From a virus: a stretch of 64,000 nt of DNA. The position numbers were made by a program, and so were the translations under genes. Shown in pieces: positions 1-64,000 of this stretch; within the stretch, counting starts at the first letter, position 1; the number at the start of each line of letters is the position of its first letter. The notes under the pieces are model-generated. The model was not told the DNA's origin. It searched no databases and saw only the letters and a program-made list of their open reading frames with translations. Where the stretch lies: positions 15,775-79,774 of the IMG/VR virus record IMGVR_UViG_3300025815_000010. One strand, given 5' to 3'.

Positions 1-801
1 CAAGCGTCTTACAAGCTGCGTACTTGCAGGCATTGTAGAGGCAGCAGCACCGTCATCAATTGTCAAGATAGCGGTCCCGTCTCCTGCTTCAATAGCGGTT
101 AGAAGGTCTAGGTTGAGGTCCGACATCTTAGCAAAGTCAGTGTCAAAAACTGCAACAGTCCAGGTTGTCTGCGCAAGAAGATCTGGGTCGAAACGAAGAA
201 TCTTCTTTTCCGCCTCAGTAAGAGCGCTCACCAACTTAGAAGCAATTTGAATTGTCTCAATAACAAGACCACCGTTTGTGGCATCGTCAGCGTCAGTGCC
301 AGACGTGACAACAGAGCCTGTTGGCGAAGAATAGGCATTTGCCATGTTGTAGAAGCCGCCGCCCTCTTCAGTAATCTCTGTCACACCACCAGTAAGCTGG
401 CTACCAACAACACCACCACCATAAATTGAATCTGGCGTAGTGCCGTCAATACCAAGACGGTCGTTGGAGTACGTAAAGTCGAGGAAGAAGATGAGACCTG
501 CCGGGAGGCTCATCGGCTGAACGCTAACGAGGTCGTTGGCCAAAAGACCACCGAACACGCGACGAACAATTGGGAATGCAACAGCAGCGAAGCCCTCAAC
601 ATCGCCAGCTGCCATGGTGGAGACCTCACGAAGAAGCTCCTTAGCCTGGTTCTCAAGTAGACGTGACATGCTAGCACGATCACGATCATCGGAGATACCC
701 TCAAGGAGACCCGTGGCCTCCCACTTGGACTGAAGTGCCGCGCCTTCCTTTGCAAGATCGCGGTCAACAATGCCCTCTGTTAACTTCTGTAGTATAGACA
801 T
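1..801 (-). CDS. gp23: Major capsid protein (T4 gp23-like), 3' end beyond window
   Basis: Not in the ORF track. Read manually from ATG at 801: MSILQKLTEG...SKWEATGLLEG...LLENQAKELL...AFPIVRRVFGGLLANDLVSVQPMSLPAGLIFFLDF, a gp23 N-terminal signature. AGGAGG SD at 811-816. Confidence 0.95.
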   Translation of the reverse strand, partial: MSILQKLTEGIVDRDLAKEGAALQSKWEATGLLEGISDDRDRASMSRLLENQAKELLREVSTMAAGDVEGFAAVAFPIVRRVFGGLLANDLVSVQPMSLPAGLIFFLDFTYSNDRLGIDGTTPDSIYGGGVVGSQLTGGVTEITEEGGGFYNMANAYSSPTGSVVTSGTDADDATNGGLVIETIQIASKLVSALTEAEKKILRFDPDLLAQTTWTVAVFDTDFAKMSDLNLDLLTAIEAGDGTAILTIDDGAAASTMPASTQLVRRL

Positions 802-821
802 GATTAAAATCCTCCTAAAAT

Positions 822-2156
822 TTATCTATCTTTAATTCCTGCCAAGAGTTTCATTCTATCTGAGAACAGATTTGAATTGGACTCTTGAATCTTTCTTCTC
901 GGCAACATAGATGAAGGTCTTGATACAGCCTCACTCAGTGATTGCGGACCACTCTTACGAGAAGTTCCCACTGCGTTTTGAAGTGTTTCATACAACACCT
1001 TCGCCTCATTTACCGAACCTGCATTAGAGAGAGCTTCGACAATCGTTTCCTTTTGTCGCTCATTCAGGGAGGACTTTCTCAACACGCGGTTCGTATAAAG
1101 TAGTTTAGCGTTAGCAAGGTTAACCTCATCCAGCCTCTCCTTCAGAGCTTCTACAGCTTCCTTCAACTTAGCGTTGACGGACTGATGCTTCTGGAGGGCT
1201 TCCTGTAGGGTCTTGCCAACCTTTAAAAGTTCATCTCTTTCTTCTTTGTACTCGTCGGACTGTGCCATAGCGGCTGCAAGCTCTTCATTGTGCTGCATGA
1301 CAGACTCTGGTGTGCCTGCCCAACCGCTCTTTGTTGGCATTAAGTCAACAACAAGACTTTCAACAATTTCTTCGATATTCTCTTCGGAAAGCTCAAGACT
1401 TTCTTCGTTCAAGTTTTTCAATGCAGCCAATTCAGTGCTACCACGATCTTCATATTGGCTCTTTTGTTCATCACTTAGGTTTTTTGGAGGGACCATAAAG
1501 ATTTGATCTTTATGAACCACACTGAGGTCGATTTCTGGTCCACCCTTTGCGGTCTGATAACCAACAAAAAGCTCAGAGGAAATACCAAGTTTTTCTGCAA
1601 TGTCCTCTAGCGTATCGCCTTCCACAGCAGTGTACGTTTGCCCCTCTTCTCCTTCAAACATATCAATAGTTTCTTCGTCTAGCTCTATTTGGCCTTCATC
1701 CATGGACGGAACTACCTCAAGATCCTCCACGCCCATCTCCTCTTCAAGAGCATCAATGTCACGAGTAATGGACTCAAGCATGGCCTGTAGCTCCCCACGA
1801 GTAACGTCAATCTCTACTTCGTCTTCTAGATCAGAATCATCGTCTAGATCAGTGAGCGATGCATAACCAACATCTCCAAGCTCCTCTTCCTCGCCTGGTG
1901 CGAATGTGGCACCAGTCTCTGCATCAACAGGGTCAGGAGCCATACCTAGTCCACCCGGAGGAGCACCAATATCAGCAGGAGGCGCACCGATATCCATCGG
2001 AAGAGCAGCGGCTGCTAGGTCTTGCTCCAGAAGCTTCTCTACAGCTTCTTCAATCTTTGGAGCATATGCCTCAAGCAAAGATGCCTCTGCATTTTTAAGA
2101 ACAGCCTCTCTAAGAGCCTTCGCATCAACAATTGCATCGTCAAGTAAAGATGACAT
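822..2156 (-). CDS. Prohead core/scaffolding protein with inserted LysM-like domain
   Basis: Very acidic, coiled-coil protein immediately upstream of the capsid gene. C-terminus ...LDEVNLANAKLLYTN...RMKLLAGI. Likely start MSSLLDDAI at 2156 with GAGGA SD at 2164-2168. LysM-like segment YTAVEGDTLEDIAEKLGIS at about 1488-1637. Confidence 0.8.
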   Translation of the reverse strand: MSSLLDDAIVDAKALREAVLKNAEASLLEAYAPKIEEAVEKLLEQDLAAAALPMDIGAPPADIGAPPGGLGMAPDPVDAETGATFAPGEEEELGDVGYASLTDLDDDSDLEDEVEIDVTRGELQAMLESITRDIDALEEEMGVEDLEVVPSMDEGQIELDEETIDMFEGEEGQTYTAVEGDTLEDIAEKLGISSELFVGYQTAKGGPEIDLSVVHKDQIFMVPPKNLSDEQKSQYEDRGSTELAALKNLNEESLELSEENIEEIVESLVVDLMPTKSGWAGTPESVMQHNEELAAAMAQSDEYKEERDELLKVGKTLQEALQKHQSVNAKLKEAVEALKERLDEVNLANAKLLYTNRVLRKSSLNERQKETIVEALSNAGSVNEAKVLYETLQNAVGTSRKSGPQSLSEAVSRPSSMLPRRKIQESNSNLFSDRMKLLAGIKDR

Positions 2157-2186
2157 TAATAAATCCTCACAATAGTTATTCATGAA

Positions 2187-2194
2187 TAAATAGT
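2187..2194 (-). promoter_or_regulatory. Putative late promoter ACTATTTA
   Basis: Intergenic, 31 nt upstream of the scaffold start. The same motif recurs upstream of other structural genes. Confidence 0.6.
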
Positions 2195-2223
2195 ATTACA
2201 ATAAAGTAAAATCCAATTTTACC

Positions 2224-2535
2224 TTATCTGTTTTGTTTTGCTTGCTTCATTTTAAGCTTTCTGAGGACTGCTTCTCTGCGCATCTTGTCTCTTCTCTTCT
2301 TTACGGATGGCTTTTCGTAATACCTACCCTTCCTGAAGTCGTCTGCGATGCCGCTTTTCTTAACCTTTCTTAGAAATCTTTTAATAGTTTTCTCGATTGG
2401 TTCATTTCCTTTCGGTTGAATCGAAACGTGAGATGGTCTCTTTCCTTCCTTTGGGGGTTGTCTATGTGTATTATTGTATCTTCTATCTCTTCTATCGTCG
2501 TAATTTCGATAATGATTATCTCTTTTATATGACAT
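2224..2535 (-). CDS. rpsU: Phage-encoded 30S ribosomal protein bS21 with N-terminal extension
   Basis: Core NEPIEKTIKRFLRKVKKSGIADDFRKGRYYEKPSVKKRR matches the bS21 pattern (E..E.ALKRFKRK....G...E.RKR..YEKPS). GAGG SD present. Confidence 0.9.
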   Translation of the reverse strand: MSYKRDNHYRNYDDRRDRRYNNTHRQPPKEGKRPSHVSIQPKGNEPIEKTIKRFLRKVKKSGIADDFRKGRYYEKPSVKKRRDKMRREAVLRKLKMKQAKQNR

Positions 2536-2543
2536 TATTTCCT

Positions 2544-3002
2544 CTAACTTGATTTATCGACACCAACAGTATCCTCCCATGAACCAGAAGGGACTCTTGC
2601 TGCCTTAATTGTCGTAATACCAGCAATGACTGAAGCTGATGTTTCTTGAGAAGAATCGCTCATTAAGTAAAGCTGCGTAACTCTGAAATCTGCGGAGAAC
2701 GAACTACTAGGCTTAATCACAATGTAATTTGCATTTGGATTATTTAAACCACCAGAGGCAAAGGCGAGCCTGATGTCTGAACTAGTATGTGAATCACCCA
2801 ACTCATCATTCCTGACAACAACAAACTTGGTCACACCCGGAAAGGTGATCTTGGTGTAAGTATCGGAAGCTGACGCTGGGACATCCAGCGAAGCTGTTGC
2901 AAATGGGCGACAACTAACCTGATAACTTCCCACATGGTTAAACCCTGGTTCATGATATCCGAAAATTGGTTGCCCCGTTTTGGGGTCTGTGTTACTAGCC
3001 AT
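2544..3002 (-). CDS. Putative virion (head decoration-like) protein
   Basis: 152 aa, beta-rich and Ser/Thr-rich, in the head module. Preceded by GGAG SD and the ACTATTTA motif. Confidence 0.5.
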   Translation of the reverse strand: MASNTDPKTGQPIFGYHEPGFNHVGSYQVSCRPFATASLDVPASASDTYTKITFPGVTKFVVVRNDELGDSHTSSDIRLAFASGGLNNPNANYIVIKPSSSFSADFRVTQLYLMSDSSQETSASVIAGITTIKAARVPSGSWEDTVGVDKSS

Positions 3003-3025
3003 TAAACATCTCCGTCTTACTTAAC

Positions 3026-3033
3026 TAAATAGT
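3026..3033 (-). promoter_or_regulatory. Putative late promoter ACTATTTA
   Basis: Intergenic, 24 nt upstream of ATG 3002. Confidence 0.6.
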
Positions 3034-3042
3034 GTTAAAATA

Positions 3043-3780
3043 TTAAATATCACTAAAACCGTTTCCTGTGCTTGATCCGCCGCCAGAGGAGGCTATTACA
3101 TCTTTTACTGCAAATCCTCCTTTACCTCGCGCACCCTTAGAGCGTCTTCTGCGTCTTTTATTTCTTTTCTCTTTAGGAGTTTCCGACTCGCTGGCTGAAC
3201 CTGCGACATAAGAAACTTTTGGCCTATCAGCTACCGTACCGTAGGCAGCAGAACGAAATCTTGGACCACTCTTCGTTGCAGCAGCTGTATCGTCGTTACT
3301 ATAATCTTGTTCTGCTATAATGACGATTCTAAATTCATCCAAGTCTGCCATCGCTTGTCTGGCAGTTGCATTAAGAGTAATCTCATTTACAGACCCGTTG
3401 CTCCATGAAGAAGCCTGCTGAATTGCCGAGAAAGCAACAAAAGGGAATTCTCCCTTTCCGAAATCTCCATTAACATATTCGGCTGTGGTGCTGCCTGTCG
3501 TAGTAGAAGAGCCCTTAAGAACAATATAATTATTTTGTTTTGCTCCTGTGCTTGGCGCTGTCAATTTTAATGTCGCCGAAGCAGGAGCTACGGTAATAGA
3601 GCTAGTATCAAACACCATAAAAATTCTATGAATATCATAGGGTCCAACTGATGTCGCTATCTTTAGGCCGAGAGTAGTTGGTTCTGACGCAGTACCGGAA
3701 CTAGACTGCCTAGCAGTATTCCAAGTAGCTGCATTGTCAACTTTAATAACGGCACTATTTGATGCGGTAATATCAGGCAT
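3043..3780 (-). CDS. Putative virion protein, DNRLRE/CBM-like beta domain with Arg-rich C-terminal tail
   Basis: Likely start MPDITAS at 3780 (TAATG overlap with upstream stop). RIFMVFDTSSI...SATLKL...RPKVSY resembles DNRLRE-type domains. Tail KRNKRRRRRSK. Confidence 0.5.
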   Translation of the reverse strand: MPDITASNSAVIKVDNAATWNTARQSSSGTASEPTTLGLKIATSVGPYDIHRIFMVFDTSSITVAPASATLKLTAPSTGAKQNNYIVLKGSSTTTGSTTAEYVNGDFGKGEFPFVAFSAIQQASSWSNGSVNEITLNATARQAMADLDEFRIVIIAEQDYSNDDTAAATKSGPRFRSAAYGTVADRPKVSYVAGSASESETPKEKRNKRRRRRSKGARGKGGFAVKDVIASSGGGSSTGNGFSDI

Positions 3781-4046
3781 TAGATAGTAGTCTCCGTAAC
3801 AGACGTCAGGATTCCCCAACCTCCATTTTCTGTTTCCTCTTCAGTTGTAAAAAAATACTTTAATAAAAAAGATCTTAAAGTGGGTACCGTCTCTGTCGTC
3901 TTAGAATTTATGTCTGCCTGAAATTGACTTAAAAACTCAGATGCCGTTAGGGATCTTGCAATCCAGTCGTCTCCCTCTTGGTGTGGGTAGTCCCAAGCCT
4001 GAACAAAGCCATTTTGCCATGTAATGACAACAGAGAAAGTCCTCAT
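3780..4046 (-). CDS. Hypothetical protein
   Basis: Likely start MRTFSVV at 4046. TAATG overlaps at both ends. Confidence 0.6.
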   Translation of the reverse strand: MRTFSVVITWQNGFVQAWDYPHQEGDDWIARSLTASEFLSQFQADINSKTTETVPTLRSFLLKYFFTTEEETENGGWGILTSVTETTI

Positions 4047-4465
4047 TAGATAAGGTTCTTCCACTTGTTGCCACCTAAGGCCATAATGCCAGAGATATCA
4101 ATTCCAGAATCTCCAGGGTCTGTACCACCCAATGGGCTAGCCATCTGTGTTGCAGAGCCCTGTGCTGGTGCTGGAGTCGTTCCCTCAAAGAGATCAACAC
4201 CACCATATGCGTCTGCTCCAATGGCTTCCATTAGGCGCTTACGGTGCTCCGCCACCCTGTCAGAAACAGACGGTGCTGGAGTTTGTGCAACCTGCTTTTT
4301 TTTTGGTCTCTGCTCTGTCTTAGCTTCCAAGACTGGAGCAGGAGTACCTAAACCTTGCCTGACCTCTGCGATTACGTTAGATAAGATGCCTTCCTCAAGA
4401 ATACTCTCTCGTATGCATTCTTTGATTAAGGGTTTTAGTAATGCTTTTAGTTCAGACTTTTTCAT
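4046..4465 (-). CDS. Hypothetical prohead-associated protein
   Basis: Directly follows the protease gene. N-terminus MKKSELKALLKPLIKECIRE. Confidence 0.6.
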   Translation of the reverse strand: MKKSELKALLKPLIKECIRESILEEGILSNVIAEVRQGLGTPAPVLEAKTEQRPKKKQVAQTPAPSVSDRVAEHRKRLMEAIGADAYGGVDLFEGTTPAPAQGSATQMASPLGGTDPGDSGIDISGIMALGGNKWKNLI

Positions 4466-4466
4466 T

Positions 4467-5096
4467 TTATTTCCTTAAAATTTCGTTCATTAAGTTGTGT
4501 AAATTTTGGTTTTTGTTCTCACCCAAGCTAATACCAATTGACGGAGTTCTCTGTAGAGAGATGCCAGACATTGGCTTGATAAAAGCTCCCGGTGCTGATG
4601 GATCTGAAACAACATCAAAACAAATAAGATTAAAATCATCTTCTACAACAACGTGTTTACCACGCTGTTTTACAGACCCCAAGCCTCTAGAAGAAATACC
4701 GATGCCACAAGCAGATTCTGCGAGGGCTCTCAAGGTTCTTCCAGATGGTGTATTCAATACTTCAATTTTTCCCATAACGCTGTTGCCTTCCCACCAGACC
4801 TCTGTGACCAAGTGAGAACAATTCTTCAACTCAATCACAGAGGAGTCTGGATGGTCTAACTCGCCTAAGGCACGTCTAGTGTCTATAAGCTTCTGGTAGT
4901 TTTTCATTTCTCTTGCGAGAATCTGCTTCGGGTAAACTCGTCCATTTCCGTTAAGAGCATCAGCTTCCTGAATCTTACCGGTCATATAAAACGATACACC
5001 TTCTGACATTCTTTTTTTCTCGCTCTCCGTGAGGTAGTCAGGACAAACTCCACCATCACAAAGTGCAAAATATTCTGTTAACAATTGCTTAGACAT
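4467..5096 (-). CDS. gp21: Prohead core protein protease (T4 gp21-like)
   Basis: NGNGRVYP, ALGELDHP (catalytic His), GISSRGLGS (catalytic Ser), FDVVSDPS. Confidence 0.95.
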   Translation of the reverse strand: MSKQLLTEYFALCDGGVCPDYLTESEKKRMSEGVSFYMTGKIQEADALNGNGRVYPKQILAREMKNYQKLIDTRRALGELDHPDSSVIELKNCSHLVTEVWWEGNSVMGKIEVLNTPSGRTLRALAESACGIGISSRGLGSVKQRGKHVVVEDDFNLICFDVVSDPSAPGAFIKPMSGISLQRTPSIGISLGENKNQNLHNLMNEILRK

Positions 5097-5118
5097 AATG
5101 AAAAAACCCCTTAAGAAT

Positions 5119-5188
5119 GCGGGCGCTACCCGCGCGAGCTACGAACCGGAACAGCAGCGTGCGACAGGTCGTAGTAACCAACTACGAC
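5119..5188 (-). promoter_or_regulatory. Structured RNA leader (multiple hairpins) upstream of the protease
   Basis: Perfect 8-bp stem GTCGTAGT-TGGTT-ACTACGAC (5168-5188) and GC-rich stem GCGGG-TAGCG-CCCGC (5119-5133) followed by ATTCTT. Confidence 0.55.
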
Positions 5189-5213
5189 TTGATATGTTGC
5201 ACAGTAGTGGCAT
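5139..5213 (-). CDS. 24-codon upstream ORF MPLLCNISSRSWLLRPVARCCSGS, in frame with the protease gene
   Basis: ATG at 5213 preceded by AAGGGGGTGA (SD-like). TAG at 5141-5139. 5213-5096 = 117 nt, so in frame with the protease. Confidence 0.45.
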   Translation of the reverse strand: MPLLCNISSRSWLLRPVARCCSGS

Positions 5214-5426
5214 ATCTCACCCCCTTATCTTGGATTATCATGCTCAACATGTAAGAAGTCCCTGAACCTACACAACCACAAATTAAAAAATTAGCGAGTG
5301 TGTAGTCGAAAGTAAATAGTTCGGTCCATCGGTTAATCGCAAATAAAAACCACCCTGCATGAAAACTCATATATCTTTCCATATGGTGTAGTGAACTATC
5401 TTATGAACATGTCTTTCAGAAATCAT
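5182..5426 (-). pseudogene. Degenerate, 5'-truncated paralog of the upstream membrane protein
   Basis: WTELFTFDYT..NF.ICG....GTSYMLSM is shared with ORF 5429-5746. Upstream KIVHYTI in another frame aligns with KLFHCTL, consistent with a frameshift. Confidence 0.6.
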
Positions 5427-5428
5427 CT

Positions 5429-5746
5429 TTATTGACTTTTATGTTGGCTGTTTATTTTTATTCCTTCATCGTCCAGTACCATAGATAACATATATGATGT
5501 GCCAGCACTGACCCAGCCGCAAATAAAAAAGTTTACGACGGTATAGTCAAAAGTAAATAGCTCTGTCCATGGGCTTATCAAAAACATAAACTTACCAGCC
5601 CAATAACCAAAACAAAGCGTGCAATGAAACAACTTTCCGAAACCCCAAAGCCATTCTTTAGATGGCCTTATCTTGTTAAAAATACTAGCGTACACTACAA
5701 GATAAGTTAGTCCATGACATGCAAGGACAAACCAAAGTAGATTCAT
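5429..5746 (-). CDS. Small membrane protein, DUF1360-like (CxxC between TM helices)
   Basis: Hydrophobic helices; IFNKIR...LFHCTLCFGYWAG pattern. Confidence 0.6.
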   Translation of the reverse strand: MNLLWFVLACHGLTYLVVYASIFNKIRPSKEWLWGFGKLFHCTLCFGYWAGKFMFLISPWTELFTFDYTVVNFFICGWVSAGTSYMLSMVLDDEGIKINSQHKSQ

Positions 5747-5748
5747 TA

Positions 5749-6324
5749 TTACTCCTGATTCTCTAAAATGTAACTCATCCAGTATGGGCTTCTGTAGTAG
5801 CCTGGAACTATAGAGCCCTTCTGCTTGTCTTGTGGAACTTCGCCTAGCTCCGTAGATTCTTCTGAATCTGGCTCAAGTATTCTGTTATTTATGAGGTCGT
5901 CAAAGTCTTCCCCATACTCAAAATAAGGTCTTTCACTCTCAATCCACTTCGAAATTGTAAGAAGAATTATTTTAATTGGAGCTTCCATATTTGATTCTGG
6001 TATGGCGGCCTCAAAAGAGTCTAGCGTTGAGCCTCCCTGTACTGATTCTGGTGAGATGACGCCACGAGAAGATAGGTATTTAAACAGTCTATCGGCAGCA
6101 CCGTATGCAACGTCTCCGTTTACGCCATCCTTTTTAAAAGTAACAATCTTCTTTTGCTCTGGGCGTAAGATAATATCTATATCTGCATGATCATAGACAA
6201 TAATATTTCCATCTAATGTTTTCTTAGCCTTAAGAGTAAAGGAAGCAAGAACCTCATTCTCATCTACAACTTTAACAATCACTTTCTTTTCTGACGGTGT
6301 AAACCGAATTCTTACGTCGGGCAT
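5749..6324 (-). CDS. Hypothetical protein (head module)
   Basis: Likely start MPDVRI at 6324 with GGAGG SD. Confidence 0.7.
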   Translation of the reverse strand: MPDVRIRFTPSEKKVIVKVVDENEVLASFTLKAKKTLDGNIIVYDHADIDIILRPEQKKIVTFKKDGVNGDVAYGAADRLFKYLSSRGVISPESVQGGSTLDSFEAAIPESNMEAPIKIILLTISKWIESERPYFEYGEDFDDLINNRILEPDSEESTELGEVPQDKQKGSIVPGYYRSPYWMSYILENQE

Positions 6325-6325
6325 C

Positions 6326-7132
6326 TTAAACCTCCACAACCAAAGCCTGTATCTTCAAGATTGTCTTGATCATTACATCACTGATAGGCTGTGATCTAAA
6401 GTTTTCCAATATAGTCAAAATCTCTCTATTTTTATTACCAAGAGATTCGTCTAGGATAACTTCTCTCTTGGCTTGCAAGTTTTTGACCTCGGTCTTTAAG
6501 CGACTAATCTCATCATTTATAAAGAGCTTAAATTCTGTGGAGGTCTCTGGAGAAAGTGTTACATATCTTGAAAGTAAATCTTTCTGACTTTCGTTTAGAG
6601 AAGAGCCGTATTTCTCGTTAAACTTCTGCACAAAGATGTTGTATGTGATATTGTCAATTGGTTTCATCTTGGGGGAACTTTGGCGTGGTGAAGTCATAAG
6701 ATCAATCACCTTTTCTTCCAGTATGACCCTCTGTGCAATTGACACCTTTGGGGAAAACATCTGTGAGATTGTAGCTAGGGTCTTGTAGTTAGAAATAAAG
6801 TTATTGAAAATAGACTTAGACAGATCAGTGTTGACCTTTTTGATGACTTGTGACTGCTCATCAAAAATCTCTTGCTCTCCAAGCGTATGATAAACTCTTT
6901 TAACTTCAGATAAGATTCTTTCTGCTGTCTCTCTCTTCGCATCGGATACTTCACATAAAGTTTTGTATAAGTTTAGTTCACGATGGAGAACAGTCGTAGT
7001 ATTGAAGTGCTCTTTAAGGATAGAGGCAATTGCGTTCTTAGTAGTCGTATCGGACTGTATGGCAGCCTTTGTCATTTCCTTTACAAGACACTCATACAAA
7101 AACGCAGTGTTTCTCTTCTTATTATGCTTCAT
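6326..7132 (-). CDS. Hypothetical helical protein downstream of portal
   Basis: 268-aa ORF overlapping the portal stop; MKHNKKRNTAFLYE start. Confidence 0.7.
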   Translation of the reverse strand: MKHNKKRNTAFLYECLVKEMTKAAIQSDTTTKNAIASILKEHFNTTTVLHRELNLYKTLCEVSDAKRETAERILSEVKRVYHTLGEQEIFDEQSQVIKKVNTDLSKSIFNNFISNYKTLATISQMFSPKVSIAQRVILEEKVIDLMTSPRQSSPKMKPIDNITYNIFVQKFNEKYGSSLNESQKDLLSRYVTLSPETSTEFKLFINDEISRLKTEVKNLQAKREVILDESLGNKNREILTILENFRSQPISDVMIKTILKIQALVVEV

Positions 7133-9113
7133 CGGTCTTTGTCTCCATTGTTTTAAGATTTTCTAACAATCTCTCTGTTTCGTAACTTATAGAGAAAATT
7201 CTTTCTTCTTGAATGTTTTGTTCTCTCTCGTAATTAGTAGCTTCCGACGTTATACCTTTCTGGAGCGTGCTAATACTATCATGTCCGTAATATCCTGGGC
7301 CTATTGAACGCATGGTACCACCAGAAGCTGCCTCAGGCACTGCGGTCCTCGCTAGAGACTTAAGCCTTGGGCCTCTAGATTTCCTTCCATCCTGCTTTTT
7401 CTTACTTGGGTTAGTCCACCTAAAATCTTCGTCTCTTTTGCCTGGGGTTGCCAAAAGTGGGGTAGCTTCTGCCGCTTCTCCACCTCCGGTATCTGCAGCT
7501 GGCTCTGCGGCTGGCTCTGGCAAGCCACCAGCATCTTCTCCGCCTGGTTCTGCCAACGGCATATCACTTGCTCCAGGCAAGCCCTCGCCTCCCTCAAAGC
7601 CTCCTGCCATACCGGCATCCATGCCACCCGCAAGCGCACCAGCGGCTTGCTGACCAGCAGCTTCACCAACTGCGTTAAGCTCAGCCTCATACTTACGGTC
7701 GTGGTAAATCTCTCTCTTGTTACGAATAAATTCTTCCTCAGACATTCCAAAGAGATTTTCTGCGACCCAACGCTTAGAGAAGAAGCCATCAGTAGCGTTT
7801 GTTGCGACAGAGAACTTCTGATTCCAATGCTCAAGCTCTTGGATTTCTGCAATCTTAGATGGATTGTTAAGGGCAAGAGTAAAGCTGATTAGGTCTTCAC
7901 CACGGAACCCTAGTGTATGTAGGTGAACAATACCAATCTTTTCTAGCTCGGATAGGAGTGGACGCTGAAGTCTTTGCACTGTTCTCGCAAAACGGATATC
8001 TTTCTGTGCGAGAGTAGTTTTGTCTTCAGAGCCCCCCTCACCTTGGGTGAGGTAAGCAGCAGGGATCTTTAGAGCAGAGAACAACTTGTCTCTCAGATAT
8101 TTGACATCATCAATATCATGGTTTCTCTCTTGGCCCCCAACGCTTTCAATAGAAGCAAACTTTGTTCCACCACGAACAGGAATGTAATAGTCCTCTTCGA
8201 TGCTCATTGGATTGTAGCGAAGATCAACACGGCCAGTGTTCTGGTTGACTACTTGATTTCTCTTCATTGCAGTGATGACTCTCTGCATGTACTGCTCGAC
8301 ATCTTGAGGTGGAATGTTGCCGACATCAACATAGAAAGCCTTTCTGGCTGGTGCCCTAACAATACGGTATGCCATCATGGCATCTTCCATTAGTGTAAGC
8401 TGACGCCAAATACGGCGGGCTGGCTCTAGGACTGATGTTCCGTATGGGTGGTATTTATCATTCCCTAGGATACGGAAGTGAGCCATCTGCCAGTTTTCAA
8501 ATGTCATGCCTGCAGCGTTCCACTGGAACTGGATATAGTTTGGATTTGTCTTGTCTTCGCCCTCTAGCCTCTCAATCTCGTTTGGGGGGAGGCCGATTGC
8601 ATGACGAACACCATATGTTTCGTCAACATCCAAGTAAAGGAAAAAGTCTCCATACTTGCACATTGTACGAGCCCAACCAAAAAGATTAAACTTAACATTT
8701 AGAACGTCATTATAGAGACTGTCGAGAATGGCCCTAATCTCTTCGTTGGGACACTTGATCTGTAGCATTTCTGCTAGGGGAGAAGAGGTTGTCATTTCAT
8801 CTGCATAAATATCAAGAGCCGATGCAATCTCTGGCATGTATTCCATTTGGTCAGAGTCTACATATCTTTCCGTTCTATTCTGGTTCGCCATATAGTTTGA
8901 GTTCATAGACTCAAATGGATTATAATGTGACCTTTTGAATTCCTGCCCAGAGGCAGACTTAAACATATGTCCGTACTTATCAAGCTGTTGCTTGCGTATT
9001 CTGCGGCCTGTTTGTGTTCTACGGCTGACAATAGGGCCAGAGAATAACTTTGTTAGCCTCTTGTATATATCAGATGCAGGATTTCTAGGATTTCCACTAT
9101 TTTCGTCAGCCAT
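7122..9113 (-). CDS. gp20: Portal protein (T4 gp20-like) with long C-terminal extension
   Basis: PEIASALDIYADE, YGTSVLEPARRIWRQLTLMEDAMMAYRIVRAPARKAFYVDVGNIP, EEDYYIPVR, LFSALKIP, DIRFARTVQRLQ. Confidence 0.95.
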   Translation of the reverse strand: MADENSGNPRNPASDIYKRLTKLFSGPIVSRRTQTGRRIRKQQLDKYGHMFKSASGQEFKRSHYNPFESMNSNYMANQNRTERYVDSDQMEYMPEIASALDIYADEMTTSSPLAEMLQIKCPNEEIRAILDSLYNDVLNVKFNLFGWARTMCKYGDFFLYLDVDETYGVRHAIGLPPNEIERLEGEDKTNPNYIQFQWNAAGMTFENWQMAHFRILGNDKYHPYGTSVLEPARRIWRQLTLMEDAMMAYRIVRAPARKAFYVDVGNIPPQDVEQYMQRVITAMKRNQVVNQNTGRVDLRYNPMSIEEDYYIPVRGGTKFASIESVGGQERNHDIDDVKYLRDKLFSALKIPAAYLTQGEGGSEDKTTLAQKDIRFARTVQRLQRPLLSELEKIGIVHLHTLGFRGEDLISFTLALNNPSKIAEIQELEHWNQKFSVATNATDGFFSKRWVAENLFGMSEEEFIRNKREIYHDRKYEAELNAVGEAAGQQAAGALAGGMDAGMAGGFEGGEGLPGASDMPLAEPGGEDAGGLPEPAAEPAADTGGGEAAEATPLLATPGKRDEDFRWTNPSKKKQDGRKSRGPRLKSLARTAVPEAASGGTMRSIGPGYYGHDSISTLQKGITSEATNYEREQNIQEERIFSISYETERLLENLKTMETKTDEA

Positions 9114-9116
9114 TTA

Positions 9117-10697
9117 TTACCCCTTCATTAGCCAGATGAATTGTTCTTGTTGCTCTAGTGCTGTTTTCTTTTTATTATCAAAGCTATTATGCCCTAACAT
9201 GCCAGGTATGGTTGTGTCAAGTTTTTTATTTGTAGCAATCAAAGAACTAAAGAAAGCTTCTCTATATTCCATTTCCCTCTTATTTGCAGTCAATGCAGTA
9301 TCTCTTACCCAACAAGAAATTGCCAAAGACATGATAAGGTCATCGTTGTAGCCTCTCATGGCCTGTGGCTTTCCATTATTCCAAATAAAAGTCTCCATTT
9401 CGTTACATAAGCGATTCGAATGTATAATAACTAGTTTATTTCTGATAAACTCTTCCATTTTAGCAACAACTAAGGGCCTCGTCTTAGTTGTTGTGGAGAA
9501 ACCCGGAACTGAACTAGCATTAGTGTACGCCACTTCTTGCTCTATGTATTCGTGGGTTCCTTTCAACGAATAATATATATTAGAGTATCCAAGCAATTCA
9601 AGCTTCTCTAGAACAGAAATACCAATACCAATATTCTCAACAACTAAGAGGGCATTACCATACTCTTTCCCAACTTGGTCTAGGATACTAGCGTACATGT
9701 CAAGGCTTGGTTTGCCCTGATATTCTGCTACCTGCTCCATCGTAGAGACTTTGAATACGTGAAAAGCAGAACTATCTTTACCGTCACCTCTAGCAACATC
9801 TGCCACAAGTAAATAATTCTCTCCAGTTACATATCTTTCCCAGATCCAATAATTTCTATCAAAGCCTGTTCTGTAACTTGGCTCCTTGACAGTTTGTTTT
9901 ATGAAAGCAATATCGTCAGGGTGTACCACAGTTTCGCCGGATGTATTGAAGTTACACTCAAGCTCCTGTGCAATCTGGCGTCTTGACATATTTCTTGTTT
10001 CTTTCTCAAACCATTTAAGATCTCGCTCGGGATGAACATCCCATGGGAGGTTGGAGGGAAAGAAATCGTTCTCTCCTGCTTCTGCATCGACATACGTTTT
10101 GTGAAACCAGTTACCAATACCGTTTGGCGTGCTTAGGGCGATACAACGCCCACCAGTTGACAGTGTAGGGTACAGGCCCGTCCAAAGTTCCTCTAAGCCT
10201 TCGATGTGGGCAGCCTCGTCTAGAACCAAAAGTGAAAGGGCCTCCGAACGACCAGCGTCTCCAGAAGTGGATGCTGCTTTAATCTGCGACCCGTTGCTCA
10301 ATTCAAAAGAAGACCGGTTGTCAATATTAATATCAGCAATACGAATCCACTCTGGTAGATTCTTCATAATGCTTTTTACTTTCTTTACCAAGTTTGTTGC
10401 AGTCGCAAACTTAGTTGCCATAACTAATACATTTTTGTCTCGATGAAAGAGCAGAAGCCAGACAACATAGGCTGCAACAATTGTTGACAAACCAAGCTGT
10501 CTAGCTTTCAAGATAATGTTGAAACGATGATCGTTGAAGTTAACCAACATATCATCTTGATATGGGAAAGTAGTAAAGGGTATTAGACCCTCAAGGGGGT
10601 GAGAAATCCTACAGTAGTTATTGATAAAGTAAGCTGGGTCTTTGCCAGACTTTACAACCTCTTTTAAGATTTCTTTTTTTGTTAGCTGGTAAGCCAT
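9117..10697 (-). CDS. gp17: Terminase large subunit (T4 gp17-like)
   Basis: Walker A KARQLGLST, Walker B LLVLDEAAH, motif III STPNG, nuclease residues ADVARG...DDLIMS. Confidence 0.95.
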   Translation of the reverse strand: MAYQLTKKEILKEVVKSGKDPAYFINNYCRISHPLEGLIPFTTFPYQDDMLVNFNDHRFNIILKARQLGLSTIVAAYVVWLLLFHRDKNVLVMATKFATATNLVKKVKSIMKNLPEWIRIADINIDNRSSFELSNGSQIKAASTSGDAGRSEALSLLVLDEAAHIEGLEELWTGLYPTLSTGGRCIALSTPNGIGNWFHKTYVDAEAGENDFFPSNLPWDVHPERDLKWFEKETRNMSRRQIAQELECNFNTSGETVVHPDDIAFIKQTVKEPSYRTGFDRNYWIWERYVTGENYLLVADVARGDGKDSSAFHVFKVSTMEQVAEYQGKPSLDMYASILDQVGKEYGNALLVVENIGIGISVLEKLELLGYSNIYYSLKGTHEYIEQEVAYTNASSVPGFSTTTKTRPLVVAKMEEFIRNKLVIIHSNRLCNEMETFIWNNGKPQAMRGYNDDLIMSLAISCWVRDTALTANKREMEYREAFFSSLIATNKKLDTTIPGMLGHNSFDNKKKTALEQQEQFIWLMKG

Positions 10698-10703
10698 GCT
10701 GGC

Positions 10704-11252
10704 CTACTCTTTCTTTCTAGAATCGTTCTCTGGTCTCTTGCCCGCGAAGCCACCTTGGTCCAAGAAAGTCCTAAATTTAACATCCATACGATCCTCGGAT
10801 GGGGCCTTGACTTCCTCTACTTCATTTAGTGTACCAATATTGTACATTCTGTGCGCTTGACACCATGTGCGAACTCTTGAAGTGTTCTGAACAATGACGT
10901 TTACATCACCGTCTGCGGTAAGCGTGAGAGAATCGCCTGTGATTGCTTTGTACTCTTTCTTTAGGAACGTAGCAATATCATTGATCATAGACTCGACATT
11001 AGACTCAAAAGGAGTAGAATAAATCTCTTTAAGCATCACTTCAGAATGGTATGAGATTTTTAACTTCGGACCATGGAAAGAAACGCCAAAGCCATCCATA
11101 ACACGTTTGTCTATCAGAGGATTCCCCTCTTCACGCTTGAGTCCAACTTTTCTTGCCTTGCCGTCAGACGCATACTCTTCCATGTGAGCCCCGTCGTAAG
11201 CGTTGGCTGCTGCTTGCGAGATCCCTCTGATGATTTCTAAAGTGGTTGCCAT
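10704..11252 (-). CDS. Hypothetical protein upstream of terminase
   Basis: Likely start MATTLEII at 11252 (TAATG overlap, GGAG SD). Confidence 0.7.
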   Translation of the reverse strand: MATTLEIIRGISQAAANAYDGAHMEEYASDGKARKVGLKREEGNPLIDKRVMDGFGVSFHGPKLKISYHSEVMLKEIYSTPFESNVESMINDIATFLKKEYKAITGDSLTLTADGDVNVIVQNTSRVRTWCQAHRMYNIGTLNEVEEVKAPSEDRMDVKFRTFLDQGGFAGKRPENDSRKKE

Positions 11253-11638
11253 TATTTGTCTCCCTTTTCTGGACGCCAGCCTGTTAGCCATCTTTCTTCT
11301 CTGCCTTCAACCCACTGAACGTAACAATTATAACAACAATCATACTTGCTCATGTAGGCATCATCTTTTATACTGAAAGAAAAAGTTTCACAAACGGGGC
11401 AGTCTCTCCTTACGAATTCTTTATTAATTAGTTTTTTAGAAACTAAAATGCCATTGACTTCGTATTTCTCTTCGCTTTCTTGGAAAGATCGTTCTTTTTC
11501 TGCCAGGATTTTCAATTGTTCTTTATAACATTCTTCCTTTTCATCGTTCCAATACTTTCTTGGGTTTTCAATTGCCTCTGTACCGTATTTCTGGGCAATA
11601 GCTTTTTCTATCCTTGCAATTCTATTTGGGTCCTTCAC
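11252..11638 (-). CDS. Hypothetical zinc-binding protein
   Basis: CPVC...CCYNC motif. Confidence 0.65.
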   Translation of the reverse strand: MKDPNRIARIEKAIAQKYGTEAIENPRKYWNDEKEECYKEQLKILAEKERSFQESEEKYEVNGILVSKKLINKEFVRRDCPVCETFSFSIKDDAYMSKYDCCYNCYVQWVEGREERWLTGWRPEKGDK

Positions 11639-11838
11639 TATGCCTCCATTTTTTCTTTGATAAGGGATACTAAATTTGATGCATCATGTTCAAAAAGGAA
11701 AGGGAAAAACGCATGTACTAAACAAATACAAGATGCGTATAGTAGCAACAGACAAAAGCCTATAGCTCTTAGCATGTGCCCCAAATAAGACATCCCAATA
11801 GAGTTTGGATGTTCACGGAATAGCTCTATCAATCGCAT
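11638..11838 (-). CDS. Small membrane protein, DUF6356-like
   Basis: HPNSIGMSYLGHM...LVHAFFPFLFEHDAS pattern. Confidence 0.6.
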   Translation of the reverse strand: MRLIELFREHPNSIGMSYLGHMLRAIGFCLLLLYASCICLVHAFFPFLFEHDASNLVSLIKEKMEA

Positions 11839-12256
11839 ATGCAGTCCCAATCCCTAATGCTATACCAGCCACCACACTTCCAGCTATAACTAGCGGAAGG
11901 TTGACCTTCCTGTCCTTTTTAATTAGTTCTCGTAATGACTCTATTTCTTCGTCTCTAAGAGAAATCTTTTCTTCATATCTAAAAGTTCTCTCTTCTAGCT
12001 TAATGTTTAGAGTTTCTATGTCTAGAATGTACTTTTCTCTTTGTAGGCTTAATTCAAAATTCAATCTATTTTCAAACTCTCTTTCTTGGAATTCTCTCCA
12101 AGTTAGAAGTTTAGCAGTAGCAATATCGTCAAAGCATGTAGCTTGAAATGGTACACGACCACCGCTTGGCACCAATGTGAAGCTGCCGTCTTGTGCCATC
12201 GCCGGGTTACACAAGACTAAACTTATACTTAATATTTGTGCAATCTTACTTAACAT
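11813..12256 (-). CDS. Exported coiled-coil protein with C-terminal TM helix (possible spanin component)
   Basis: Signal-like MLSKIAQILSISLVLCNPAMA, central coiled coil, C-terminal LPLVIAGSVVAGIALGIGTAYAI. Confidence 0.5.
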   Translation of the reverse strand: MLSKIAQILSISLVLCNPAMAQDGSFTLVPSGGRVPFQATCFDDIATAKLLTWREFQEREFENRLNFELSLQREKYILDIETLNIKLEERTFRYEEKISLRDEEIESLRELIKKDRKVNLPLVIAGSVVAGIALGIGTAYAIDRAIP

Positions 12257-12623
12257 AATCAAAACCAAATGCTTGTTCTATCTGTTCTGCTAGTAGTTCT
12301 GGGTTGTCTCTCCGCAATGTGACAACCTCTTCTGTCCTAGAGTCTCTAGCAGCCTCTATGTCACGCTGCACCGTCTCAAAGATGGTCTCTAGCTCTTTTA
12401 TTCTATCTTGGTACTGCTGTATGACTTGTTTCTGAAGCTCTGCCTCGCGGGCATGACTTTTCCTAATCACAGCAAGTTCTTTTTCGTACCTCTCAGTGGC
12501 ACTGTCGAAGCTCTGTATTAGAGAAGAACGGTCATAATACCATGAAGCAGAAACGGTTAAAAGCAATAATCCAATTAATATTTCTTTCCAGTATTTGATC
12601 AAAAGTGTTCCTAATGGATTCAC
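12246..12623 (-). CDS. N-terminally anchored coiled-coil protein (i-spanin-like)
   Basis: GTG start with GGAG SD. TM segment ILIGLLLLTVSASW followed by a coiled coil. Confidence 0.5.
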   Translation of the reverse strand: MNPLGTLLIKYWKEILIGLLLLTVSASWYYDRSSLIQSFDSATERYEKELAVIRKSHAREAELQKQVIQQYQDRIKELETIFETVQRDIEAARDSRTEEVVTLRRDNPELLAEQIEQAFGFDYVK

Positions 12624-12644
12624 TGTAACTCCACATGTATAATA

Positions 12645-12652
12645 TAATTAGT
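12645..12652 (-). promoter_or_regulatory. Putative late promoter variant ACTAATTA
   Basis: Intergenic, 22 nt upstream of GTG 12623, at the head of the lysis/packaging block. Confidence 0.5.
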
Positions 12653-15600
12653 TTAACATTCAACAAAAGCATGACCCTCTTTTTGTTCGATAGATATCTG
12701 CATATCGACACAATCCTTTAGAGCCTCAAGGTGAGAGATCAAAAGAACGGTCTTGAAATGACTCTTAATCATGTCTAACATTCTTGTAAAGCCTTCCATG
12801 TTTTCTTCATCGAGTGCTGTGCCTGGCTCATCAAGGATAAACACATCACCTTTGGGTAGGTTTGAAACTGAAAGCATAGCAAGTCTAATTGCCATGGCAG
12901 CAATTGTTTTCTCAGCACCTGACCCCATCTCAAGAGGTCGTGACTCCTGGCCTGGGTGTTGGATATGGATATTCAATCTCTTGCCATCATCCTCAAAGTA
13001 AACGTCAAAGTCAACGATATTCATCAAGAACTTAGAGATTTCTTCATTGATTACGGGAAGCTTACTTTTAATAATATCATAGGCTATGCCATTGCTGTGC
13101 ATGCACTTGAGGTAAAGGTCGTATGCAGAATACTCCTCTTGTAGTCTGACAAGTTCTGCCTGCTGATCTCTTAGGTTCTCTATCTTCTGCTCTAAGGAGC
13201 CAAGCTTTTTGTACAAGAATTTTGCTTGATTGTCGAAGTTCTTCTTCTTTGTTTGAGCATTGGCCAGAGCAACCTCAAGGGCTCTCTTATTAGCCATGAG
13301 AGTATTTAACCCATCGATAGCTTCCTTATTAATATTATATTGTTGCTGCTTCTCCTCTAAACCTTCTATCTCAGTAATCAAATTAGAAATGATCGCTTTA
13401 TTCTTGTCGATTGTGAGCACAGCCCTATCCAAAGCTGTTTCGTATTGCGAACGCTTTGACAGCATCTTCTGATGCTTATCAAGTTGCTCCTGTGCCTCTG
13501 TGGGGTCAAGGGCATCTCGCTTCTCTTGTAATTGAGCCTTATGAGAGTCTAGCTCAGAAAGCTGGTGCTCGTTTGTAGGAATATTAGCTTTTGCGACATA
13601 AGCATCTTTAATAAACTTACAAGTGGGGAAAGAAGAACCACAAGGGATACCCTCTAGCGTTGTTGCTTGTCTTTCATTTTGCCTCTTCTCTTTTGCTATC
13701 TCGCTGATCTTTTGATTTAGTTCTTGCATAAAATCATCAATCTTAGAGCACTTATCTACTCTATTCTCATATGTCTTCGCATCAAAGTCATCGATATAGT
13801 CGGTGAATGTTTTGATAATCTCTGTATATCTAATCACCTTTTGCTCTAATTCAGTTTGCTGGTCTTGAACGGACACTAATTGGTTTCTTTTATCTTGCAG
13901 CCGCCTTGTCAAGTCAGCGATGTCGATAAGCTCAGTGGGCGTTGAATCAATCTTCACCTGAAGCAGAGCTATATCTTTGCGATACCCTTCGATCTTTTCT
14001 GCTATTGCTTTAAGCTCACCTTGCTTAGTCTTATGATCTTCGATGCATTCTTCTAGGTCGTACAGAGCTTGGTCGATATCTGCGGCATACTCTTTTCCCT
14101 CAAGTCTCTTGAGTGCTCCACGCAGATCAGATGCTTCGACTTTTGCAAACTTGTACTTTCGATCAAACAGTTCTAGGTCTAGGAACTTAGCAAAGATTTC
14201 TTTACGCTTCGTTGAGCCTTCACGAATAAAAGAAAGAGAATCCAGCTGAGAGGACATTGAGGTTAGAAGAAAATCGTCAACTGTTCCAAAAACCTTTCTA
14301 ATCTCCTTATCCGTATCGTTTCTGGTAAGGCCATTGCGCTCTGACTTAAAGCCATCAATCGACACAGACGTAAAGTTAACATCTGTCTTAGCCTCTGTTA
14401 TTTGCTGGCCCTTTGACTTCTTTGTGTATTTGTCAGACTGTCGAGTAATATTCCACACTGTTCCGTCTTCTGTGAGGATTTCTAGCACACCACGAGCATA
14501 CTCTTTATCAAAGTTAATTACATTTAGGTTTTTTCTTTCGTTCTTTGATGTGGTGTTGAACATCGTAAACAGTAAGCTATCGATAATGCTAGACTTACCA
14601 GAGAAGTTCTTTCCAAAGATGCCTACGATCCCATTCAACTTTGCAAAGTCAATGTGATTATCTTCGCCATAGTTGAACAAGTTGTCGAAAGTTAGGCTAC
14701 GAATAGCCCAATTGACATTTCTTAAGACTTCCTCTTTCTCTTCGGCCATAAGGTTATACTTGTCATTCAGTTGGAGAATCTTGTTCATGACAGAATCACT
14801 AAGATTGTAATCCGACAAAAACTCCTTAATAAGTCTTCTTTGTACCACAATATCTCGTAAATCGTCGTGACGAATATGATCTACGGTGCCAACGTCAAGG
14901 CTATTCTGGCTAATGTTTCTATTGAGAAACGTGATGCTCTCTGGCTGGTATTGGTGCTTTGCCACGTCAACAGCTTTCTTCATCTCTTCTAGAGAAATGC
15001 TCTCATTTGAGACCAACCTAATGCGAGCCCCTTTATCAACTTGATACGTCGGAACCTTGCCGCTCTGTAGTTCTAGAGTAACGAAGGGCTTTGGATTCTT
15101 AAACGTAACGCGCTTGACAGTGAAGCTATCCCTATCTTGGATGTCCCAAATGAGCATACCCTTATCTTCAGACTCTCCAAAGCCTTGCTGAACGGTTGAA
15201 CCTGCATAGCGGATCTTACCCTTCTTATCCATTGCCTGAGCTTTGTGGATGTCTCCCAAGAAGCCATAATCAAACTCTTCAAAGATTGTCACATCATGCT
15301 CACCCTTTTCCATAGTCCAGCCACTGTCCGTTTGGCAGTTAGAGATAGAGCCATGATACAAAGCAATATTAACATTATCGTAGTTTGATGGATCTTGCCA
15401 GTTGTCCTCATCGAATACAGACAGGACAGACAGCGAAAAACCATCCCTTAGATAGACCTCTTGTGAATCCTTAAGCAAGTGTAGCTTGGGGTGCTCAAGT
15501 GCTTCCACAATGGGCGTTAAGGCGTCGAGACGGCCTGTATTCTTGAGGTTGCCATCGTGATTACCAAGGATCACATATGTCGGAGCAATGTCAGCTAGTC

Positions 15601-15796
15601 TGCTTAGAAAAGCGGAACACATATCGACAAACTCTGGTGATATTTGTGTCTTTGTGTGAGCTATATCACCACAATGAATAATGTAATCTACATCTTCTTC
15701 AAGGATCGCAGCGTAAAGCTGTTCAAATACATCATTATATTCTTTGTGATACTTAAGATTCCTAATATGAGTATCAGCTATGTGCGCAAACTTCAA
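12653..15796 (-). CDS. Mre11(SbcD/gp47)-Rad50(SbcC/gp46) fusion nuclease-ATPase
   Basis: Metallophosphoesterase motifs DTH, GD, GNHD, GDIH. Then Walker A GKNFSGKSS, long coiled coil with CGSSFPTC hook, GSGAEK signature, ILDEP, ISH. TTG start. Confidence 0.9.
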   Translation of the reverse strand: MKFAHIADTHIRNLKYHKEYNDVFEQLYAAILEEDVDYIIHCGDIAHTKTQISPEFVDMCSAFLSRLADIAPTYVILGNHDGNLKNTGRLDALTPIVEALEHPKLHLLKDSQEVYLRDGFSLSVLSVFDEDNWQDPSNYDNVNIALYHGSISNCQTDSGWTMEKGEHDVTIFEEFDYGFLGDIHKAQAMDKKGKIRYAGSTVQQGFGESEDKGMLIWDIQDRDSFTVKRVTFKNPKPFVTLELQSGKVPTYQVDKGARIRLVSNESISLEEMKKAVDVAKHQYQPESITFLNRNISQNSLDVGTVDHIRHDDLRDIVVQRRLIKEFLSDYNLSDSVMNKILQLNDKYNLMAEEKEEVLRNVNWAIRSLTFDNLFNYGEDNHIDFAKLNGIVGIFGKNFSGKSSIIDSLLFTMFNTTSKNERKNLNVINFDKEYARGVLEILTEDGTVWNITRQSDKYTKKSKGQQITEAKTDVNFTSVSIDGFKSERNGLTRNDTDKEIRKVFGTVDDFLLTSMSSQLDSLSFIREGSTKRKEIFAKFLDLELFDRKYKFAKVEASDLRGALKRLEGKEYAADIDQALYDLEECIEDHKTKQGELKAIAEKIEGYRKDIALLQVKIDSTPTELIDIADLTRRLQDKRNQLVSVQDQQTELEQKVIRYTEIIKTFTDYIDDFDAKTYENRVDKCSKIDDFMQELNQKISEIAKEKRQNERQATTLEGIPCGSSFPTCKFIKDAYVAKANIPTNEHQLSELDSHKAQLQEKRDALDPTEAQEQLDKHQKMLSKRSQYETALDRAVLTIDKNKAIISNLITEIEGLEEKQQQYNINKEAIDGLNTLMANKRALEVALANAQTKKKNFDNQAKFLYKKLGSLEQKIENLRDQQAELVRLQEEYSAYDLYLKCMHSNGIAYDIIKSKLPVINEEISKFLMNIVDFDVYFEDDGKRLNIHIQHPGQESRPLEMGSGAEKTIAAMAIRLAMLSVSNLPKGDVFILDEPGTALDEENMEGFTRMLDMIKSHFKTVLLISHLEALKDCVDMQISIEQKEGHAFVEC

Positions 15797-15831
15797 GTCT
15801 CCCCCTTTGCTTATGGTTTAAAATAAACATA

Positions 15832-16773
15832 CTACAAGCTCTTTATTTTTTGCAATAAGTAGTTCTCCGCACTCATTACGGTGGCTTGTTCTTTTCTCTC
15901 TCTAAGAACGTTTTCTGGCATTTCTGCCACGTCTTCCCAGCCCTCTACGCTGATTAAGTGAGTTTCTACGCCGTATCTCATCAAACAATCTGCTATGGAT
16001 GATGTCTTTTTCTTATCCATCTCTGTGTTTTCATCCAAAGCAAGGTACACTTTTGGATCATGGCGCACAAGGTTCTGGAACAGTTTTGAATTAATTCGGA
16101 GAGTTGAGCCAACTAGAGGTATGGCAGTACCTACAGTTGAGGCTCGGATCGCATCAAAAACTCCCTCTACTAGAATGACATCTCTATCCCAATCAACATA
16201 AAGTTCGTTAAATACAATATCCCTGTTTACTCTTGGATTCTTATATCTCATCCAATCTCCGTCATACGAGCGAGCTATAAAGAAATTGGCTTTGCCTGTC
16301 ATACTAAAAGATGGAATAATAATTCTACCTCTGTACTCTCCTTCATCGCAGAAACCGATCTTCCAGCGTAAAATATCTTTTCTCGTCACGCCACGACCAA
16401 TCAAATAGTTCATAGCATTCTGAGCAGAGATCGTATTTGTATTAGCAAGGGAGCGAAACTCTTTTGGAAGCTCAACTACTTCTTCTGGCTTTTCTTCCTC
16501 TTCTTCAAAGATATTGTCAAAGCCACCTAATTCTACCCTGTTGGTTAGGGCTCTCCATTCTTGGACGTGCGAGAAAGAACCGTACCTACGGATAACTTGG
16601 TAAACATCGCTGCTTCTCTTGTCACAAACCCAGCACTTGTACACGTTCTTGTCCACATTGACAGAGAACTTTCTCTTGTGATGGTTGCAATAAGGGCATA
16701 TAAAAAGATGCTCTTGACCAGAAATACGAGACCGACCAAGAACATCTTTCAGGATTTGAAGCTTTTCTCTCAT
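15832..16773 (-). CDS. DNA primase (Zn finger + TOPRIM)
   Basis: CPYCNH...CWVC; YRGRIIIP; VILVEGVFDAI; YLALD. Confidence 0.88.
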   Translation of the reverse strand: MREKLQILKDVLGRSRISGQEHLFICPYCNHHKRKFSVNVDKNVYKCWVCDKRSSDVYQVIRRYGSFSHVQEWRALTNRVELGGFDNIFEEEEEKPEEVVELPKEFRSLANTNTISAQNAMNYLIGRGVTRKDILRWKIGFCDEGEYRGRIIIPSFSMTGKANFFIARSYDGDWMRYKNPRVNRDIVFNELYVDWDRDVILVEGVFDAIRASTVGTAIPLVGSTLRINSKLFQNLVRHDPKVYLALDENTEMDKKKTSSIADCLMRYGVETHLISVEGWEDVAEMPENVLRERKEQATVMSAENYLLQKIKSL

Positions 16774-16808
16774 GCTCTAGGTGTAGCATGAGAGAAACCA
16801 GCAGTCAA
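16764..16808 (-). promoter_or_regulatory. Sigma70-like promoter overlapped by a 13-bp inverted repeat
   Basis: TTGACT (16808-16803), 17-nt spacer, TGnTACACC (-10 at 16785-16780), 6 nt, then ATG. Arms TTTCTCTCATGCT / AGCATGAGAGAAA at 16764-16776 and 16785-16797. Confidence 0.5.
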
Positions 16809-16812
16809 GGAA

Positions 16813-19494
16813 TTAACCCTTGATTAATTTTTGCCAGCGATTGTAGATAGATTCATCCAACTCTCCACGAGCTTGTGCTGCCGCGAACTCTCTTTCAAAT
16901 TCATCAGGCTCTGTGTTTCTGTCGTAAAATCCACTTTCAATCTTTTCCATTTCTATTTTAATCTCTTCAGCAGTCATTTTTATTTCTTCGTTCTGCTGGA
17001 TACTAACGTCTTCACCTTGTGCGATTACATCTTTTAACAATGCTAACATTGTAATCGTTTTCCCAATCAAACTAATCGCTCTTTTTCTATTGCCTAGAGG
17101 GCCTTTGGCAAACGTCATCTTACCGAAATCAGCGATATCTCCCGGCAAGAACTCATCCACTTTACTAAAATCGTAAGTAACAGTCTTAGTCGGCCCTTTC
17201 TTGGCCTTGAGACGCTTCTCGATGTTTCTTAAATCCTGAACTGCTTGTTCAATCGCAGGTGCTGCAGACGTCATAGCAACTACACTGCCACCTGTAGCGG
17301 CAGCAGGTGATGCCGCCTGGCCTATTGAGAGGCTACTTGACTGCGTGGCGCTCGGGAGAGTACCAGTAAATTCTTTCTTTGAGCGCTTAATTAATTCAAT
17401 TGCTTCTGATGGCCCGAATTGACGTTTAAGCTCGGCGGCAGTTGCTTGATACCACTTTTGGAAAGCACTATAGGAACTGTCTTTTGGCAATACAGCTTCT
17501 TTCAAATTATCTCCAGTGGTCGCCGCAATCCACACTCTAGCCATTTCAGCATGTTTTGGACTCACTGAAGCAAACTTACGCCAGTCAGCAGGAATACCGG
17601 AAAGATCAACTGCTGAACTTGACTGTTGTGATGGCTTGGATACTTGAGTTGGCATCTTCTGCCTTAGTTGGGTATACATCGGACTGACAGCATTCTTGAA
17701 GCCACCTTCAGCCGGTGGTTCAACCACTAAAGGCTCTGCTAGTAAGCCGAGAATCTTATCATTTCGTTGTAATTCTTCATAAGATTTTGGTGGAGCAGCA
17801 AATACATCGCTCATAGTTTTAAAGATCCTACTTGCTACTTGTATCCTATCCTGATCCGTGCTTCCCCAGCTGTTCCATGAACCATTGCTTTGCAAATATT
17901 GTAAAATACTGTCTGCACTAGATAGGTTTGCTGATGCCTGCTCAGCCAGAACAGTTTTAACTTCTTGGATAACCATTTCCTCTAATTGCTTGCTTGTGAG
18001 TTTCATCTTCTTTGATCTCCTTTGTTGTCTTTCAATTCTTTTAGCTAACCTGACCTGTAAATTATTTTTTGCTCTCTCGATCCTGGCTTTAAGCTTTTCA
18101 CTGTTTTTTGCTTTTGGCAATAAACTTTCTAATCTTTCAATCTTCTTTACTAAAGCTGGAAATGGCAACGAATTGTCCGAGCCACGCTCAGTTTGCTGTC
18201 CAAATTGTTTTGGGTTTATTGGCAATAACTCACCAGATTCTGCATTATTTAATTCCTGTTCGACTGAACGTTCAATTAACTCTTCCATAGTTTCTTTGTC
18301 AACTCGACCAGTCGCTTCTAGGCGATTTCTTTTTTGAAAATCAATTACTGCTTTTTCTGTTCTAGGGCCAAAATACCCATCTATTCCAATTCTGATACCT
18401 GCTGTTTGTAGCAGCCCTTGTAGAACCCTAACTATTCCTTCTCCTTGCGCACCAGAAGGCAAGGATCTATCAAATTTTTTCAAGACTCCTTTATTATTTA
18501 GGATATCTTCTTGTGTGAGGTTAGTCACTTGATATGTTGGTCTAACATTTGTACTGACCGCTGTCTGAGCCTGTTTTCGTGCTTCCTCTGGAGTGTCCCC
18601 ACCTTTCTCAACCTCGGCAGCTACTTGTTTCTCTGTTTCGGCAACTCCACTTAATACAATTTTATTAGCGTTAACAGCAGAAGATACCACTCTATCAACA
18701 AGCTTTAAAAGTGCTGTTTCTGCCGCATCCTCACTCTTAATACGAAAACGATCTTCTGTGCCACGATCTCTAGCATACTGCCATTCAGAAGCGATCATCT
18801 TCTTAACCAAACTGGTCAATGAATCCTTCATAAATGCTTGTTTTATTGGAGTCGGGCTAATTGGACTGTTTGCTACTGTTATCTCATTAGCTTGCTCAAT
18901 AAACGCCTGCCTTCGACCAATCGCTTCCGTGCTTGGGTTATTGGGAGTATAATCTATGGTTGCTGTCGGAGCGTAATCAGCGCCGGACATGACCCTATCT
19001 AGACCCAAAGAGGGAACCCAATATTCCTTAAACCTGCTATAAAAATCTGTTGCGTTAAAGATGTAGCTACAGCATTCTGCTAAGAAGTTTGCATACTCTT
19101 GTGAGTATGCAACCATTGAGTCACTAAGTGGCTCAGAAGCATCATCTGGTATTAACTTAAGTATTTTTTCTGTGTCGGGGTTTGAGCTACTTTGCTGCAC
19201 CCAGGCTTGGAAAATATTAGCTAAATATGCAGAGGTTGGGGCACCGACGAGAGCAGTTTGTCTTAGGCTAAACTGCCCTCCTGACGTAAACATTGCTTTG
19301 CCAAGACTTTTAAGTACCGGCCCTAAAACTTTAGTGCCAAGGAAACTAAGTGCTGAGCCTGCCATCGGTGCTGCTGCTCTAAGACCTAAAGCTCCGAAAC
19401 CCACTTCATCCAACTGCCGCTGCTCTTTCATAGCAGACTTAGCTTCTTCAATAATAATTTGATTTATTTCAAATTCGGTCAACTTATGTGCCAT
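16813..19494 (-). CDS. Large protein with peptidoglycan-binding (PG_binding_1) domain, probable internal virion protein
   Basis: VRVLQGLL...IDGYFGPRTEKAVIDFQKRNRLEATGRVDKET at about 18277-18435. Likely start MAHKLT at 19494 with GGAG SD. Confidence 0.75.
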   Translation of the reverse strand: MAHKLTEFEINQIIIEEAKSAMKEQRQLDEVGFGALGLRAAAPMAGSALSFLGTKVLGPVLKSLGKAMFTSGGQFSLRQTALVGAPTSAYLANIFQAWVQQSSSNPDTEKILKLIPDDASEPLSDSMVAYSQEYANFLAECCSYIFNATDFYSRFKEYWVPSLGLDRVMSGADYAPTATIDYTPNNPSTEAIGRRQAFIEQANEITVANSPISPTPIKQAFMKDSLTSLVKKMIASEWQYARDRGTEDRFRIKSEDAAETALLKLVDRVVSSAVNANKIVLSGVAETEKQVAAEVEKGGDTPEEARKQAQTAVSTNVRPTYQVTNLTQEDILNNKGVLKKFDRSLPSGAQGEGIVRVLQGLLQTAGIRIGIDGYFGPRTEKAVIDFQKRNRLEATGRVDKETMEELIERSVEQELNNAESGELLPINPKQFGQQTERGSDNSLPFPALVKKIERLESLLPKAKNSEKLKARIERAKNNLQVRLAKRIERQQRRSKKMKLTSKQLEEMVIQEVKTVLAEQASANLSSADSILQYLQSNGSWNSWGSTDQDRIQVASRIFKTMSDVFAAPPKSYEELQRNDKILGLLAEPLVVEPPAEGGFKNAVSPMYTQLRQKMPTQVSKPSQQSSSAVDLSGIPADWRKFASVSPKHAEMARVWIAATTGDNLKEAVLPKDSSYSAFQKWYQATAAELKRQFGPSEAIELIKRSKKEFTGTLPSATQSSSLSIGQAASPAAATGGSVVAMTSAAPAIEQAVQDLRNIEKRLKAKKGPTKTVTYDFSKVDEFLPGDIADFGKMTFAKGPLGNRKRAISLIGKTITMLALLKDVIAQGEDVSIQQNEEIKMTAEEIKIEMEKIESGFYDRNTEPDEFEREFAAAQARGELDESIYNRWQKLIKG

Positions 19495-20023
19495 TCTTTG
19501 CGTCTCCAATTAGCTTGATAGCTGCTCTTGCTATGATTAAACTGTCTGCTCTATCATAAGATACTGGCTTGGGGTTCCCTCTGCTAGTATATTCTATAGT
19601 GAAAGACTCTTCATTCTTCAATAAATAGTCCAAAACAACATCTTTTGCCTTTTGGCCTCTGGAAACTTTAATGCCACTTAACTTTCTCGCTTGGGCTGGA
19701 GATATATGAACTGGTCTATATCCAAACGTGTCATGACACAGCCAAGAAACAATACCATTAAAGGCTTGAAGTTTCGCCATTGTCTTGGCTGTTGAGCCAC
19801 CTGATTTAAAGAAAACAAAAGGTTCCTCAATATAGACATGTTTTATATTGTAGTAAAGATTTATTTCCTTAAGTTTTTCTTTAATAAACGATCCTTTATT
19901 ATAGAGATCTGAAAATAAACGTTTGTTTCTTAAGTCCCATGCTTCACAAATTATTATTTTTGCTTCCTCGTCTAGAATCGTATATCCTGTAACTGAGGTG
20001 CTTATATCTAATCCCAATATCAT
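19484..20023 (-). CDS. RuvC-like Holliday junction resolvase
   Basis: MILGLDISTSVTG, VYIEEP, DRADSLIIA. Confidence 0.85.
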   Translation of the reverse strand: MILGLDISTSVTGYTILDEEAKIIICEAWDLRNKRLFSDLYNKGSFIKEKLKEINLYYNIKHVYIEEPFVFFKSGGSTAKTMAKLQAFNGIVSWLCHDTFGYRPVHISPAQARKLSGIKVSRGQKAKDVVLDYLLKNEESFTIEYTSRGNPKPVSYDRADSLIIARAAIKLIGDAKNGT

Positions 20024-21435
20024 ATATCTAACTTAACTTTAAATGTAAATTCCCTGTCTTCTGTTTTCTTAACAGGTTTTGCAACAGTTGTCACGCCAAT
20101 TAAGTTTTTATCTTTGTCATATATTCCAATTTTTGATACATAGGTTTCCTTAGCGAAGCTACCAGTTGGTGTATCGTAGGAAGAACTTACAATATTTACT
20201 GTGTCTAGTTCTGGCTCTGAATACAAAACAGAGCTTGTTATACTTGAATAATAATCTGTGGCTGTACTACGACTTAAGAAAGTTGGGTTATTTGAGTAGT
20301 TTAACTCGCCCTTTGGAGCATGAGCAAGCATAGTCATAACAGGGACTTGATTTGATCCAGAGAACTGCATAGAATAGCTTGCAGAAGCTCTAGTATCTGC
20401 ACTGTGCCCGTCGTTTGGTATACCATCATTCGCCCCTACACCAAAGTAAAGCCATGAAGAAGTTACTGCTGTCCCAGTGTTTTTATAGTTTAATTCTGCA
20501 TCAGCTGATGGGCCAGTAGTTTGCAAATTCCAACTTCCTGTTAAAATGACAAAGCCCTGCTTGTATAGAGCTATACCAGCTACACTACCAGACCCTGTGC
20601 TGCCTTCAGGCCCTACTTGTATAAGTTCGCCATTTCTATTTTCATCTTTAAGTTGTCCGATAAGAGTACCAGTTAGATAATACTTTATATCTAATGTTCC
20701 TCTCTCAATTCCACCTCCGTAAAATATACTTGGAATACTTATAAGGTTAACGGGCACTTCATCTAAATCTCTAGAGTATCCATCCGAGAACGAAGCAGAA
20801 TACCTAAAATGTGGACTCATGAAAGAACTGGCATTTATTGTATTTTTCAAGCTGTTTATATGAGAAGAGGAAAGTAAAGTTTTAAGTCTCTCATATCTCT
20901 GTAGGCTGTTCCTTGCGACTGTTGATAAGCTTGTTACAACATTATTCGTGTCGTATGCAGGAAGCCCACTGTCCGTTGTGTCGCCATCTTCAAGTTTAAG
21001 TGGTATACCTAAGTGCTCCACCCTCTCGTCATTGATGACTGTTTCGTTATTCGTCCTCATTGTTGAAAAATGATTATCGTCAAAAAACTCTCTGACTATT
21101 GAAGACGATAGAGGGTAAGCTGAACCACTGATAGTAGACCCGTACTCAAGTGAATAAAAATCAGTTGTGGAAACCGTCTTAAATGTTGTAAGAGAACTAT
21201 CTTTTGTGATAAAAGCGTAGATAAGACCCGTATCACTCTCGGTCCTATCTACGTTCATTTCATATAAGCTGATGTGTCCCGATGGAACACCAGGGACACT
21301 AGAAGCAAATTCTCCTGCTAACTCACCCCTATTGTTGTAGAATACTTGTGAATTGTAGATATCAAACTTGCAAGAAGGATTTGTTTCAAGAAAGTTTACA
21401 AATAAATCGTTATTTGTAAATTTGTAATAAGACAT
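20020..21435 (-). CDS. Baseplate/tail structural protein (tail-collar-like C-terminus)
   Basis: C-terminal TYVSKIGIYDKDKNLIGVTTVAKPVKK...FKVKLDI, paralogous to the upstream gene. Confidence 0.65.
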   Translation of the reverse strand: MSYYKFTNNDLFVNFLETNPSCKFDIYNSQVFYNNRGELAGEFASSVPGVPSGHISLYEMNVDRTESDTGLIYAFITKDSSLTTFKTVSTTDFYSLEYGSTISGSAYPLSSSIVREFFDDNHFSTMRTNNETVINDERVEHLGIPLKLEDGDTTDSGLPAYDTNNVVTSLSTVARNSLQRYERLKTLLSSSHINSLKNTINASSFMSPHFRYSASFSDGYSRDLDEVPVNLISIPSIFYGGGIERGTLDIKYYLTGTLIGQLKDENRNGELIQVGPEGSTGSGSVAGIALYKQGFVILTGSWNLQTTGPSADAELNYKNTGTAVTSSWLYFGVGANDGIPNDGHSADTRASASYSMQFSGSNQVPVMTMLAHAPKGELNYSNNPTFLSRSTATDYYSSITSSVLYSEPELDTVNIVSSSYDTPTGSFAKETYVSKIGIYDKDKNLIGVTTVAKPVKKTEDREFTFKVKLDI

Positions 21436-21443
21436 AAGTCCCC

Positions 21444-22604
21444 CTAGTAATCTAAGCGGACTCTTAGTGTTAACTCATTCGATGGGTCTTTCTTGATTGG
21501 CTCTGACAACTTAGCAACAGCCATTAGCTCATTGTCCGCAGAATAGAGTCCGACTGTCGTAATGTATGAATGTGGGTCTGACGCAACAGAACCATCTTTA
21601 ATAACAATCTCACTTGGGCCACCAGCCGAAGTGGATAGATATGTTGGGTTAGCGCTGTAATTGAATTCAGAGTTGTTGACACGACAGAAGTAAATTGTTG
21701 AATTTAGCTCTGTGGTGTTATTGAATTGGAGGTTGTACACTCTATTCCTAAGCTCGTCTGCCATAACTTGGATGGTAGAAGCAGTAACAGCGTTGAAACC
21801 TGTTGTGCCTCCAGTAGACACAATTTGCAAAGTGCCCGGTGCCGTGTTGGACAGGATGCCTCCATCGGCAGCGTCGTTAAATACAGAGCCAGAGACAACA
21901 GCGACACCTGCTTGATAAAATATAAGTCCACAAGCTGGATTTGTTGTAGCATCGCCAAGAGTTTCCCCTTGGATATTAGCTGCCGAATCAATTGCTGAAG
22001 AAGAAGCAAAGAGGACGCCGTACTCTCCAGCCGGTGAGTTTACAAAATATCCGTCCGACCCCGATGTATCAGTTAGCTTAATTCTCTTATCAAAAGCTGT
22101 TCCGTCCTGGGATCTGGAGCCCGATACACCCAACTCAAGCTCAAAAGTCCCTTTCTTAATTTCGTCCTTTGTAAGAAGTCTTGAGAAGTTAACAAAGTAA
22201 CACTCCTTGAGCTTTGTGCCGCCAGCGATGATATCACCGTCTTCATCGAAAAGACGAACAGAACCAGTCTCGTCGTAGCCCATAAGAACCTGCGCCATCT
22301 GATTGTAGATATTGATCTTCTTTGAAGTCTGTGATGTTGTTGAGGAACTAAGAGCACTTGAGTCAGCTATGCCCGCAGTGATATCAAAGATATGGTTTGC
22401 AGAAGAACTTAGATAAGGATAATCGTAGACACTCTCAAACATTCCATGTGAGTACGTCTTGATATGGGTCTCAGACCCTAATGCGACCGAATCGCCACCG
22501 TAAGTACCAGACACAATGCTTCCAGTAATTGGAATGGACTCATGCAGTAGAGTTCTCGTAGATGTTGAATCGCCAGAGGCTAGAGACTTATAAGTTGATG
22601 CCAT
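21444..22604 (-). CDS. Baseplate/tail structural protein (tail-collar-like C-terminus)
   Basis: C-terminal YITTVGLYSADNELMAVAKLSEPIKKD...LRVRLDY. Confidence 0.65.
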   Translation of the reverse strand: MASTYKSLASGDSTSTRTLLHESIPITGSIVSGTYGGDSVALGSETHIKTYSHGMFESVYDYPYLSSSANHIFDITAGIADSSALSSSTTSQTSKKINIYNQMAQVLMGYDETGSVRLFDEDGDIIAGGTKLKECYFVNFSRLLTKDEIKKGTFELELGVSGSRSQDGTAFDKRIKLTDTSGSDGYFVNSPAGEYGVLFASSSAIDSAANIQGETLGDATTNPACGLIFYQAGVAVVSGSVFNDAADGGILSNTAPGTLQIVSTGGTTGFNAVTASTIQVMADELRNRVYNLQFNNTTELNSTIYFCRVNNSEFNYSANPTYLSTSAGGPSEIVIKDGSVASDPHSYITTVGLYSADNELMAVAKLSEPIKKDPSNELTLRVRLDY

Positions 22605-22619
22605 AATTACCTTCCTTTA

Positions 22620-23510
22620 TCAAACCTTGATGTATCTTACTGGAATATCGATGCTGTAGCCCGTTGAAACTCCAGTGACCTTCACTGTTGAATCAATGTG
22701 CTTAACGCTTGTTGACCCAACAGTAGAGGTGCCACCAAGCCTAGTAAATAGGGTGTCGCTACCATTAATGTCGAGAGTAGCACTAATTCTAAACTCGACT
22801 CTAGTACCCCTACGGCCATTGATCGATGAGCCGTCTGCTGTCAAATCATTGATTAGGGACACTGTTGAGCCAGCGCCGCCTTGAGAAATAAAATATGTTG
22901 CGACATTATCCTCGTCAACGAAGCTAGCTGGGATAGATGCGCCAGAACGGCTGACTAGCGTACCGAATCTGTTATCCATCTTAATCTCGTATTGGGTCTC
23001 TAGTAGATCGCCTGTGAGTGCTGCAACTGCTAGATTTCCATTTGCATCTACACCTTGATCAATACGAATTGTTGTGGAGTTTGTTGAATTACTGTTCTCG
23101 CCGTAGATTACTCCGTCTCTCGTGGAGATATCGGAGCTTGTTTCGGTTGATTGATTAACAGCAACTAAGAAGGCATTCGTTGTCGAATCTCTTGTTGTGC
23201 CCTTCGTCTCAAAAAGCTCCAGAATAGGTAGATAGAGGAAATCATTCCGGCTCAGAGTAACAAGCTTATGATGCAGCTGGGAGCCTGGGCTGGTGAAGGC
23301 TTCAAGAACTGGCGTCTGTAGGATCTCTAGATCATAATAAGCAGAACCGCTTGTATGAGCCGGATCATATAGTCTATAATTAATCTCATCATCGCCGAGG
23401 GCAAACTTTGAAATATTGAAAGTTCCGTCTCCTCTAGCTAATCTACGTCTTCCTGCATCGGTAAGGACAGCATCTAGAATGATGTCGCCACTGTTATCCA
23501 AAAAAGCCAT
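22620..23510 (-). CDS. Baseplate/tail structural protein (tail-collar-like N-terminus)
   Basis: DAVLTDAGRRRLARGDGTFNISKFALGDDEINY. GAGG SD. Confidence 0.65.
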   Translation of the reverse strand: MAFLDNSGDIILDAVLTDAGRRRLARGDGTFNISKFALGDDEINYRLYDPAHTSGSAYYDLEILQTPVLEAFTSPGSQLHHKLVTLSRNDFLYLPILELFETKGTTRDSTTNAFLVAVNQSTETSSDISTRDGVIYGENSNSTNSTTIRIDQGVDANGNLAVAALTGDLLETQYEIKMDNRFGTLVSRSGASIPASFVDEDNVATYFISQGGAGSTVSLINDLTADGSSINGRRGTRVEFRISATLDINGSDTLFTRLGGTSTVGSTSVKHIDSTVKVTGVSTGYSIDIPVRYIKV

Positions 23511-23530
23511 TTTCGTTCCTCTCTAAAATT

Positions 23531-23538
23531 TAAATAGT
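23531..23538 (-). promoter_or_regulatory. Putative late promoter ACTATTTA
   Basis: Intergenic, 21 nt upstream of ATG 23510. Confidence 0.6.
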
Positions 23539-23560
23539 TCGCTATATGAATAGTTTCTAT

Positions 23561-26500
23561 TTATGAAGTTGGTTTTCTCAAATCTTCTTTGTTAAATGTT
23601 AGATTAAAGTCTATCTTTTTTCCTGTCTTTTTTGAGGTAAGACGTATCTTAAATGTCTTATCCCATATTCTATCTTCTTCCTCTATATAGTCTGCCCCCA
23701 ACTGAACGTCGGGGATATCACTTGGGTCGGTAAAGTCAGTATTGGATGAAACATCTGCCGTAACCTGATCTAGTGTTGGTATGATTTCCATAAACTTCAT
23801 TAGATCAACGGAAGATACTTCATTATTAATGTAAGGAAACTCATGAGGTTTAACGAGAAGATAAACAGCGCCGCCATCGTCTACTAGCTCAACTTCATAA
23901 ACAATTGTTGGATTAGAGAAGTTTCCGTGGTAGTCAACAGACCTAAATGTATACCAGTATTTAACATTTGGCTGTAGCTTCTCTTGGTGTGCTATAGACG
24001 TTGCTCTAACAATCTTATTGTTTGCTGGTATCCTTGTTGACACCGTGTTACGTAGTTTTCCTGCGAAGTCGGAGTAACTTGTAGGCGGGCTGTCTGTTCT
24101 GAATATCTGGAAGAAAGAAGTCGCATCATCTTGTGAAAATTCGATTGCTTCTCCAGCGGATTTGCCTTGAGCCTCCACATGCCTATTAAACAGTTGCGCT
24201 TCTCCCTCTTCAATTGGTATCGGAACCTGCTCGACCGTTATGTTTGTAGATGCAAAACTAAACAACAATGTATCGTTAATTGCCCTATAGGGCGTAATTG
24301 TGACCTCTGGTGGAGGTGGAGGCTTTGAAAGAACAGAGGTTGTTGTAGTCATATACGGAACCTCTACAATCTCAACTACTGGTGTCATAACAATTTCATA
24401 CTCTGCCTCGTAACCGTTCAGTTCTACAGTGCTTGCACCGGCTCCAGGCTCGACCTTTTCAATAGAGCTTCCATAATATATAATATTATCATTTCCAGCT
24501 GCTTCTTGATCCATGAGGTTATCCGGCGAATAGGATGATAGTTGCTCGAAACCAGTAATAGGAGTCCCGTAAATGCTGTATGAATTTACGCCAGCCCAAT
24601 CAGGTGTCAAAAGGGGGCCATAGTTATTAACAAGGAAGACATGATGAGATGGAGGAAAACCTTGAACAGCGCCAAAAATGACAAGAGGATTATCACTACT
24701 CGTAGGCGCTCTAAATCTAAATATTTTATTATCAAATGCACCAAACCATAACTTTAGCCAATCTCTAACAGTAAAGTCTGATGGGTCTAGCGTTGGTAGC
24801 GAGATGGGGTTTCCTGTAAGACGCGCAGCCAATAAAAACGCGGAGGCGACTGAGGAATCCACAGGCGTGTCGGAAGTAACTCTATAATCATCCGACCAAG
24901 GAATATTACCAAACAGTTCTCTCCATGAAGGTACACCACCATTAGCTGGCGAATGGTCTCCAAGAAAGGTATTCACCACGAGCGGCTGACCGGTGGCAGG
25001 CTTCAAGTTCCATGAAGTTTCCAATATTTCATTTAGTCTTCCAATTGATAGAAAATATGCGTTCTCAGAACTAAACCCTGGAGCATCTTCAACCGAGTCT
25101 CCTAGGGTGTAGTTGTACGTTGGATCGTACAGATTTGCGTATACCGCCCAAGCAGGGTCACTAGTTAATGGTATCTCTGCTATGGCTTTTTCCCAATCTT
25201 CAAATAGATTAGCAAATCCTGCCCATTTAACGATGTATCCAATAATGATTCCGTCCGCATCTAAAACAGTTTCAACAATTGATGCTTTTGGCTCGCCACC
25301 ATCGGATTGCTCATACTTGTACTTTAAACCAAATACATACTTAAAAGCGCTAACCTTATAAGTGTATTCCTGCCCGTACTTCACTTGGGAATCAACATAA
25401 TTGATTTTTGATGCTGGGGATCCAATCCCTTGTGCCGGAATCCATATGTCTTGAATTGGATCTACGTTTGTATTTCTACCAACATATTTTGCAACCCTGT
25501 ACATAACAGTTTCATTGTGTGCTGTTTTGCCATCTTCAAAAGATTCCTTATACAATCTACCAAAATAGTTTCCACCCTCTGTCGTGTTGAAAGAAAGATT
25601 AGCTTGGCTTGAAAGGCCCTCTGGTCCTCCCGCTCCATACTCACTAGGTGAAAGTATGCCAGGCTCGTAGGAAAGCTGTGTGGTTTGTAATATTGAATTA
25701 TCTATCAAGACCGCTTCAAGAAAGTTTGGCCCGTCTACAGTTGGGTCTTCTTTAAGGGCTAGAGCCAATCTCGTTTGCCCAGAAGAGAGCACAGAAGAAT
25801 TAAAATCGACAAAAAGCTTTTTCGTATCATCAAAAGTATCTTGAGGGCTATCCTTTGGAACACCATTTGCTGAATCTCTGTGATAGGTTATGGCAGCATT
25901 AAATGAATTAAAACTACCATTCTCAAAACCAGTTGAAGAAAGTAAGTAATTGTGCAAAGGCGGAGAAACAGATAACCTCTCTTGTTGTGCGTTTGCAGAG
26001 TCAAAGAATGTTTTCTCTTCAAAAGCATACCGAGGATCACCATTTGTCGCAATCGCTGGGTCTACATAATCTTTGTCGTATACTCCAGCTATGTGTGAAC
26101 CAAAAGAAGCATATAAAAGATTGGTTGCCAATTCGCCCGCAATTGGCCTTACTAGCCGTCCGTCTAATGTAACAAATTCTGGATAAGTCTCCGTTTGAAA
26201 ATATACAGAGTTGTAAAATGGAATCTTATTTTCTGTTGGGAATATATCTATAATTTCTGGGCTGCTTAATAAAACAGATGTCTGAAAAGAGAAAATAATA
26301 TTCTTTGCTTTTGTTTCAAGAGAACTTTGTTCTTCGGACTCCAAATCAATATAGATTTCTGGCCACTGCTTATAATAATTTGTATATTTAATGTCTAATG
26401 TTTTGTCCAGATCTGAAAGTAAAAACTCTTCCAAGCTCAGGCCAGATGTATCAAATTCATCTTGCAGATATGAATCAGAAAACAATCCTTGTTTTATGAT

Positions 26501-27238
26501 AACATCTTCTTCAATTCCGCCATAAAGTAAGGTATGATCTTTCATATCTTGGTACACTTCGTATGTTCCAAGCCCCGCCGACCCGATTGAAATACTAGGT
26601 AAATAAGTTGGTGTAGTAAACTGAGGGCTTCCAGACGCATCTTCGAAGGTAGCCTCATCGCCAAGCCTTTCGATTAAAGAAATATTATAATAGTTTGGAA
26701 GTATTTCTTCCCTAACATTAGTTATCGAACCCTCATATTCTTCAATTAAATAATTATATGATGAAGAAGATTCATTATCCGAGCCAAGCTCAGGCATCTC
26801 GTATTGAAAAGTTCTATCATAAAAGCGTCCATCACCATCTGTGGGGTTTTGAAAAATGTATTCAATATCTGATTTAAAGACATTAATTGATGAATAATTA
26901 ATGCTATCACCAGTCACCTTTAGTTTTAACTTTGCAATTCCAGTGGAAGCATCCCTAGATAAACCCATAAACAATTCTGGATTTTGAGGAACAGTCTCCG
27001 TGCTTTCTTTTCTCTTAACGACTACAGATCTAGCTGATTCTCCGGGGCTTCTCGGTGGTAAATTTAATTCTGTAGGATCTGCATAACGGACTCCAGGCGA
27101 AGTAGGGTCAAAAGTTAATCTCTTTGCTTCGGGATTCCAATTCCCGTCGATAAGATAGTGTTGGCCCATCAATAATCTAAAGTTATCCCTAATCGTAGTT
27201 GGGTAAACATCTGGGCTGATGTATTTTTTAGTAGCCAC
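23561..27238 (-). CDS. Large virion structural protein (Fn3-like beta-sandwich segments)
   Basis: 1225 aa in the baseplate block. YVDSQVKYGQEYTYKVSA and KLQPNVKYWYTFRSVD resemble Fn3-like strand motifs. Confidence 0.6.
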   Translation of the reverse strand: MATKKYISPDVYPTTIRDNFRLLMGQHYLIDGNWNPEAKRLTFDPTSPGVRYADPTELNLPPRSPGESARSVVVKRKESTETVPQNPELFMGLSRDASTGIAKLKLKVTGDSINYSSINVFKSDIEYIFQNPTDGDGRFYDRTFQYEMPELGSDNESSSSYNYLIEEYEGSITNVREEILPNYYNISLIERLGDEATFEDASGSPQFTTPTYLPSISIGSAGLGTYEVYQDMKDHTLLYGGIEEDVIIKQGLFSDSYLQDEFDTSGLSLEEFLLSDLDKTLDIKYTNYYKQWPEIYIDLESEEQSSLETKAKNIIFSFQTSVLLSSPEIIDIFPTENKIPFYNSVYFQTETYPEFVTLDGRLVRPIAGELATNLLYASFGSHIAGVYDKDYVDPAIATNGDPRYAFEEKTFFDSANAQQERLSVSPPLHNYLLSSTGFENGSFNSFNAAITYHRDSANGVPKDSPQDTFDDTKKLFVDFNSSVLSSGQTRLALALKEDPTVDGPNFLEAVLIDNSILQTTQLSYEPGILSPSEYGAGGPEGLSSQANLSFNTTEGGNYFGRLYKESFEDGKTAHNETVMYRVAKYVGRNTNVDPIQDIWIPAQGIGSPASKINYVDSQVKYGQEYTYKVSAFKYVFGLKYKYEQSDGGEPKASIVETVLDADGIIIGYIVKWAGFANLFEDWEKAIAEIPLTSDPAWAVYANLYDPTYNYTLGDSVEDAPGFSSENAYFLSIGRLNEILETSWNLKPATGQPLVVNTFLGDHSPANGGVPSWRELFGNIPWSDDYRVTSDTPVDSSVASAFLLAARLTGNPISLPTLDPSDFTVRDWLKLWFGAFDNKIFRFRAPTSSDNPLVIFGAVQGFPPSHHVFLVNNYGPLLTPDWAGVNSYSIYGTPITGFEQLSSYSPDNLMDQEAAGNDNIIYYGSSIEKVEPGAGASTVELNGYEAEYEIVMTPVVEIVEVPYMTTTTSVLSKPPPPPEVTITPYRAINDTLLFSFASTNITVEQVPIPIEEGEAQLFNRHVEAQGKSAGEAIEFSQDDATSFFQIFRTDSPPTSYSDFAGKLRNTVSTRIPANNKIVRATSIAHQEKLQPNVKYWYTFRSVDYHGNFSNPTIVYEVELVDDGGAVYLLVKPHEFPYINNEVSSVDLMKFMEIIPTLDQVTADVSSNTDFTDPSDIPDVQLGADYIEEEDRIWDKTFKIRLTSKKTGKKIDFNLTFNKEDLRKPTS

Positions 27239-30200
27239 TTGAGCCTCCTCTAGTTAAAGTAGTCGCTTGTGAATTACTTTGTACCGTTTCCGTGGAATTA
27301 GATTCTGGCAAATCCCTTCTGCGTATAAAATAACCCTGCTGTTGTTCGGAAGTTGGGACAGGAGTAGCCTCAACAGTAACAGTTGGCAATGCTTCTGGTG
27401 TCGGCACAACAGGCTTTGGAGGAATAATTTCATCCGTTATGACAGTCTGCGGCTCTGGCTCTACATCCAACACCGGAGGGTCTTTCGTGTCTTGTGGATC
27501 TGGGGCTGGAATTTCAATATCTTCACATTCACCAGTTTCTGAGTTATATCTTTGACCTTCGCCACATGGGTCTTCTGTGACTACTGGCTTGTCTGGGATA
27601 GTTTCTTGCGGAATCTCCCTATCATCACAAGGGTCATCTTCCTTAAGTTTTTCTTCTGGGACTGTCTCGCCACTCGTTTCGATAATTCCCAAAGAATCAC
27701 TAATCTGTTGATTATCTGGTGTAGTGCCGCCTGCTGTTTCTTCCTTTTCTATAACAAAAACAACCTGTTCTGCTGAAACGGGGATCGTCATACTGTAGAT
27801 TGGCTTCATCCCCTCATCGAATCCAGTAATATATTTTACAGAAGCAATTGTTTTTTCTAACACTTCTTCTTCTTTTATTTCTATTTCTTCAAGCTTCGGG
27901 TCTAACTGCTGTTCCTCTTTAGCTCTAGCCATCCTCATACGACGTCGAATCCTTAAATGTCTCCTTGGTAACGAGTCTTTTCTGTCGATAGGAGGCTCTT
28001 CTGTCTGCCGTATTTCTTTGGACAGCAGCTTATCTTTAAGCTCTTGCTCTTTAGGGTCTTCTACACTATATGCTTCTTCGGTCTTTTCTCCACCAGTCTT
28101 AGTTTGGAAATTTCTTCCTTCTCCAAAATACTTTGCAGAGTCACCAGACTGTTCTTTCTTCTTTCTTCTCAGCCTTCTGTTCTGGATCCTAACACCCATA
28201 CCCGCCAAAACATCATCAACCGTGCCATCGCTATACTCCGTTGATACCTCATCTGTCCTTAGTGCGCTAAGAGCTTTCTCGTAAGAGCCTGCTAGCGCTC
28301 TAGATAACACTATATCTTCTTCTTTAGTCTCAACAACAGTTGGCGTTAGTGAAGAATTATAGACTTTTCTAAAACCTTTTAAATCTTCATTAGTTATTTG
28401 CCTTTCATTCTTGCCTACGATTTCTGGGAAGAACTTATTAGCTTCTATGTTGAACCGGTTAACTAAACTATTTCTATTGATTCTAGGAAGCCTGCCGGGA
28501 CTCTTAGTTAGTGCGCCCCTCATATAGCTCAAGTATACCTTGCTCCTAGAGTGCTTTGAAGCCCTCCACGGCTTCTCGGCGAAGTCCCTACTACTTCTTA
28601 GTCTATCGCTCTTCTGAGGCTTGTTCCTGCCCCCAGAAGACCTAGAGGTGTTCTCTGCTACAGATACTTCATGCTTGCTCAAGGATGTGATGAGGGCGTC
28701 TAGAAGTTCAATATATTTTTCAACTCCTGCCAAGTTACCAGTTGAAGGATAAAGCGTTTTTTGTAGTTGCTTCTTTTGTCTTCTAGGTATCTTGCGACCA
28801 AGCAATTCCTCTAAAGCACTAAAATATAACATAGGAGAAGTTCTCCATGGTAAATTTGCAGCTTTGTTTGCGTTGCCTTTTGTTTTTATATCCAGATTGT
28901 AAATCTTTTTTAGGTATGAAAGATATTCATGACTGAACTGGCCTGTCTGGGAATTAAAGTTAGATGGACTCTTTGCTTCTTCATAGTACGACATAATAAT
29001 TTTTCTCGCTCTACGCAAGGAGTTAAGTCGCATATTGACAAACTTTTTAGTAGGATCTGTCACATCAATTTCGACACCGTATTTATAAGTGCCGTTTGTT
29101 AACTCCGACGCTTCAGCATCTACAAAAGAGAAAGCCTTTTTAGTACCAAGGCCAGAAATCCTTAATTGCTCAAAATATCCAATTGTCTTTTCACTTATTT
29201 CATCACCGTCTTCATCAATAATATTCTTTGCTGTTGCGACATTTCCAGCTTGCAAACTAGAATCAGAACTTGATACAACAACTGTTCTCTCCGGTGCCCT
29301 TGATTTTACTATTCTGGACTCCTTTGAGTAGCCGCCCTCAAAGTCATAAATCTTGTCTCTATAAATTGTTATGTTATTGATCCTTGCGAGGGACATAATT
29401 TTTTTTCTGTTTCTCAAGTTCATAAGCTGGTTATATTCCGAGTTCTGACGTAAGAAGCTCTCTAGATCAAAGGCAAACATGCCCCTAACGATACCAGTAG
29501 AGTCTCCACTAAGGAATATGTCTGAATATATTTTTGTTGGTGTCTGCTGCGAAGTTAATGCAACCTGCTCTTGCAGTCCCTTCATCCGGCCAAATATTCT
29601 AAAATCTCTTACTATGTTTTCATGTTCTACGACTGTAAGTTTTCCATGTGGCTGGTCTGTATGTCTGGCCCCTTCCATGAAGCCCAAGGTTGGATGCCTA
29701 TGCACAGGACCTTTCCATATACTTCCATCTCTAGAGTAGAATGTATAAGACGTGAAATTTGTTCTGCCATTTGACATAGCCTTTTGTGATGTTCTCCTAC
29801 CATATAACCCTAGCGGCTCAAACGCAGGGAACACTGTAAAGCCAACAAACTCAGACTCTAGCAGGAAAACTCTTTTTAGTTTTATCGTACAAAGGGTATC
29901 ATTGTGTTCGGATAGCTGCCTAACAGCATAATCTTTAAGTAACTTATTTGTTGGGAATGAGAGCGTTTTCTCTTTTATATGCTTTTTAAATCTTTTTGGG
30001 ATAGATTTGATCGACGTAACATTTGAACTTTTTATGTAATCAAATGCTGCACTAGAAGTTGCGCACAGCACCTTGACAGTTAGGGAAGCTAGAATAGGTG
30101 GGTTGTACCAATGTGGATTTGCGAGCAAGTCATTCAAGGAAACTGTAATTGTTGCGGCTACAGCTTCCTTTTCGTTAGCATCTAATCTTCTGGTGCCGCT

Positions 30201-30374
30201 AGACAATCTGTTGTTTCCATATACATTTTTTACAAATTCTGGTCTGTCAACATCATTTGTGAGTAAATCCTCGCTTCGTAAAGAAGTGGGATCACCCAAT
30301 ACAATAGAGTCAATGAAAACATAAGGAAGTCTTTCACCAACTAATTTTCTTAAAACTTCGTTTCTTGAAAGCAT
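27228..30374 (-). CDS. Large hypothetical virion-associated protein
   Basis: 1048 aa, translationally coupled on both sides. His-rich motif and Pro/Glu-rich C-terminus. Confidence 0.6.
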   Translation of the reverse strand: MLSRNEVLRKLVGERLPYVFIDSIVLGDPTSLRSEDLLTNDVDRPEFVKNVYGNNRLSSGTRRLDANEKEAVAATITVSLNDLLANPHWYNPPILASLTVKVLCATSSAAFDYIKSSNVTSIKSIPKRFKKHIKEKTLSFPTNKLLKDYAVRQLSEHNDTLCTIKLKRVFLLESEFVGFTVFPAFEPLGLYGRRTSQKAMSNGRTNFTSYTFYSRDGSIWKGPVHRHPTLGFMEGARHTDQPHGKLTVVEHENIVRDFRIFGRMKGLQEQVALTSQQTPTKIYSDIFLSGDSTGIVRGMFAFDLESFLRQNSEYNQLMNLRNRKKIMSLARINNITIYRDKIYDFEGGYSKESRIVKSRAPERTVVVSSSDSSLQAGNVATAKNIIDEDGDEISEKTIGYFEQLRISGLGTKKAFSFVDAEASELTNGTYKYGVEIDVTDPTKKFVNMRLNSLRRARKIIMSYYEEAKSPSNFNSQTGQFSHEYLSYLKKIYNLDIKTKGNANKAANLPWRTSPMLYFSALEELLGRKIPRRQKKQLQKTLYPSTGNLAGVEKYIELLDALITSLSKHEVSVAENTSRSSGGRNKPQKSDRLRSSRDFAEKPWRASKHSRSKVYLSYMRGALTKSPGRLPRINRNSLVNRFNIEANKFFPEIVGKNERQITNEDLKGFRKVYNSSLTPTVVETKEEDIVLSRALAGSYEKALSALRTDEVSTEYSDGTVDDVLAGMGVRIQNRRLRRKKKEQSGDSAKYFGEGRNFQTKTGGEKTEEAYSVEDPKEQELKDKLLSKEIRQTEEPPIDRKDSLPRRHLRIRRRMRMARAKEEQQLDPKLEEIEIKEEEVLEKTIASVKYITGFDEGMKPIYSMTIPVSAEQVVFVIEKEETAGGTTPDNQQISDSLGIIETSGETVPEEKLKEDDPCDDREIPQETIPDKPVVTEDPCGEGQRYNSETGECEDIEIPAPDPQDTKDPPVLDVEPEPQTVITDEIIPPKPVVPTPEALPTVTVEATPVPTSEQQQGYFIRRRDLPESNSTETVQSNSQATTLTRGGSSGY

Positions 30375-31510
30375 TAATATACGGTTCCAGGCTTATCGCT
30401 GCAAGGATCATCCAAGTCTGGGCAAGGCTCGGATACTGCATCTGTACTGTAAATATCTACCAGTGCAATATTTTTCACATCTTCGCATTCAAAATCAACA
30501 TTGATGTATCTGCCATCTTTCTTATTCTCTTCGATTGATGAGCAGATAAGCTGGCTATTAATCTGCTTATCAACATATATGTTGAAATAATATTCAACAT
30601 TATCAGGTGTTATTGGTTCATTTGACGTTATGATTTCATCATCATCTAATAGAATTCCATCTTGAATATTAGATGGTCTTCTCCTAAACTTTAAAGGCTT
30701 TAGTCTTTCTACGAGAGAAGCCTCTAGTCCAGCAACACTTTCCGTAGTTACCTCAAACACTTCAATTTCAAAATTATCTTTGGTAAATTCTGAATTTAAT
30801 TCTTTAACTTGACAAAGTAATATTTCAGGATCAATATCCAGTATCTCTCCATTCTCAAACTGGATCGCCAGTTCAGTATCCGATATGAAATCTCTGTTTG
30901 TTATAGTATCTATTTTGTAGGTCAGGTCTACATTGATTTGTGGAATATCAAGCGTTGGCCTTGTAGAGCTAGAAAACGTATCTGTAGAGGAAGCTATCTC
31001 TCCACGCAGAAGTGTGATTGACCAAGCTGGAGCTTTCGTTGTCAGCTTATCAGTTGTGCCAAGCGCATATTGAGGACCATAATAATCTCTGTCAAATGCA
31101 CTAGTATCTGATAAAGACTTTAGGTTTTCTTTTGCTTGTTCTATCTCTGCTGGTAGCTCTAAGCTAAGCTTGGGTGACAGCACTGGTCCAGTGTTAGCCC
31201 CCCCTGGGGACGGAGAAGTTCCTGCAACTCTCAACCTAGTCGTCAATAAGCCTGTTTTATGAAAAACATTTCTATCAGAAAAAACTGTTTGTGTTGCAAG
31301 TTGCGGAGTATCTTCTTGAATTCTGGGTTCTATAGAATTCTGCTCTCTTTCGGGAGACTCGTTTGGTCTACCATACTGACTCTCATAAAGAATATTGTCG
31401 TCAAAAAACGCATAGTATTCTGGCTTTAGTCGCCCTACCGACAATAAGTATTCACCATAAGGAGTTAGGACCGTATCTAAAACTTCTTCTTTTTTATCTA
31501 GAAATTTCAT
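30374..31510 (-). CDS. Baseplate/tail structural protein
   Basis: N-terminus DTVLTPYGEYLLSVG...YYAFFDDNILY resembles the N-terminus of 22620-23510. Confidence 0.6.
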   Translation of the reverse strand: MKFLDKKEEVLDTVLTPYGEYLLSVGRLKPEYYAFFDDNILYESQYGRPNESPEREQNSIEPRIQEDTPQLATQTVFSDRNVFHKTGLLTTRLRVAGTSPSPGGANTGPVLSPKLSLELPAEIEQAKENLKSLSDTSAFDRDYYGPQYALGTTDKLTTKAPAWSITLLRGEIASSTDTFSSSTRPTLDIPQINVDLTYKIDTITNRDFISDTELAIQFENGEILDIDPEILLCQVKELNSEFTKDNFEIEVFEVTTESVAGLEASLVERLKPLKFRRRPSNIQDGILLDDDEIITSNEPITPDNVEYYFNIYVDKQINSQLICSSIEENKKDGRYINVDFECEDVKNIALVDIYSTDAVSEPCPDLDDPCSDKPGTVY

Positions 31511-34500
31511 TCTTGTTCGCTCCCAATAAGGTCAATTTTGGCGTCTATTTTAACTAGCTCTACCATAGAAAAGAAGTCATAAGGCCAGTTGTAACTATAT
31601 TCCGTTTCTCTCTTCTTACCAGCAATCTCAAATTCAAACTTAAATCTCTTATCATCTAGGTTATCTCCAGACTTTGAAGCAACCTTAGAGAAGTAGTTCT
31701 TAACTGCCTTTTGTTTGACTTTGAATACCATCCACTGAAGTTGGTCTGGGACCTCGCTAGAGTTTAACAGCTGATCTTCAAGAACCTTGTGGCTGATTGA
31801 TGCTTGTTGTTCCTCTACTCTTTCGATTGATTTTGGAGGTAGATTTTGCCAAATATGAGTTAGGTCGTCTGAATCAAAAGTGTGGCTAAACTCGAAAATG
31901 TACATTGCTATTGGCCTAACTGATGGATTCGTCGCAAAATCAAACTTTGGTGGGAATACATAGTTCTGCATCTTTGAATACATATCTGCAATTGAATTAT
32001 CTTCTGGTAGCTTCCCAGCCCTCATTGCTTGGGCTATGGTATCTGGTATTTCAAAGAAGGCTTTTGATGAGCCTCTCTGAACAAATGGAATCGCCACAAC
32101 GGCTTCTTTTATTTCTTTAGCTTGTGCTACTTCTCCAAGTCTACGTGGGTCTTGACTAATTCCCAACAAATCAACCAATGACTCAGTATCTGCCCCATCA
32201 TAGTAGGTTGTTGCATTCGGGTGCTGTGCTAGCCACTCACTTGGTATATCAGTAGCTTGTAGGAATATTCCCTTCTCTGGGGTATCAGGTGGTAATCCAA
32301 ACTGGTGCCACATGCCACGCGGCACTGATTCAGAACCGTAAGTTGGCATCGTTAAATTACTCTCTAGGTCAACAGGAGAGTCAGCAAAGTTAAACATAGG
32401 AGTTTCCCACTTTGGCTGTATCACCATCGCAACATGATTAGCTGTTGGGTCATCAGAAATCTTTGTTGGTTGACCAGTAACGGGATCATATTCTACTGAT
32501 TTAATTCTAGCTCTGCCATCAGTAATCAACACATCGTCTAGGTTAAGTATGTTCTGCCTAAGAGGTCTTTTTCCGGCTACTAGATTTGGATTATAGAATC
32601 CCGCGTTATTGCCAATAGTAAAATTATCATCAAAACGAATGCTGAGTTCTGCGCTGATTGCTCCTAAAATTTCTTCTAGTCTGTACTTCTTTGTCTCTGT
32701 CGCGGTAAAAGCAAAATCTAGCCATGCTTGGCCATGGTAATATGGTGGAGTAGCAGCCCAATTGTATCCGCTATGACTGTCCAGCATTCTCTGTGACAGT
32801 GTTCCATCATGATCTGTTTGTGCAAGAGCGTTTCTACCTGTTATCGGATGGTAAAAAGCAGATGGCCTACTGTACATTGTAAACGTTTCACGTAAATCTG
32901 ATTGAAGCGGATTGTCTTGTGGCACTTCATAGCCTAGGCTACCAAATGTTCTAGAAGTGTTCATGCTTCTATACATCTTGACTCTCATCGCATATGTCGT
33001 CCCAGATACTGCATTACCGAACCCTGGATCACTTTCTGGTAAAGATGTAATCGTAGTCATGTTTCCGTTTGGCAAGAAGAATTCTGGGCACTCTCCAAAG
33101 AAGTTGCTTGCCATCATTCTATACAATGGATCGCCTTGGCCATTCCAAGACGCTGTAAGATTCATGGATGCACTTGGGTGAGGAGCAGCATCAAGTATCT
33201 GAAAACCAGCAAGATACTTCTCCGGCTCTACTGCCGCCTCAAAATCAATATATCTTAGTAATGCCTCGCCACTTCCACTAATCGCATAGTAACTATCACC
33301 TAGAGTTTGCACTTCAAAGCTGCTTGTCATAACCGGATAAGGAACTCCGATACCACTTTTGACTGAATTATAAACAATGCCGGGTGCGAATACAGGCTCC
33401 AAGAATGGCCTTATTTTAGCCTGCTCGTAAGTAGAATCAGCACCTTCAACTTTAACAAACTGTGCATAGGAAGAAGAAAACTGTGTTGCCATCTGTAGTG
33501 TTCTTTCCGCAGGATAGAAGCCGTTATATGGTAGGAACTTCATGAGAGCTTTACAGGACAAAGTAATCTCTCTATCGGTGGTTACATCTCTATGGTCACT
33601 ATCTATAATATCAAAGTGCCTAAGGAAGTCGGAATTTGAGTATACATTATAGAATTGCTCATATGAGCTATCAGTGGGGAAATCAGAAGAAGCTGTCGCC
33701 CCGAAGATATCAAATGAAGCAGTATTCTCTGCTAGGAAATCCCCAGCCATAGTCGATACATAGTATTCCATGTGATCACTAATTCTAAACTCTGGGACCA
33801 CTGAATAGTCCTTACCATGATACCTTATCTCATTTGCATAATCAGAGTATGTGTTGTAAGCAGGATTGGATCTATCGCTAGAGCCGGTCACAAAGGAACC
33901 ATTCTTTATCGCTCCTGCAAGCTCTCCCGTCTGCCACAAAGCGTTACCATTACCAATATCGATGTAACCAAAGATATCTCCACCTGTCCCTGCCGCAGAG
34001 CCCGTCTGTGAAATTACAATACCAGATGGAGCTACGACAGAAGATGTTGTAGCAGAATAATGCTTGTGAGAGTATAGTGCTGATGCCGTGATGGCTGTCT
34101 TTGTACCGTGGTGCGTGTAAGTTCCAAAGTTCTGTAGCTCTCCTGCTGGATCCGTGGCGTCGTTCTCTGCCTTAATACCAGCTACATCATAGGTAGTAAA
34201 TGTTGGCTTCGCATCAAGAGCCCAAATGCTGTAGAGGCTACGACCACCAAGGCTTACCTTATTCGCTTTATTATCATTTCTCGTATCTCTGTCAGAGTGC
34301 CAGAAGTTAATTTCATAACCTTCTCGCTGACGGATTCTGTTATCATAGACGTTTCTTTCAGATGGATACACGGTCTCTTCATACATTAAACCAGCAAATC
34401 CATATTCACCGTATAGCCTCTTGGTATTATTGTAAGCTTCAGAAGAATTACGTGATAGGTGCTGCCTTTCGTTAAGCTCATAACTTGAGAAGAAACTTAA

Positions 34501-37500
34501 ATTGTTTCCATATGTTGAAATAATGTCGTAATCTCCAACCATCTGGACTATTGGCTTGTACCTTGAAATAATCGGAGATTCTCTAAATTGCTTATATGAC
34601 CCGTATCTCTGTGCTGGGAGCACTCTGCCGCCTGGTGAATAAGTTTGCTTGTCTGCACTTAAAGTAGAAATAATATGCGTATCTCTTAGATTTCTTGCAA
34701 CTGGATGTTCGCCTACCCTGATTTGGTTCCATGTATTGAAACCAAAATTATCGCCTCTATGAGATAAAATAACATTTAAAGCGTTTCCTATATTTGAAAC
34801 GGAACCAAAGTTATTTGTCAGGTAAGAAACCATTCCTGTGCCAAGTGGGTATCCTAGAGTCTGCTCTGAAGAGCTTATTGGTTCTGAAATAACTGTATTT
34901 AACCCTACTGTATCGACAACTATGCCTGTGGTGGACACGATATCGCTCTGGCTCAAGAAGGTTATCGCGTTAACATACCCAGCTGAAGTAGAGACCTCAA
35001 AGTTAGCTGGGGCATATCCAAGCATCTTTCTACCACTAGCTCTCGTTCCGCCTGGCTCTGTTGAGACATAAGATGCTGTAAGCCATGTGTATTGTAGGTC
35101 ACTCTGCGGAATTGGTCTCGTAACAAACGCATTGTCTCTCACTGATCCCGTGGCCACTGTCCCTAAATCACCAACAAATTCGTTACTGTACTCAATTCTA
35201 TTCAGTGTGTTTCTATTAATTTTAAAGTAGTTTGCAACACCAGAGTAATCGTCTTCAGTTGCAGACACTCCGTCTTTAAAACCAAACTGTGCCGATGAAG
35301 CTGACAGGAGGACCCTAAATGGGTTTCTTACTAATAAATTCCTGTACGGCAGAGCGTTATAGACACTAAACTGCGTTGTTGCAGAGTCTAGGGCACCATG
35401 GGCGACATCTGGACCTCCAGGCGAAGAGAACCGTGTCGTCATCATATGAGCAGAGCTAGAAAGGAATTGAACCTCAGTATCTACAATTCCAGTTATAACA
35501 CTAGATGTAATATTACTTACAGCTACACCTTCGTTCCTTACAAACTGTGAATCTCCGCTGGCCCTGCCAGCTACTTGCACCACTTCTCTAATATTCGTGT
35601 AGTTGCCTAAAGTCTCGCTACCAGTGGTTATTTGTAGATTCTCAATATTAACTGGTCTTTTGACTTTTACATTTCTCGTGAATACGGAGTACGGCCTTGT
35701 TGCGCGAGGCCATTGGCCTGCCTCATCCAAGCCTCGGAACCTAAGGGCTGTCGCAGATTGATTGACATAAAAGCTTTCCGCTCTAGTCGAAGCATCGTCA
35801 GTGCCATCAGAAATATTCTGGTGTCTTGATGAAAATCCTCCTACAAACTTTTCAGTAAACGGAGTTTGCATTGGAATCTCTCCACCTAAGTGATAAGATT
35901 CAAATGAGTGTATATTGACAGCCTGAAAATCAGTAAAGGTGGTGTTGTAGCCAGTGTCTAAGTTGCCACTTAGATACCTGAATGGAAGATAGTTTTGTGC
36001 TTTTATACCATCAAATACATTACCGGCTGAATAGGTAAAGTATTTTTTATGCATAGGATGAATTACGTCGTCTATGTCCTTGATTGAATCACTTTCTCTC
36101 GTGGCGGTAGTTACGACGGTACCGTAATTTTCTGTGTACTTGTCGATAAAAGCTCCAGGTCTTGTTGTTTGGGGAAGGTTGGTACCACCGTGAATAATCT
36201 TCCTACCAGTTCCAAATCTTGATATCTTATCCTCGGAGTCTGCCTCAAAAGATATCTTTACGGGTGTCCCTCTTCTCCTCGCCCTATCAGACACTTTACT
36301 TTGTATAATTGCTGCCCTTGTCTGGTTGACACCATCGTCACTTGAAGATAAAACAGGGTGTGTTGCTTCAGCGTATTTCCAATAAACAGTGTTTTCAGAT
36401 TCCAGATTAGACACAGGAGCGTGAGCGTGTCTCCAGTTTTCTATGTCTTCAGGTACAAGCTCAAAAATACCTCTAGCTTTACCAGAAACCTCAAGGGCTG
36501 TCATCGGAGTTCTTGCCTTAAGGTCTATAGTTGGGAATTTTGCATGATATTTGGGTCTTTCCAGCACATGGCTTTCAATCATGGTCCGAACATCTTCAGA
36601 TGTATTGGCAGAAGCAGGAATGAACTGTCGCAAGATGATTGATAGCGATGAATCAATCCATCGATAAAAGTCAACGTATTTATCAAGATCAGGAGTATTT
36701 TCTACATTTTCGAAAAACAAGCTTCTTAACTTGCGTAAATCCTTGTACTCCTGGCGGTATCTGTTGACAGGCTCGCCAATTAGGTTATTGAAGCCTATAA
36801 TTGTAGAGAACATATTAAGCATCTCTTCAGAGATTGTTTGATACATACTCTTCTCAATCGCAAAGAAGTGATTTATTGTCCTACTGTCTCTTGTAAACGT
36901 CTCGTCATCAAACTCAAGGACATTCGTCATGTCGTAGCTTGTAATGACCTCTGGCGGATTCTGTACGGCTGTTTGTACATACTCTACAGCAATTGAGCCT
37001 GTTGCGCTAGCTGGGAAGAAAAATCCGCGCCCAGTGTATTGGTTAGCAACCGATTGGCCAAAATCACCCGGATATCTATCCCTTTTCTCAATCGAGCCAG
37101 AAGAAAAATCGTTAACTAAAAACTCTCCGTTAGAGTCAGATTGACTCACATCTTCAAGGTTCCAGTGCAACGCCAGAGTTTCAATCCTGGGGATAATGCT
37201 ACCCTCTAGATCGGTATCGTACACAAACGCACTCTCGTATGGCCTCAGAACACCATGAGCGTTAGTGTTCTTCGCATGAGAAATAATTTCATTGTTATCT
37301 AAGAATGTATTCCAATGTCTAAGGGAAGTTATTTTGAGATCCGATTCATTTATTAAAGAACCGGTAAAGTTTGTCCTGTGTGCTCCGAAGTAGTATCTTC
37401 TTGGGTTACTTATGTAACCATTGTTTGTACTACTTTGCGCTGCTGATCCGGTAATGCTAAATTCATTCTTGACAACTCCAAGTTCAACATTTACACCATA

Positions 37501-39927
37501 AAGCTCAAGAATTATATCTGACTCCCCCGAAGTACCAGAAGATCCCGATACCTTCTCTGCGGATTCTTTTTTATCGAGGTAAGTCCTTATGGCAAGGTTC
37601 CACTTCGTATCATCATAAATATTTTCATACACACTACTTGTGACGAATATTGATTGTGAAGGGTTCTCCATAACAAAATAAGCGTCGTTAGAGCCGGGAT
37701 ACGTTCTGACCGCATACACCTGCAAGCTTCTGTCTGCTGCTGCAGAATAGCCAGAGTAATCCTGCAGGTCTTTAGAAGTGTTAACGCGGTGATAACCAAA
37801 AATAGAAGAACTTAAGAAATTTGTTGAGAAATAGTTTGCATCACTAGGGCTAAACTTCTTTGGGAAGATAACTTCAATCTCGGCAGTTGAGGGATTTGAA
37901 GAGCACGAAATATACGTCACATCTAAAGTGTTTGCGTTTGCACTTGAAGTTTGATGAGTAACCGTAGCCTCAAAGCGATCTGGATGATTGAAGTCAGCAA
38001 ATCTTCTTTTTGTGATAGAGCTTCTAAAGTTGTCCCGCAGCTTATGTGTGACATTGTTGCCATAAAGGTTAATCTTGATCAATTCATCGTCAACACCATA
38101 ACAACGAATGATGTTTCTGAATGACTTTTCTGTCCCCTTCGACTTGTAAATGTAAACTAGGTTGTTGTATATGTTCTGATATATTAAGTTTTTTACTTCT
38201 GTGATGTCTTTCTCATAGAGTTCAGTTTCACTCTGATCCTTGAACTGCTCTAAGACAGTAGCATCAACAAAGATCTCTGGTGCAAAAAGGCCATTTGATT
38301 CCAGTAGACGCCCAGAGAATGGATAGGGCCTGTGACTAGAGCTTGCATAACTAATATTCTTTAACTTTGGCACCTCAGAAATTTGTGAGTGTAGGGTGTC
38401 AAAGTAGCTACCGATGATCTGCGTTAAGTTTAATAACTCGCCACCTTCCTCTTCTTCCTGCTCAATTATCCAAGATGGCATAGTGTAATATATCGATGAA
38501 TTATTTTGGTAATCATACGCAGAGCCACTAAGAGATAGAGCACTTCTCTTCGAAGTCACGTCTGGGTGGTTTGAATGAATGATGGGGTCTTCAACTTCCC
38601 TATCAGCAGCACTGGCTGATACTATAGCAGATCCTGTGTTTCTGGCATTGCTGCTCGGATACCCAACCCAAGTTCCATTCGTTATACGACCAGAGTAGTC
38701 AAGTACGGTCGAATCGGTGGTGGTATTGGTGGTGATGCCTTCATTAAATTTGAAATAAACGCCCAGTTCTGTATTAGAGATGTCGGTATTTGTCCCACCA
38801 TCAACATGTCTAAAATAATTCTTGCTAATCTCCTCATGAGTTCTCTCAACTTTCCAATATCGGAATTCATCTAGGGATGCAGAAAGCTTTCCAGCACCAG
38901 CCAGGTCCGTACCATGGAAAGCATTTCCAGACGGTGCTGTAGTTAATCCGCCAATCCTAGCTCGTAAAGCACCAGTAATTGGTTGTAAGTTGAGAGAGTT
39001 AATTGAAGTATTAACCCTTTGTCCATCAATGTAGGCGTTAAGAGTTACAGAGTCGCTACCACTTACAAAAGTAATTCCATAATGATGCCAGTTTCCATCA
39101 GCGACACTACCAGTTGTATAGTCTCCATTTAACACATTAATATTCTGGAAACCTGTGGTGCCAGACATTATATTAATTCTTAATGGTCCTTCTCCACCCG
39201 TCGCTCCAGATAGGTGTACCGTAATTCTACCATAGGAATCACTACTCGACAACTCACCATTCCAAAGATCAAAAATTGTTTCTCGCTCTGTGAGACTGGT
39301 GATGAACTCATCTTTTTTCATCCAAAATTCAATCGAAAATCCCTTAGACGTATCAAGTTCTAAGTTGGATCCTCTGCTGCCTTGCTTTCCAAGCGGCAAG
39401 ACACCTTGTGTGTCATAGATGTCAGTGTCATAAATGTTTGAAGCGGAAAACTCAGAATGGATTGTTTTATTTTCCATCCCATTAGAGGCTGTGTGTGGTC
39501 CACCATAAAATTCAATATATTCTAAATCTGCAGAAATACCCCAGCCATCTGTCTTACTTACTGTAGTCCCCCAACCGTCAGCAGAAAAGATAGCGTATCC
39601 AGTGCTTTTTGGATACTCTTGGTCGTAAATGTATAAGTCTAGATATGATGAGCTATTAAAGAACTCCTGCTTCTCTGCGCTTGATCCGTCGTAAGGGAAT
39701 TCATCTCTAATTCTATCAAATGCGCTCTCATAGTATTTCTTGGCTGACCCATATACGACAAAGTTAGAGGCAGATGAAAAATCAACATTTGGAATAAACC
39801 GATCTTTATCGACACTTTGCGCCTGTATATTTCTGTAAGACTCCGCATCTAAACCAAGAGTAGCAGGATCTACGGATGAGAGTGTCTTATAAGATTTTCC
39901 TTTGTCGAAAAGATTCTTTGTGCTCAT
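31507..39927 (-). CDS. Giant (2806 aa) virion protein with LamG/concanavalin-like domains
   Basis: FSIEFWMKK...GNWHHYGITF...AYIDG...LDEFRYW...YFKFNEG is a LamG pattern. IYKSKGTEKS is a baseplate-wedge-like motif. Confidence 0.75.
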   Translation of the reverse strand: MSTKNLFDKGKSYKTLSSVDPATLGLDAESYRNIQAQSVDKDRFIPNVDFSSASNFVVYGSAKKYYESAFDRIRDEFPYDGSSAEKQEFFNSSSYLDLYIYDQEYPKSTGYAIFSADGWGTTVSKTDGWGISADLEYIEFYGGPHTASNGMENKTIHSEFSASNIYDTDIYDTQGVLPLGKQGSRGSNLELDTSKGFSIEFWMKKDEFITSLTERETIFDLWNGELSSSDSYGRITVHLSGATGGEGPLRINIMSGTTGFQNINVLNGDYTTGSVADGNWHHYGITFVSGSDSVTLNAYIDGQRVNTSINSLNLQPITGALRARIGGLTTAPSGNAFHGTDLAGAGKLSASLDEFRYWKVERTHEEISKNYFRHVDGGTNTDISNTELGVYFKFNEGITTNTTTDSTVLDYSGRITNGTWVGYPSSNARNTGSAIVSASAADREVEDPIIHSNHPDVTSKRSALSLSGSAYDYQNNSSIYYTMPSWIIEQEEEEGGELLNLTQIIGSYFDTLHSQISEVPKLKNISYASSSHRPYPFSGRLLESNGLFAPEIFVDATVLEQFKDQSETELYEKDITEVKNLIYQNIYNNLVYIYKSKGTEKSFRNIIRCYGVDDELIKINLYGNNVTHKLRDNFRSSITKRRFADFNHPDRFEATVTHQTSSANANTLDVTYISCSSNPSTAEIEVIFPKKFSPSDANYFSTNFLSSSIFGYHRVNTSKDLQDYSGYSAAADRSLQVYAVRTYPGSNDAYFVMENPSQSIFVTSSVYENIYDDTKWNLAIRTYLDKKESAEKVSGSSGTSGESDIILELYGVNVELGVVKNEFSITGSAAQSSTNNGYISNPRRYYFGAHRTNFTGSLINESDLKITSLRHWNTFLDNNEIISHAKNTNAHGVLRPYESAFVYDTDLEGSIIPRIETLALHWNLEDVSQSDSNGEFLVNDFSSGSIEKRDRYPGDFGQSVANQYTGRGFFFPASATGSIAVEYVQTAVQNPPEVITSYDMTNVLEFDDETFTRDSRTINHFFAIEKSMYQTISEEMLNMFSTIIGFNNLIGEPVNRYRQEYKDLRKLRSLFFENVENTPDLDKYVDFYRWIDSSLSIILRQFIPASANTSEDVRTMIESHVLERPKYHAKFPTIDLKARTPMTALEVSGKARGIFELVPEDIENWRHAHAPVSNLESENTVYWKYAEATHPVLSSSDDGVNQTRAAIIQSKVSDRARRRGTPVKISFEADSEDKISRFGTGRKIIHGGTNLPQTTRPGAFIDKYTENYGTVVTTATRESDSIKDIDDVIHPMHKKYFTYSAGNVFDGIKAQNYLPFRYLSGNLDTGYNTTFTDFQAVNIHSFESYHLGGEIPMQTPFTEKFVGGFSSRHQNISDGTDDASTRAESFYVNQSATALRFRGLDEAGQWPRATRPYSVFTRNVKVKRPVNIENLQITTGSETLGNYTNIREVVQVAGRASGDSQFVRNEGVAVSNITSSVITGIVDTEVQFLSSSAHMMTTRFSSPGGPDVAHGALDSATTQFSVYNALPYRNLLVRNPFRVLLSASSAQFGFKDGVSATEDDYSGVANYFKINRNTLNRIEYSNEFVGDLGTVATGSVRDNAFVTRPIPQSDLQYTWLTASYVSTEPGGTRASGRKMLGYAPANFEVSTSAGYVNAITFLSQSDIVSTTGIVVDTVGLNTVISEPISSSEQTLGYPLGTGMVSYLTNNFGSVSNIGNALNVILSHRGDNFGFNTWNQIRVGEHPVARNLRDTHIISTLSADKQTYSPGGRVLPAQRYGSYKQFRESPIISRYKPIVQMVGDYDIISTYGNNLSFFSSYELNERQHLSRNSSEAYNNTKRLYGEYGFAGLMYEETVYPSERNVYDNRIRQREGYEINFWHSDRDTRNDNKANKVSLGGRSLYSIWALDAKPTFTTYDVAGIKAENDATDPAGELQNFGTYTHHGTKTAITASALYSHKHYSATTSSVVAPSGIVISQTGSAAGTGGDIFGYIDIGNGNALWQTGELAGAIKNGSFVTGSSDRSNPAYNTYSDYANEIRYHGKDYSVVPEFRISDHMEYYVSTMAGDFLAENTASFDIFGATASSDFPTDSSYEQFYNVYSNSDFLRHFDIIDSDHRDVTTDREITLSCKALMKFLPYNGFYPAERTLQMATQFSSSYAQFVKVEGADSTYEQAKIRPFLEPVFAPGIVYNSVKSGIGVPYPVMTSSFEVQTLGDSYYAISGSGEALLRYIDFEAAVEPEKYLAGFQILDAAPHPSASMNLTASWNGQGDPLYRMMASNFFGECPEFFLPNGNMTTITSLPESDPGFGNAVSGTTYAMRVKMYRSMNTSRTFGSLGYEVPQDNPLQSDLRETFTMYSRPSAFYHPITGRNALAQTDHDGTLSQRMLDSHSGYNWAATPPYYHGQAWLDFAFTATETKKYRLEEILGAISAELSIRFDDNFTIGNNAGFYNPNLVAGKRPLRQNILNLDDVLITDGRARIKSVEYDPVTGQPTKISDDPTANHVAMVIQPKWETPMFNFADSPVDLESNLTMPTYGSESVPRGMWHQFGLPPDTPEKGIFLQATDIPSEWLAQHPNATTYYDGADTESLVDLLGISQDPRRLGEVAQAKEIKEAVVAIPFVQRGSSKAFFEIPDTIAQAMRAGKLPEDNSIADMYSKMQNYVFPPKFDFATNPSVRPIAMYIFEFSHTFDSDDLTHIWQNLPPKSIERVEEQQASISHKVLEDQLLNSSEVPDQLQWMVFKVKQKAVKNYFSKVASKSGDNLDDKRFKFEFEIAGKKRETEYSYNWPYDFFSMVELVKIDAKIDLIGSEQE

Positions 39928-41489
39928 TCTTCAACCCTAAACTTAAATACTTCCGGCTGCTCAACCCAATCATTATTTGAGTTGTTGAAATAGGTGAATC
40001 TAATCCCATACATATATCCAGCTTCTAGCATAGACATATCTAAATCAAAATAGTTACCAGAAAGGTCATAGCTCATTGCAGTGTGCAAATCGCTTCCTGT
40101 TCCATAAGGAATTACATCTAATTCATCGACTACGCGATACACCTTATAAGACCCACTTTCAATTGGGTAGCTTTCTATCTCTGCAGAAGCCACGTTATAA
40201 ATAGTAGGAGACCAATTCTTTTGTCTCGTATATACTCTAAACCTGGCTGTTTCTTTTCTGGAGTATTCTTGTTTAAGGTTTGTAATATTTGTCACATATT
40301 CATCAGAGGGAGCAATAGCATATGAATCAAGAGTTTCTGGCTTTATGGTCCCTGTGTGGAATTGCACGGTAGCCGTCGTGGCATCTGCAATAGAATCACC
40401 GCCTTGGAACCACACATCGTACACGGTCTCTAAGGGGGTTGCAGCAGCAGTTAGGGCCACGCTGGCGGTGTAGATACCTGTAGAGTAGTAAGAGCCCGTC
40501 ACGACCTTGTTACGGGCTGCGTCAGTAACGTGAACTCCATCGACCACAAGCTCAAGAGCACCACCAGATGGCGCAGAATCGTCTGACGAACCAGAGAAGA
40601 AGCTGACATAGATGTTGCCCGTACCAACGCCAGGGATGTTTCTCAGTTGACCTCTAAAGTAGTTGTAGAGGTAAATCTTATTTAGATTTTCTTCGGCTGT
40701 TGCAAGTGAGCTTGAGTAAATAAAATTACCTCGATTATCTAAATCTCTAGAATCCCAGCGTGCTTCAAGGACAGGACGCTTGAAAAAGAATTCTGAGCTT
40801 CTTGCAAAGAACTTTTTTGTATAAAACGATCTTGGTTCAGATTCATGGCTAGAAGAAAGCATAACCCCAAGACCATAATTATTTTTTCTTCCAAGCGCAC
40901 CGTTTCCAGTGTCATCCAGCCACTGCTCAATCAAAGTTGTCACATCAACTTCTAAGTCTTCAGTTCCATTGTCAAAAACCTGGGTAAAAGATGAAGAAAG
41001 GTCTGTGTCTGGGTTAACATAATCACCACCCTGGGTTGTCCAAGCTGTTGCTGCTTTTCGATTAACCCAGTTAGAACCTGTTCCACCGACTGTTGAATCG
41101 GTGTACCCTTCCATGTCTAGGCCAAACCCCTCTTCCCATTCACGAGTGCCCGTAGAGCCTGTGACTGCCTTTACTTCCATGGTATAATTTTTGGGTAAAG
41201 TCTGGCCATGTTTTGCATTATACATCTTGAGGTAAAAGCTAACACTTCCACTTGCAGGCACGTCACCAGCCGCTCTATCTGCAGCTATATCCGTCGTATC
41301 AAACTCAATCAAAACTCTAGAAAGCTCGGAGCTAAGGCCAGAAGAAGAAGACGCTTGGCCATAAATTGAAAATATTTCTAGTATGTCTGCCTGACCCATG
41401 TTAGAGCCAGTGCCCCTAGTTGTTAAGTTGGACTTAAAGGCATTTGTAATTGTATTGTCTTTTGATGCAAAGTATCTCTTGATTGCCAT
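39924..41489 (-). CDS. Virion structural protein with DNRLRE-like domain
   Basis: SRVLIEFD...WEEG...WTTQGGD...LEVDVTTLIEQW...NYGL...PVLEARW. Confidence 0.65.
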   Translation of the reverse strand: MAIKRYFASKDNTITNAFKSNLTTRGTGSNMGQADILEIFSIYGQASSSSGLSSELSRVLIEFDTTDIAADRAAGDVPASGSVSFYLKMYNAKHGQTLPKNYTMEVKAVTGSTGTREWEEGFGLDMEGYTDSTVGGTGSNWVNRKAATAWTTQGGDYVNPDTDLSSSFTQVFDNGTEDLEVDVTTLIEQWLDDTGNGALGRKNNYGLGVMLSSSHESEPRSFYTKKFFARSSEFFFKRPVLEARWDSRDLDNRGNFIYSSSLATAEENLNKIYLYNYFRGQLRNIPGVGTGNIYVSFFSGSSDDSAPSGGALELVVDGVHVTDAARNKVVTGSYYSTGIYTASVALTAAATPLETVYDVWFQGGDSIADATTATVQFHTGTIKPETLDSYAIAPSDEYVTNITNLKQEYSRKETARFRVYTRQKNWSPTIYNVASAEIESYPIESGSYKVYRVVDELDVIPYGTGSDLHTAMSYDLSGNYFDLDMSMLEAGYMYGIRFTYFNNSNNDWVEQPEVFKFRVEE

Positions 41490-43282
41490 TATGAAATTGC
41501 TCCCTTAATGTCTGTATCTGGGAATTTTATCTCTATAATTACATTCTGTGGAACTGAAACGTATCTACCATCTGCAGAAATAGCTTCATCGATATTAAAT
41601 CTAACTGAAGAATAATTTGTTCCAAGCTTCCTAACTATGTTTACTCGTTTTGCATCAACAACACCCTTTACTTTGTTGAGTGCGCTGTATATGTTAGTTA
41701 GATACAATGGCTCCCCAATATAAGGAGTAACAGCAAACAAACTCTTAAGAGCCGTATTACAATCTGCAAGAACCTGGAATTTGTTTGATTCTTCATCTAC
41801 GATTACTTCAAAATCAATGCCAATATTTACAATCTTAGCATCCAGAATATCAATTGTATCGCTGATCATTTTATTTCTGTTTAGCCATACCTTTACGTTC
41901 TCTTTAATGGTCGTGTTGGTCTGCGTGAGTTTCCCTCTGGAGTCCTCAGAAATTAAATATAAATTTAGGTTTCTACGTAATGAATCAGGATCCCTAATCA
42001 CTCTGCATCTCTTTACCGATCCAAACCTTTCTGGCATAGAGTAAACTAGAGCTTCGTAGTCTAGCTGCGTGACCGCACGGTTCTGTGTCGCAAAGTGGTC
42101 AATTGTTCTTCTTCGTATCTCTTCAGAGGTCGGCAAGCGTGTGTCACCAGTAATAGCCTCGTCATTGTAAGCTTCAAAAGAAGAAATAATATCAGCAACC
42201 TTAGAATCAGATAACGACGCTCGATCAGAAAATTGAACAATTGGATTAACAACCTTGGTGACAGAACCAGCAGCTGCATTAACATTTGCAGCTGTGTTTG
42301 TTCTATAAGTAATTGTTAAAGTTGTATTTGCTGGTGCAATGCCGAACTTATCAGTATTAAGTAATTTATAAGGGTCAAAAGACTTATCTGTTACGTAATC
42401 TCTTCCGTTAAGCTGCAGAACCACATTCTTAGGCTCAGCCACAGAAGGCGCTCTGATCTCTGCTGGGCCTCCGTACCCAAACTGCAAAAATACAGAGTTT
42501 TGCTCTCGCTCAATAACAAATCTTCGTGGGACGATATAAGGTCTCAAAAGAGAAGGCACAGTGCTCTTGTTGTCTCCCTTGTTCACAACTTCTTTATAAA
42601 CTGTATTTTGTGATAAGTGCTCGACTTCCAGATATTCATTCCCCTCAGAATCGACAACTGATACAATTTCAGATACATTATTGGAGTCAAGTTTTATTCT
42701 TCTAAACCTCTCAAATGATCCCACGTTTACAGATTCTACATTAAAAACACCTGACACGATCCTACCGTAAGATCTGACCGCATAGTAGGTTGGAAGCCCA
42801 GTCGCACTATCTGTCCTGGCTGCCACAATCTCATTTGAAGGGTCATCGAAACGAACTTCTTCATCCAGCATGAATGTGTTTCCAGAAGTGGAGGAAAGCT
42901 GCGTTCCCTTGCTGAGCAGTGGTAGGTAAGCCGAATCTGGCCCCAAACCACTAGTGGAGGCTGGTACAATGACGTAAATTGCAACCGAACCATAAGAAGA
43001 TGGATTAGCTTGGTATTTGTAACCCATCTGCCTAGACAGCCTAATCACGTTGTTATATTCGATTGCAGAATCTAGGTAAGACTCATTAACTTGATAGTCC
43101 AAGTAGAAAGACAGTATATCGCCTATATAGGCTACTGTGTCTAACATTAAGGCACCGAAAGAAGCCTCGTTAAAATCTTTAAACGTATCTGGATAATACC
43201 TCTTGGCATGCTCTATCAGATCGTTCTTTATGCTATCAAATTCTCTACTTGTATACTTAATTGGAGTCTTACGTGCTGGCAT
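41489..43282 (-). CDS. gp6: Baseplate wedge protein (T4 gp6-like)
   Basis: REFDSIKNDL...DFNEASFG...AYIGDILSFYLD, LQFGYG, QNRAVTQLDYE. Confidence 0.9.
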   Translation of the reverse strand: MPARKTPIKYTSREFDSIKNDLIEHAKRYYPDTFKDFNEASFGALMLDTVAYIGDILSFYLDYQVNESYLDSAIEYNNVIRLSRQMGYKYQANPSSYGSVAIYVIVPASTSGLGPDSAYLPLLSKGTQLSSTSGNTFMLDEEVRFDDPSNEIVAARTDSATGLPTYYAVRSYGRIVSGVFNVESVNVGSFERFRRIKLDSNNVSEIVSVVDSEGNEYLEVEHLSQNTVYKEVVNKGDNKSTVPSLLRPYIVPRRFVIEREQNSVFLQFGYGGPAEIRAPSVAEPKNVVLQLNGRDYVTDKSFDPYKLLNTDKFGIAPANTTLTITYRTNTAANVNAAAGSVTKVVNPIVQFSDRASLSDSKVADIISSFEAYNDEAITGDTRLPTSEEIRRRTIDHFATQNRAVTQLDYEALVYSMPERFGSVKRCRVIRDPDSLRRNLNLYLISEDSRGKLTQTNTTIKENVKVWLNRNKMISDTIDILDAKIVNIGIDFEVIVDEESNKFQVLADCNTALKSLFAVTPYIGEPLYLTNIYSALNKVKGVVDAKRVNIVRKLGTNYSSVRFNIDEAISADGRYVSVPQNVIIEIKFPDTDIKGAIS

Positions 43283-43303
43283 TAAACTACTCCTGATCTC
43301 TAT

Positions 43304-43311
43304 TAAATAGT
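43304..43311 (-). promoter_or_regulatory. Putative late promoter ACTATTTA
   Basis: Intergenic, 22 nt upstream of ATG 43282, followed by AGGAG SD. Confidence 0.6.
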
Positions 43312-43319
43312 ATTGTTAT

Positions 43320-43703
43320 TTAATTTAATGGGATTTCTAGAGAATCGGCAACTGCTAATTTCTTTATGAGGTAAGAGATCCTTACACTAAGAAAGTTTTC
43401 AGATATATTTGTATTAGTTTCGGTATTTCCAAAGCTAATTGCATCTATCTGGACATACGGCAAATACTTTTGTGTCTGCTCTCGGATTCTAGCTTCTATC
43501 TGTCCGTATGTGGCTGGCCCATTATTCTCAAACAAATAGGAACGAATACCAACTCCAAACTCTGGATCCATCATTCTTTCGCCTGGACTCGTTAAAATTA
43601 GATGCTTAAAGTTTTGTTTTGCTACTTCCTTCAAGCTTTTCGTCAAAGCGTAGCCATCATCTGGATCTAGGCTTAATGGTAGTTTCGGGGAAAACCCTGA
43701 CAT
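43320..43703 (-). CDS. gp25: Baseplate protein (T4 gp25-like)
   Basis: KQNFKHLILTSPGERMMDPEFGVGIRSYLFE...YLPYV. Confidence 0.92.
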   Translation of the reverse strand: MSGFSPKLPLSLDPDDGYALTKSLKEVAKQNFKHLILTSPGERMMDPEFGVGIRSYLFENNGPATYGQIEARIREQTQKYLPYVQIDAISFGNTETNTNISENFLSVRISYLIKKLAVADSLEIPLN

Positions 43704-43705
43704 TG

Positions 43706-46700
43706 CTAGTCATCTCCATTTTTACAAGGGGCAGGTCTTAATGAACTCCACTGCCACCATTTGATTCCTGGGTTTAGGTCAGAATTAGAACCTAAATTGT
43801 CAACGTAAACCTCAGATGGACTCATGTAGTCTTTATCCCTGTAGTCATAACTAGTATAGCAAGCAGCTTCTAATGTCTGTCTAGCTACTAATTTTGTATT
43901 TTTGAAGGAGTTCTTCATTCCTTCGTTACCACGCCAAGTGTGCATCCCTCCATTTTTTCCTGCACCAATCCAGCGACCGCCACCTCTTTTCTTGTTGTTC
44001 GCCGTCGCAGCCCAACCATCTTCAACTCTTGCAAGGGAAGGTACAAATGTGTTGACACAGTAAAGAGCTAGCAGATCCATGTACTTAGGTATCGGATAAC
44101 AGTGCTCAAATAGAGTCTTATAAGCTGGCGTCTCTATCAGTAGGCATACTAGTCGCTGAAGATAGTCGTTGTAAAGCCCAGCCTCATATGCATCAGTTGT
44201 TAGCTGTATCTCAGCAGACGCTATTGGGATTGCGTTTTTGTATAGCGAATTGAAAGCTTTATGTGTGTATCCCGTTTCCTCTGAGACTCCAGCCAATGCG
44301 CTACCCATACTATCAGTAAGATTAGAAATTCTAGCTGCGCTTGGAATAAAGCTGATCCTTAATCCAAAATAAACTTCATCCTCCGCTAGTACCTCTCCAG
44401 TGTGGGCGATTTGAGCATCAAAAATATTTGATACGAAACCAAACAGCTTAAAAGTATTTGCTGTGTCCGTAGAACCCTTGGAAATAAGATACCTTTCAAG
44501 TACAAAGGGAGTATTGGAATTTGATATTAATATATCTGGACTGTCATATGGGTGTGTTGCACTAACTCCAGCAATAGAAGACTCAAAATAGGCAGCATTT
44601 GGTACATCATATGGTCCTGCTTCTGTCGTGCCTATAGCGCCTCGGATAATTGTGGGACTCTTCAAGATAATATCATTAACATCCTTGAAATTTGGACTCA
44701 CACCCTCTGAGAAAATTTCTGTTGTCCTTGCGTATTCGTTACGGATATAGCGCCTAAGTATCGTCTTACAACGTGATATAATCGGAGATTCGACTGTTTC
44801 TGGTAAACCAGTAACTGCGTTTACTCCCACGGTACTTTGGAATATAGTGTCCCAATTCTGCTTCCTACGCTTAGCGAGTCTCCTCGCAGAGTTCAAGCCT
44901 GTAATCAACCCAGGGGGAACATATACCCAGTTATCCTCAACGAATTGGTTGATAAAGTCTAGAGCTTCTTGCTCCTCTGGTGTAATATCTGTTATAAGTC
45001 CTAGATTGACTTTAATTCCAAAGTTCTGGACAACTTGCTCCAAGAATAACCACCAATAATCTTCATATTTTTCAACAAAGCGTTTGCCACGACCTGCGTC
45101 TTTCATGCCCTGTTCCATCTTGTCTATTACGAATTCAGATAGCATCTCGCCATAGTTAAATTCTGACAGGGCTAGGTATTGCAAAACAGGGAGACCCTTC
45201 ATTAGAACTTCAACAACATAGGTCCTTATTGTAGCATATATCGTGCCTTCGATTATGCCAAGAGAAGCTTTTGATAAGTGTCTATCGAAAGGTAACTCTC
45301 TCTCTGCACTTACACCCTTGACTTTGAGACCGGCTCTTTCGTCCATTGGGACTTTGGCGCTAAACTCAGAGCACACAGATTTCAATGATGAAAAGTCTGG
45401 GAATGTAACGACATCGCTACTATCTTCACATGGATTAAACTCAGGAATGATTTTTTGTGCTATTCTCAAATAACCTTTATTGTCGGGCTGCTTGAGGTAA
45501 AATGGCGGATTACCTTCAGAACCACCGTATCTCTCTACAGCTGCACCGATATCTCCATCAAATTCTTCTTCATGGAAATATTTTATAATTGGTGGTTTAG
45601 TCGCATCAAATCCATAAACAAACGGTGAGTTGTCACTTCCTTCCGCAGCAACTAGCTCTGCTAGGGCTTCTAGAATCCTCTGGCTTATTTTCTCAAACCC
45701 AATGACCATAGAGTCTTCAGCAGAATCATACTCTACATCAAACTGAAGTGATCCAGCAGCATCGCCTCTGGGAGTATCTGGCTGCCCTAGATATTCATAT
45801 ACACTGTGTTCTACAAGTGCTTGGAAAGTTGAGTCTGGGCTAGATGAGCCACCAATGTAGTAATCACTTAATATATTACTCTTAAAGCCTGCGATAACAT
45901 CGTCAACGGAAGACTTAATGTCAAAGTAACTTATCACTTCTTCATATGGGTCTCCGCCTTCATCTTTCCAGTTTTCATTCTTCATGTTTATTCTTAGCCT
46001 ATGTCCATCCCATGAGTGCTGTTGTCCGTCAGGTGGGGTGGTCCAATAATCGAAACTAAAAGTAAATTGCATGGTATCTGGATTATCATAATCAAACCAG
46101 AATAAGTTAGTGGTGTATCCACTCCCTACATTGAAGGGGGTGCTTAAGTTAATTAAACTATCTTGCAAATGTCCTGCGACCTTGTCTGGTAAGCCGCCTA
46201 GTGCTGGGGCCTTACCAGAAATTTCGTCTCCATTAGAATTGTTACCTGTATTTTCTTCTGTTTCGCCGTCGCCTGTTGAAGATAAAGGGTTAAATAAGAA
46301 TGGCAGCTTAAATATCTTTGTACCTTCTGTGAATTCTCTTGGCCCTGTTACCCAATTATTGTGGTCCTTAGGAGTATTTGCCCCATCTCCCCACTCGTCT
46401 CTCGGGGGATAAGCTCTGGTGCCACGAGAGCCATATATGTTTAGAACGGATGGCCCCAGGACAGAACTCTGGAACCCAAGGTGTTGTCTATAACCTCTGC
46501 CCCTAGAATCAGCCAGAACCATGTTTAAGAATCCTCTTTTACCAATAATATCCTCAGTAAAAGATAGAGACATTGCATCAAAAATACTGTTATAGATGTT
46601 ATCTAAAGCAATTGTCTCCATTGGCATTTCGGAAGGCAAAAGACCTGGCTTGTCGCTAGTTGGGTCTTTCATAATGTCTGGTATAACACTATTGAAAATA

Positions 46701-49700
46701 CCAGCCTGTAACAGACTCATAAGGTCTTCTAAGTCAGCAGCTGTCTGATCTCTTAGGACACATAGCTGTCCCTCGATACAAGCCTCATCAACGCCCTTGG
46801 CGCGCAATGCTTCTGCTCTTGTAGCGCGGAACACATTAAGAAGTCCCATGTTATCGCAGACTTCTCTAGAGACAGGTAGATTTGTTGGATTTTGAATGCA
46901 AAGCTGATCAAGATCGACAAATATGCCTATTGCCTTAAAGAACTCATGAACCGAGTCTCTGTCGAATAAACACTCTGTTAGAGACGCTGTAACAGGATCA
47001 GTTCGGACGATTTCTACGACAAGGTCATATAGATTATCAGACCCTTCGCCATTGATTAGATCAACTAGTTCACATTGTGTCACCACAGACGCTACGTTGT
47101 CCACTAGACGCCCCATCGCAACTGCGTCGGTGTAGCACCCCCTGTTGGCTAGAAGATCTGTCAGAGCGCCATCTACAAGCTCAGGATCGATATCCGCATT
47201 GCCACATAGATTAGCCTTTAGGGCATCTCGTAGGTTGAGTGGATCTTGCCCTCTCCTCGTCTTACAAAGCTCTTCTGCTATTATTTCTAATATCTTCTTG
47301 AGAACAAGAATAAGAAGGCGGATAAGAAGTTCTTCCAGAACCCTCAGGGCATTATCAATAAGAATCTTAGAAATTGTGTTGAATTTTATTTTTGGTATAA
47401 CAGGAATCGTGATAGAAGCCTGAAGCTCGCAGAAGTCTAGGTTAACGCCAGGTAGCTTAATAAACTCTTTTAGAGGTGGGTAGAAAAGCGGAGGCGCAAT
47501 ACAGAACTTGTCTATCTTCTGCAAAATATTAACTGCGATTCCAGCGCCAGGAAGGTTGTTCAAAACATTTAATATTTCGTCTAGATTCAATAAGTCGTTG
47601 ACAACCAAATCATAAATCACATCTTTTAGCTGTCCATAATCTTGTGGCGTTGCTGCTCTCTGCTCCCTACCCAGAGAACCTACCTGGGCTGGTGGATCGC
47701 TTAATGTTAATTCAGCTGTTACCGTCCCCGGTGTTCTGGTGACTCCGACAAATCCCTGATCCCCAAGAGAGCCCAATGGAATGTCTTTGCTTGTATAGCT
47801 ATTCTGTCTATCGTAGACTGGCTCTATGACAGCCCCACCATCATCTAGAATTGTTACTGTTGCAAACCCAGCAAGGAACGGAAGTAATTGTGGAGCGACT
47901 TCATTTACGGAAGCTACGATTACTTCTTGTGCTTCAGGAGGCAAGCTACTAATAAACTTTCCTACAAATTCATCATCCATGCCCTTCACAGCAGCGCCAA
48001 CGATTATAGAGATTGCGTCATCATAACCAAGAGCGTTTAAGATGCAATCAACTGCAGCCTTGATGAGATCGATTAAGCCACACATTCCTAGATTGTTTAG
48101 CATCCCGCCGTACAGATCACCTAACTCTTTATAGCGCCCCCTTACCAAAAGCTCTGGTAAATCATTGATGAACCTATCACTTGTTAGATATTCCTTTAGC
48201 GTCATATCCGTGATTTGGAGAGCAAAATCCGTCCTACCCTGATGCTCTAGAATCTTTGCATCGACAAGGGCACACGGGTTTGAGCTAAACTGAGACAGTA
48301 GCGCTCCCTTAATATCATTGATTTGGCTTTCGGCCCATTTCTGTTTTTGAGTCGAGTTCCCAAACAAGTTTGGTTCGAATATGCCACTTGATAAGCCAGA
48401 AGCGCAAACCTCTTGTTCTAGCTGTTTTATAGATTCATTTCCTTCTGTTATTGGCGAAGAATTGTCTAAACCATAGTTCTCTTGAATTGCTGGGAATCGA
48501 TATTTGCTTAACATGTCATACCAAGAGATGGCTTCTCTAATCATCAGATCATTCTTCATGTTAGGCAACTGCGATACATAGGCACAAGTTGTCTTGTCAT
48601 TCATTGGGGCTCGATTAACAAATGAGCTAAATCCCTTCTCTATCTGAATTGGAGAAGAGTTTTGTTTTTGGATCTTTATATATTCGACTGTAAACTCTGG
48701 GGTGAACCCTATTTCAACCCACTCTAAGCCCCTAATGTCATGCCCTGACTCTCTTAGCAGGAGATCGGTTTCCTTAAAAAAGCTCTCAATCCTCTTAGAC
48801 TCTGTTGAAAAGTTTAGGCCCCTTATGATTTTACCTGTGTCGAGGTGCCATTGAGCATAGAACCTATCGTAAAGCCCGAATGCATAACTAACTTTATCAA
48901 ATATATCTTCCATTTCTAGTGCCTTAAACACTACAAAGGAGCGTTCCCCAGAAGAATAAACAGGAGTAGGAGTACCCTCTTCAACCTTCGGCTGTCTCTC
49001 TGGTATTCTGTTAAACTCCTCGGCAGATACCGTAATCAAGACTTTTGTTTTCGCTTTTGGTCTAGGTGGAATGTAAAATGTTTTTACTTTTGCAGTACCA
49101 ACAAAAGCAAGTCCGTCAAGATATAAGCCTTCGCTACCATTTGTTAAGGCATCCCTAGAAGACAATACACTTTGAAATCCAGTTGATACGTTTGTAAAAT
49201 CAACATTAACTTTTTTATTGTAATAATCAAGTAGCTTATTTATAGCGTCTGGTATAAAAGTATTAAAATATTCTTCGCTACAGTCTGGGGGATCGGCCAA
49301 CATAACTATGGAATATTCACAAGTCTTCTGGTTTAAGAATGGCTCGTCTTCTGATTGGTTTAGCCAGTTTGGAACTATAGCATCCGGGTTTGGTATGCAA
49401 CTCTGATAAGTCTCTACAGTTAGTGGGCCTTCGTCAAGATCCCTGCATTGCCCAGGATTAGCATTGCCAGGCTCAAGAGTTGGTAATTCCGAATCTAGAT
49501 TTATTGCCTCACAGCCATAGCCGTCAGCCCCCCTTAAGAGTATTGCTTCGTTGAGAGCTTCAGTGGACACGGAAACAGAAGTGCTATGAGCCTGAAGAAA
49601 AGAATCCCAATATCTGGCTACCGTATCATCCACGATGTCTACAAGAGGGTTTTCATCGAAATAAAGCCTATCTGCCATGGCTCTAAATATTTTTATATTA

Positions 49701-50944
49701 CATTCGTTTGTTGTAAGCTCAGCATCTGTGAAAGATCCGCCGTAAGGGGCGCTCCCACCACAAGCTCCCGCTGAAGTAGTGGAATAGCCTGCATCAGAAA
49801 AAACTCCAGATATAAATTCACTTCCATCGACTGGCCCTAAACCCGCAGAGTCTAAAATTTCTAGGGCCTTCTTCAGCCAGAAGAGAAAAGCGTTGTAATC
49901 AGCATTTTCTATCTTAACAGAATGGCCAGACGGAGCGTAATTTAATATTTGAAATGATTGAGAACTTATGGCACCGCCAGGCTCGCCTTGGCCGTTTTCG
50001 CCTCCCCTAGACGGGAGGAAACTCAAGGTAGCGCTTGATCCTGCCCCGGACAACACTTCAGCATCTACGCCTCCGACTGGCATGTACCTCACTCTAGTTG
50101 GAGACGAAGGTGGATTAAGGAGCCCAGCCCAAACGGAGTTATCTCCTGATAGGGAGTTGCTAGACCCTAAACCAAGCTGTGTTCTTCCGCCATGTCCCTC
50201 CGATCCTAATAGATCTTTTACTTCATATCCGTACCAAAACATTTGGTTCCACGTAAATGGATCCATGTCTGGTTTGAGAAAATCCCCCCCTTTTTCACCA
50301 TGAATATATAAGAATGCGTCTAAAACCTCTAGTATAAAACCAAATTGCAAATATTGTTCTTTCGACAAATCAGTGTCTTTAAGTTCTAGTTTTCCCGATG
50401 TCCAGTCAGTCCACGGGTTGGGTCTTCTAGAAATTATATTGTTAGGGTCCCTATCCACCTCAGTGTATCTAATTCCGTTTAGCTGGAGCATTGGATGTAC
50501 TATGAGTCCACCAGCTATATCAAGCCAACCATCGTTAGCATCTGTGGTGTTCTTCCAGTGCCCAGTTTGATAATCATCAAAGACATTCCATTTTGGCCCC
50601 TTTATGTAGAAAGGAAGAGCCGTATCCCAATCTGTTATCTGTCCACCATGCGTGACATTACCATCATCCCAAAAATTTCTATTCCCGTTTAGTGCTCCTA
50701 TTTGTGGGTCTACATTTCCTAATGTTATGAGACCGTTTTCGCCACCTCTCAGAGAGTTCCAGCTTCTACTTGCCGTTATGCTACTTCCGCCACCTTGTGT
50801 CCCATCTTCAAAAGGATTTTGATCTCCACCAGGCTCATAAAGATTTTCTGTTCCATACTTTGACTTAAAAGAGAGGATTAAGTTTCTAGCATAAAAGATA
50901 AATGGGTCTTCTTCAAATATTGGAATTTCTGGACAGGTTGTCAT
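43706..50944 (-). CDS. Giant (2412 aa) Cys-rich acidic protein of the baseplate block
   Basis: Single long ORF between the gp5-like and gp25 genes. No family recognised. Confidence 0.65.
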   Translation of the reverse strand: MTTCPEIPIFEEDPFIFYARNLILSFKSKYGTENLYEPGGDQNPFEDGTQGGGSSITASRSWNSLRGGENGLITLGNVDPQIGALNGNRNFWDDGNVTHGGQITDWDTALPFYIKGPKWNVFDDYQTGHWKNTTDANDGWLDIAGGLIVHPMLQLNGIRYTEVDRDPNNIISRRPNPWTDWTSGKLELKDTDLSKEQYLQFGFILEVLDAFLYIHGEKGGDFLKPDMDPFTWNQMFWYGYEVKDLLGSEGHGGRTQLGLGSSNSLSGDNSVWAGLLNPPSSPTRVRYMPVGGVDAEVLSGAGSSATLSFLPSRGGENGQGEPGGAISSQSFQILNYAPSGHSVKIENADYNAFLFWLKKALEILDSAGLGPVDGSEFISGVFSDAGYSTTSAGACGGSAPYGGSFTDAELTTNECNIKIFRAMADRLYFDENPLVDIVDDTVARYWDSFLQAHSTSVSVSTEALNEAILLRGADGYGCEAINLDSELPTLEPGNANPGQCRDLDEGPLTVETYQSCIPNPDAIVPNWLNQSEDEPFLNQKTCEYSIVMLADPPDCSEEYFNTFIPDAINKLLDYYNKKVNVDFTNVSTGFQSVLSSRDALTNGSEGLYLDGLAFVGTAKVKTFYIPPRPKAKTKVLITVSAEEFNRIPERQPKVEEGTPTPVYSSGERSFVVFKALEMEDIFDKVSYAFGLYDRFYAQWHLDTGKIIRGLNFSTESKRIESFFKETDLLLRESGHDIRGLEWVEIGFTPEFTVEYIKIQKQNSSPIQIEKGFSSFVNRAPMNDKTTCAYVSQLPNMKNDLMIREAISWYDMLSKYRFPAIQENYGLDNSSPITEGNESIKQLEQEVCASGLSSGIFEPNLFGNSTQKQKWAESQINDIKGALLSQFSSNPCALVDAKILEHQGRTDFALQITDMTLKEYLTSDRFINDLPELLVRGRYKELGDLYGGMLNNLGMCGLIDLIKAAVDCILNALGYDDAISIIVGAAVKGMDDEFVGKFISSLPPEAQEVIVASVNEVAPQLLPFLAGFATVTILDDGGAVIEPVYDRQNSYTSKDIPLGSLGDQGFVGVTRTPGTVTAELTLSDPPAQVGSLGREQRAATPQDYGQLKDVIYDLVVNDLLNLDEILNVLNNLPGAGIAVNILQKIDKFCIAPPLFYPPLKEFIKLPGVNLDFCELQASITIPVIPKIKFNTISKILIDNALRVLEELLIRLLILVLKKILEIIAEELCKTRRGQDPLNLRDALKANLCGNADIDPELVDGALTDLLANRGCYTDAVAMGRLVDNVASVVTQCELVDLINGEGSDNLYDLVVEIVRTDPVTASLTECLFDRDSVHEFFKAIGIFVDLDQLCIQNPTNLPVSREVCDNMGLLNVFRATRAEALRAKGVDEACIEGQLCVLRDQTAADLEDLMSLLQAGIFNSVIPDIMKDPTSDKPGLLPSEMPMETIALDNIYNSIFDAMSLSFTEDIIGKRGFLNMVLADSRGRGYRQHLGFQSSVLGPSVLNIYGSRGTRAYPPRDEWGDGANTPKDHNNWVTGPREFTEGTKIFKLPFLFNPLSSTGDGETEENTGNNSNGDEISGKAPALGGLPDKVAGHLQDSLINLSTPFNVGSGYTTNLFWFDYDNPDTMQFTFSFDYWTTPPDGQQHSWDGHRLRINMKNENWKDEGGDPYEEVISYFDIKSSVDDVIAGFKSNILSDYYIGGSSSPDSTFQALVEHSVYEYLGQPDTPRGDAAGSLQFDVEYDSAEDSMVIGFEKISQRILEALAELVAAEGSDNSPFVYGFDATKPPIIKYFHEEEFDGDIGAAVERYGGSEGNPPFYLKQPDNKGYLRIAQKIIPEFNPCEDSSDVVTFPDFSSLKSVCSEFSAKVPMDERAGLKVKGVSAERELPFDRHLSKASLGIIEGTIYATIRTYVVEVLMKGLPVLQYLALSEFNYGEMLSEFVIDKMEQGMKDAGRGKRFVEKYEDYWWLFLEQVVQNFGIKVNLGLITDITPEEQEALDFINQFVEDNWVYVPPGLITGLNSARRLAKRRKQNWDTIFQSTVGVNAVTGLPETVESPIISRCKTILRRYIRNEYARTTEIFSEGVSPNFKDVNDIILKSPTIIRGAIGTTEAGPYDVPNAAYFESSIAGVSATHPYDSPDILISNSNTPFVLERYLISKGSTDTANTFKLFGFVSNIFDAQIAHTGEVLAEDEVYFGLRISFIPSAARISNLTDSMGSALAGVSEETGYTHKAFNSLYKNAIPIASAEIQLTTDAYEAGLYNDYLQRLVCLLIETPAYKTLFEHCYPIPKYMDLLALYCVNTFVPSLARVEDGWAATANNKKRGGGRWIGAGKNGGMHTWRGNEGMKNSFKNTKLVARQTLEAACYTSYDYRDKDYMSPSEVYVDNLGSNSDLNPGIKWWQWSSLRPAPCKNGDD

Positions 50945-50953
50945 CTTGGTTTC

Positions 50954-52024
50954 CTAGTTTGTTTTGTTATACCTTGACAAGATATAGATGGGACTAGTGG
51001 GTTTAAGCCAGTTATAGTTAGTTTGTATTTTAGTTTGTATTTCGCCTAAAATAGTCTTAACCGTTGTATCTTGAGTTGTCCCTATAATATTTTTTATTGC
51101 TTGTGGGGTTAACGATTTGAAGTCTGGTATAGCAATGGCCGGTGCGGCAGTGACAACTTCATGCGTGTGAGATGCTACAATTGTGTTAAACTCTAATTGA
51201 TAATTAGCAAATGATACGAGAGCATTCTGTAAATTCTGTATCTCTTCAAGCAAGTCTTCTAAGAACCCTACAAGAAAATCTCCTTTAACAAGGGGCTGCA
51301 AGTTATTGAAACCAGATCCAAGCTGGCCAGCTGTGACTGGTCCAGAAAAACCTGAAGGATCGACAGTCCCTACGTCCATGTTCGCAATAAGATGGATGCC
51401 ACTTTTTGATTGAATATCCCCTCCCTGCGAGTTTGTCTCTGACTGCTTACCGGAATTAGAAGTTCTGGCATTTGTATAAATCCTTACTCCCTCTCTACCA
51501 ACGATCCTAATCGCATCTGCTTTGATACCTACGGCAGATCTGTTTTCTGACGGCAGTAATCCATTTGGTATGTCTTCTGGAAGGTTAAAGTACCTATCGA
51601 TGTCCCCACGCTGTGTGAGATAAATTCTAGCCGCATCAGTGAAGAAATTAGGCCCAACAATTTGTCCATGCTTAGCTATAGGGCCTCCGCTGCCAGCCAC
51701 TATATCTATAGATCCTGCTGCGGTGGCCCCACGGCCTCCATAGCCGCTAAGGCCCTCTCTGGTGTGCCTGTCTCTGCCAAAGACTATGCGGTGTCTGCCC
51801 CAGTGCGTACTCTTCTGCTGTGGGTATATGACCTCTGCCTGTGTGGGTTCGAAAGTAACAAGGGGCTCCTCAAGTTCAGTGCCTCCTTGGCCCGGTAGAA
51901 TTACTTTTTCACCCTTAGCGCACCTGTCTAGAATCTCTTTGTCTTGATCTTCAAGCTCTTTCTGCTTACTATCCATGTTAGCTTTTGAAAATCCTTCAAA
52001 AGTTCTTATTTTTTCAGTTGTCAT
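50954..52024 (-). CDS. Baseplate hub/central spike-like protein (gp5 C-terminal/gpV-like)
   Basis: Beta-helix-like repeats (RIVFGRD, SIDIVAG, AARIYL, IKADAIRIVGREGVRI), QPLVKGD, and ASHTH (HxH spike-tip motif). Confidence 0.6.
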   Translation of the reverse strand: MTTEKIRTFEGFSKANMDSKQKELEDQDKEILDRCAKGEKVILPGQGGTELEEPLVTFEPTQAEVIYPQQKSTHWGRHRIVFGRDRHTREGLSGYGGRGATAAGSIDIVAGSGGPIAKHGQIVGPNFFTDAARIYLTQRGDIDRYFNLPEDIPNGLLPSENRSAVGIKADAIRIVGREGVRIYTNARTSNSGKQSETNSQGGDIQSKSGIHLIANMDVGTVDPSGFSGPVTAGQLGSGFNNLQPLVKGDFLVGFLEDLLEEIQNLQNALVSFANYQLEFNTIVASHTHEVVTAAPAIAIPDFKSLTPQAIKNIIGTTQDTTVKTILGEIQTKIQTNYNWLKPTSPIYILSRYNKTN

Positions 52025-52604
52025 TGGCCCCCCTTCTGGCAGTGGCCTCTTCTATTGTTGTAGGAGAGGATTCACCGCACTCCAGCGCATCTCTTGGCGA
52101 AGCCACTACATTTTGCGCTGCTATCTGTTTTGGATCTAATATGCCAAGATATTCGCCGTATTGCCCTTGCCCATTAGTAAAAAACTTTACTTTTATAAGG
52201 TTACCGGGCTGAGGAATGGTATTATTGTTCTGCAAGCTATAAAATATTGGATGCATAGCGATAGCAAGATTCCTGTTAGACTCGCAAAATTCCCTATCCG
52301 GCTTTGGCAGACTGGCATGTAATTTTGGTATCCTTGCGTGAACCTTTACTAAAAATTTATTTTCACCTGGCTCCTTGACACCAGTGATTTCACCAGTCGG
52401 ATCTGCAATTGCGGCCAAGCATATTGCTTCGTAATCAGTTTGACCATCATCATCTAGGGCGTCAGAATAAATCTTTCCAATTGCTTCAGCAACAGAAGCA
52501 AAAGTTCCTTCTGTATATTGATTCTTCCTCAGCCCAAATCTTGAATTCGTATTGTCATTAAGCTGGTTAATCTGGGCATTAGCTAAGATTTCTTCTAAAG
52601 TCAT
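52014..52604 (-). CDS. gp5 N-terminal OB-fold-like baseplate protein
   Basis: VKVHARIP...IPQPGNLIKVKF...GEYLG; position next to the spike-like gene. Confidence 0.45.
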   Translation of the reverse strand: MTLEEILANAQINQLNDNTNSRFGLRKNQYTEGTFASVAEAIGKIYSDALDDDGQTDYEAICLAAIADPTGEITGVKEPGENKFLVKVHARIPKLHASLPKPDREFCESNRNLAIAMHPIFYSLQNNNTIPQPGNLIKVKFFTNGQGQYGEYLGILDPKQIAAQNVVASPRDALECGESSPTTIEEATARRGANDN

Positions 52605-52888
52605 TACTTATCGCCCTGAATCATACTGAATATATCTTCTTTATCTTCATCCGACAGACCAACGTCTTTAGATTGGTTTTTCTGAATTAGACCGGCTATC
52701 TTTACAAGCTGTTCGTTCGACCTTTGTAGCGTCTCGACATACTTTGATGCAGTTAAGCCCACCTCTCTGTGTCTGGACTCGTCCTTGCTCAAATAGCGCA
52801 CGACATCATCGAGCAAGTCTCTTGTTATCTTTCTGTCGTCTTCGATATTTGATATAGCTTTTTGTAAGTAGTGGTCTAGCTTTTTCAA
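52604..52888 (-). CDS. Hypothetical helical protein
   Basis: TTG start with GAGGGG SD; KYVETLQRSNEQLVKIA. Confidence 0.65.
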   Translation of the reverse strand: MKKLDHYLQKAISNIEDDRKITRDLLDDVVRYLSKDESRHREVGLTASKYVETLQRSNEQLVKIAGLIQKNQSKDVGLSDEDKEDIFSMIQGDK

Positions 52889-53577
52889 ATTTGCCCCTCA
52901 TCCCACCTATGCCTAAAGACTCTATATTTTGTTCTTATCTTGTTAAGATTATTGACAACTTGTTTAGTATTTAAGCCTGTGAGTTCTCTGATGTATAAAT
53001 AAATAGCCTTTTTATTGAAAATTAGATTAGGATTATCTTTGTCTTCTAATAAAATTTTAATTGCTTGAAGAACTTTTCTTTCGCTTTCCTTCAGTCTAGA
53101 GTCTTCCCAGTCCTTTATTTCTTCCCACAAAAGGTTCCAAAATTCTTCTGTTTGCCTTTGCTCATCATACTTGATAGTAGTGGAAGCAAACTGCAATTGG
53201 TTTTCTGCAGTGAGGTTATCGATATCTACCTGTCTTTTTGACTCTTTATTGGTTTTCTTTACTTTGTGAATAAACCAGTTTTTGGTAATAACGCTGAAAT
53301 AAGAAAAAGCCTTAGAGCCTTTTGCCGGATCATACTTACCTAATATCGTAGTAAGATATATCTTGCATTCGTCTCTAAGGTCATCTATGTTGGGAAGAGA
53401 AGTAAACTTGTATGTGAATACAATCTTATCAACCATTTCGCTAAAAGCTGGCTGTATGAATGTACGATACAATAGAGATCTTTCTCTGGGATCTGTTGAA
53501 TTATTATACGATATTATTGCGTTTTCATGTTCTTTTGTAAAATATAAGTTTTTTGTACGTTTACGCCTCTTCCTCAT
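52885..53577 (-). CDS. Phage RNA polymerase sigma factor (gp55-like late sigma)
   Basis: YFTKEHENAIISYN...KYDPAKGSKAFSYFSVITKNWFI resembles sigma region 2; C-terminal HTH-like segment. Likely start at 53577. Confidence 0.75.
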   Translation of the reverse strand: MRKRRKRTKNLYFTKEHENAIISYNNSTDPRERSLLYRTFIQPAFSEMVDKIVFTYKFTSLPNIDDLRDECKIYLTTILGKYDPAKGSKAFSYFSVITKNWFIHKVKKTNKESKRQVDIDNLTAENQLQFASTTIKYDEQRQTEEFWNLLWEEIKDWEDSRLKESERKVLQAIKILLEDKDNPNLIFNKKAIYLYIRELTGLNTKQVVNNLNKIRTKYRVFRHRWDEGQI

Positions 53578-53875
53578 CGTCAGACACCTCCTCGGTTTGT
53601 TCATCAAATGGTTCTGTTAGGAGAAAGATTTCTTCATACCCTCCCAGCACTTCCCTAAGTGCGTTAGAGTGCTCAAGAAGATTTGTAAGCGTTTGGTCGC
53701 CATAGAATCTCTCTAGTTCATATACAGCTTGTAGGTGTTTTGCGAAGTCATCTACAAGCTCGTACAATGAGCCAAGATTCTCAGACAGATACAGAAGATT
53801 ACTTAAGGTATTTCTAGTGTACCAGAATAAAAATACGTTTATTAGCAAAGATGCAATTAATGCAATTTCAATCAT
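53561..53875 (-). CDS. Hypothetical membrane-anchored protein
   Basis: N-terminal TM segment IALIASLLINVFLFWY. Confidence 0.6.
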   Translation of the reverse strand: MIEIALIASLLINVFLFWYTRNTLSNLLYLSENLGSLYELVDDFAKHLQAVYELERFYGDQTLTNLLEHSNALREVLGGYEEIFLLTEPFDEQTEEVSDDEEEA

Positions 53876-54110
53876 GATACTCCCTAACTAATCTTTCTTT
53901 TTCTTCTTTTACCTCTCTTTTCGCCTCTTCAATGTGCTCTTTCACAAGAGCACCAGCTTTATTTGGGTTTACCGAAGCAAAAAAAGAACTGGGTTTTCTA
54001 GTAATATCATAAGCTTCACAAACAATACATCGATCTATTGTTTCAAACATAGAGTGATATATTTCAAAATCTTTCCCACACCCAGAACAACTATAATTAT
54101 ACTTCGGCAT
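53868..54110 (-). CDS. FmdB-family zinc ribbon protein
   Basis: MPKYNYSCSGCGKDFE...CIVC. Confidence 0.8.
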   Translation of the reverse strand: MPKYNYSCSGCGKDFEIYHSMFETIDRCIVCEAYDITRKPSSFFASVNPNKAGALVKEHIEEAKREVKEEKERLVREYHD

Positions 54111-54297
54111 CGCCAAAGTCCTGATTTAATTTGACTGTTGGTGGGTTCATCACCATCAAGCCAGTCTCACTAAGTCTAAACTTGAATGCTTTCAGCACAG
54201 GCACAATGTCTGACTGTTCCAGAAGAGACTTCTGTAGGGCCATCATTAGGGCTCCCAATGCTTGGTCGCTAAGGTGCATATTGTTATCTTCACTCAT
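54097..54297 (-). CDS. Hypothetical protein
   Basis: 66 aa, TAATG-coupled, AGGAG SD. Confidence 0.6.
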   Translation of the reverse strand: MSEDNNMHLSDQALGALMMALQKSLLEQSDIVPVLKAFKFRLSETGLMVMNPPTVKLNQDFGDAEV

Positions 54298-55010
54298 TAT
54301 TCTTCTCCTTCGTCTTCAAAATTATCAATAAACTCTTGCAATTTTTCAGCGTCACTTACTCTCTCGTGGTGCAAAGAGTAATAAAGGGCGTCTACATTAT
54401 CGCTCTTGTGTCGGATTAGCCTATCTCTATGTGTTTCATCGATTTCACTCTTGTTCACAACAAAATGCATGTGTTCTGTAACAATTGGTACAGAAAAGTG
54501 TCTCATAATCATGTCAGAGACCTCGTTTAACCATGTATCATTGTAGTCACTTGAAAAATAAGGCGGCACAAAGTACCCAACTGTATCTGTCCAATTCTTA
54601 TGAATAAAACCATGCGTACCAAACCCAGGGAAGGGGTGATAGAGATCATTTCCATGAACAAACATAATGTGGTCTTCATATTGATTAAATTTATTTATAA
54701 CTTCTGTGTCCCACCCTGACGTTCTCATGATAATGTCGTCACCACAGTGAAAATAAACCTCTCCTTTGGCAACCTTCCAACACTCATTCCACATTTGACT
54801 CAGTACGATCCTTTCGCCAGAAATGTATTTAACATTATTATATATTTTTGTCAACTCATCAGACATAAATAATGATTCTAAATCATCTTCATCAATGTAA
54901 AAAACTATTTCTATATTTTCCGGCTCATTACAAGTGTCATATATAGATTTCACGAGTCTATACATATTCTCTGGTCTTTTACGGGTTGGGCATAAGACTG
55001 ATATGTTCAT
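54297..55010 (-). CDS. GT-A fold (GT2-like) glycosyltransferase
   Basis: ISVLCPTRKRP, YIDEDD, GDD, YNDTWL, EHMH. Confidence 0.8.
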   Translation of the reverse strand: MNISVLCPTRKRPENMYRLVKSIYDTCNEPENIEIVFYIDEDDLESLFMSDELTKIYNNVKYISGERIVLSQMWNECWKVAKGEVYFHCGDDIIMRTSGWDTEVINKFNQYEDHIMFVHGNDLYHPFPGFGTHGFIHKNWTDTVGYFVPPYFSSDYNDTWLNEVSDMIMRHFSVPIVTEHMHFVVNKSEIDETHRDRLIRHKSDNVDALYYSLHHERVSDAEKLQEFIDNFEDEGEE

Positions 55011-55645
55011 CTCACACTCTCCAGTACGAAAAATCCATTACCTTTTGGATAATGAGACCAATTATCCTTTATGCCTGGGACCCTATGGGAAAACTCTTTA
55101 ATGATAAAACCATTTTTCATGAACATATCTGACCACCAATTTTCATCTTCTCTTACAATATGAGTAATATCTTTTTCATACTCTGGGATGATGTACCTAG
55201 TTCCATCTCCAAGAGGAATTATGACAAATAAAGTTTTACACACTTTTGATAATTCAGATACCACAGAGTTCAAAACACTAGGTTCAATATGCTCAAACAC
55301 ATCTTTTGATATTACAAAATTAAAATATTTTTTTATGCTAGATATTGTGTGTTCATGTTCGATAAGATAAAGCTTATGTCTGATCGATGAATCAGAAGAC
55401 TCTATAGCGTAATTACTAAGGTCTGCGCCACAACAATCATACCCCAAGTGGTTAAACGCTTTAACAAGATATCCCTTAGCGCACCCATAGTCTAAAATAG
55501 TATCACCTTTTTGTATATCTAGTTTTTTTATTATTGTCTGACACATGGGGATAGTTAGTTCTGGCAGCCATCTGTAGTTTGAATATCCACTTATTCCTAA
55601 CTGAACGCCTCTCTCATAATAGTCTTGGTTATACAAATTCTTCAT
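55007..55645 (-). CDS. Class I SAM-dependent methyltransferase
   Basis: ILDYGCAKG, GADLS, DVFEHI. Confidence 0.88.
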   Translation of the reverse strand: MKNLYNQDYYERGVQLGISGYSNYRWLPELTIPMCQTIIKKLDIQKGDTILDYGCAKGYLVKAFNHLGYDCCGADLSNYAIESSDSSIRHKLYLIEHEHTISSIKKYFNFVISKDVFEHIEPSVLNSVVSELSKVCKTLFVIIPLGDGTRYIIPEYEKDITHIVREDENWWSDMFMKNGFIIKEFSHRVPGIKDNWSHYPKGNGFFVLESVR

Positions 55646-56993
55646 GCTCTAAATCCTTACCTTCGTAATCAGAAAATTTATCAATAATACCAGAATTCCA
55701 ATCGTCTAGCATATTTACATTTTCTGTGAAAACGCAGCCTTCGCAATTCTTTCTCGGGTCAAAACTCATCTGCCTAGAATCTAGAAAATCTAAAATATCG
55801 CCAGGCTTACAAAGTTGATATTGCTTTGCAAAATGTTGGTACGAATTATTTAAAACGACGCTATCGCATGGATAAACAGTACCGGGCTTACCAGTATCTC
55901 CATATGGTTCTTCGCTTAAATATGGTCGGAAATATGCTTGATGACATATTTTTGATTTTGGGGCACCATGAACTTTATATTGATGAAAAAATCTTTTATC
56001 AGAAATCTTTTCAAGTAAGATGTCCAATGACCTATGTTGTCTTATGAGGTCCTCTTGTCTAAGAAGACAATTTGGTAAAAGTCTTATATATTTAGCGTTA
56101 ATTCTATCTGCTATCGCGGAAGCTTTATTTAGGATTTCTACCCTGTCAGTTTTTTGAAGCCCATCAGCATCTTCATGTTCAACAGTGTATACCATAGAGC
56201 AGCCAACTACGCAGTCTTTATCAAGAGCAGTTGTGTCAAAATTAGCTCCTATTCTGGTTTCCCAATTTTTAAACGTATTTATGCTAACCCTAATCCACGA
56301 AAAAGCTGCTAGTGATTCTTTGTCCAACCTTTTCATTATGGTGCCATTTGTAATCAGGGCTACCGATAGACCTTTTTCATATTTAAGCCACTTTACTAGT
56401 TCATTGATATGGGGGTATGCAGTAGGTTCTCCGCCGCCTGTTAGGATAACAGCTTTTAAGCCCCTTGTCATTAATTTGGTAACATAATCCTTAATTGTGT
56501 ATAAATCCAAACGAGAGTGAGTGTCTCTATACGTAACAGAGCAGTATGGACACTTTAAGTTGCAAGCCCCTTCTGGGGAAATATGTGTTGATATGACCGT
56601 ATCTCCCCCACCATTTTTATATGATAACATCTGCTCTTGATGTTTCCAAAACTTTATACCTGTAGATGTGTACATGTGTTCCTGCTCGGACTTATCAGGG
56701 ATCTCATACTCTTGGTCAGGTAAGCCGCTCTCATAAAAAATGAATATAGAAGAATATGGTGTACCAGCAGCTGACCTATCTAAAATTTGATTTGCAATAT
56801 CAATAGTTAAAGGCTTTAGGCTGCTTTCACCATGTTCATCAATATATTCGTAATTGTGGATCTTGTTTACAATCCCACTACGATTCGATCTTCTTTCTAT
56901 AAGTATTGATCCACCTTCTACACTAAGAATAGATAAAGTGGCATCTACACCAGATATTTTTATTTCTCTTAAAGGTTCTGTTCTTTTTCTCAT
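55629..56993 (-). CDS. Radical SAM protein with C-terminal Cys (SPASM/twitch-like) region
   Basis: CNLKCPYC, LTGGGEP, ITNG, VYPC...CEGC. N-terminal extension of about 110 aa. Confidence 0.88.
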   Translation of the reverse strand: MRKRTEPLREIKISGVDATLSILSVEGGSILIERRSNRSGIVNKIHNYEYIDEHGESSLKPLTIDIANQILDRSAAGTPYSSIFIFYESGLPDQEYEIPDKSEQEHMYTSTGIKFWKHQEQMLSYKNGGGDTVISTHISPEGACNLKCPYCSVTYRDTHSRLDLYTIKDYVTKLMTRGLKAVILTGGGEPTAYPHINELVKWLKYEKGLSVALITNGTIMKRLDKESLAAFSWIRVSINTFKNWETRIGANFDTTALDKDCVVGCSMVYTVEHEDADGLQKTDRVEILNKASAIADRINAKYIRLLPNCLLRQEDLIRQHRSLDILLEKISDKRFFHQYKVHGAPKSKICHQAYFRPYLSEEPYGDTGKPGTVYPCDSVVLNNSYQHFAKQYQLCKPGDILDFLDSRQMSFDPRKNCEGCVFTENVNMLDDWNSGIIDKFSDYEGKDLEHEEFV

Positions 56994-57796
56994 AAAGTCT
57001 CCCTCAAGCTATCTGGCAAATGTTTTGGGTTGTACGGATATGCAAAAGGTATGTCAGCTTCTCTTCCAACACTTATTTCAAGATTTGTATTATTATTTTT
57101 AATATGCCAGCTAAGCCATCTATCCTCGTACCATCTTTCATTTGGGAGTGAGTCTGCTATTTTTCTAGAAAAAGCTAAAGCTGTAAGGTGTTTCCAGTAC
57201 ATTGCTTTACTGGAAACAGCAAAACCCATATTATGGACATAATAATTTGAAATTGGCATATTAGATATATTAGCTTGTGTCCCGGTACGTGGGAGCAAAT
57301 CAACAGATTTCATATTCCATAAAACAGCGCCTGTCCTATGTTTTCTCTCCGGTATCCTGAAGAGGGGACTTTTCCAGTGTTCAATCTGTCTTGAGCTACA
57401 TGTCGAAATGTTTGATCTCTCAAATTCAAAAATCATATTTTCTATTTGTCTTTGGGAAAAAACATGGTCAACTTCTGTTACTAAAATAGTGTCTGGCCTG
57501 TCGTAGTTCTTCAGCACATGATTATTTATGTATAAGGTCAATTGATTGTGAGGGGAATATGTATTTGCCTCAACCATAATGACTTTTGATGAATTTAACT
57601 GTTTTATTTTTTCAAGTATATTATCAAATTTTTTAGGAAATTTAATTAGCTCGTTAAGGTAAACGACTTCGGAAACATCTCCCCACGGTCTTGTAGAGTA
57701 AAATATAAATATTTTATCAACATATGGTTCTATTGATTTGATAGACTGTTGAATGTAGTCTTCTCCGTAGAGACACCTGTAAACTGCGTATCTCAC
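56990..57796 (-). CDS. GT-A-like glycosyltransferase
   Basis: GTG start (TAGTG overlap, GGAGG SD). EDYIQQSIKSIEPYVDKIFI, EVD, HNMG. Confidence 0.55.
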   Translation of the reverse strand: MRYAVYRCLYGEDYIQQSIKSIEPYVDKIFIFYSTRPWGDVSEVVYLNELIKFPKKFDNILEKIKQLNSSKVIMVEANTYSPHNQLTLYINNHVLKNYDRPDTILVTEVDHVFSQRQIENMIFEFERSNISTCSSRQIEHWKSPLFRIPERKHRTGAVLWNMKSVDLLPRTGTQANISNMPISNYYVHNMGFAVSSKAMYWKHLTALAFSRKIADSLPNERWYEDRWLSWHIKNNNTNLEISVGREADIPFAYPYNPKHLPDSLRETL

Positions 57797-59049
57797 TAAG
57801 CTGTCCTCCCTACAGCGATATATGTAATATCTGCGCGGGTTCTGTCTACCAACTCCATACCCCAAGGGTCAATGACCACAGAATTGCTAGGAAATACGTA
57901 GTCCTTAAACGCATCATGGTTCGTACCTATAAAAAACACAGCTGGATTTTGTAGTGGGGGATCCTCAGAGTCAATCCAAGGATCGTACATCTCTACAGAA
58001 AAATCTCTTTCTGCTAGGATATTTCTGAGAAGAATTGAGGGGCTACCTACGGTCAGATTTGTTTCCTTCTTAAAACACTTGCCCAAAATGACTATTGGAA
58101 GGTCAGTCCTACCATGAGCATCGACTATAAGCTCTGCTAGCCAATCTGTCTGTCTTTCCCTACATTCCATCAAGCTCTCGTACCAATCGTAAGAAAGATC
58201 AATCTCCCTAGCTAACCAACTAAGGGCAATATTATCTCTTGGGTGGCAGCCACCGCCATCTCCCATCCCACCTAGGAGGTATTTTGTACTAATCAACCTT
58301 TCGTTTGCCATGAAAAGACCTCTCATGACGTTATCGCAGTTGATGTTGTCCATCTTATGCGAAACTTCCATAATGGTATTGGCAAGGCAAATCTTCATGG
58401 TAATATACGTGTTATAAGAAACCTTTATCATCTCAGCTTCTTCAATCGTACACTTGTAGACCGGTCTGTCGTGAATGGTGGAATAAAACTTCGAAGCTGT
58501 TTCATATGCATTTTCGTCATCCATGCCAAACAAAACAAACTCTGGACTTGTAAAATCCTTAATTGTTGTTCCCATAGCGATGAAAAATGGATTATAGCAA
58601 AGCTTAACGTGTTTATTTAGAAGTGGTTTGATCTCTCTTCTTATCGTGCCAGGAAGAACAGTGGAAATAATAACTACAATCTTATCTTGCCCTTGGTTCC
58701 CTATCTCATCAGATAGAGTCTTGATACCAGACTTTAGCCATTCATAGTCAAAATCGACTCGCTCCTCTGGGAGTCTAGTTACGCCCTCGTACTTGGGGTG
58801 ATGAGGCGTCTGGATTGGAACAAATATAATTTCAGAGTTTCTTACCAACTCTGAAACACTGGACCACTGTATATTGTGGTTATCTAATAGTTCTTGTGCT
58901 CCCTCTTCACGATAAGGCAACACCCTAGTATCAAGAATATTCTTAACTTCTTCGCTTATATCGTAGCCATAAACTGTGTGTCCTGCTTTTTCGGAAGCAA
59001 GAGCACATGGAAGGCCAAGTTTACCCAGCCCCATAAATCCAATATTCAT
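57796..59049 (-). CDS. UDP-glucose/GDP-mannose dehydrogenase family
   Basis: GLGKLG, STVLPGT, EMIKVSYN, GGGCHPRD, YDP. Confidence 0.9.
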   Translation of the reverse strand: MNIGFMGLGKLGLPCALASEKAGHTVYGYDISEEVKNILDTRVLPYREEGAQELLDNHNIQWSSVSELVRNSEIIFVPIQTPHHPKYEGVTRLPEERVDFDYEWLKSGIKTLSDEIGNQGQDKIVVIISTVLPGTIRREIKPLLNKHVKLCYNPFFIAMGTTIKDFTSPEFVLFGMDDENAYETASKFYSTIHDRPVYKCTIEEAEMIKVSYNTYITMKICLANTIMEVSHKMDNINCDNVMRGLFMANERLISTKYLLGGMGDGGGCHPRDNIALSWLAREIDLSYDWYESLMECRERQTDWLAELIVDAHGRTDLPIVILGKCFKKETNLTVGSPSILLRNILAERDFSVEMYDPWIDSEDPPLQNPAVFFIGTNHDAFKDYVFPSNSVVIDPWGMELVDRTRADITYIAVGRTA

Positions 59050-59057
59050 AAACTCTC

Positions 59058-59897
59058 CTAATTACCTAAACAAGATAAAGTAATATTTATTATTTCTTCT
59101 TTCTTATAACGCATATGCTCAATTAAGTCAAGTCCTTTTTTTGAAAACCATTCTTCATGAACAGCGCCTACGTTATTTGTGGTTTTTGTACCCATACCCA
59201 TCATTCTGGCTTCTACAACAACCCTGGATAGGGTCTCTGGCGTCTTGGGTAAGAATACTAGCGTAGATCTCGACCCAAGCTCACGAAGAAACGTAGAGGG
59301 CTCTGAAGGCTGTATCAAGTCATACTCCAAATTCATGGCTTCACAAAAGTTAATAGCACCATGCGTATTCTTGTGATCTGTGTTCGATACCATAATTGCG
59401 TGCTTAGTCTGTCTCTGTGGGTTTTTACAGATTTCTTCTAGAAGTTCTAAGTGTCCATCTGACCATAGGTTGCCGCCTAAGCTTACAATGTTATCTAATT
59501 CAAGATTCTTTCTTGCTATATTTGCATGAAACTGGCTCTGACATAGAACAGCCTTAGCCTTTGCATAAAATTGTCTATTTATAATATCTTCTTTAGGGGC
59601 ACAATACTCTGGGTAAATGCCTGGATTTCTACCAGGGAGATACTTGTGATCGTGCTCATAAATAATATAGTTTTTACATTGTAGGTAATCTTTATTTTCT
59701 TCGGACAGATTTGCAAAATTTGAAACAATAATATTCTCATTGTAATGCAAATCCATAAGATTAACGAGGTGGCTGTTGACTCTACGAACAGTGTGGCCAC
59801 GCTTATAGAGTTTCTCCATCAAGACTTCGTTGTTTAATTCGCCTCCACCAAGCACTTGGTCAGCAAAGAAATCTGCTATAAAAAGTATTTTAGCCAT
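59058..59897 (-). CDS. GT-B-like glycosyltransferase
   Basis: GGGELNN...PETLSRVVVEARMMG. Confidence 0.7.
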   Translation of the reverse strand: MAKILFIADFFADQVLGGGELNNEVLMEKLYKRGHTVRRVNSHLVNLMDLHYNENIIVSNFANLSEENKDYLQCKNYIIYEHDHKYLPGRNPGIYPEYCAPKEDIINRQFYAKAKAVLCQSQFHANIARKNLELDNIVSLGGNLWSDGHLELLEEICKNPQRQTKHAIMVSNTDHKNTHGAINFCEAMNLEYDLIQPSEPSTFLRELGSRSTLVFLPKTPETLSRVVVEARMMGMGTKTTNNVGAVHEEWFSKKGLDLIEHMRYKKEEIINITLSCLGN

Positions 59898-61149
59898 GCT
59901 CTACCAGATTGTCATTTAACTCCTCAAGCCAAGACTGTACGTCTACCGTTTCTCCGTAGACTGAATCTGCAAAAAGCTGATGTTGTTTATCAGAATCAAA
60001 CTCTTCTAGAATCCACCTCTGCAAAGTGTCTGCTTTCTTTTTCCACTTCTTCCAACTCTTCCTTATTTGTCTTAGGCGCATTTTGTAGTGACCTTCATGT
60101 GGGTAGCACCACATACTATCCGCTTGGATCACTCCATCCCACACGGCTTGTTTCTGGACTGGGGCGATATCATAATTGACATCTGCAAAGAGAGCCTTCC
60201 TGCTTCCATTCTTGTACTTCATGTATAAAAAGTCACACTGCCCAGACCATGAAGGGGCGATAACTGGAAGTCCATGTCTCGCTGCATCAAACATGGGTAA
60301 CCCGAATCCCTCGCCATGCGAGAGGTTAATCAAAGCTTTAACCCTCTTGTTAGTGTACAGGGACTGCATTTGGCCCTCTGTCAAGTCACCATGCAGTAAG
60401 TAAATTTTGCACTTGTGCTCTTCCGGCATTGAATTCTTAATCAATGCATTCAAGGTTTTAGAGACATGCTCCCTATCCATGATCGAATTGTTTTTTACAG
60501 AAGTCTTCACAACTAATCCAACTTCTTGATCCCAATTCTCTTCTATCCACCACTTGATGGCGTTTTCTAGGTTCTTTCTTGGTCCCCACTGAGAGACGAT
60601 CAGATAATTGAAGTCATACTCTAGATTTAGCTGTAGTGGTGTTGGATCAGTGTTTTTGATTGGGTAATGCACAATATCAATTGGGACTTCACACTTAAGT
60701 GTCATTGGCTGTCTAGTAACTTTGTTCATCCCTTGATAGACAGTATTTTCAAAAACACTCTTTGCATGCTCGGATATAGTTACGATCTTATCCATCTGGT
60801 TAGCTTTTTCAAGCCAGATAGGGGCAACCTTTGTTGTCTCAATGCCCGCCGTTACGCCAATATTGTACGGCGCAAGTCTTTCCCATTCATTTGGAATAGA
60901 CACCTGTATTGACATATCAAACTGTCCACCAGATTGAGCATAATGGTGTGTTTTCATGATAAGAGAGTCAAGCCAGCGTCTCTCCTCCGTGTCTTCAGAG
61001 AGCCACCCTGTTTGGCCCCAATTTAGAGCGATCAGATAGACATCGAATCTGTCAGGCTGCTCCCTAAGAGATCTAAGTAGAAATCTTGTATGCTCTCCAT
61101 ACCCAGATTGAGTAAGTGCTGGTCCTCTGACTAAAACTTTCTTTATCAT
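59890..61149 (-). CDS. GT4-family glycosyltransferase
   Basis: SGYG, RKN, SHGEGFGLPMFDAARHGLPVIA. Confidence 0.88.
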   Translation of the reverse strand: MIKKVLVRGPALTQSGYGEHTRFLLRSLREQPDRFDVYLIALNWGQTGWLSEDTEERRWLDSLIMKTHHYAQSGGQFDMSIQVSIPNEWERLAPYNIGVTAGIETTKVAPIWLEKANQMDKIVTISEHAKSVFENTVYQGMNKVTRQPMTLKCEVPIDIVHYPIKNTDPTPLQLNLEYDFNYLIVSQWGPRKNLENAIKWWIEENWDQEVGLVVKTSVKNNSIMDREHVSKTLNALIKNSMPEEHKCKIYLLHGDLTEGQMQSLYTNKRVKALINLSHGEGFGLPMFDAARHGLPVIAPSWSGQCDFLYMKYKNGSRKALFADVNYDIAPVQKQAVWDGVIQADSMWCYPHEGHYKMRLRQIRKSWKKWKKKADTLQRWILEEFDSDKQHQLFADSVYGETVDVQSWLEELNDNLVEHG

Positions 61150-62405
61150 GCTAACTCCCTAATCTCCCATGATTCATAGCCATTTCTAGTGTCCCATGAA
61201 CCATGCTCTTCATATACCTTAGTCATTATGTCCACCCAACCTTCACAGTATTGTTGGAAGCTGTAGTTGGTTTCTACGTGCTGCCTACCCTTAAGGCCAA
61301 GCTCTCTTCTTTCTTCTCTTGACATTGCGTAAATGCGATCTAGGGCCGCGTGGAAGTCTTCTTTACTAATCCTATCCTCGTAGATATACGGAACCTGCTG
61401 AGACCCAATAATTGCTTTAGACGCTGGTTCGATACCAACACCAAACCAGTTCTCTCCATCTGTGACTTGCTCCTGTAGACCTCCCGTCATATTGACCAAG
61501 ATTGGAGTACCACACGAAAGAGATTCAAGTGTAGCTAGCCCAAAACCTTCAGCGTCGGAGATGTTAATTGTGCAATCTGCTATATTATACATATTTGACA
61601 AGACGCTTGGTGGGACCTTATTAGAAGAAATCATGATTGTGCCATCGCTACCAAGATGTTCAATAAGGTGCTGGAGTGGCTGGCCGTGTACGTCATTCGG
61701 GTCAGTATGCATGATTAACCTAACATTCTCTCTACCAACCTTGTTGGCCCATTCGTTAAACCAGAAAACTAGAGAACCGCTCTGCTTTCTTCTAGCATTT
61801 CTATTGTTCCAAAAGAATGTTACCCTCTCTGGGTTAGCACCTGGGAAGTTTTCACTTCTCATGCTTTGGATTTCGCTCTCTGTCTTTGGTGCAAAAATGT
61901 TTGGGTCAACAGCATGAGGGTGATAAACATTATGAACCTCCGGTGCAGCTTCTGATACAACCTCGTGAGTTACCTTCGAAATAGAAACTATCAAGTCATT
62001 TGATAAGTAAAATGGTCGGTTAAAGACTGGGGCAGGATGATTGTCCCACACATGATAATAGACCATTGGAACAAGCGGCCTAATCTCATTCTCCATAAAC
62101 CACAGCCACTCATAAAATCTTGGGTCTGTCATGAACCAGAGGATATCTGGCTTTTCATTTCTAATGATCGACCTTAGTTTCTGGGGATCTCCATAACCAT
62201 CAATTGGGATCACAATCCAGTCGTCTTCATAGGGAGCGATCTTTTGAGCATCATAGTTTTGATGCTTTACAGCCCCACCAAGACATATGAATTTAAACTT
62301 TCCTGTCTTTAGTAGGGCTTCAATAAAGTATTTTGTCTGCGTACCAACACCCGAAGGTGATAGGGGGTGATCCGATAAAGTCAGGATCTTTATTTTGTCT
62401 GTCAT
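61146..62405 (-). CDS. GT4-family glycosyltransferase
   Basis: PSGVG, NRNARRK, SDAEGFGLATLESLSCGTPI. Confidence 0.9.
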   Translation of the reverse strand: MTDKIKILTLSDHPLSPSGVGTQTKYFIEALLKTGKFKFICLGGAVKHQNYDAQKIAPYEDDWIVIPIDGYGDPQKLRSIIRNEKPDILWFMTDPRFYEWLWFMENEIRPLVPMVYYHVWDNHPAPVFNRPFYLSNDLIVSISKVTHEVVSEAAPEVHNVYHPHAVDPNIFAPKTESEIQSMRSENFPGANPERVTFFWNNRNARRKQSGSLVFWFNEWANKVGRENVRLIMHTDPNDVHGQPLQHLIEHLGSDGTIMISSNKVPPSVLSNMYNIADCTINISDAEGFGLATLESLSCGTPILVNMTGGLQEQVTDGENWFGVGIEPASKAIIGSQQVPYIYEDRISKEDFHAALDRIYAMSREERRELGLKGRQHVETNYSFQQYCEGWVDIMTKVYEEHGSWDTRNGYESWEIRELA

Positions 62406-62412
62406 TCAAACC

Positions 62413-63186
62413 TCAGGAACAATGCTCCGTTTCATGGAACGGACAATACTTGCAAGACAATCTATTTTTAAGATATCTTTGATTAGTTATATTATACAAC
62501 GCTCTGTCCAGAAAGTCAAGTGAATTATTTGTTTTTCTTTCACCACTGGTGACTCTGAATAACTCAACTCTATTTTTCTTCGCAGTTCTCTTAAGTAGTC
62601 CAAAGTGTGTTGAGACTGCTCTAGGATTTAGATTTAACTTTTTTGAATAAAAATACTTATATAAAACAAGCTGTCTACCGTACAGCGAATCACTCTTCTT
62701 ACGAGCATTCCAGCCCCATGAACAAGTTTTCCAATCAATCACATGGTAGTGGCCATTACCATCCTTCAAAACAAGATCAATAAACCCTTTAAAATCAAAG
62801 TCCTTTATTTTAGACTCCGTAATCGGCTCCATGAGAGCCTCTTCTGTGGAGACTAGTGACCACCCTCCTTTGTCCTCAAAGTATTCGTCCAGAGATGGAA
62901 CAACAGCCTCAAAAATACCGTTTACTTGTTGTCTCATATCGGAAGCGAGTTCAGTGTCTTCCTGAACTCCGATATCAAGTAGTTCTTTGGTAAAGGCTTC
63001 ATGAAAATATTTATAGGGCTCCTGTATGTTGCCAAGGAGCATGTTCTCGATGGTCTCGTGAACTGCAGTTCCAAAGCAGGTATGTTCCGTCCCCTGGAAT
63101 GTCTCGATCTTGTCGAGGTACATGAGCTTGTGTCGCCACGAACACTCTGTCCAGTTTCTCAATTCAGAATATGAAATATGCGCCAA
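62413..63186 (-). CDS. PD-(D/E)XK (RecB/Cas4-like) nuclease with four-Cys motif
   Basis: SYS...C, GTAVH, GFIDL, IDWKT, QLVLY, CKYCP....C. Confidence 0.88.
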   Translation of the reverse strand: MAHISYSELRNWTECSWRHKLMYLDKIETFQGTEHTCFGTAVHETIENMLLGNIQEPYKYFHEAFTKELLDIGVQEDTELASDMRQQVNGIFEAVVPSLDEYFEDKGGWSLVSTEEALMEPITESKIKDFDFKGFIDLVLKDGNGHYHVIDWKTCSWGWNARKKSDSLYGRQLVLYKYFYSKKLNLNPRAVSTHFGLLKRTAKKNRVELFRVTSGERKTNNSLDFLDRALYNITNQRYLKNRLSCKYCPFHETEHCS

Positions 63187-63187
63187 A

Positions 63188-63880
63188 CTACACCTCGTCA
63201 GAACAAACCAACATGACCTTTTTGTAGGCCATGGGGCTTAGCTTCTTAACATAGTCTCCATCACCAAGCAAACATTCCTCAAACGCTGTTGCGAAATATT
63301 CACGTATACTAGTCACAGCGTAAGGTCTCGTGAACAGGCCCATACAAAAGTTTTCTAGTTTTTCATAACCAATGTCATTGTATAGAAAATCATCTAGCTC
63401 TTTGGTAAACTCTAGATCATTAAATGGAACATCTGTATCATTCAGATACTCATACTGGTCTAGCATGTCTCTTAGTCTTTTTCTTTTACCTAGAAACTCT
63501 GTCTGTATTTTGTTATCTTCATAAATCTCTCTTGCGTAGATATCTTCTGCGGCATGCGCAAACTCATGAATGATGTCATCTAGCATATCTTCGTTATCGT
63601 CTTGATCATTGGAGATATAAATCGTTCCATCTCTATACATAGCATTAACTTGCTTTTCTACAAACTCTTTAAAGTTCCCAACATATATGCCCTCTGTTCT
63701 TTGGGCTATGTGTGCTGGGATTATCTCTTCCACTCTGTGGATCACGGCTAAGACATCAATGTTGTTTGGCAATGGATCGAGAATGTACATGTTAACTGTA
63801 CCGAACAAGATGTGATGATTTGAATTTCTTCTTGAGTTAAGAGAAGAATCTTTAACAAAGTTAGTGAGCTTATCAGACAT
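63188..63880 (-). CDS. HExxH zinc metallopeptidase-like protein
   Basis: IIHEFAHAAE...YAVTSIREYFA. Confidence 0.7.
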   Translation of the reverse strand: MSDKLTNFVKDSSLNSRRNSNHHILFGTVNMYILDPLPNNIDVLAVIHRVEEIIPAHIAQRTEGIYVGNFKEFVEKQVNAMYRDGTIYISNDQDDNEDMLDDIIHEFAHAAEDIYAREIYEDNKIQTEFLGKRKRLRDMLDQYEYLNDTDVPFNDLEFTKELDDFLYNDIGYEKLENFCMGLFTRPYAVTSIREYFATAFEECLLGDGDYVKKLSPMAYKKVMLVCSDEV

Positions 63881-64000
63881 TATTCCTCACTTTCAAAGTG
63901 CTTTAGGTCTTCTAAGCCCTGTTCATAACCTCTTACCCAATTTTCTTCAGCCATCATAAGAACTATCTCAGGAAATTCTTTAGCAAGAACTTCAATAACC
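63880..64000 (-). CDS. 3' end of a hypothetical protein (start beyond window)
   Basis: ...VIEVLAKEFPEIVLMMAEENWVRGYEQGLEDLKHFESEE, then TAA overlapping the next ATG. Confidence 0.65.
   Translation of the reverse strand, partial: VIEVLAKEFPEIVLMMAEENWVRGYEQGLEDLKHFESEE

What the first reader, a model, noticed from the sequence alone, without database searches (positions are those of the whole stretch)
1488..1637. LysM peptidoglycan-binding domain inserted inside the capsid scaffolding protein
Seen: the acidic scaffold contains TYTAVEGDTLEDIAEKLGISSELFVGYQ...VVHKDQIFMVP, matching the LysM consensus (YTV..GDTL..IA..YG.S...L...N...I..GQ.L.IP). It is flanked by L-x-E sites (LDE, LNE, LSE). Known: T4 gp21-type proteases cleave after (I/L)-x-E and degrade the scaffold. 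Inference: maturation could release a folded LysM module in many copies inside the head, as ejected cargo, or the domain could tether proheads to the envelope. A cell-wall-binding domain in a scaffold is unexpected.
Basis: partly seen in the sequence, partly recalled or inferred. Interest (0 to 1): 0.75.

Follow-up and report, generated by a model that had tools for sequence, protein, structure and literature searches.

The report
Swappable LysM module inside phage scaffold
An uncultured freshwater T4-like phage carries a small cell-wall-binding (LysM) fold as an optional, swappable insert in the middle of the protein that most likely scaffolds its head, which suggests that the scaffold also loads changeable cargo into the capsid.

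Summary
Window 1488-1637 (- strand) encodes T174-P223 of a 444-aa acidic protein (CDS 822-2156). On Pfam this copy scores below the LysM threshold (16.8 vs 20.9 bits, first half only). However, 13 of the 14 other LysM-bearing relatives pass it in the same slot. A profile of the module hits solved LysM proteins at 5e-18. AlphaFold gives a beta-alpha-alpha-beta fold that superposes on LysM crystal structures (Z 7.3, 1.7 A, 49 of 49 residues).

The host protein sits directly upstream of the gp23-type capsid gene, and downstream of a gp21-type protease, in three phage lineages. It shows no detectable homology to T4 gp22, so "scaffold" is a positional call.

New here: the LysM plus a following helix is a cassette in a hypervariable mosaic linker.
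- It is present in 15 of 120 close relatives and 0 of 145 wider representatives.
- It needs at least 7-11 gains or losses on the backbone tree.
- It is absent from a relative that differs at only 3 other residues.
- It co-occurs with an alternative cassette in the same metagenome runs.
- Conserved [LI]-x-E motifs bracket it.

Best reading (about 0.4): scaffold-borne cargo cut free by the prohead protease. Cleavage, retention, ejection and glycan binding are untested. Tethering proheads to the wall is topologically unlikely.

The parts
822..2156 (-). CDS of the 444-aa acidic protein (pI 4.2) that carries the LysM. It is the presumed prohead scaffold/core protein by position.
   Evidence: ORF. 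The start at the second ATG is taken from homolog N-termini and a GAGGA upstream. pI and charge. 1833 relatives at E<=1e-3 among the 8000 candidates scored and 4136 cluster representatives. The gene lies directly upstream of the capsid gene in the window, in Microcystis phage Mel-JY01 and in Flavobacterium phage immuto.
1488..1637 (-). LysM fold, residues T174-P223: strand 174-176, helix 183-190, helix 194-204, strand 219-221. It has an unusually long helix2-strand2 loop.
   Evidence: Signature residues G180, T182, L183, I186 and A187 are invariant, and D181, Q218 and P223 are at least 90% conserved, among the 15 modules.
1401..1472 (-). Helix 229-252 that follows the LysM and belongs to the same cassette.
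   Evidence: AlphaFold2 helix with pLDDT 91-95. It is lost together with the LysM in P0005. It is shared by cassette types a and c but not b.
1407..1653 (-). The stretch replaced by 22 other letters in the LysM-less variant. This is the cassette proper, residues about 169-250.
   Evidence: A contig of run X16 joins 1406 to 1654. The net loss of 75 codons equals the P0001/P0005 indel.
1386..1732 (-). Whole hypervariable linker (residues about 143-257), exchanged as a block in co-occurring variants.
   Evidence: Contigs of runs X10 and X12 join 1385 to 1733 with 236 other letters between. The linker is 19-164 aa (median 60) in 117 relatives and is a mosaic of short cassettes.
1674..1682 (-). L159-D-E161, a candidate protease site upstream of the cassette.
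   Evidence: [LI]-x-E kept in 79 of 120 relatives. The motif rule for T4 gp21 comes from PMC9026906.
1404..1412 (-). L249-N-E251, a candidate site at the end of the cassette helix, specific to this cassette type.
   Evidence: Kept in 2 of 120, with 115 gapped.
1383..1391 (-). L256-S-E258, a candidate protease site just downstream of the linker.
   Evidence: Kept in 97 of 120.
1302..1367 (-). Most conserved block of the family (I264-V-E266 ... KSGWAGTPES).
   Evidence: E266, L268, V270 and D271 are invariant in 120 sequences. P274, K276 and G278-E284 are at least 90% conserved.
972..1307 (-). 77-residue helix (284-360) followed by a helix-loop-helix (366-395) that holds the SLNERQK-x-KIV motif.
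   Evidence: AlphaFold2, pLDDT 84-95. The 12-column motif is the only piece that hhalign aligns with gp22.
4467..5096 (-). gp21-type prohead serine protease.
   Evidence: PF03420 Peptidase_S77 at 2.2e-33 and phrog_207 at 1.2e-50.
1..801 (-). N-terminal part of the gp23-type major capsid protein (it runs off the window).
   Evidence: PF07068 Gp23 at 1.1e-11 and phrog_138 at 9e-17. An L57-R-E59 motif lies 10 residues before the Pfam match starts (read).
7122..9113 (-). T4-type portal protein.
   Evidence: PF07230 at 1.5e-73.

Best explanation
The 444-aa acidic protein is the head scaffold/core protein of an uncultured freshwater T4-like myophage. It is a positional and compositional analogue of T4 gp22.

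Its conserved N- and C-terminal helical parts do the scaffolding. Between them lies a hypervariable linker that works as a cargo bay, and related phages carry different small cassettes there. In this phage the cassette is a diverged LysM fold plus one helix (residues about 169-250).

Because it is part of the scaffold, the module would enter every prohead in as many copies as the scaffold (about 580 for T4 gp22). The gp21-type protease would then cut at the conserved [LI]-x-E motifs on both sides. That would free a folded fragment of about 10 kDa (roughly residues 162-251), while the helical parts are cut into smaller pieces. The fragment would stay in the head and leave with the DNA, as T4 internal proteins do. 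In the next host's envelope a LysM could meet peptidoglycan.

Shown here: the fold, the cassette nature, its polymorphism in nature, the bracketing motifs, and the protease gene.
Inferred: the scaffold role, cleavage, retention, ejection and glycan binding.
For: Fold: see the observation check.

Cassette:
- P0005 differs from the window protein by 3 substitutions and one 75-residue indel that removes the LysM and its helix.
- LysM is found in 15 of 120 close relatives.
- It is found in 0 of 145 further 50%-cluster representatives, by a local HMM built from the 15 modules.
- It is found in 0 of the 9 IMG/VR loci and 0 of the cultured-phage loci fetched.
- Three cassette subtypes exist.

Tree: on a tree of backbone columns only (114 of 120 rows; 6 fragmentary rows dropped), presence/absence needs 11 changes, at least 7 of them forced by well-supported branches. 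Plus/minus sister pairs are P0001/P0005, P0004/P0010, P0027/P0024, P0057/P0063 and P0073/P0075.

Nature: in DNA run X10 the exact LysM form (606-nt contig, 0 differences, depth 8.8) co-occurs with a form whose whole linker is replaced (depth 10.2). The same holds in X12. X16 holds the LysM-less form.

Constraint: the LysM signature residues are the invariant positions of the module. The nearest non-phage relatives of the type-a module are LysM repeats of bacterial wall hydrolases (LytF/NlpC-P60, YkuD, SLT and M23 contexts), at 38-53% identity except two short matches at 74-84% over a quarter of the module.

Protease logic:
- An S77 protease gene is present.
- [LI]-x-E occurs 20 times against 10.2 +/- 2.7 in 2000 shuffles, none of which reached 20.
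- The flanking motifs are conserved.
- In T4, gp21 cuts after L/I-x-E, chops gp22 into fragments, and leaves the internal proteins in the head for ejection (passages of PMC9026906 and PMC9958956).

Scaffold position: the family lies immediately upstream of the capsid gene in three lineages. BFVD rank 3 for the full model is a 'Prohead core protein' at E 8e-4.
Against: - No sequence homology to gp22. PF25623 and phrog_237 hit T4 and cyanophage gp22 strongly but give no hit at E<=1 (none at E<=0.001 for the whole protein) for this family. hhalign gives probabilities of 0.1-3.9%.
- The window's copy is the most degenerate LysM of the 15: it falls below the Pfam cut-off, only the first half matches, and the G of the usual G-Q before the last strand is D.
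- It is acidic (pI 4.1).
- One [LI]-x-E (I186-A-E188) lies inside helix 1 of the LysM, so the protease might destroy the module.
- [LI]-x-E enrichment is also expected in any Leu/Glu-rich amphipathic helix.
- T4 scaffold fragments mostly leave the head.
- No protein-level data exist for this phage.
- Most relatives do without the module, so it is dispensable.
Confidence: 0.4

Rival explanations
1. Passenger insert without a role in the virion. The linker of the scaffold tolerates almost any short insert. The LysM cassette arrived by recombination, drifts, and is degraded or expelled with the other scaffold peptides during maturation.
For: - The linker ranges from 19 to 164 aa and most relatives lack any domain there.
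- The window's copy is degenerate, below the Pfam cut-off.
- P0001 and P0002 differ at 15 of 90 positions inside residues 162-251 but at 1 of 354 outside (Fisher p 2e-10). This is what relaxed constraint on the insert would give if silent divergence of the backbone is of similar size.
- An internal I-A-E motif could let the protease cut the fold.
- T4 scaffold fragments mostly exit the head.
Against: - The fold is still predicted with high confidence (pLDDT 86.9).
- The LysM signature residues are the invariant ones across modules that are only 15-39% identical to the window's copy.
- None of the 15 P0001/P0002 changes touches them.
- Three LysM subtypes occupy the same slot and 13 of 15 pass Pfam. 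That argues for repeated retention or acquisition rather than decay.
Confidence: 0.3
2. The LysM fold is used as a protein-protein module inside the core. It would bind the capsid shell, the portal or other core proteins, or tune head assembly, and would have nothing to do with glycans.
For: LysM-like folds serve as structural joints in contractile-tail machines. The model matches the phiCD508 tail tube initiator (9g8s/9gb2), injection-system baseplates (7aeb_M, 7b5h_AK, 9gtp_M) and the pyocin R2 baseplate (6u5b) at Z 4.7-5.8 (9g8s also by sequence profile at 1.4e-4). It also matches a trypanosome mitoribosome assembly factor at Z 7.0.
Against: - A module needed for assembly would not be absent from a relative that differs at only 3 other residues, nor from 105 of 120 close relatives.
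- The nearest sequence relatives are wall-hydrolase LysM repeats, not baseplate proteins.
Confidence: 0.12
3. The protein is not the scaffold but another head-internal or ejection protein encoded next to the capsid gene. The LysM would then be part of a conventional virion-associated wall-binding protein.
For: There is no homology to gp22 models. Several unassigned ORFs lie between the portal and capsid genes.
Against: - None of the ten head-module proteins scanned (two short ORFs, 5182-5382 and 5429-5746, and 3780-4064 were not scanned) matches T4_CASP or any scaffold family either.
- The protein has the position, acidity, long helices and [LI]-x-E density of a scaffold.
- Its conserved parts are kept in 4136 cluster representatives, while the LysM is rare.
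Confidence: 0.1
4. One reading: the LysM tethers assembling proheads to the cell envelope.
For: In T4, proheads start on the inner membrane through the portal (passage of PMC9958956).
Against: Peptidoglycan is outside the cytoplasmic membrane and the scaffold is inside the shell of a cytoplasmic particle (established knowledge). The protein shows no N-terminal hydrophobic segment (no signal-peptide predictor was run). The module is dispensable.
Confidence: 0.03

Closest known systems
T4 gp22 prohead scaffolding core protein (Pfam PF25623 T4_CASP, phrog_237)
   Same: The gene lies between the gp21-type protease and the gp23-type capsid gene. The protein is acidic and helical, with many L/I-x-E motifs. 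A short shared motif, L-x-E-x-QKEK[IV], lies about 80 residues from the C-terminus.
   Different: No detectable homology (hhalign probability at most 3.9%). It is 444 aa against 269 aa. It has a hypervariable mosaic linker that can hold a folded domain. Extra genes, including ribosomal protein S21, lie between protease and scaffold.
T4 internal proteins IPI, IPII, IPIII and Alt with their capsid targeting sequence
   Same: Dispensable cargo that enters the prohead core, is trimmed by gp21 after L/I-x-E, stays in the head and is ejected with the DNA. IPI acts in a phage-host arms race (passages of PMC9958956 and PMC9026906). Here too the cargo is dispensable and polymorphic.
   Different: T4 cargo is encoded by separate genes with an N-terminal tag. 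Here the module is embedded in the scaffold chain itself and would need a cut on both sides. Packaging and ejection are unproven.
LysM domains (PF01476) of bacterial wall hydrolases such as LytF/LytE, NlpC/P60 and MltD
   Same: The beta-alpha-alpha-beta fold and the G-D-T-L ... I-A signature. Type-a cassettes are mostly 38-53% identical to such repeats (two short matches 74-84% over about a quarter of the module).
   Different: It is a single copy made in the cytoplasm with no N-terminal hydrophobic segment, and it is acidic. The loop before the last strand is 5-6 residues longer and an extra helix follows. The window's copy is below the Pfam cut-off.
Head-internal ejection proteins that act on the wall, e.g. 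T7 gp16 with its transglycosylase domain
   Same: A capsid-internal protein that meets peptidoglycan only after ejection. This is the only topology in which a scaffold-borne LysM could see its usual ligand.
   Different: gp16 is a large dedicated core protein with an enzyme domain. Here there is a roughly 10-kDa binding fold with no enzyme.
LysM-like folds in contractile-tail baseplates and tube initiators (phiCD508 gp61 9g8s; 7aeb_M; 6u5b)
   Same: The same fold used inside phage-like particles.
   Different: Those are fixed structural parts of tails. This one is an optional insert in a head protein.

Membership tests
LysM domain (Pfam PF01476) | Match to the family HMM above the curated cut-off (20.9 bits) | tested here: not met
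   The window copy scores 16.8 bits, E 0.007, profile positions 1-21 of 43 only. Homologous modules in the same slot pass in 13 of the 14 other proteins (23.2-49 bits).
LysM domain (Pfam PF01476) | beta-alpha-alpha-beta fold of about 45-50 residues | tested here: met
   AlphaFold2 pLDDT 86.9. Foldseek TM 0.76 by target, rmsd 2.1 A. VIA-align Z 7.3, rmsd 1.7 A, 49 of 49 residues of 5k2l. This is a predicted structure, not a solved one.
LysM domain (Pfam PF01476) | Signature residues (G-D-T-L after strand 1, I-A in helix 1, Q..P at strand 2) | tested here: met
   G180-D-T-L183, I186-A187, Q218 and P223 are present and are the invariant or at least 90% conserved columns of the 15 modules. The G before Q218 is D in the window.
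LysM domain (Pfam PF01476) | Binding of GlcNAc-containing glycans (peptidoglycan, chitin) | not testable with these tools
   No assay or glycan docking is available.
T4 gp22-type scaffold (PF25623 T4_CASP / phrog_237) | Sequence match to the family models | tested here: not met
   No hit at E<=1 for P0005, the N- and C-terminal parts of the window protein, or the Mel-JY01 and immuto homologs; the whole window protein gave none at E<=0.001 (phrogs) or <=0.01 (Pfam). T4 and S-RIM2 gp22 score 5.5e-90 and 7.6e-81.
T4 gp22-type scaffold (PF25623 T4_CASP / phrog_237) | Profile-profile homology | tested here: inconclusive
   hhalign gives probabilities of 0.1-3.9% and aligns only a 12-column motif, or 52 columns with T4 alone. 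The gp22 alignment had only 6 sequences. The ESM Atlas nearest named cluster is T4_CASP at score 0.82, a lead only.
T4 gp22-type scaffold (PF25623 T4_CASP / phrog_237) | Gene between the prohead protease and the major capsid gene | tested here: met
   Directly upstream of the capsid gene in the window, Mel-JY01 and immuto, as gp22 is in six T4-like phages.
T4 gp22-type scaffold (PF25623 T4_CASP / phrog_237) | Present in proheads, degraded by the protease, absent from mature heads | not testable with these tools
   Needs proteomics of particles.
T4-type capsid-targeted internal proteins | N-terminal targeting peptide removed at one L/I-x-E site | tested here: not met
   The module is internal to the chain (residues 169-250 of 444). 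No other ORF of the window starts with a copy of a scaffold helix (blastp of four scaffold segments gave best foreign E 0.014 in an overlapping + strand ORF).
T4-type capsid-targeted internal proteins | Dispensable and polymorphic among close relatives | tested here: met

The most novel reading that the evidence does not exclude
The middle of this scaffold family is a cargo bay under diversifying exchange. Co-existing phage variants carry interchangeable small modules of extracytoplasmic type: three LysM subtypes, EF-hand/dockerin-like calcium loops, Cys-hairpin minidomains and acidic D-x-D-G-D repeats. Each is bracketed by prohead-protease sites. The modules would therefore be loaded in hundreds of copies, cut free, kept in the head and injected ahead of or with the DNA. 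The LysM version would act at the host wall during entry, for example by holding the ejection conduit at the peptidoglycan or masking wall fragments. That would be a scaffold-encoded, polymorphic ejected-effector system, a delivery route not described for T4-like phages.
Probability: 0.22. Interest if true: 0.8.

Novelty: new variant of a known kind. Interest (0 to 1): 0.55.

Why it matters
Scaffolds are usually seen as disposable assembly chaperones. Here a folded, wall-binding-type domain sits inside one, as one of several exchangeable cassettes that differ between phages almost identical elsewhere, and it co-occurs with an alternative cassette in the same water samples. This suggests that scaffolds can also carry variable cargo.

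If the modules are retained and ejected, this is a new route for loading phage effectors. It would also be a natural template for packaging foreign proteins in capsids. The family is large (4136 cluster representatives) and has two cultured members (Mel-JY01, immuto) in which the scaffold role and processing can be tested.

Two full-text searches found no paper describing a LysM in a scaffold or internal head protein. 'LysM + scaffolding protein + prohead' returned 2 papers and 'LysM + internal head protein' returned 1; judging by their titles they concern endolysins, a prophage genome and a tape-measure motif (listings only).

Tried and rejected
- PHROGs gave no hit for the whole protein at E<=1e-3 and only noise (E>=0.02) for its N- and C-terminal parts at E<=1.
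- Pfam T4_CASP gave no hit.
- hhalign against single gp22 sequences and against a 6-sequence gp22 alignment aligned only a short motif.
- A database search with the window's own LysM region found only itself and P0002 (2 of 106 candidates), so this subtype is rare.
- The IMG/VR scan found 9 related loci, none with the module.
- Pfam LysM over the phage's own 79.8-kb record found only this copy.
- A search for scaffold-mimic leader peptides on other ORFs of the window, a lead from earlier notes of this scan, found nothing convincing.
- Foldseek of the full-length model against BFVD gave low TM scores throughout (0.1-0.2), as expected for a flexible helical protein. I use only the names of the top rows, as a weak hint.
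I replaced it with a local HMM of the module, so domains other than LysM in the 145 wider representatives were not surveyed.
- RNA-library run X16 holds contigs over most of 600-2437. Such a library can contain DNA, so I do not count this as proof of transcription.
- No paper on Mel-JY01 is in the library.
- dN/dS could not be computed, because no DNA of other LysM-bearing variants was in hand.
Full report
**What is there**

The finding's coordinates are exact. Window 1488-1637 on the - strand encodes T174-P223 of the ORF 822-2183. All homologs begin at the second ATG (MSSLL..), and a GAGGA lies 8 nt upstream of it. I therefore take the CDS as 822-2156, 444 aa. The protein has pI 4.2, with 98 acidic and 41 basic residues.

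It lies directly upstream of a gp23-type major capsid gene (1-801; Pfam Gp23 1.1e-11). It lies downstream of a ribosomal protein S21 gene, a gp21-type S77 prohead protease (4467-5096; 2.2e-33) and a T4-type portal (7122-9113; 1.5e-73). The rest of the window holds a large terminase, baseplate wedge proteins, giant ORFs and replication genes. The window is part of a 79.8-kb IMG/VR virus record judged 44% complete. The DNA is held mainly by freshwater metagenome runs.

**Is it a LysM?**

On its own the sequence is borderline:
- Pfam LysM gives E 0.007 and 16.8 bits, under the 20.9 cut-off, with only profile positions 1-21 of 43 matched.
- phmmer against PDB gives the LysM effector Ecp6 at E 0.024.

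Context settles it:
- Among the best 120 relatives, 15 (this one included) carry a LysM hit at E<=0.01 in the same slot.
- Of the 14 others, 13 exceed the Pfam cut-off (23.2-49 bits), 12 of them over nearly the whole profile. P0002, the closest LysM-bearing relative of the window protein, does not.
- A profile of the 15 modules (A3) hits 25 distinct PDB sequences at E<=0.01, most of them named as LysM proteins or known LysM carriers: Ecp6 5.4e-18, LytE 1.5e-14, T. thermophilus NlpC/P60 7e-13.
- AlphaFold2 of residues 168-256 with that alignment gives mean pLDDT 86.9 and pTM 0.79, with strand-helix-helix-strand followed by a long helix. The full-length model gives the same elements.
- Foldseek's top PDB rows are nearly all LysM domains (TM 0.75-0.77 by target, rmsd 2.0-2.3 A over 50-53 columns). 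E is only 0.014 because the domain is short.
- VIA-align gives Z 7.3, rmsd 1.7 A, 49 of 49 residues for 5k2l, with 52 chains at Z>=5, most of those listed being LysM-type.

So the fold is LysM. The window's copy is the most diverged of the set. It has a loop 5-6 residues longer before the last strand, and D in place of the usual G before Q218.

**What is the host protein?**

The family is large: 1833 hits among the 8000 candidates scored, and 4136 representatives of 50% clusters at E<=1e-3, 709 of them at <=1e-30. The N-terminal helix (2-49), a helix at 120-140 and the C-terminal half (256-444) are conserved. The C-terminal half holds a 77-residue helix and a helix-loop-helix.

In Microcystis phage Mel-JY01 and Flavobacterium phage immuto the homolog also lies immediately upstream of the capsid gene and after the protease. 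That is where gp22 lies in six T4-like phages I fetched.

The family is nevertheless not detectably homologous to gp22:
- PF25623 (T4_CASP) and phrog_237 score T4 and cyanophage gp22 at 1e-81 to 1e-137 but give no hit for this family at E<=1 (its parts, P0005 and the two cultured-phage homologs) or at E<=0.001 (the whole window protein).
- hhalign of the family profiles against gp22 gives probabilities of 0.1-3.9% and aligns only a short motif (SLNERQK.KIV with LTESQKEKV).
- Weak hints point the same way. A BFVD 'Prohead core protein' is at rank 3 (E 8e-4). The ESM Atlas nearest named cluster is T4_CASP at 0.82.

I call it the scaffold by position, composition and lack of any other candidate in the head module, with roughly 0.8 confidence.

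**The new point: a cassette in a mosaic linker**

The stretch between residues about 143 and 257 is hypervariable. It measures 19-164 aa (median 60) in the 117 of 120 relatives that have both flanks. It is a patchwork of recurring short pieces:
- three LysM subtypes: a with V-G-Y-Q and a trailing helix, b canonical, and c, the window's diverged form of a
- EF-hand/dockerin-like loops (Pfam EF-hand_7 and Dockerin_1, 4 of 120 each, weak)
- D-A-D-G-D repeats, an M-H-C-P-G motif and Cys...Cys hairpins

P0005 differs from the window protein by three substitutions and one indel. The indel swaps residues about 169-250 for 7 residues, a net loss of 75.

On a tree of backbone columns only (114 rows; 6 fragments dropped), all LysM rows fall in one 60-row clade. 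Even so, presence/absence needs 11 changes, at least 7 of them forced by well-supported branches, and there are five plus/minus sister pairs. None of the 145 further representatives, the 9 IMG/VR loci or the cultured relatives has the module. The HMM used for this was built from the 15 modules themselves.

P0001 and P0002 differ at 15 of 90 positions within 162-251 but at 1 of 354 elsewhere (p 2e-10). None of the changes touches a signature residue. This means cassette exchange, diversifying selection or relaxed constraint. Without DNA for P0002 I cannot tell which.

**Polymorphism in nature**

I laid contigs of four runs on window 600-2600.
- In DNA run X10 a 606-nt contig matches the LysM form without a difference (1356-1961, depth 8.8). 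Another contig joins 1385 to 1733 with 236 other letters between (depth 10.2).
- X12 shows the same pair.
- The net loss of 37 codons equals the P0006-P0010 type. This is inferred from length, since the letters were not shown.
- In X16 a contig joins 1406 to 1654 with 22 letters between. Read on the - strand in frame, these encode the seven residues found at that place in P0005.

So LysM-bearing and alternative forms circulate together.

**How it most likely works**

T4 gp21 cuts after L/I-x-E. It chops gp22 (about 580 copies per prohead) into fragments that mostly leave the head. It trims the internal proteins once; these stay in the head and are ejected with the DNA. This comes from passages of PMC9026906, PMC9958956 and PMC5694885.

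Here [LI]-x-E occurs 20 times against 10.2 +/- 2.7 in shuffles (0 of 2000 reached 20). Such motifs are also favoured by Leu/Glu-rich helices. The linker is bracketed by conserved motifs: L159-D-E161 (79 of 120), L256-S-E258 (97 of 120) and I264-V-E266 (119 of 120). The cassette adds its own L249-N-E251.

Cutting there would free residues 162-251, a folded piece of about 10 kDa. I infer that it is cargo, loaded by being part of the scaffold, released inside the head and possibly ejected. Only after ejection could a LysM meet peptidoglycan.

Against this reading:
- an I-A-E motif lies inside LysM helix 1
- the window copy is degenerate and acidic
- the module is dispensable
- scaffold fragments usually leave the head

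I put 0.4 on this chain, 0.3 on a functionless passenger, 0.12 on a protein-protein role for the fold and 0.1 on the protein not being the scaffold. LysM-like folds are structural joints in baseplates (Z 4.7-5.8). I put 0.03 on tethering to the envelope, which fails on topology.

**Comparison and novelty**

The closest systems are:
- T4 gp22: same place and style, no homology
- the T4 internal proteins with their targeting peptide: same logic of dispensable, polymorphic, protease-trimmed cargo, but encoded as separate genes
- LysM repeats of wall hydrolases: 38-53% identical to type-a cassettes for most hits, with two short matches at 74-84% over about a quarter of the module

Earlier notes of this scan describe other domains built into protease-scaffold chains. 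These are unchecked leads, not support. Two literature searches found no description of a LysM in a scaffold or internal head protein (listings only). I rate it a new variant of a known kind, interest 0.55.

Noticed in passing
window 2224-2535 (-): A ribosomal protein S21 gene (Pfam 4.5e-15) sits inside the head module between the protease and scaffold genes. Microcystis phage Mel-JY01 has rpsU in the same relative place.
   Followed up: partly
window 16813-19509 (-): An 898-aa protein carries a PG_binding_1 domain (PF01471, 2.9e-15, residues 360-411) and weak endolysin-family PHROG hits. So the phage has a second, unrelated peptidoglycan-binding module.
   Followed up: partly
homologs P0011, P0014-P0018, P0020, P0021, P0026, P0029, P0079, P0080 (linker region): Other cassettes in the same scaffold slot look like calcium-binding loops, for example D-A-N-K-D-G-K-I-T-G-K-D-F-E and F-P-D-L-T-G-D-G-K-V-T. 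Pfam EF-hand_7 and Dockerin_1 each hit 4 of 120 at E<=0.01.
   Followed up: partly
homologs P0002, P0029, P0046, P0049, P0075 (linker region): Short Cys...Cys segments of about 20-30 residues occur next to or instead of the LysM. An M-H-C-P-G / H-C-x-x-[KR]-D motif recurs in many linkers. They may be further minidomains or metal sites.
   Followed up: no
window 54297-62405 (-): A cluster of three glycosyltransferases, a methyltransferase, a radical-SAM protein and a UDP-glucose dehydrogenase. It could modify DNA or surface glycans. Any link to the LysM is pure speculation.
   Followed up: no
window 31507-39927 and 43706-50944 (-): Two giant ORFs of 2806 and 2412 aa lie next to baseplate wedge genes. 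The first has a Laminin_G_3 / concanavalin-like domain (1.4e-10). They are probably fibre or baseplate-periphery proteins.
   Followed up: no
window 12653-15796 (-): One 1047-aa ORF matches both the SbcD-like family (residues 1-347) and the SbcC-like family (210-1041), which suggests a fused gp47/gp46-type nuclease.
   Followed up: no
L014 (Flavobacterium phage immuto) 5092-6333: The homolog of this scaffold family is annotated 'DNA polymerase phi-like protein' in the public record. The name most likely comes from its acidic low-complexity region.
   Followed up: partly

Follow-up and report, generated by a model that had tools for sequence, protein, structure and literature searches.

A short serine motif in peripheral virion proteins and a glycosyltransferase pair of a marine T4-like phage: a candidate virion O-glycosylation system

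The window analysed here is a stretch of 64,000 nucleotides from an abundant uncultured marine T4-like phage (IMG/VR record IMGVR_UViG_3300025815_000010, positions 15,775 to 79,774). The host probably belongs to the marine Flavobacteriia, and Flavobacterium phage immuto is a cultured relative. The lineage has thousands of homologues in ocean metagenomes. The features discussed below are collected in Table 1.

Table 1. Features of the window that bear on the serine motif and the sugar island.
Feature	Coordinates	Strand	Remark
152-aa head-module ORF	2544..3002	-	6 motif sites vs 1.6 expected
258-aa head-module ORF	3043..3819	-	6 motif sites vs 2.3 expected
471-aa virion-module protein, fold without assignment	20020..21435	-	13 motif sites
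386-aa paralogue-like neighbour of the 471-aa protein	21444..22604	-	9 motif sites
2806-aa giant baseplate/fibre-associated protein	31507..39927	-	Laminin_G_3 (ConA-like) domain
521-aa protein, just downstream of the gp6-like wedge gene	39924..41489	-	14 motif sites
gp6-like baseplate wedge protein	41489..43282	-	internal negative control
Late sigma factor	52885..53607	-	downstream edge of the variable island
GT2-family glycosyltransferase (GT-A fold), soluble	54297..55010	-	
Class I SAM methyltransferase, small-molecule/sugar type	55007..55645	-	
Radical SAM enzyme, 454 aa	55629..56993	-	outside the island's conserved core
291-aa soluble protein, possibly GT2-like	56990..57865	-	lead only; language-model match to GT2-type cluster
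Nucleotide-sugar 6-dehydrogenase (UDP-glucose dehydrogenase type)	57796..59049	-	TIGR03026, 191.7 bits, above cut-off
279-aa soluble protein, possibly GT1-like	59058..59897	-	lead only; language-model match to GT1-type cluster
GT4b, divergent GT4-type partner	59890..61149	-	E-x7-D motif
GT4a, soluble GT-B/GT4 glycosyltransferase	61146..62405	-	Pfam PF00534 match
PD-(D/E)XK nuclease, conserved syntenic neighbour	62413..63186	-	island's upstream edge

The sugar island is hypervariable, ranging from 8.8 to ~26 kb among relatives. An earlier note on this DNA had listed five glycosyltransferase-like genes, together with a nucleotide-sugar dehydrogenase, a radical SAM enzyme, a methyltransferase, and a late sigma factor. 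The last four were all supported by Pfam, NCBIfam or PHROGs, as were the GT2 and the two GT4-type enzymes; three glycosyltransferases are Pfam-supported, and the 291-aa and 279-aa proteins are language-model leads only. No TM-like segments were found in any island protein, and the island looks cytoplasmic from its predicted products. A Pfam search detected no flippase, polymerase, or lipid-carrier priming transferase, and the island does not have the composition of an envelope-polysaccharide cluster. In the complete genome G010, the island encodes two NeuB enzymes, a CMP-transferase, a GT29-like enzyme, a GDP-mannose 4,6-dehydratase (GMD), and epimerases.

GT4a scored 47.5 bits against PF00534 (cut-off 26.4), which places it in the CAZy GT4 / Glycos_transf_1 family, and it contains an intact E-x7-E motif (EGFGLATLE at 286-294; C-terminal Rossmann domain). 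All 15 of the large clade contigs encode it, at 57-79% identity, and no close relative without the glycosyltransferase was found among them. GT4b reached just 18.3 bits against PF00534; many homologues with more than 55% identity to it carry this domain. GT4b has E-x7-D (EGFGLPMFD), a conservative variant of E-x7-E, and its counterparts in relatives are frequently fusions with a GT2 domain. Because the E-x7-D motif is kept and the GT2 fusion recurs, GT4b probably has catalytic activity and does not serve as a chaperone. The two genes lie side by side and are conserved together, and their mutual match is weak and local (E 0.001). A chlorovirus GT4 (B736L, PDB 3oy2) was among the best solved-structure matches of GT4a. 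The SdgA model NF047880 gave 20.5 bits (E 1.5e-4), far below its membership cut-off of 800, and the SdgB structure (PDB 7ec1) matched with E 0.41 only, so it is not a close solved homologue. Both enzymes match GT4 only generically, and neither is linked specifically to a family of protein O-glycosyltransferases, which counts against a sequon-reading role.

In six minus-strand virion proteins of the window, the motif [S/T]-[G/A/S]-S was counted 87 times, whereas 26.4 sites are expected from within-protein shuffles (z ~12; overall range of expectations 26-29). The remaining 39 window proteins together contain 22 sites (32 expected). The enrichment, for which the earlier note had proposed a shuffling check, survived whole-protein shuffles and block shuffles of 20, 30, and 50 aa; the latter left the plain motif at 3.0-3.2x and the hydrophobic-flanked form at ~8x. 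This flanked form, Phi-[ST]-[GAS]-S-Phi, was found at 34 sites vs ~4 expected. Over the whole contig, with no selection of proteins, the counts were 130 vs 72 (plain) and 42 vs 11.3 (flanked). The third position is specific for Ser: the near-variant [ST][GAS]T was just 1.2x, and the control variants [^ST][GAS]S (0.96x) and [ST][GAS][^ST] (1.0x) were at background. A hydrophobic residue before the motif had been described; residues -1 and +3 are both hydrophobic and uncharged, with charges reduced to 0.18-0.45x. No sequence signal was found beyond +/-3 residues, and this context is missing in the control phages. The motif codons are diverse, which places the signal at the protein level rather than in a DNA word.

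The recount for each protein agreed with the earlier hand counts and added the 258-aa ORF to the list. The 2806-aa protein has 39 sites (13.0 expected by within-protein shuffles), all within residues 52-2258; its last 548 residues contain none. The 521-aa protein, modelled as a chain of Ig/FN3-like β-sandwiches, has 14 sites vs 2.6 expected. The expectation was 3.6 for the 471-aa protein and 3.5 for the 386-aa protein, of whose sites 8 and 4, respectively, are hydrophobic-flanked (0.5 expected in each). Both small head-module ORFs are marginal (p 0.001-0.05, no flanked-form excess). The excess in the 258-aa ORF loses significance after multiple testing, and the 152-aa homologue in genome G003 shows no plain-motif excess (2 vs 1.2).

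The low counts previously noted in other proteins were reproduced: 3 vs 5.1 in the 2412-aa protein, 4 vs 4.0 in the 1225-aa protein, and 0 vs 1.7 in the gp6-like protein, which is also depleted across 82 homologues (0.36x). The tail tube protein (1 vs 0.8) and the gp25-like protein are not enriched. The major capsid protein is surface-exposed and likewise not enriched (2 vs 1.9), which counts against a sequon. The earlier note had proposed a glycan coat on surface virion proteins. The association with peripheral proteins and the outer sheath holds and is conserved; "coat" is too broad, since enrichment is missing from the major capsid, tube, gp6-like, and gp25-like proteins. Non-target proteins show no proteome-wide avoidance of the motif relative to control phages, and this point also weighs against the sequon reading.

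Homologues from 80 related viral contigs were used for the conservation analysis. The 2806-aa homologues contain 2653 sites vs 807 expected (3.3x), and the 521-aa homologues 1042 vs 248 (4.2x). In orthologous columns, S and T, G, A and S, and F and Y exchange with each other, and Ser at position 3 is kept. The 521-aa homologues at 41-48% identity have 12 sites vs 2.8 expected, of which 5.6-7.1 are at the positions of the query; this maintenance of site number while positions drift counts in favour of a sequon. The sheath orthologues of this phage, G003, immuto, and Mel-JY01 contain 8-13 sites vs 3-4 expected, whereas those of LR756508 and RM378 contain only 1-2. The sheath sites are confined to the variable outer part and avoid the conserved core.

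Twelve whole phage genomes were compared for co-occurrence of the motif and the enzymes. The flanked motif was 3.1-4.4x in the five genomes with both GT4a and GT4b, and 0.75-2.0x in the other seven. These seven include LR756508, a lineage member with GT4a alone; GT4b is missing, and motif density tracks the presence of GT4b. The expected co-occurrence was therefore found, in essentially one branch of the phage tree (five related phages vs outgroups), which is phylogenetically one event and counts against the sequon reading. In RM378 both enzymes are present; enrichment is weak and located in other proteins, and the sheath and 416-aa orthologues are not enriched, which also counts against it. 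Six clade-signature genes are common to the clade and absent from controls, and four of the six are GT4a, GT4b, and the 386/471-aa family.

The motif might be an O-glycosylation sequon written by the phage on its peripheral virion proteins; on the sequence patterns above, we consider the case for this evenly balanced. As the motif excess occurs exactly in phages with the GT4a/GT4b pair, the particle is probably sugar-coated at the motif sites. What follows on the chemistry, on which residue accepts the sugar, and on what the glycan does is our inference throughout. Phi-[S/T]-[G/A/S]-S-(hydrophobic/aromatic) would be a short linear acceptor site, carried by the outer sheath domain, a neck-protein extension, baseplate-periphery proteins, the giant fibre-like protein, and the 386/471-aa family. 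Late in infection, the soluble cytoplasmic GT4a/GT4b pair would recognise this site and put the first sugar on a Ser hydroxyl, most likely that of the invariant third-position Ser. The variable downstream enzymes (here two GT2-type, one GT1-like, the NDP-sugar dehydrogenase, the methyltransferase, and the radical SAM enzyme) may then extend and decorate the glycan, with the dehydrogenase supplying a uronic acid. Since the island differs between relatives, related phages might place different sugars on the same sites. The full proposal is that the GT4a/GT4b pair reads the sequon as a protein O-glycosyltransferase system, core to an abundant marine T4-like lineage; that Phi-[S/T]-[G/A/S]-S-Phi is a new sequon; and that variable glycans, up to sialic-acid-like ones, decorate tail, baseplate, and fibres. 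It is put forward tentatively, at a little short of an even chance.

A structural or assembly element of the peripheral virion proteins in this lineage is an unlikely alternative, with the sugar island acting elsewhere, for example on the host envelope or a soluble glycoside. The Ser/Thr pair could lie on a β edge or loop and form inter-subunit hydrogen bonds, or an assembly chaperone could dock on the motif. In each 521-aa homologue, about 7-12 sites keep their positions, some of them in 121 of 121 homologues, and elsewhere site turnover is only ~1.5x chance at +/-3-residue tolerance; a structural or assembly role fits these values too. The hydrophobic flanks are typical of β structure, and the sites could be partly buried. 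In immuto gp169, tandem TASY/SASY/SGSF repeats (60 sites) give a dense 6-9-residue TASY/SASY periodicity that resembles a fibre repeat, and RM378 has the enzymes with no clear enrichment in the orthologues. However, sites in two AF2 models are spread over loops, strand ends, and strand interiors in the same way as background (secondary structure only). Neither a common secondary-structure context nor an extended sequence signature accompanies the motif. It occurs across unrelated folds, including the sheath insertion, Ig-like sandwiches, a ConA-like domain, and fibre repeats. The baseplate proteins and sheaths of LR756508, RM378, and T4 manage without it, and the nearly motif-free sheaths of LR756508 and RM378 argue that it is not a fold requirement. 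The way in which motif density tracks GT4b presence, and an island without export or lipid-carrier machinery for envelope glycans, also count against this alternative.

It is improbable that the motif is the target of another modification, such as phosphorylation, acylation, ADP-ribosylation, radical-SAM or methyl chemistry, or of a processing enzyme. The shortness and enzyme-like character of the motif and its invariant Ser would suit such a reaction, and the island encodes both a radical SAM enzyme and a methyltransferase. However, conservation of the motif does not extend to the radical SAM gene (detected upstream of sigma in 1 of 55 related loci, and missing in the annotated immuto island), and the six clade-signature genes include no kinase, and no transferase beyond GT4a and GT4b. 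A by-product of composition, low complexity (Ser/Gly-rich fibre regions), or hand-picked proteins is very improbable: the enriched proteins are indeed Ser/Thr-rich (10-15% Ser) and control-phage fibre proteins show a mild plain-motif excess (HTVC008M, 24 vs 10), but the block shuffles, the unselected contig totals, the background level of the variants, and the lack of flanked-form enrichment in control phages refute it.

DNA was considered as the sugar acceptor, as with the T4 α/β-glucosyltransferases on 5hmC. Published LC-MS of the DNA of the cultured relative immuto, the one phage to which these nucleoside data apply, reported dA, dC, dT, and formylated 7-deazaguanine (fdPreQ1) only, and not a glycosylated base (doi 10.1101/2023.04.13.536721). 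The ThyA-type hydroxymethylase domain (PF00303) was without a match in three complete clade genomes (G003, G009, G010) and in Mel-JY01. Both results speak against DNA as the acceptor.

If the O-glycosylation reading is true, glycosylated virions would belong to the core of a marine phage lineage that is abundant worldwide, and would not be a mycobacteriophage curiosity. It would provide a new, simple, and predictable O-glycosylation site with a soluble enzyme pair, and exposed virion proteins or domains might be predicted from sequence only. Surface models of tail, baseplate, and fibres would change with respect to adsorption, marine-gel stickiness, protease resistance, and host recognition. 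The hypervariable sugar islands in many large marine phage genomes would also be explained.

Several known systems can be compared with this candidate. The general O-glycosylation of Bacteroidota, likely the phylum of the host, also employs a short Ser/Thr sequon, D-(S/T)-(A/I/L/V/M/T); that system is periplasmic and lipid-carrier dependent, and its sequon is not enriched in the target proteins here (19 vs 20.0 expected). The flagellin/pilin O-glycosylation islands of Campylobacter, Aeromonas, and others are hypervariable, often contain nonulosonic-acid genes, and act in the cytoplasm on many surface-exposed Ser/Thr in a local hydrophobic context. The G010 island, with its NeuB, CMP-transferase, and GT29-like genes, is similar; whereas no Maf-type transferase was seen here, the window's island has no nonulosonic-acid genes, and the acceptor would be a virion, not a filament. 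GtfA/GtfB, acting on serine-rich-repeat adhesins, and SdgA/SdgB, acting on Ser-Asp repeats, are GT4-family protein O-glycosyltransferases. These are soluble cytoplasmic GT-B/GT4 enzymes, as GT4a and GT4b are predicted to be, and GtfA/GtfB form an adjacent paralogue pair. The substrates of these systems have many Ser in alternating S-x-S contexts (SAS), which the SASY/TASY arrays of immuto gp169 recall. However, the sites here mostly occur one at a time and within folded domains, the sequence matches are generic or weak, and GT4b has E-x7-D and is GT2-fused in relatives.

In chlorovirus PBCV-1, the capsid is glycosylated by virus-encoded cytoplasmic enzymes (PMC5408694, PMC9614988). Features in common with the proposed system are a virus-encoded, host-independent soluble machinery and non-canonical acceptor motifs on a structural protein. 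PBCV-1, a giant virus of eukaryotes, has its glycans N-linked to Asn of the major capsid protein, whereas the putative link here is an O-link to Ser of bacteriophage tail and baseplate proteins. For mycobacteriophages (Che8-type; Freeman et al. 2023), the chemistry of virion O-glycosylation has been shown, with glycans at the C-termini of capsid and tail-tube subunits, according to PMC12619734 and PMC11256854, where that work is cited. The present case is a T4-like myovirus with a hypervariable island, known from sequence alone, and its 5-residue motif is dispersed in sheath, neck, baseplate, and fibre proteins rather than placed at capsid or tube C-termini. Both encode their own glycosyltransferases, and in the mycobacteriophage case, as in the proposal made here, these enzymes probably act in the cytoplasm on virion proteins of the same phage, so that the particle surface would bear a glycan.

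The excess of the tripeptide motif [S/T]-[G/A/S]-S in this phage is a real, specific, conserved, and clade-restricted statistical feature. Within-protein shuffles gave the same picture as the hand counts of the earlier note: six proteins (2806, 521, 471, 386, 152, and 258 aa) contain 87 sites, compared with 26.4 expected; the remaining 39 proteins contain 22, compared with 32 expected. Over the whole contig, with the proteins unselected, 130 sites were found versus 72 expected. Composition-preserving shuffling, which had been proposed as a check, left the excess in place. Local composition was also rejected as the cause, since shuffling within blocks of 20-50 aa still gave 3.0-3.2x in the six proteins. 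Enrichment is no more than marginal in the 152-aa and 258-aa head-module ORFs; a 103-aa ORF is flanked by motif-bearing head-module genes.

The signal is narrowly defined. TGS is the strongest single word (5.8x); [ST][GAS]T reaches only 1.2x, and the excess disappears without the S/T at position 1 or the Ser at position 3. At positions -1 and +3, hydrophobic residues are favored (1.6x) and charged residues are disfavored (0.18-0.45x), with nothing beyond these neighbors. The flanked form Phi-[ST]-[GAS]-S-Phi, where Phi is a hydrophobic residue, occurs 34 times, compared with about 4 expected. A DNA-word origin was rejected, as the sites use varied nine-base words and Ser codon families; the signal is therefore at the protein level. 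The known sequons D[ST][AILVMT] (host general O-glycosylation) and N-x-[ST] showed no enrichment, nor did the motifs [ST][GA]xT, GxT[GA], and ST[AG], and avoidance of the motif across the non-target proteome relative to control phages was looked for and not seen.

Conservation was analyzed in 80 related IMG/VR contigs, with homologues at 41-90% identity. The 2806-aa and 521-aa homologues contain 2653 sites (807 expected) and 1042 sites (248 expected), respectively; the gp6-like, 2412-aa, and 356-aa families of the same contigs give 0.36x, 0.82x, and 0.57x. The gp6-like wedge family (the window protein and 82 homologues; 48 versus 134 expected) is the sole depleted family. In orthologous columns, exchanges are confined to the motif classes (T/S; G/A/S; S; F/Y/W/I/V), and part of the sites are invariant. 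At 41-48% identity, about 12 sites are kept versus 2.8 expected, of which just 5.6-7.1 are at the query's positions, indicating a conserved core with modest turnover.

Features in the window, the contig, and related phages
Feature	Record	Position	Strand	Length
103-aa ORF	window	2224-2535	-	103 aa
152-aa ORF, motif-rich	window	2544-3002	-	152 aa
258-aa ORF, motif-rich	window	3043-3819	-	258 aa
SbcD/SbcC-like ORF	window	12653-15796	-	1047 aa
Protein with endolysin-like domain	window	16813-19509	-	898 aa
471-aa protein, motif-rich	window	20020-21435	-	471 aa
386-aa protein, motif-rich	window	21444-22604	-	386 aa
2806-aa protein, motif-rich	window	31507-39927	-	2806 aa
521-aa protein, motif-rich	window	39924-41489	-	521 aa
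gp6-like wedge protein	window	41489-43282	-	
Late sigma factor	window	52885-53607	-	
GT4b	window	59890-61149	-	
GT4a	window	61146-62405	-	
Tail sheath	contig, upstream of window	7578-10451		957 aa
GT4a homologue	LR756508	305432-306748		
gp169, annotated tail spike	immuto	97614-100775		1053 aa
Region holding the GT4a-to-sigma island	G010	40500-65600		about 21 kb (island)

The window covers the final 64 kb of a viral contig of 79.8 kb, and all genes are on the minus strand. PHROGs, Pfam, and NCBIfam identified a T4-like head/tail set that comprises a major head protein, a prohead protease, a portal, a large terminase, an SbcCD-like nuclease, a primase, wedge proteins of gp6-like and gp25-like type, and a late sigma factor; the sheath, tube, and neck adaptor are encoded in the 15.7 kb upstream. 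One ORF is matched by SbcD-like phage families over residues 1-347 and by SbcC-like ones over residues 210-1041, suggesting a gp47/gp46-type nuclease in fused form. An 898-aa protein, encoded between the genes for resolvase and primase, has an endolysin-like domain at about residues 290-430 and is a possible virion-associated or hub lysozyme. By portal comparison, the closest cultured or named phages are Flavobacterium phage vB_FspM_immuto (immuto, 39%), Microcystis phage Mel-JY01, the uncultured 484-kb phage LR756508, and Rhodothermus phage RM378. The motif-rich proteins have homologues by the thousand in marine metagenomes. Homologues of the 521-aa and 2806-aa proteins in cultured phages were sought and none was found, nor was a nucleotide-level match of the 2412-aa gene to cultured phages. 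One homologue of the 471-aa protein (P0216) is labelled as coming from a Xanthomarina gelatinilytica MAG (Flavobacteriaceae); the host may thus be a marine member of the Flavobacteriaceae, or a phage contig may have been binned together with its host.

The motif was compared with two glycosyltransferases, GT4a and GT4b, in 12 whole genomes, using a single ORF caller, a single statistic, and profile searches for the enzymes. The observed/expected ratio of the flanked motif was 3.7 in this contig, 3.7 in the complete related genome G003, 4.4 in immuto, 3.3 in Mel-JY01, and 3.1 in RM378, all with both enzymes. GT4b is confined to these five. The ratio was 1.1 in LR756508 and 2.0 in Tetrasphaera phage TJE1, with a GT4a-type enzyme only, and 1.0 in RsoM2USA, 0.75 in T4, 1.1 in phiMAM1, 1.7 in S-PM2, and 1.7 in HTVC008M, with neither. 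TJE1 was rejected as an independent lineage (a distant GT4a-like gene; 8 versus 4.1 expected, not significant). LR756508 is a natural near-control: it has synteny and many structural genes in common with the window and a GT4a homologue, without GT4b and without motif excess. Only six G003 genes are shared with immuto, Mel-JY01, and RM378 while missing from four control phages; GT4a, GT4b, and the two members of the 386/471-aa motif-rich family are among them. The co-occurrence that the earlier note proposed to test was seen (3.1-4.4x with the pair, 0.75-2.0x without), but the RM378 enrichment is weak and sits in other proteins, and because all five positive phages belong to one clade, the link amounts almost to one evolutionary event.

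The sites occupy particular parts of the virion proteins. The sheath is roughly double the PHROG sheath model in length; a large insertion in its middle holds all 8 of its sites, which lie within residues 144-611 and leave the conserved C-terminal core free. The 10 sites of the immuto sheath, gp229 (all in residues 62-393), are likewise off the core. Sites in the neck adaptor are confined to an additional N-terminal part, and the 2806-aa protein has no site in its final 548 residues. Immuto gp169 has 60 sites, many in TASY/SASY/SGSF repeats spaced by 6-9 residues and adjoining SHAEG-type fibre repeats. The earlier idea of a glycan coat on surface-exposed proteins would apply to the outer sheath part, the neck, and baseplate/fibre-type proteins, but not to the capsid, tube, and gp6-like proteins, which, like the portal and gp25-like proteins, are not enriched.

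The most likely reading, to which we give about even credence, is that the motif is an O-glycosylation sequon served by GT4a/GT4b and a variable sugar island. The main rival, a structural or assembly element, owes its rank to the many sites that are fixed and hydrophobic on both flanks, and we consider it rather unlikely. Sheath orthologues have 8-13 sites (3-4 expected) in four phages with both enzymes and 1-2 in LR756508 and RM378; the motif is therefore dispensable for the sheath fold. Two AF2 models of moderate confidence (pLDDT 67 and 69) were examined: the 521-aa model is a chain of Ig/FN3-like sandwiches matching generic Ig/FN3 folds only, and the 471-aa model gave no significant match in the fold search and no recognizable fold. 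In both, the sites fall in loops, strand ends, and strand interiors at background proportions, and no shared structural context was found.

From the PD-(D/E)XK nuclease to the late sigma factor, the sugar island encodes GT4a, GT4b, a possible GT1-like protein, an NDP-sugar dehydrogenase, a possible GT2-like protein, a radical SAM enzyme, a methyltransferase, and a GT2. Immuto and Mel-JY01 have the same order of nuclease, GT4a, and GT4b, followed by GT2 and methyltransferase; the immuto pair is immuto35A_89 (GT4a) and immuto35A_90 (GT4b), and in RM378, GT4a adjoins GT4b. A role in DNA glycosylation is disfavored: published LC-MS of immuto DNA gave dA, dC, dT, and formylated preQ1 only (doi 10.1101/2023.04.13.536721), and a ThyA-type hydroxymethylase was not found in the complete clade genomes. 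Envelope polysaccharide synthesis is also disfavored, as the gene set is all soluble, with no TM segment in any island protein and no flippase, polymerase, or priming transferase among them.

GT4a is present in 15/15 large clade contigs (57-79% identity), so that no close relative without it was found, and is at least as conserved as the 521-aa protein. Flanks of 10 kb taken upstream of the sigma gene mostly stop short of GT4a because the relatives' islands are longer; the GT4a-to-sigma gap is 8.8 kb in the window and up to about 26 kb in relatives. In G010, a complete 203-kb relative, the island contains a GT1+GT2 fusion, a GT29-like enzyme, two NeuB, a CMP-transferase, a UDP-GlcNAc 2-epimerase, a GDP-mannose dehydratase, epimerases, a dehydrogenase, and methyltransferases. 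The GT29-like enzyme, the two NeuB, the CMP-transferase, and the 2-epimerase make up a sialic-acid-like (nonulosonic) sugar pathway; given this content, related phages probably make very different glycans. GT4b has > 7000 homologues, frequently fused to GT2, and sequence membership of GT4a/GT4b in a specific protein-glycosyltransferase family was not supported.

No literature on glycosylation in this phage lineage was found. The sequon reading is directly testable in the cultured phage immuto, whose host is LMO8 and whose gp169 would suit glycoproteomics best as a single substrate. As cited in PMC12619734, phage self-glycosylation is established only in mycobacteriophages, at the capsid and tube C-termini. 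The closest working analogies are the GT4 enzymes that glycosylate Ser-rich repeats, the flagellin glycosylation islands, and chlorovirus capsid glycosylation.

Follow-up and report, generated by a model that had tools for sequence, protein, structure and literature searches.

A conserved micro-gene with an adjoining G+C hairpin ahead of the prohead protease gene in a clade of uncultured aquatic phages

In the DNA considered here (the window, 64,000 nucleotides of the virus record IMGVR_UViG_3300025815_000010), the prohead protease gene is preceded by a micro-gene of 24 codons. Sequence comparison shows it to be a conserved protein-coding gene, independently translated as far as its codon statistics and start signals tell. 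With moderate confidence, we propose that the micro-gene and a 5-bp G+C hairpin just after its stop codon (hairpin 2) are the two selected parts of a module of about 100 nt, in which the peptide would act in trans in prohead assembly and the hairpin would be a translation-gated RNA boundary. Both the peptide and hairpin 2 stand beyond chance because both are conserved in relatives. Paper searches returned no account of such an element.

A previous interpretation of these letters, the sequence-only reading, had described a leader ORF of the protease gene. The elements that it listed are all present (the SD-like site, ATG 5213, TAG 5141-5139, 14 open codons and the protease ATG at 5096), and its view of the small ORF as one that looks translated is borne out by conservation, an SD site of its own and purifying selection; the stems that it described are real as well. 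The ORF is thus real, but it is a conserved gene in its own right and not a mere leader. The features of the region are collected in Table 1.

Table 1. Features of the window around the micro-gene.
Feature	Position	Strand	Remarks
139-aa scaffold-like protein (MKKSELKALLKPLIKE...)	4046..4465	(-)	homologue located between micro-gene and protease in some relatives
Prohead protease, T4 gp21-type, 209 aa	4467..5096	(-)	PF03420 (Peptidase_S77), E = 2.2e-33; phrog_207, 1.2e-50
Protease SD, AAGGGG	5107..5112	(-)	10 nt ahead of protease ATG
Hairpin 2, GCGGG-TAGCG-CCCGC, then ATTCTT	5119..5133	(-)	5 bp; unique in window
Spacer CTCGC	5134..5138	(-)	5 nt, stop codon to hairpin 2
Micro-gene	5139..5213	(-)	ATG 5213-5211, 24 codons and TAG 5141-5139; peptide MPLLCNISSRSWLLRPVARCCSGS
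Hairpin 1, GTCGTAGT-TGGTT-ACTACGAC	5168..5188	(-)	8 bp; inside micro-gene codons S-R-S-W-L-L-R
66-aa ORF	5182..5382	(-)	3' remainder of the membrane-protein gene found immediately before the micro-gene in relatives
Shine-Dalgarno-like AAGGGGGTGA	5217..5226	(-)	upstream of micro-gene
Predicted three-helix membrane protein, 105 aa	5429..5746	(-)	invariant C42-x-x-C45 (39 sequences aligned)

A conserved and translated micro-gene

The GGGGG of the SD-like site occupies positions 5224-5220, 6 nt ahead of ATG 5213, and the site falls within the 3' end of the upstream ORF (5382-5182). The start of the micro-gene and hairpin 1 also overlap this 3' end, a point that the sequence-only reading did not contain. 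The G+C content reaches 54% in 5100-5199 as compared with 30-46% in the adjacent 100-nt intervals; what had been called unusually GC-rich is therefore raised but not exceptional, since 62-64% is attained in 7450-7650. Contigs from RNA-seq libraries cover the stretch, which shows only that it occurs in such libraries.

In the window, the core of the peptide reads W12-x-L14-R-P16-V17-A-R-C20-C-S-G23-S, and that of the family [R/K]-x-[W/Y/F]-x-L-[Q/R]-P-V-[R/A]-x-C-[C/K]-x-G-[S/C]. The micro-proteins are basic and 16-50 residues long. Residues W, P, V, C and G are invariant in the alignment and all lie within the last 13 residues of the ORFs that stop right after the core (stop-type). Conservation is limited to about 16 residues beside the C-terminus; from 3 to 13 or more variable residues precede the Trp. 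The codon following the core, codon 14, is a stop in 71 of 159 loci and one of ten different sense codons in the other 88, and C-terminal extensions and fusions are tolerated among database proteins.

Of 80 protease-anchored loci, 78 carry the micro-gene, and upstream DNA is lacking in one of the other two; at least 506 IMG/VR stretches contain it. Among 1.84 billion representative proteins, 62 match the micro-protein at E <= 0.001, and the 89 database proteins matching at E <= 1 are all unnamed or 'hypothetical'. Matches with high G+C carry the string WMLQPVRHC (P0038, P0083, P0125, P0127). A search of the ESM Atlas with P0013 gave unnamed clusters, with a best score of 0.83. Pfam and NCBIfam returned noise only (best E of 0.026 for the 36 members scanned and of 0.036, respectively), and PHROGs no family at E <= 10 for three members. 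Against 50,697 phage records, a DNA search with 4400-5800 gave no match, and tblastn with three versions of the peptide nothing real, its sensitivity being low for such short queries. A tRNA scan found none.

The case for coding rests mainly on 113 distinct 13-codon cores drawn from 159 loci. Their pN/pS is 0.28 in frame and 1.43 and 1.17 in the other two frames; the peptide conservation for which the sequence-only reading had suggested looking is indeed observed. The column entropy at codon positions 1, 2 and 3 is 0.62, 0.60 and 1.50 bits, Ser13 of the core is encoded by TCN in 69 cores and by AGY in 25, and Arg7 by both CGN and AGR. In addition, nearly all distinct relatives (127 of 128) have an in-frame start with an SD-like tetramer 4-15 nt ahead of it.

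It could be imagined that the ORF is spurious and that the whole stretch is a structured non-coding RNA, as it holds two hairpins with some covariation and as gene callers missed most of the versions of 16-24 codons. However, the spurious-ORF reading is already contradicted by the codon statistics, with their three-base periodicity of substitution and the TCN/AGY switches of Ser13, and the nearly constant SD sites speak against it too. Besides, the Rfam search that the sequence-only reading had recommended brought no family for 4900-5500, the sole match being a chance miRNA (E = 9.8), and the 151-nt region folds no more stably than its shuffled versions (z = -0.41). This explanation is given next to no credence.

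Genomic neighborhood and the head-morphogenesis block

The micro-gene belongs to the head-morphogenesis block of a large clade of uncultured aquatic phages having a portal, protease and capsid of the T4 type, as the gene order in the clade shows: portal, two conserved genes, the CxxC membrane protein, the micro-gene, then either the protease or the scaffold-like gene. The sequence-only reading was right in calling the downstream gene a prohead protease. The scaffold-like gene stands between micro-gene and protease in 8 of the first 80 loci, and likewise in L203 and L222, two loci missed by a search with a regular expression. The closest cultured relatives by their protease are Microcystis phage Mel-JY01 (45.5% identity) and Flavobacterium phage immuto (47.5%); neither annotation nor motif indicates a micro-ORF upstream of the protease in these two phages. 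The window has 8 matches to the T4 late-promoter consensus TATAAATA, none of them within 1-12,000.

On the portal side, the membrane gene ends at most 150 nt upstream in at least 98 of 159 micro-gene loci, as judged with a crude motif. Its product has a sub-threshold match to DUF1360 (E = 0.025), and its helices are modelled confidently in a homologue. The region of the 66-aa ORF is 73% identical in DNA to the other copy of the membrane gene; in L001 there is a single gene of 107 aa whose C-terminal half equals the 66-aa ORF of the window, and contigs of two RNA-seq libraries join 5363 to 5605. In three representative database proteins (P0099, P0114, P0115), the membrane protein is fused in frame to the micro-protein. 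In the AlphaFold2 model of P0099, the membrane part has a pLDDT of about 90 and the micro part, devoid of secondary structure, one of 49-55, so that the model has no bearing on how the two pack. Prediction of a complex of the 105-aa membrane protein, zinc and the micro-protein scored 0.02 against a mark of 0.32, a partner of fewer than 30 residues being outside the calibration, and speaks neither for nor against a complex.

The N-terminus of the protease carries L-C13-x4-C18 with two L-x-E motifs on its flanks. A Cys4 (zinc) site shared by the micro-protein and this C-x4-C pair was considered and dropped as a general mechanism. The two elements co-occur in 89 loci and are both absent from 92 outgroup loci, where the protease N-termini have no Cys pair; in a subclade of 24 loci, the micro-protein has CC and the N-terminus of the protease no Cys.

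Hairpins in and behind the micro-gene

Hairpin 1, the perfect 8-bp stem reported by the sequence-only reading, folds at -11.6 kcal/mol (z = -3.84) and encloses in its stem the TAG of the upstream ORF (5184-5182). It is specific to the subclade of the window: 7 of the 8 pairs are kept in 11 relatives, the eighth forming in only 3 of the 11, and compensatory changes occur at two of the seven (pair 9-27, UA to AU once; pair 14-22, GC to AU three times). A further proposed stem around the stop, GCTGC/GTAGC, exists in the minimum-energy fold of the 151-nt region but was not recovered by RNAalifold from 38 relatives.

Hairpin 2, together with its 5-nt spacer and the ATTCTT behind it, had also been noticed from the letters. 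It folds at -10.5 kcal/mol, with a z of only -1.09 because the stretch is G+C-rich. Its conservation is more telling. The hairpin is present in 107 of 129 distinct segments but in 10 of 124 control coding segments. Counted from the Trp codon, it starts at +47 nt in 100 of 128 distinct sequences and in all 100 that have a canonical hairpin; 59 of the 72 segments where codon 14 is a sense codon keep it at +47. Among the 57 stop-type sequences, all 46 with a canonical hairpin have this structure exactly 5 nt behind the stop, and 48 of the 57 have a C right after the stop. Unlike this fixed distance from core to hairpin, the distance from the stop to the next start ranges from -34 to +58 nt.

Covariation, which the sequence-only reading had proposed to look for, is found in 38 aligned sequences, in figures that count sequences and not independent events: 93.7% of the hairpin cells are paired, as compared with 33-51% in slid controls, and pair 50-60 is G-C in 25 sequences, A-U in 12 and C-G in one, with no one-sided intermediate. 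At least two events can be named, L037 versus L042 and the A-U outer pair of L013 and L015. A G-to-A change in the 5' arm, replacing Arg by Gln, is matched by a synonymous change of a Pro codon in the 3' arm. Hairpin 2 goes with the micro-gene and not with the protease, since in L046 the scaffold-like gene intervenes and the hairpin is kept. The suggestion of an undescribed cis-acting RNA limiting the dose of protease is thereby supported in part: a conserved, covarying and rigidly spaced hairpin exists, but it is tied to the micro-gene rather than to the protease.

Whether hairpin 2 terminates transcription is doubtful, because a T-rich tail follows no more than 12 of 107 phage hairpins and does not follow that of the window, nor was hairpin 2 called in a terminator scan. 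In one study, contigs of the RNA libraries X18 and X19 break at 5119-5148 with a 30-nt overlap, and a contig of X20, from another study, ends at 5120, at the 3' end of the hairpin. These breaks give at most a weak hint of an RNA boundary, since contigs cannot show ends.

A second suggestion was a classical leader-peptide attenuator, sensing charged tRNA-Cys at tandem Cys codons. The window does have adjacent Cys codons 4 codons ahead of the stop and a G+C hairpin just downstream. Across relatives, however, CC gives way to C-K-N-G-C or C-R-N-G-C in several lineages, a single Cys is left in bacterial homologues, and W, P, V and G are as strongly conserved, the whole peptide being under selection. 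RNAalifold, run on the 38 sequences, found no conserved alternative pairing; its only pairs, four weak ones at -0.53 kcal/mol, do join the columns of the Cys codons to the 5' arm of the hairpin, but there is no informative covariation in them (one compensatory change in one sequence). As U-tracts are mostly missing as well, the attenuator finds no support and is held to be very improbable.

The frame of the protease gene

The first of the suggestions was amber readthrough stimulated by the hairpin, giving a protease isoform extended by 39 residues. In the window, the TAG and the protease ATG are indeed in frame at a distance of 45 nt with 14 open codons between them, and the stop is followed by C and, 5 nt further, by the hairpin. 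Furthermore, five database proteins with Gln at position 14 (P0101, P0102, P0103, P0106, P0109) run in frame into the next gene, so that fusions of the micro-ORF to the next gene exist in nature. Nevertheless, the frame, whose conservation had been named as a decisive check, is not conserved: protease starts lie in frames 0, 1 and 2 in 15, 46 and 29 of 90 distinct junctions, and of the 39 stop-type junctions six are in frame and three both in frame and open. Even among close relatives, the protease is out of frame in L005-L009 and L011 (76-85% protease identity), and an in-frame TAA intervenes in L002 (93%). In addition, a gene other than the protease comes next in some loci. Readthrough is thus refuted as a conserved mechanism because the frame is not kept, and the in-frame relation in the window is a coincidence; as an explanation of the window itself, readthrough may be regarded as highly improbable. 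Viral examples of stop-codon readthrough stimulated by RNA structure are known. The weak stop context with C after the stop and the stem 5 nt downstream resemble them; the non-conserved downstream frame does not, nor does the fact that the residues encoded by hairpin 2 follow the RNA pairing.

Bacterial homologues

Homologues of the micro-gene also occur, rarely, in bacteria, as stand-alone mini-genes with SD sites, terminators and, by eye, promoter-like hexamers. Three MAGs match the phage profile with per-genome E values of 1.5e-10 to 6.3e-9. Of the 25 matches that the genome scan gave, about 14 have the look of chance; we put the number expected by chance at about 17, a figure of our own and not computed by a tool. 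These homologues keep a single Cys. In two Saccharibacteria MAG loci (L266/L282 and L272/L283), the ORF runs through a terminator stem of 13-14 bp and stops beyond the U-tract; a G+C stem directly followed by a U-tract is found in L266 and L272. The hairpin starts at +45 in three bacterial loci and is off the fixed distance in L288 and L289. The neighbors are unrelated housekeeping genes (dnaG, NnrS, MgtE, a glycosyltransferase, DoxX), which say nothing on head assembly. In 5 of 7 bacterial loci, another gene on the same strand is met within about 60-250 nt downstream; nearly all phage loci also have a same-strand gene next.

How the module may work

In the model that we favor, the peptide would be a trans-acting microprotein of prohead assembly, working probably alongside the neighboring membrane protein; such a role, to which the gene order by itself points, appears the most likely one. 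The ancestor of hairpin 2 would be the intrinsic terminator found behind this mini-gene in bacteria, and the hairpin would now be a translation-gated RNA boundary (a weak terminator, a pause site or a 3' stabiliser), separating the portal-side genes from those of protease, scaffold and capsid. A protein acting in trans and nothing else would leave two observations unexplained, the invariant distance from core to hairpin and the hairpin kept at +47 when codon 14 is a sense codon.

Small genes at this place have a precedent, since in T4 the prohead core genes 67 and 68, with products of about 80 and 141 aa, sit between portal gene 20 and protease gene 21. The micro-gene shares with them small size and place, but their products are much longer than the micro-protein, for which PHROGs gave no hit. 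As to the gating, pyrBI/pyrE-type coupling corresponds to a ribosome-repressed terminator near a stop codon. With a spacing of 5 nt, a ribosome having the stop codon in its A site would cover the 5' arm of hairpin 2. From ribosome geometry and from an experiment in E. coli (PMC4824070), it may be inferred that hairpin 2 would fold only on RNA where the micro-gene is not being translated: in that experiment, shifting a stop codon that lay 28 bp ahead of the terminator tR2 to 5 bp ahead of it lowered termination from about 90% to less than 10%. The G+C hairpin 5 nt past the stop thus stands at the distance where a translating ribosome abolished termination in that system, and the ORFs of bacterial homologues and of some relatives extend through a hairpin with a U-tract. 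Two differences have to be considered: most phage copies, including that of the window, lack a U-tract, and the peptide is here under strong amino-acid selection, with which those systems can dispense.

A different possibility is that the peptide acts in cis, its residues slowing or arresting the ribosome from within the exit tunnel with codon 13 in the P site and codon 14 in the A site. Either the leading edge of the ribosome would hold the +47 hairpin open or the stalled ribosome would cover the next start, and the flow into the protease, scaffold and capsid genes would thereby be set; bacteria would have the same module ahead of varied genes. TnaC, the leader of the tna operon, SecM and MifM are arrest peptides of this kind. 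The tiny ORF of 24 codons has an invariant Trp, 12 residues ahead of the last one, which matches the W12...P24 geometry of TnaC; conservation is limited to a C-terminal part of tunnel length, with a variable N-terminal length, and the stop abuts a transcription or translation signal. The rigid distance from core to hairpin, the weak stop context, the +45 hairpins of bacteria and the functionally unrelated genes following closely on the same strand in most bacterial loci fit as well. On the other hand, there is no sequence similarity to these peptides, and with a variable codon 14 neither a single stall site nor an A-site codon is conserved. Stand-alone copies exist (L282 and L289 are self-contained and have no same-strand target), the next gene of L288 has, by eye, a promoter-like site of its own, and C-terminal extensions and fusions are tolerated. 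A switch in cis is a candidate, though an unlikely one.

A bolder formulation, unlikely as well and to be read as speculation, would be that W-x-L-Q/R-P-V-x-x-C-x-x-G is a new nascent-chain arrest or sensor motif which, with the hairpin one ribosome-edge downstream, makes a portable translation-gated switch. It would meter the flow from portal-side genes to protease, scaffold and capsid genes in T4-like aquatic phages, and some bacteria (Patescibacteria, Bacteriovoracaceae) would use it before genes as unrelated as dnaG, mgtE and nnrS. One further parallel concerns ArfA/BrfA-type genes, where an ORF running into a terminator yields a non-stop mRNA. The Saccharibacteria ORFs that pass through their terminators are comparable, but the peptide is far shorter and dissimilar in sequence, and most members, including that of the window, stop before the hairpin.

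Implications

Standard gene callers pass over genes of 16-25 codons. The micro-gene is unannotated in hundreds of abundant aquatic phage genomes. It also teaches that an "in-frame uORF" can be a coincidence and that the comparison of a few dozen relatives settles such claims fast. No kind of head-assembly module is better studied than the one that holds the micro-gene in its middle. If its product is a microprotein, a new and strictly conserved player stands beside the prohead protease and the CxxC membrane protein, with a possible bearing on the way in which head assembly is started or controlled at the membrane. Should the peptide work in cis instead, phage late operons would have their first described leader of the arrest type, and this leader would be a compact and portable switch.

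Genomic setting of the micro-gene

All genes of the region containing the micro-gene lie on the minus strand. The 24-codon ORF, its signals and its neighbours are listed in the table. The sequence features that the sequence-only reading had described upstream of the protease were verified without exception, each at its place.

Genes of the micro-gene region in order of transcription, followed by the signals of the micro-gene (window numbering)
Feature	Position	Strand	Remarks
T4-type portal gene, first in transcription order	7122-9113	-	PF07230, 1.5e-73
Conserved gene, no assigned function	6326-7132	-	
Conserved gene, no assigned function	5749-6339	-	
105-aa hydrophobic protein with CxxC motif	5429-5746	-	
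66-aa ORF	5182-5382	-	duplicate of the C-terminal half of the 105-aa protein
Micro-gene, 24 codons	5213-5139	-	peptide MPLLCNISSRSWLLRPVARCCSGS
Protease	4467-5096	-	PF03420, 2.2e-33; phrog_207, 1.2e-50
139-aa scaffold-like gene		-	directly after the protease
Major capsid protein gene, start only		-	beyond the scaffold-like gene
SD-like AAGGGGGTGA	5226-5217	-	
Micro-gene ATG	5213	-	
Micro-gene TAG	5141-5139	-	14 codons without stop to the protease ATG at 5096
Hairpin 1, 8-bp stem	5188-5168	-	-11.6 kcal/mol, z = -3.84
Hairpin 2, GCGGG-TAGCG-CCCGC	5133-5119	-	5 nt past the stop; -10.5 kcal/mol, z = -1.09

As a whole, the 151-nt leader does not fold better than shuffled sequences (z = -0.41). An Rfam search of this region returned no family and a tRNA scan no tRNA genes. 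The window also encodes a large terminase, an SbcCD-like nuclease, a primase, a baseplate wedge protein and a gp55-like late sigma factor. The source virus record, of 79.8 kb, is rated ~44% complete. No close cultured phage was found, the DNA search being without match and the best protease identities being 45.5-47.5%.

Some further features of the window may be mentioned. A 103-aa homologue of ribosomal protein S21 (2224-2535, minus strand; PF01165, 4.5e-15) lies within the head-gene block; in Microcystis phage Mel-JY01, a distant relative, an annotated RpsU adjoins the protease module too. The C-terminal part of the portal carries a Gly/Ala/Pro/Glu-rich low-complexity stretch (residues ~475-600; 7300-7700, minus strand), where G+C reaches 60-64%, the maximum of the region. 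The late sigma factor gene (52885-53607) adjoins a run of sugar-modification genes (54297-62405, minus strand) for glycosyltransferases, a methyltransferase, a radical-SAM protein and a UDP-glucose dehydrogenase.

Conservation and coding capacity

When IMG/VR was searched with the protease, 130 relatives were found; 80 of them, at 52-97% identity, were kept. The micro-ORF is found at most 400 nt from the protease in 71 of these 80 loci and anywhere in the locus in 78, the misses being one locus without upstream DNA and L056, which has a different small ORF at this place. In the upstream DNA of the relatives, the conservation of the small ORF goes far beyond what non-coding DNA would permit. 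The consensus of the peptide is ...W-T-x-K-W-M-L-Q-P-V-R-R-C-C-K-G-S, with W, P, V, the first C and G invariant among 41 distinct peptides; the subclade of the window has the variant S-W-L-L-R-P-V-A-R-C-C-S-G-S.

Codon statistics were obtained from 113 distinct 13-codon cores, drawn from 159 loci. The pN/pS ratio is 0.28 in the ORF frame versus 1.43 and 1.17 in the other two. Column entropy, taken by codon position, is 0.62 bits (first), 0.60 bits (second) and 1.50 bits (third). Ser13 is encoded by TCN in 69 and by AGY in 25 of the 113 cores, and Arg7 by both CGN and AGR. An SD-like tetramer precedes the in-frame start in 127 of 128 distinct sequences. Judged by these substitution patterns, the micro-ORF is protein-coding. 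A structured RNA with no coding role cannot yield such a codon-level pattern.

A hairpin at fixed distance

Hairpin 2 was studied in an ungapped alignment of 38 distinct sequences. Its five pairs form in 93.7% of cells; sliding the partner by 1-3 columns lowers this to 33-51%. At pair 50-60, 25 sequences have G-C, 12 have A-U and one has C-G, with no one-sided intermediates, and pair 48-62 is A-U in two sequences. These counts refer to sequences and not to events; at least two independent events are visible, in L037 versus L042, two relatives with identical peptide, and in L013/L015.

With a generic hairpin search, 107 of 129 distinct segments showed a stem, compared with 10 of 124 control coding segments. 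Of the 128 segments examined for spacing, 100 carry the canonical RCRGG-N5-CCYGY hairpin, and in every one of the 100 it starts at +47 from the Trp codon. When codon 14 is a stop (stop-type), this hairpin begins exactly 5 nt beyond it (46/46); the next start codon, by comparison, lies anywhere between -34 and +58 nt from the stop. In sense-type segments, where the ORF passes through the hairpin, the +47 position is retained in 59 of 72. The hairpin-encoded residues of these ORFs, R-V-A-P-A and variants, follow the RNA: a G-to-A change in the 5′ arm replaces Arg by Gln, and the Pro codon in the 3′ arm changes synonymously to match.

A T-rich tail is present in 12 of the 107 hairpins, and hairpin 2 of the window received no terminator call. 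Three RNA-seq libraries, belonging to two studies, have contigs that end or are broken at the 3′ base of hairpin 2 (5119-5148, minus strand), whereas the DNA contig continues; contigs cannot show RNA ends, and these breaks hint weakly at an RNA boundary.

Hairpin 1 is limited to the subclade of the window. Seven of its eight pairs are retained in 11 relatives, with compensatory changes at two of the seven, and the eighth is formed in 3 of the 11. It is placed within the micro-gene and encloses the upstream 66-aa ORF's stop codon.

Relation to the protease and to neighbouring genes

It had been proposed that readthrough of the TAG extends the protease. Of 90 distinct micro-ORF/protease junctions, 15 have the protease ATG in frame 0 relative to the stop, 46 in frame 1 and 29 in frame 2, which rules out readthrough as a conserved mechanism. 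In 39 of the junctions codon 14 is a stop; six of these are in frame, three of them open. Within the subclade of the window, L001 and L002 are in frame, L002 with an intervening TAA; L005-L009 and L011 are not. Since the frame is not conserved, the in-frame arrangement of the window is the 1-in-3 coincidence against which the sequence-only reading had itself cautioned. Another of its proposals, an attenuator responding at the tandem Cys codons, was also rejected.

The gene immediately upstream nearly always encodes a small membrane protein, with three predicted helices, a CxxC invariant in 39 sequences, and a match to DUF1360 below threshold. Downstream, a scaffold-like gene (MK-x-T...L..IIKEEL...), homologous to the 139-aa gene of the window, separates the micro-gene from the protease in 8 loci of the first 80 and in many loci of the second set. 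At L046, the hairpin still follows the micro-gene although a gene other than the protease comes next. Because the downstream gene varies and L046 retains the hairpin, the module belongs to the micro-gene rather than to the protease.

Three database proteins fuse the C-terminus of the membrane protein in frame to the micro-protein (P0099, P0114, P0115), and five have Gln at position 14 and run in frame into the next head gene (P0101, P0102, P0103, P0106, P0109). Fusions to the next gene thus arise and are tolerated, yet they are exceptional. In the predicted fold of a natural fusion, the micro-protein part came out unmodelled.

A 241-nt segment (5364-5604, minus strand) is missing from contigs of two RNA-seq libraries, which join 5363 to 5605, and L001, with 97% protease identity, is without this extra copy. 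The window thus carries a partial, diverged duplication (73% identity). When the segment is removed, the 105-aa and 66-aa ORFs become a single 107-aa membrane-protein gene; the 66-aa ORF is a remnant that still supplies the SD and the start of the micro-gene.

Protease residues 1-24 (5025-5096, minus strand) read LLTE-YFAL-C-DGGV-C-PDYLTE, a C-x4-C pair flanked by two T4-type L-x-E cleavage motifs. This segment may be a removable pro-peptide. The C-x4-C pair is present in 89 micro-gene loci and missing from 92 outgroup loci; it is also missing from one subclade of 24 loci despite their micro-gene, where the idea of a Cys4 site common to the micro-protein and the protease N-terminus fails.

Distribution in phages and bacteria

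An IMG/VR search with the peptide alignment gave at least 600 stretches, at least 506 of them confirmed. A collection of 5.8 billion proteins yielded 89 matches (E <= 1), all unnamed or 'hypothetical' and with a single marginal Pfam match, and a profile search of 1.84 billion representatives 62 matches at E <= 0.001. Searches of PHROGs, Pfam and NCBIfam gave no family, an ESM Atlas search led to unnamed clusters, and ten motif-derived peptide strings do not occur in the papers of the library searched. Gene callers usually have a lower size limit of ~30 codons, and most of the 16-24-codon versions are too small for their reporting size. WMLQPVRHC is also seen in four database proteins of apparently high G+C (P0038, P0083, P0125, P0127), twice in tandem in P0038 and ahead of a DUF397 domain in P0083; these may be additional members or chance.

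Scanning 185,579 species genomes for the pattern produced 25 matches. In eight, the locus is of phage type and has the protease and/or membrane gene nearby; these loci lie in MAGs of unrelated taxa, suggesting that phage DNA was mis-binned. Some 14 are apparently chance. Three are convincing, in two Saccharibacteria MAGs (L266/L282, L272/L283) and one Bacteriovoracaceae MAG (L280/L284), and the phage profile matches these with E = 1.5e-10 to 6.3e-9 per genome. In sampled genomes, the family turned up in 6 of 401 from the same phylum and in 4 of 301 from the class; the bacterial loci also comprise L288, L289, L293 and L294. In those bacteria the family is rare and patchy.

The bacterial copies are stand-alone mini-genes with an SD site, a terminator and, by eye, promoter-like hexamers, among unrelated housekeeping genes including dnaG, nnrS, mgtE, doxX and a glycosyltransferase. 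One, MTRKRYLLRPVAHCCSGS, closely resembles the variant of the window. The hairpin starts at +45 in L266, L272 and L280, and the terminator lies at greater distance in L288 and L289. In L266 and L272 the ORF passes through a strong terminator with a stem of 13-14 bp, so that terminated transcripts of L266/L282 and L272/L283 would be without stop codon. The phage hairpin, we infer, derives from the terminator of a mini-gene of this kind.

Possible mode of action

A ribosome with a stop codon in its A site covers the next ~10-12 nt. On the micro-gene, such a ribosome would cover the 5-nt spacer and the entire 5′ arm of hairpin 2. In E. coli, termination at terminator tR2 fell from ~90% to <10% when a stop codon 28 bp before it was shifted to a distance of 5 bp, an effect abolished once translation is uncoupled (PMC4824070). 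Given this coverage and the tR2 result, the fixed 5-nt spacing fits a hairpin that forms only while translation of the micro-gene is absent. Once folded, hairpin 2 might cause termination, pausing or stabilisation of the RNA.

The micro-protein sequence itself is under strong selection. That the peptide works in cis, while still inside the ribosome, appears rather improbable; we lean somewhat towards a microprotein of the head module that acts in trans, perhaps jointly with the membrane protein. The micro-gene and its rigidly spaced hairpin constitute a previously undescribed, widely conserved element in the head module of abundant uncultured phages.
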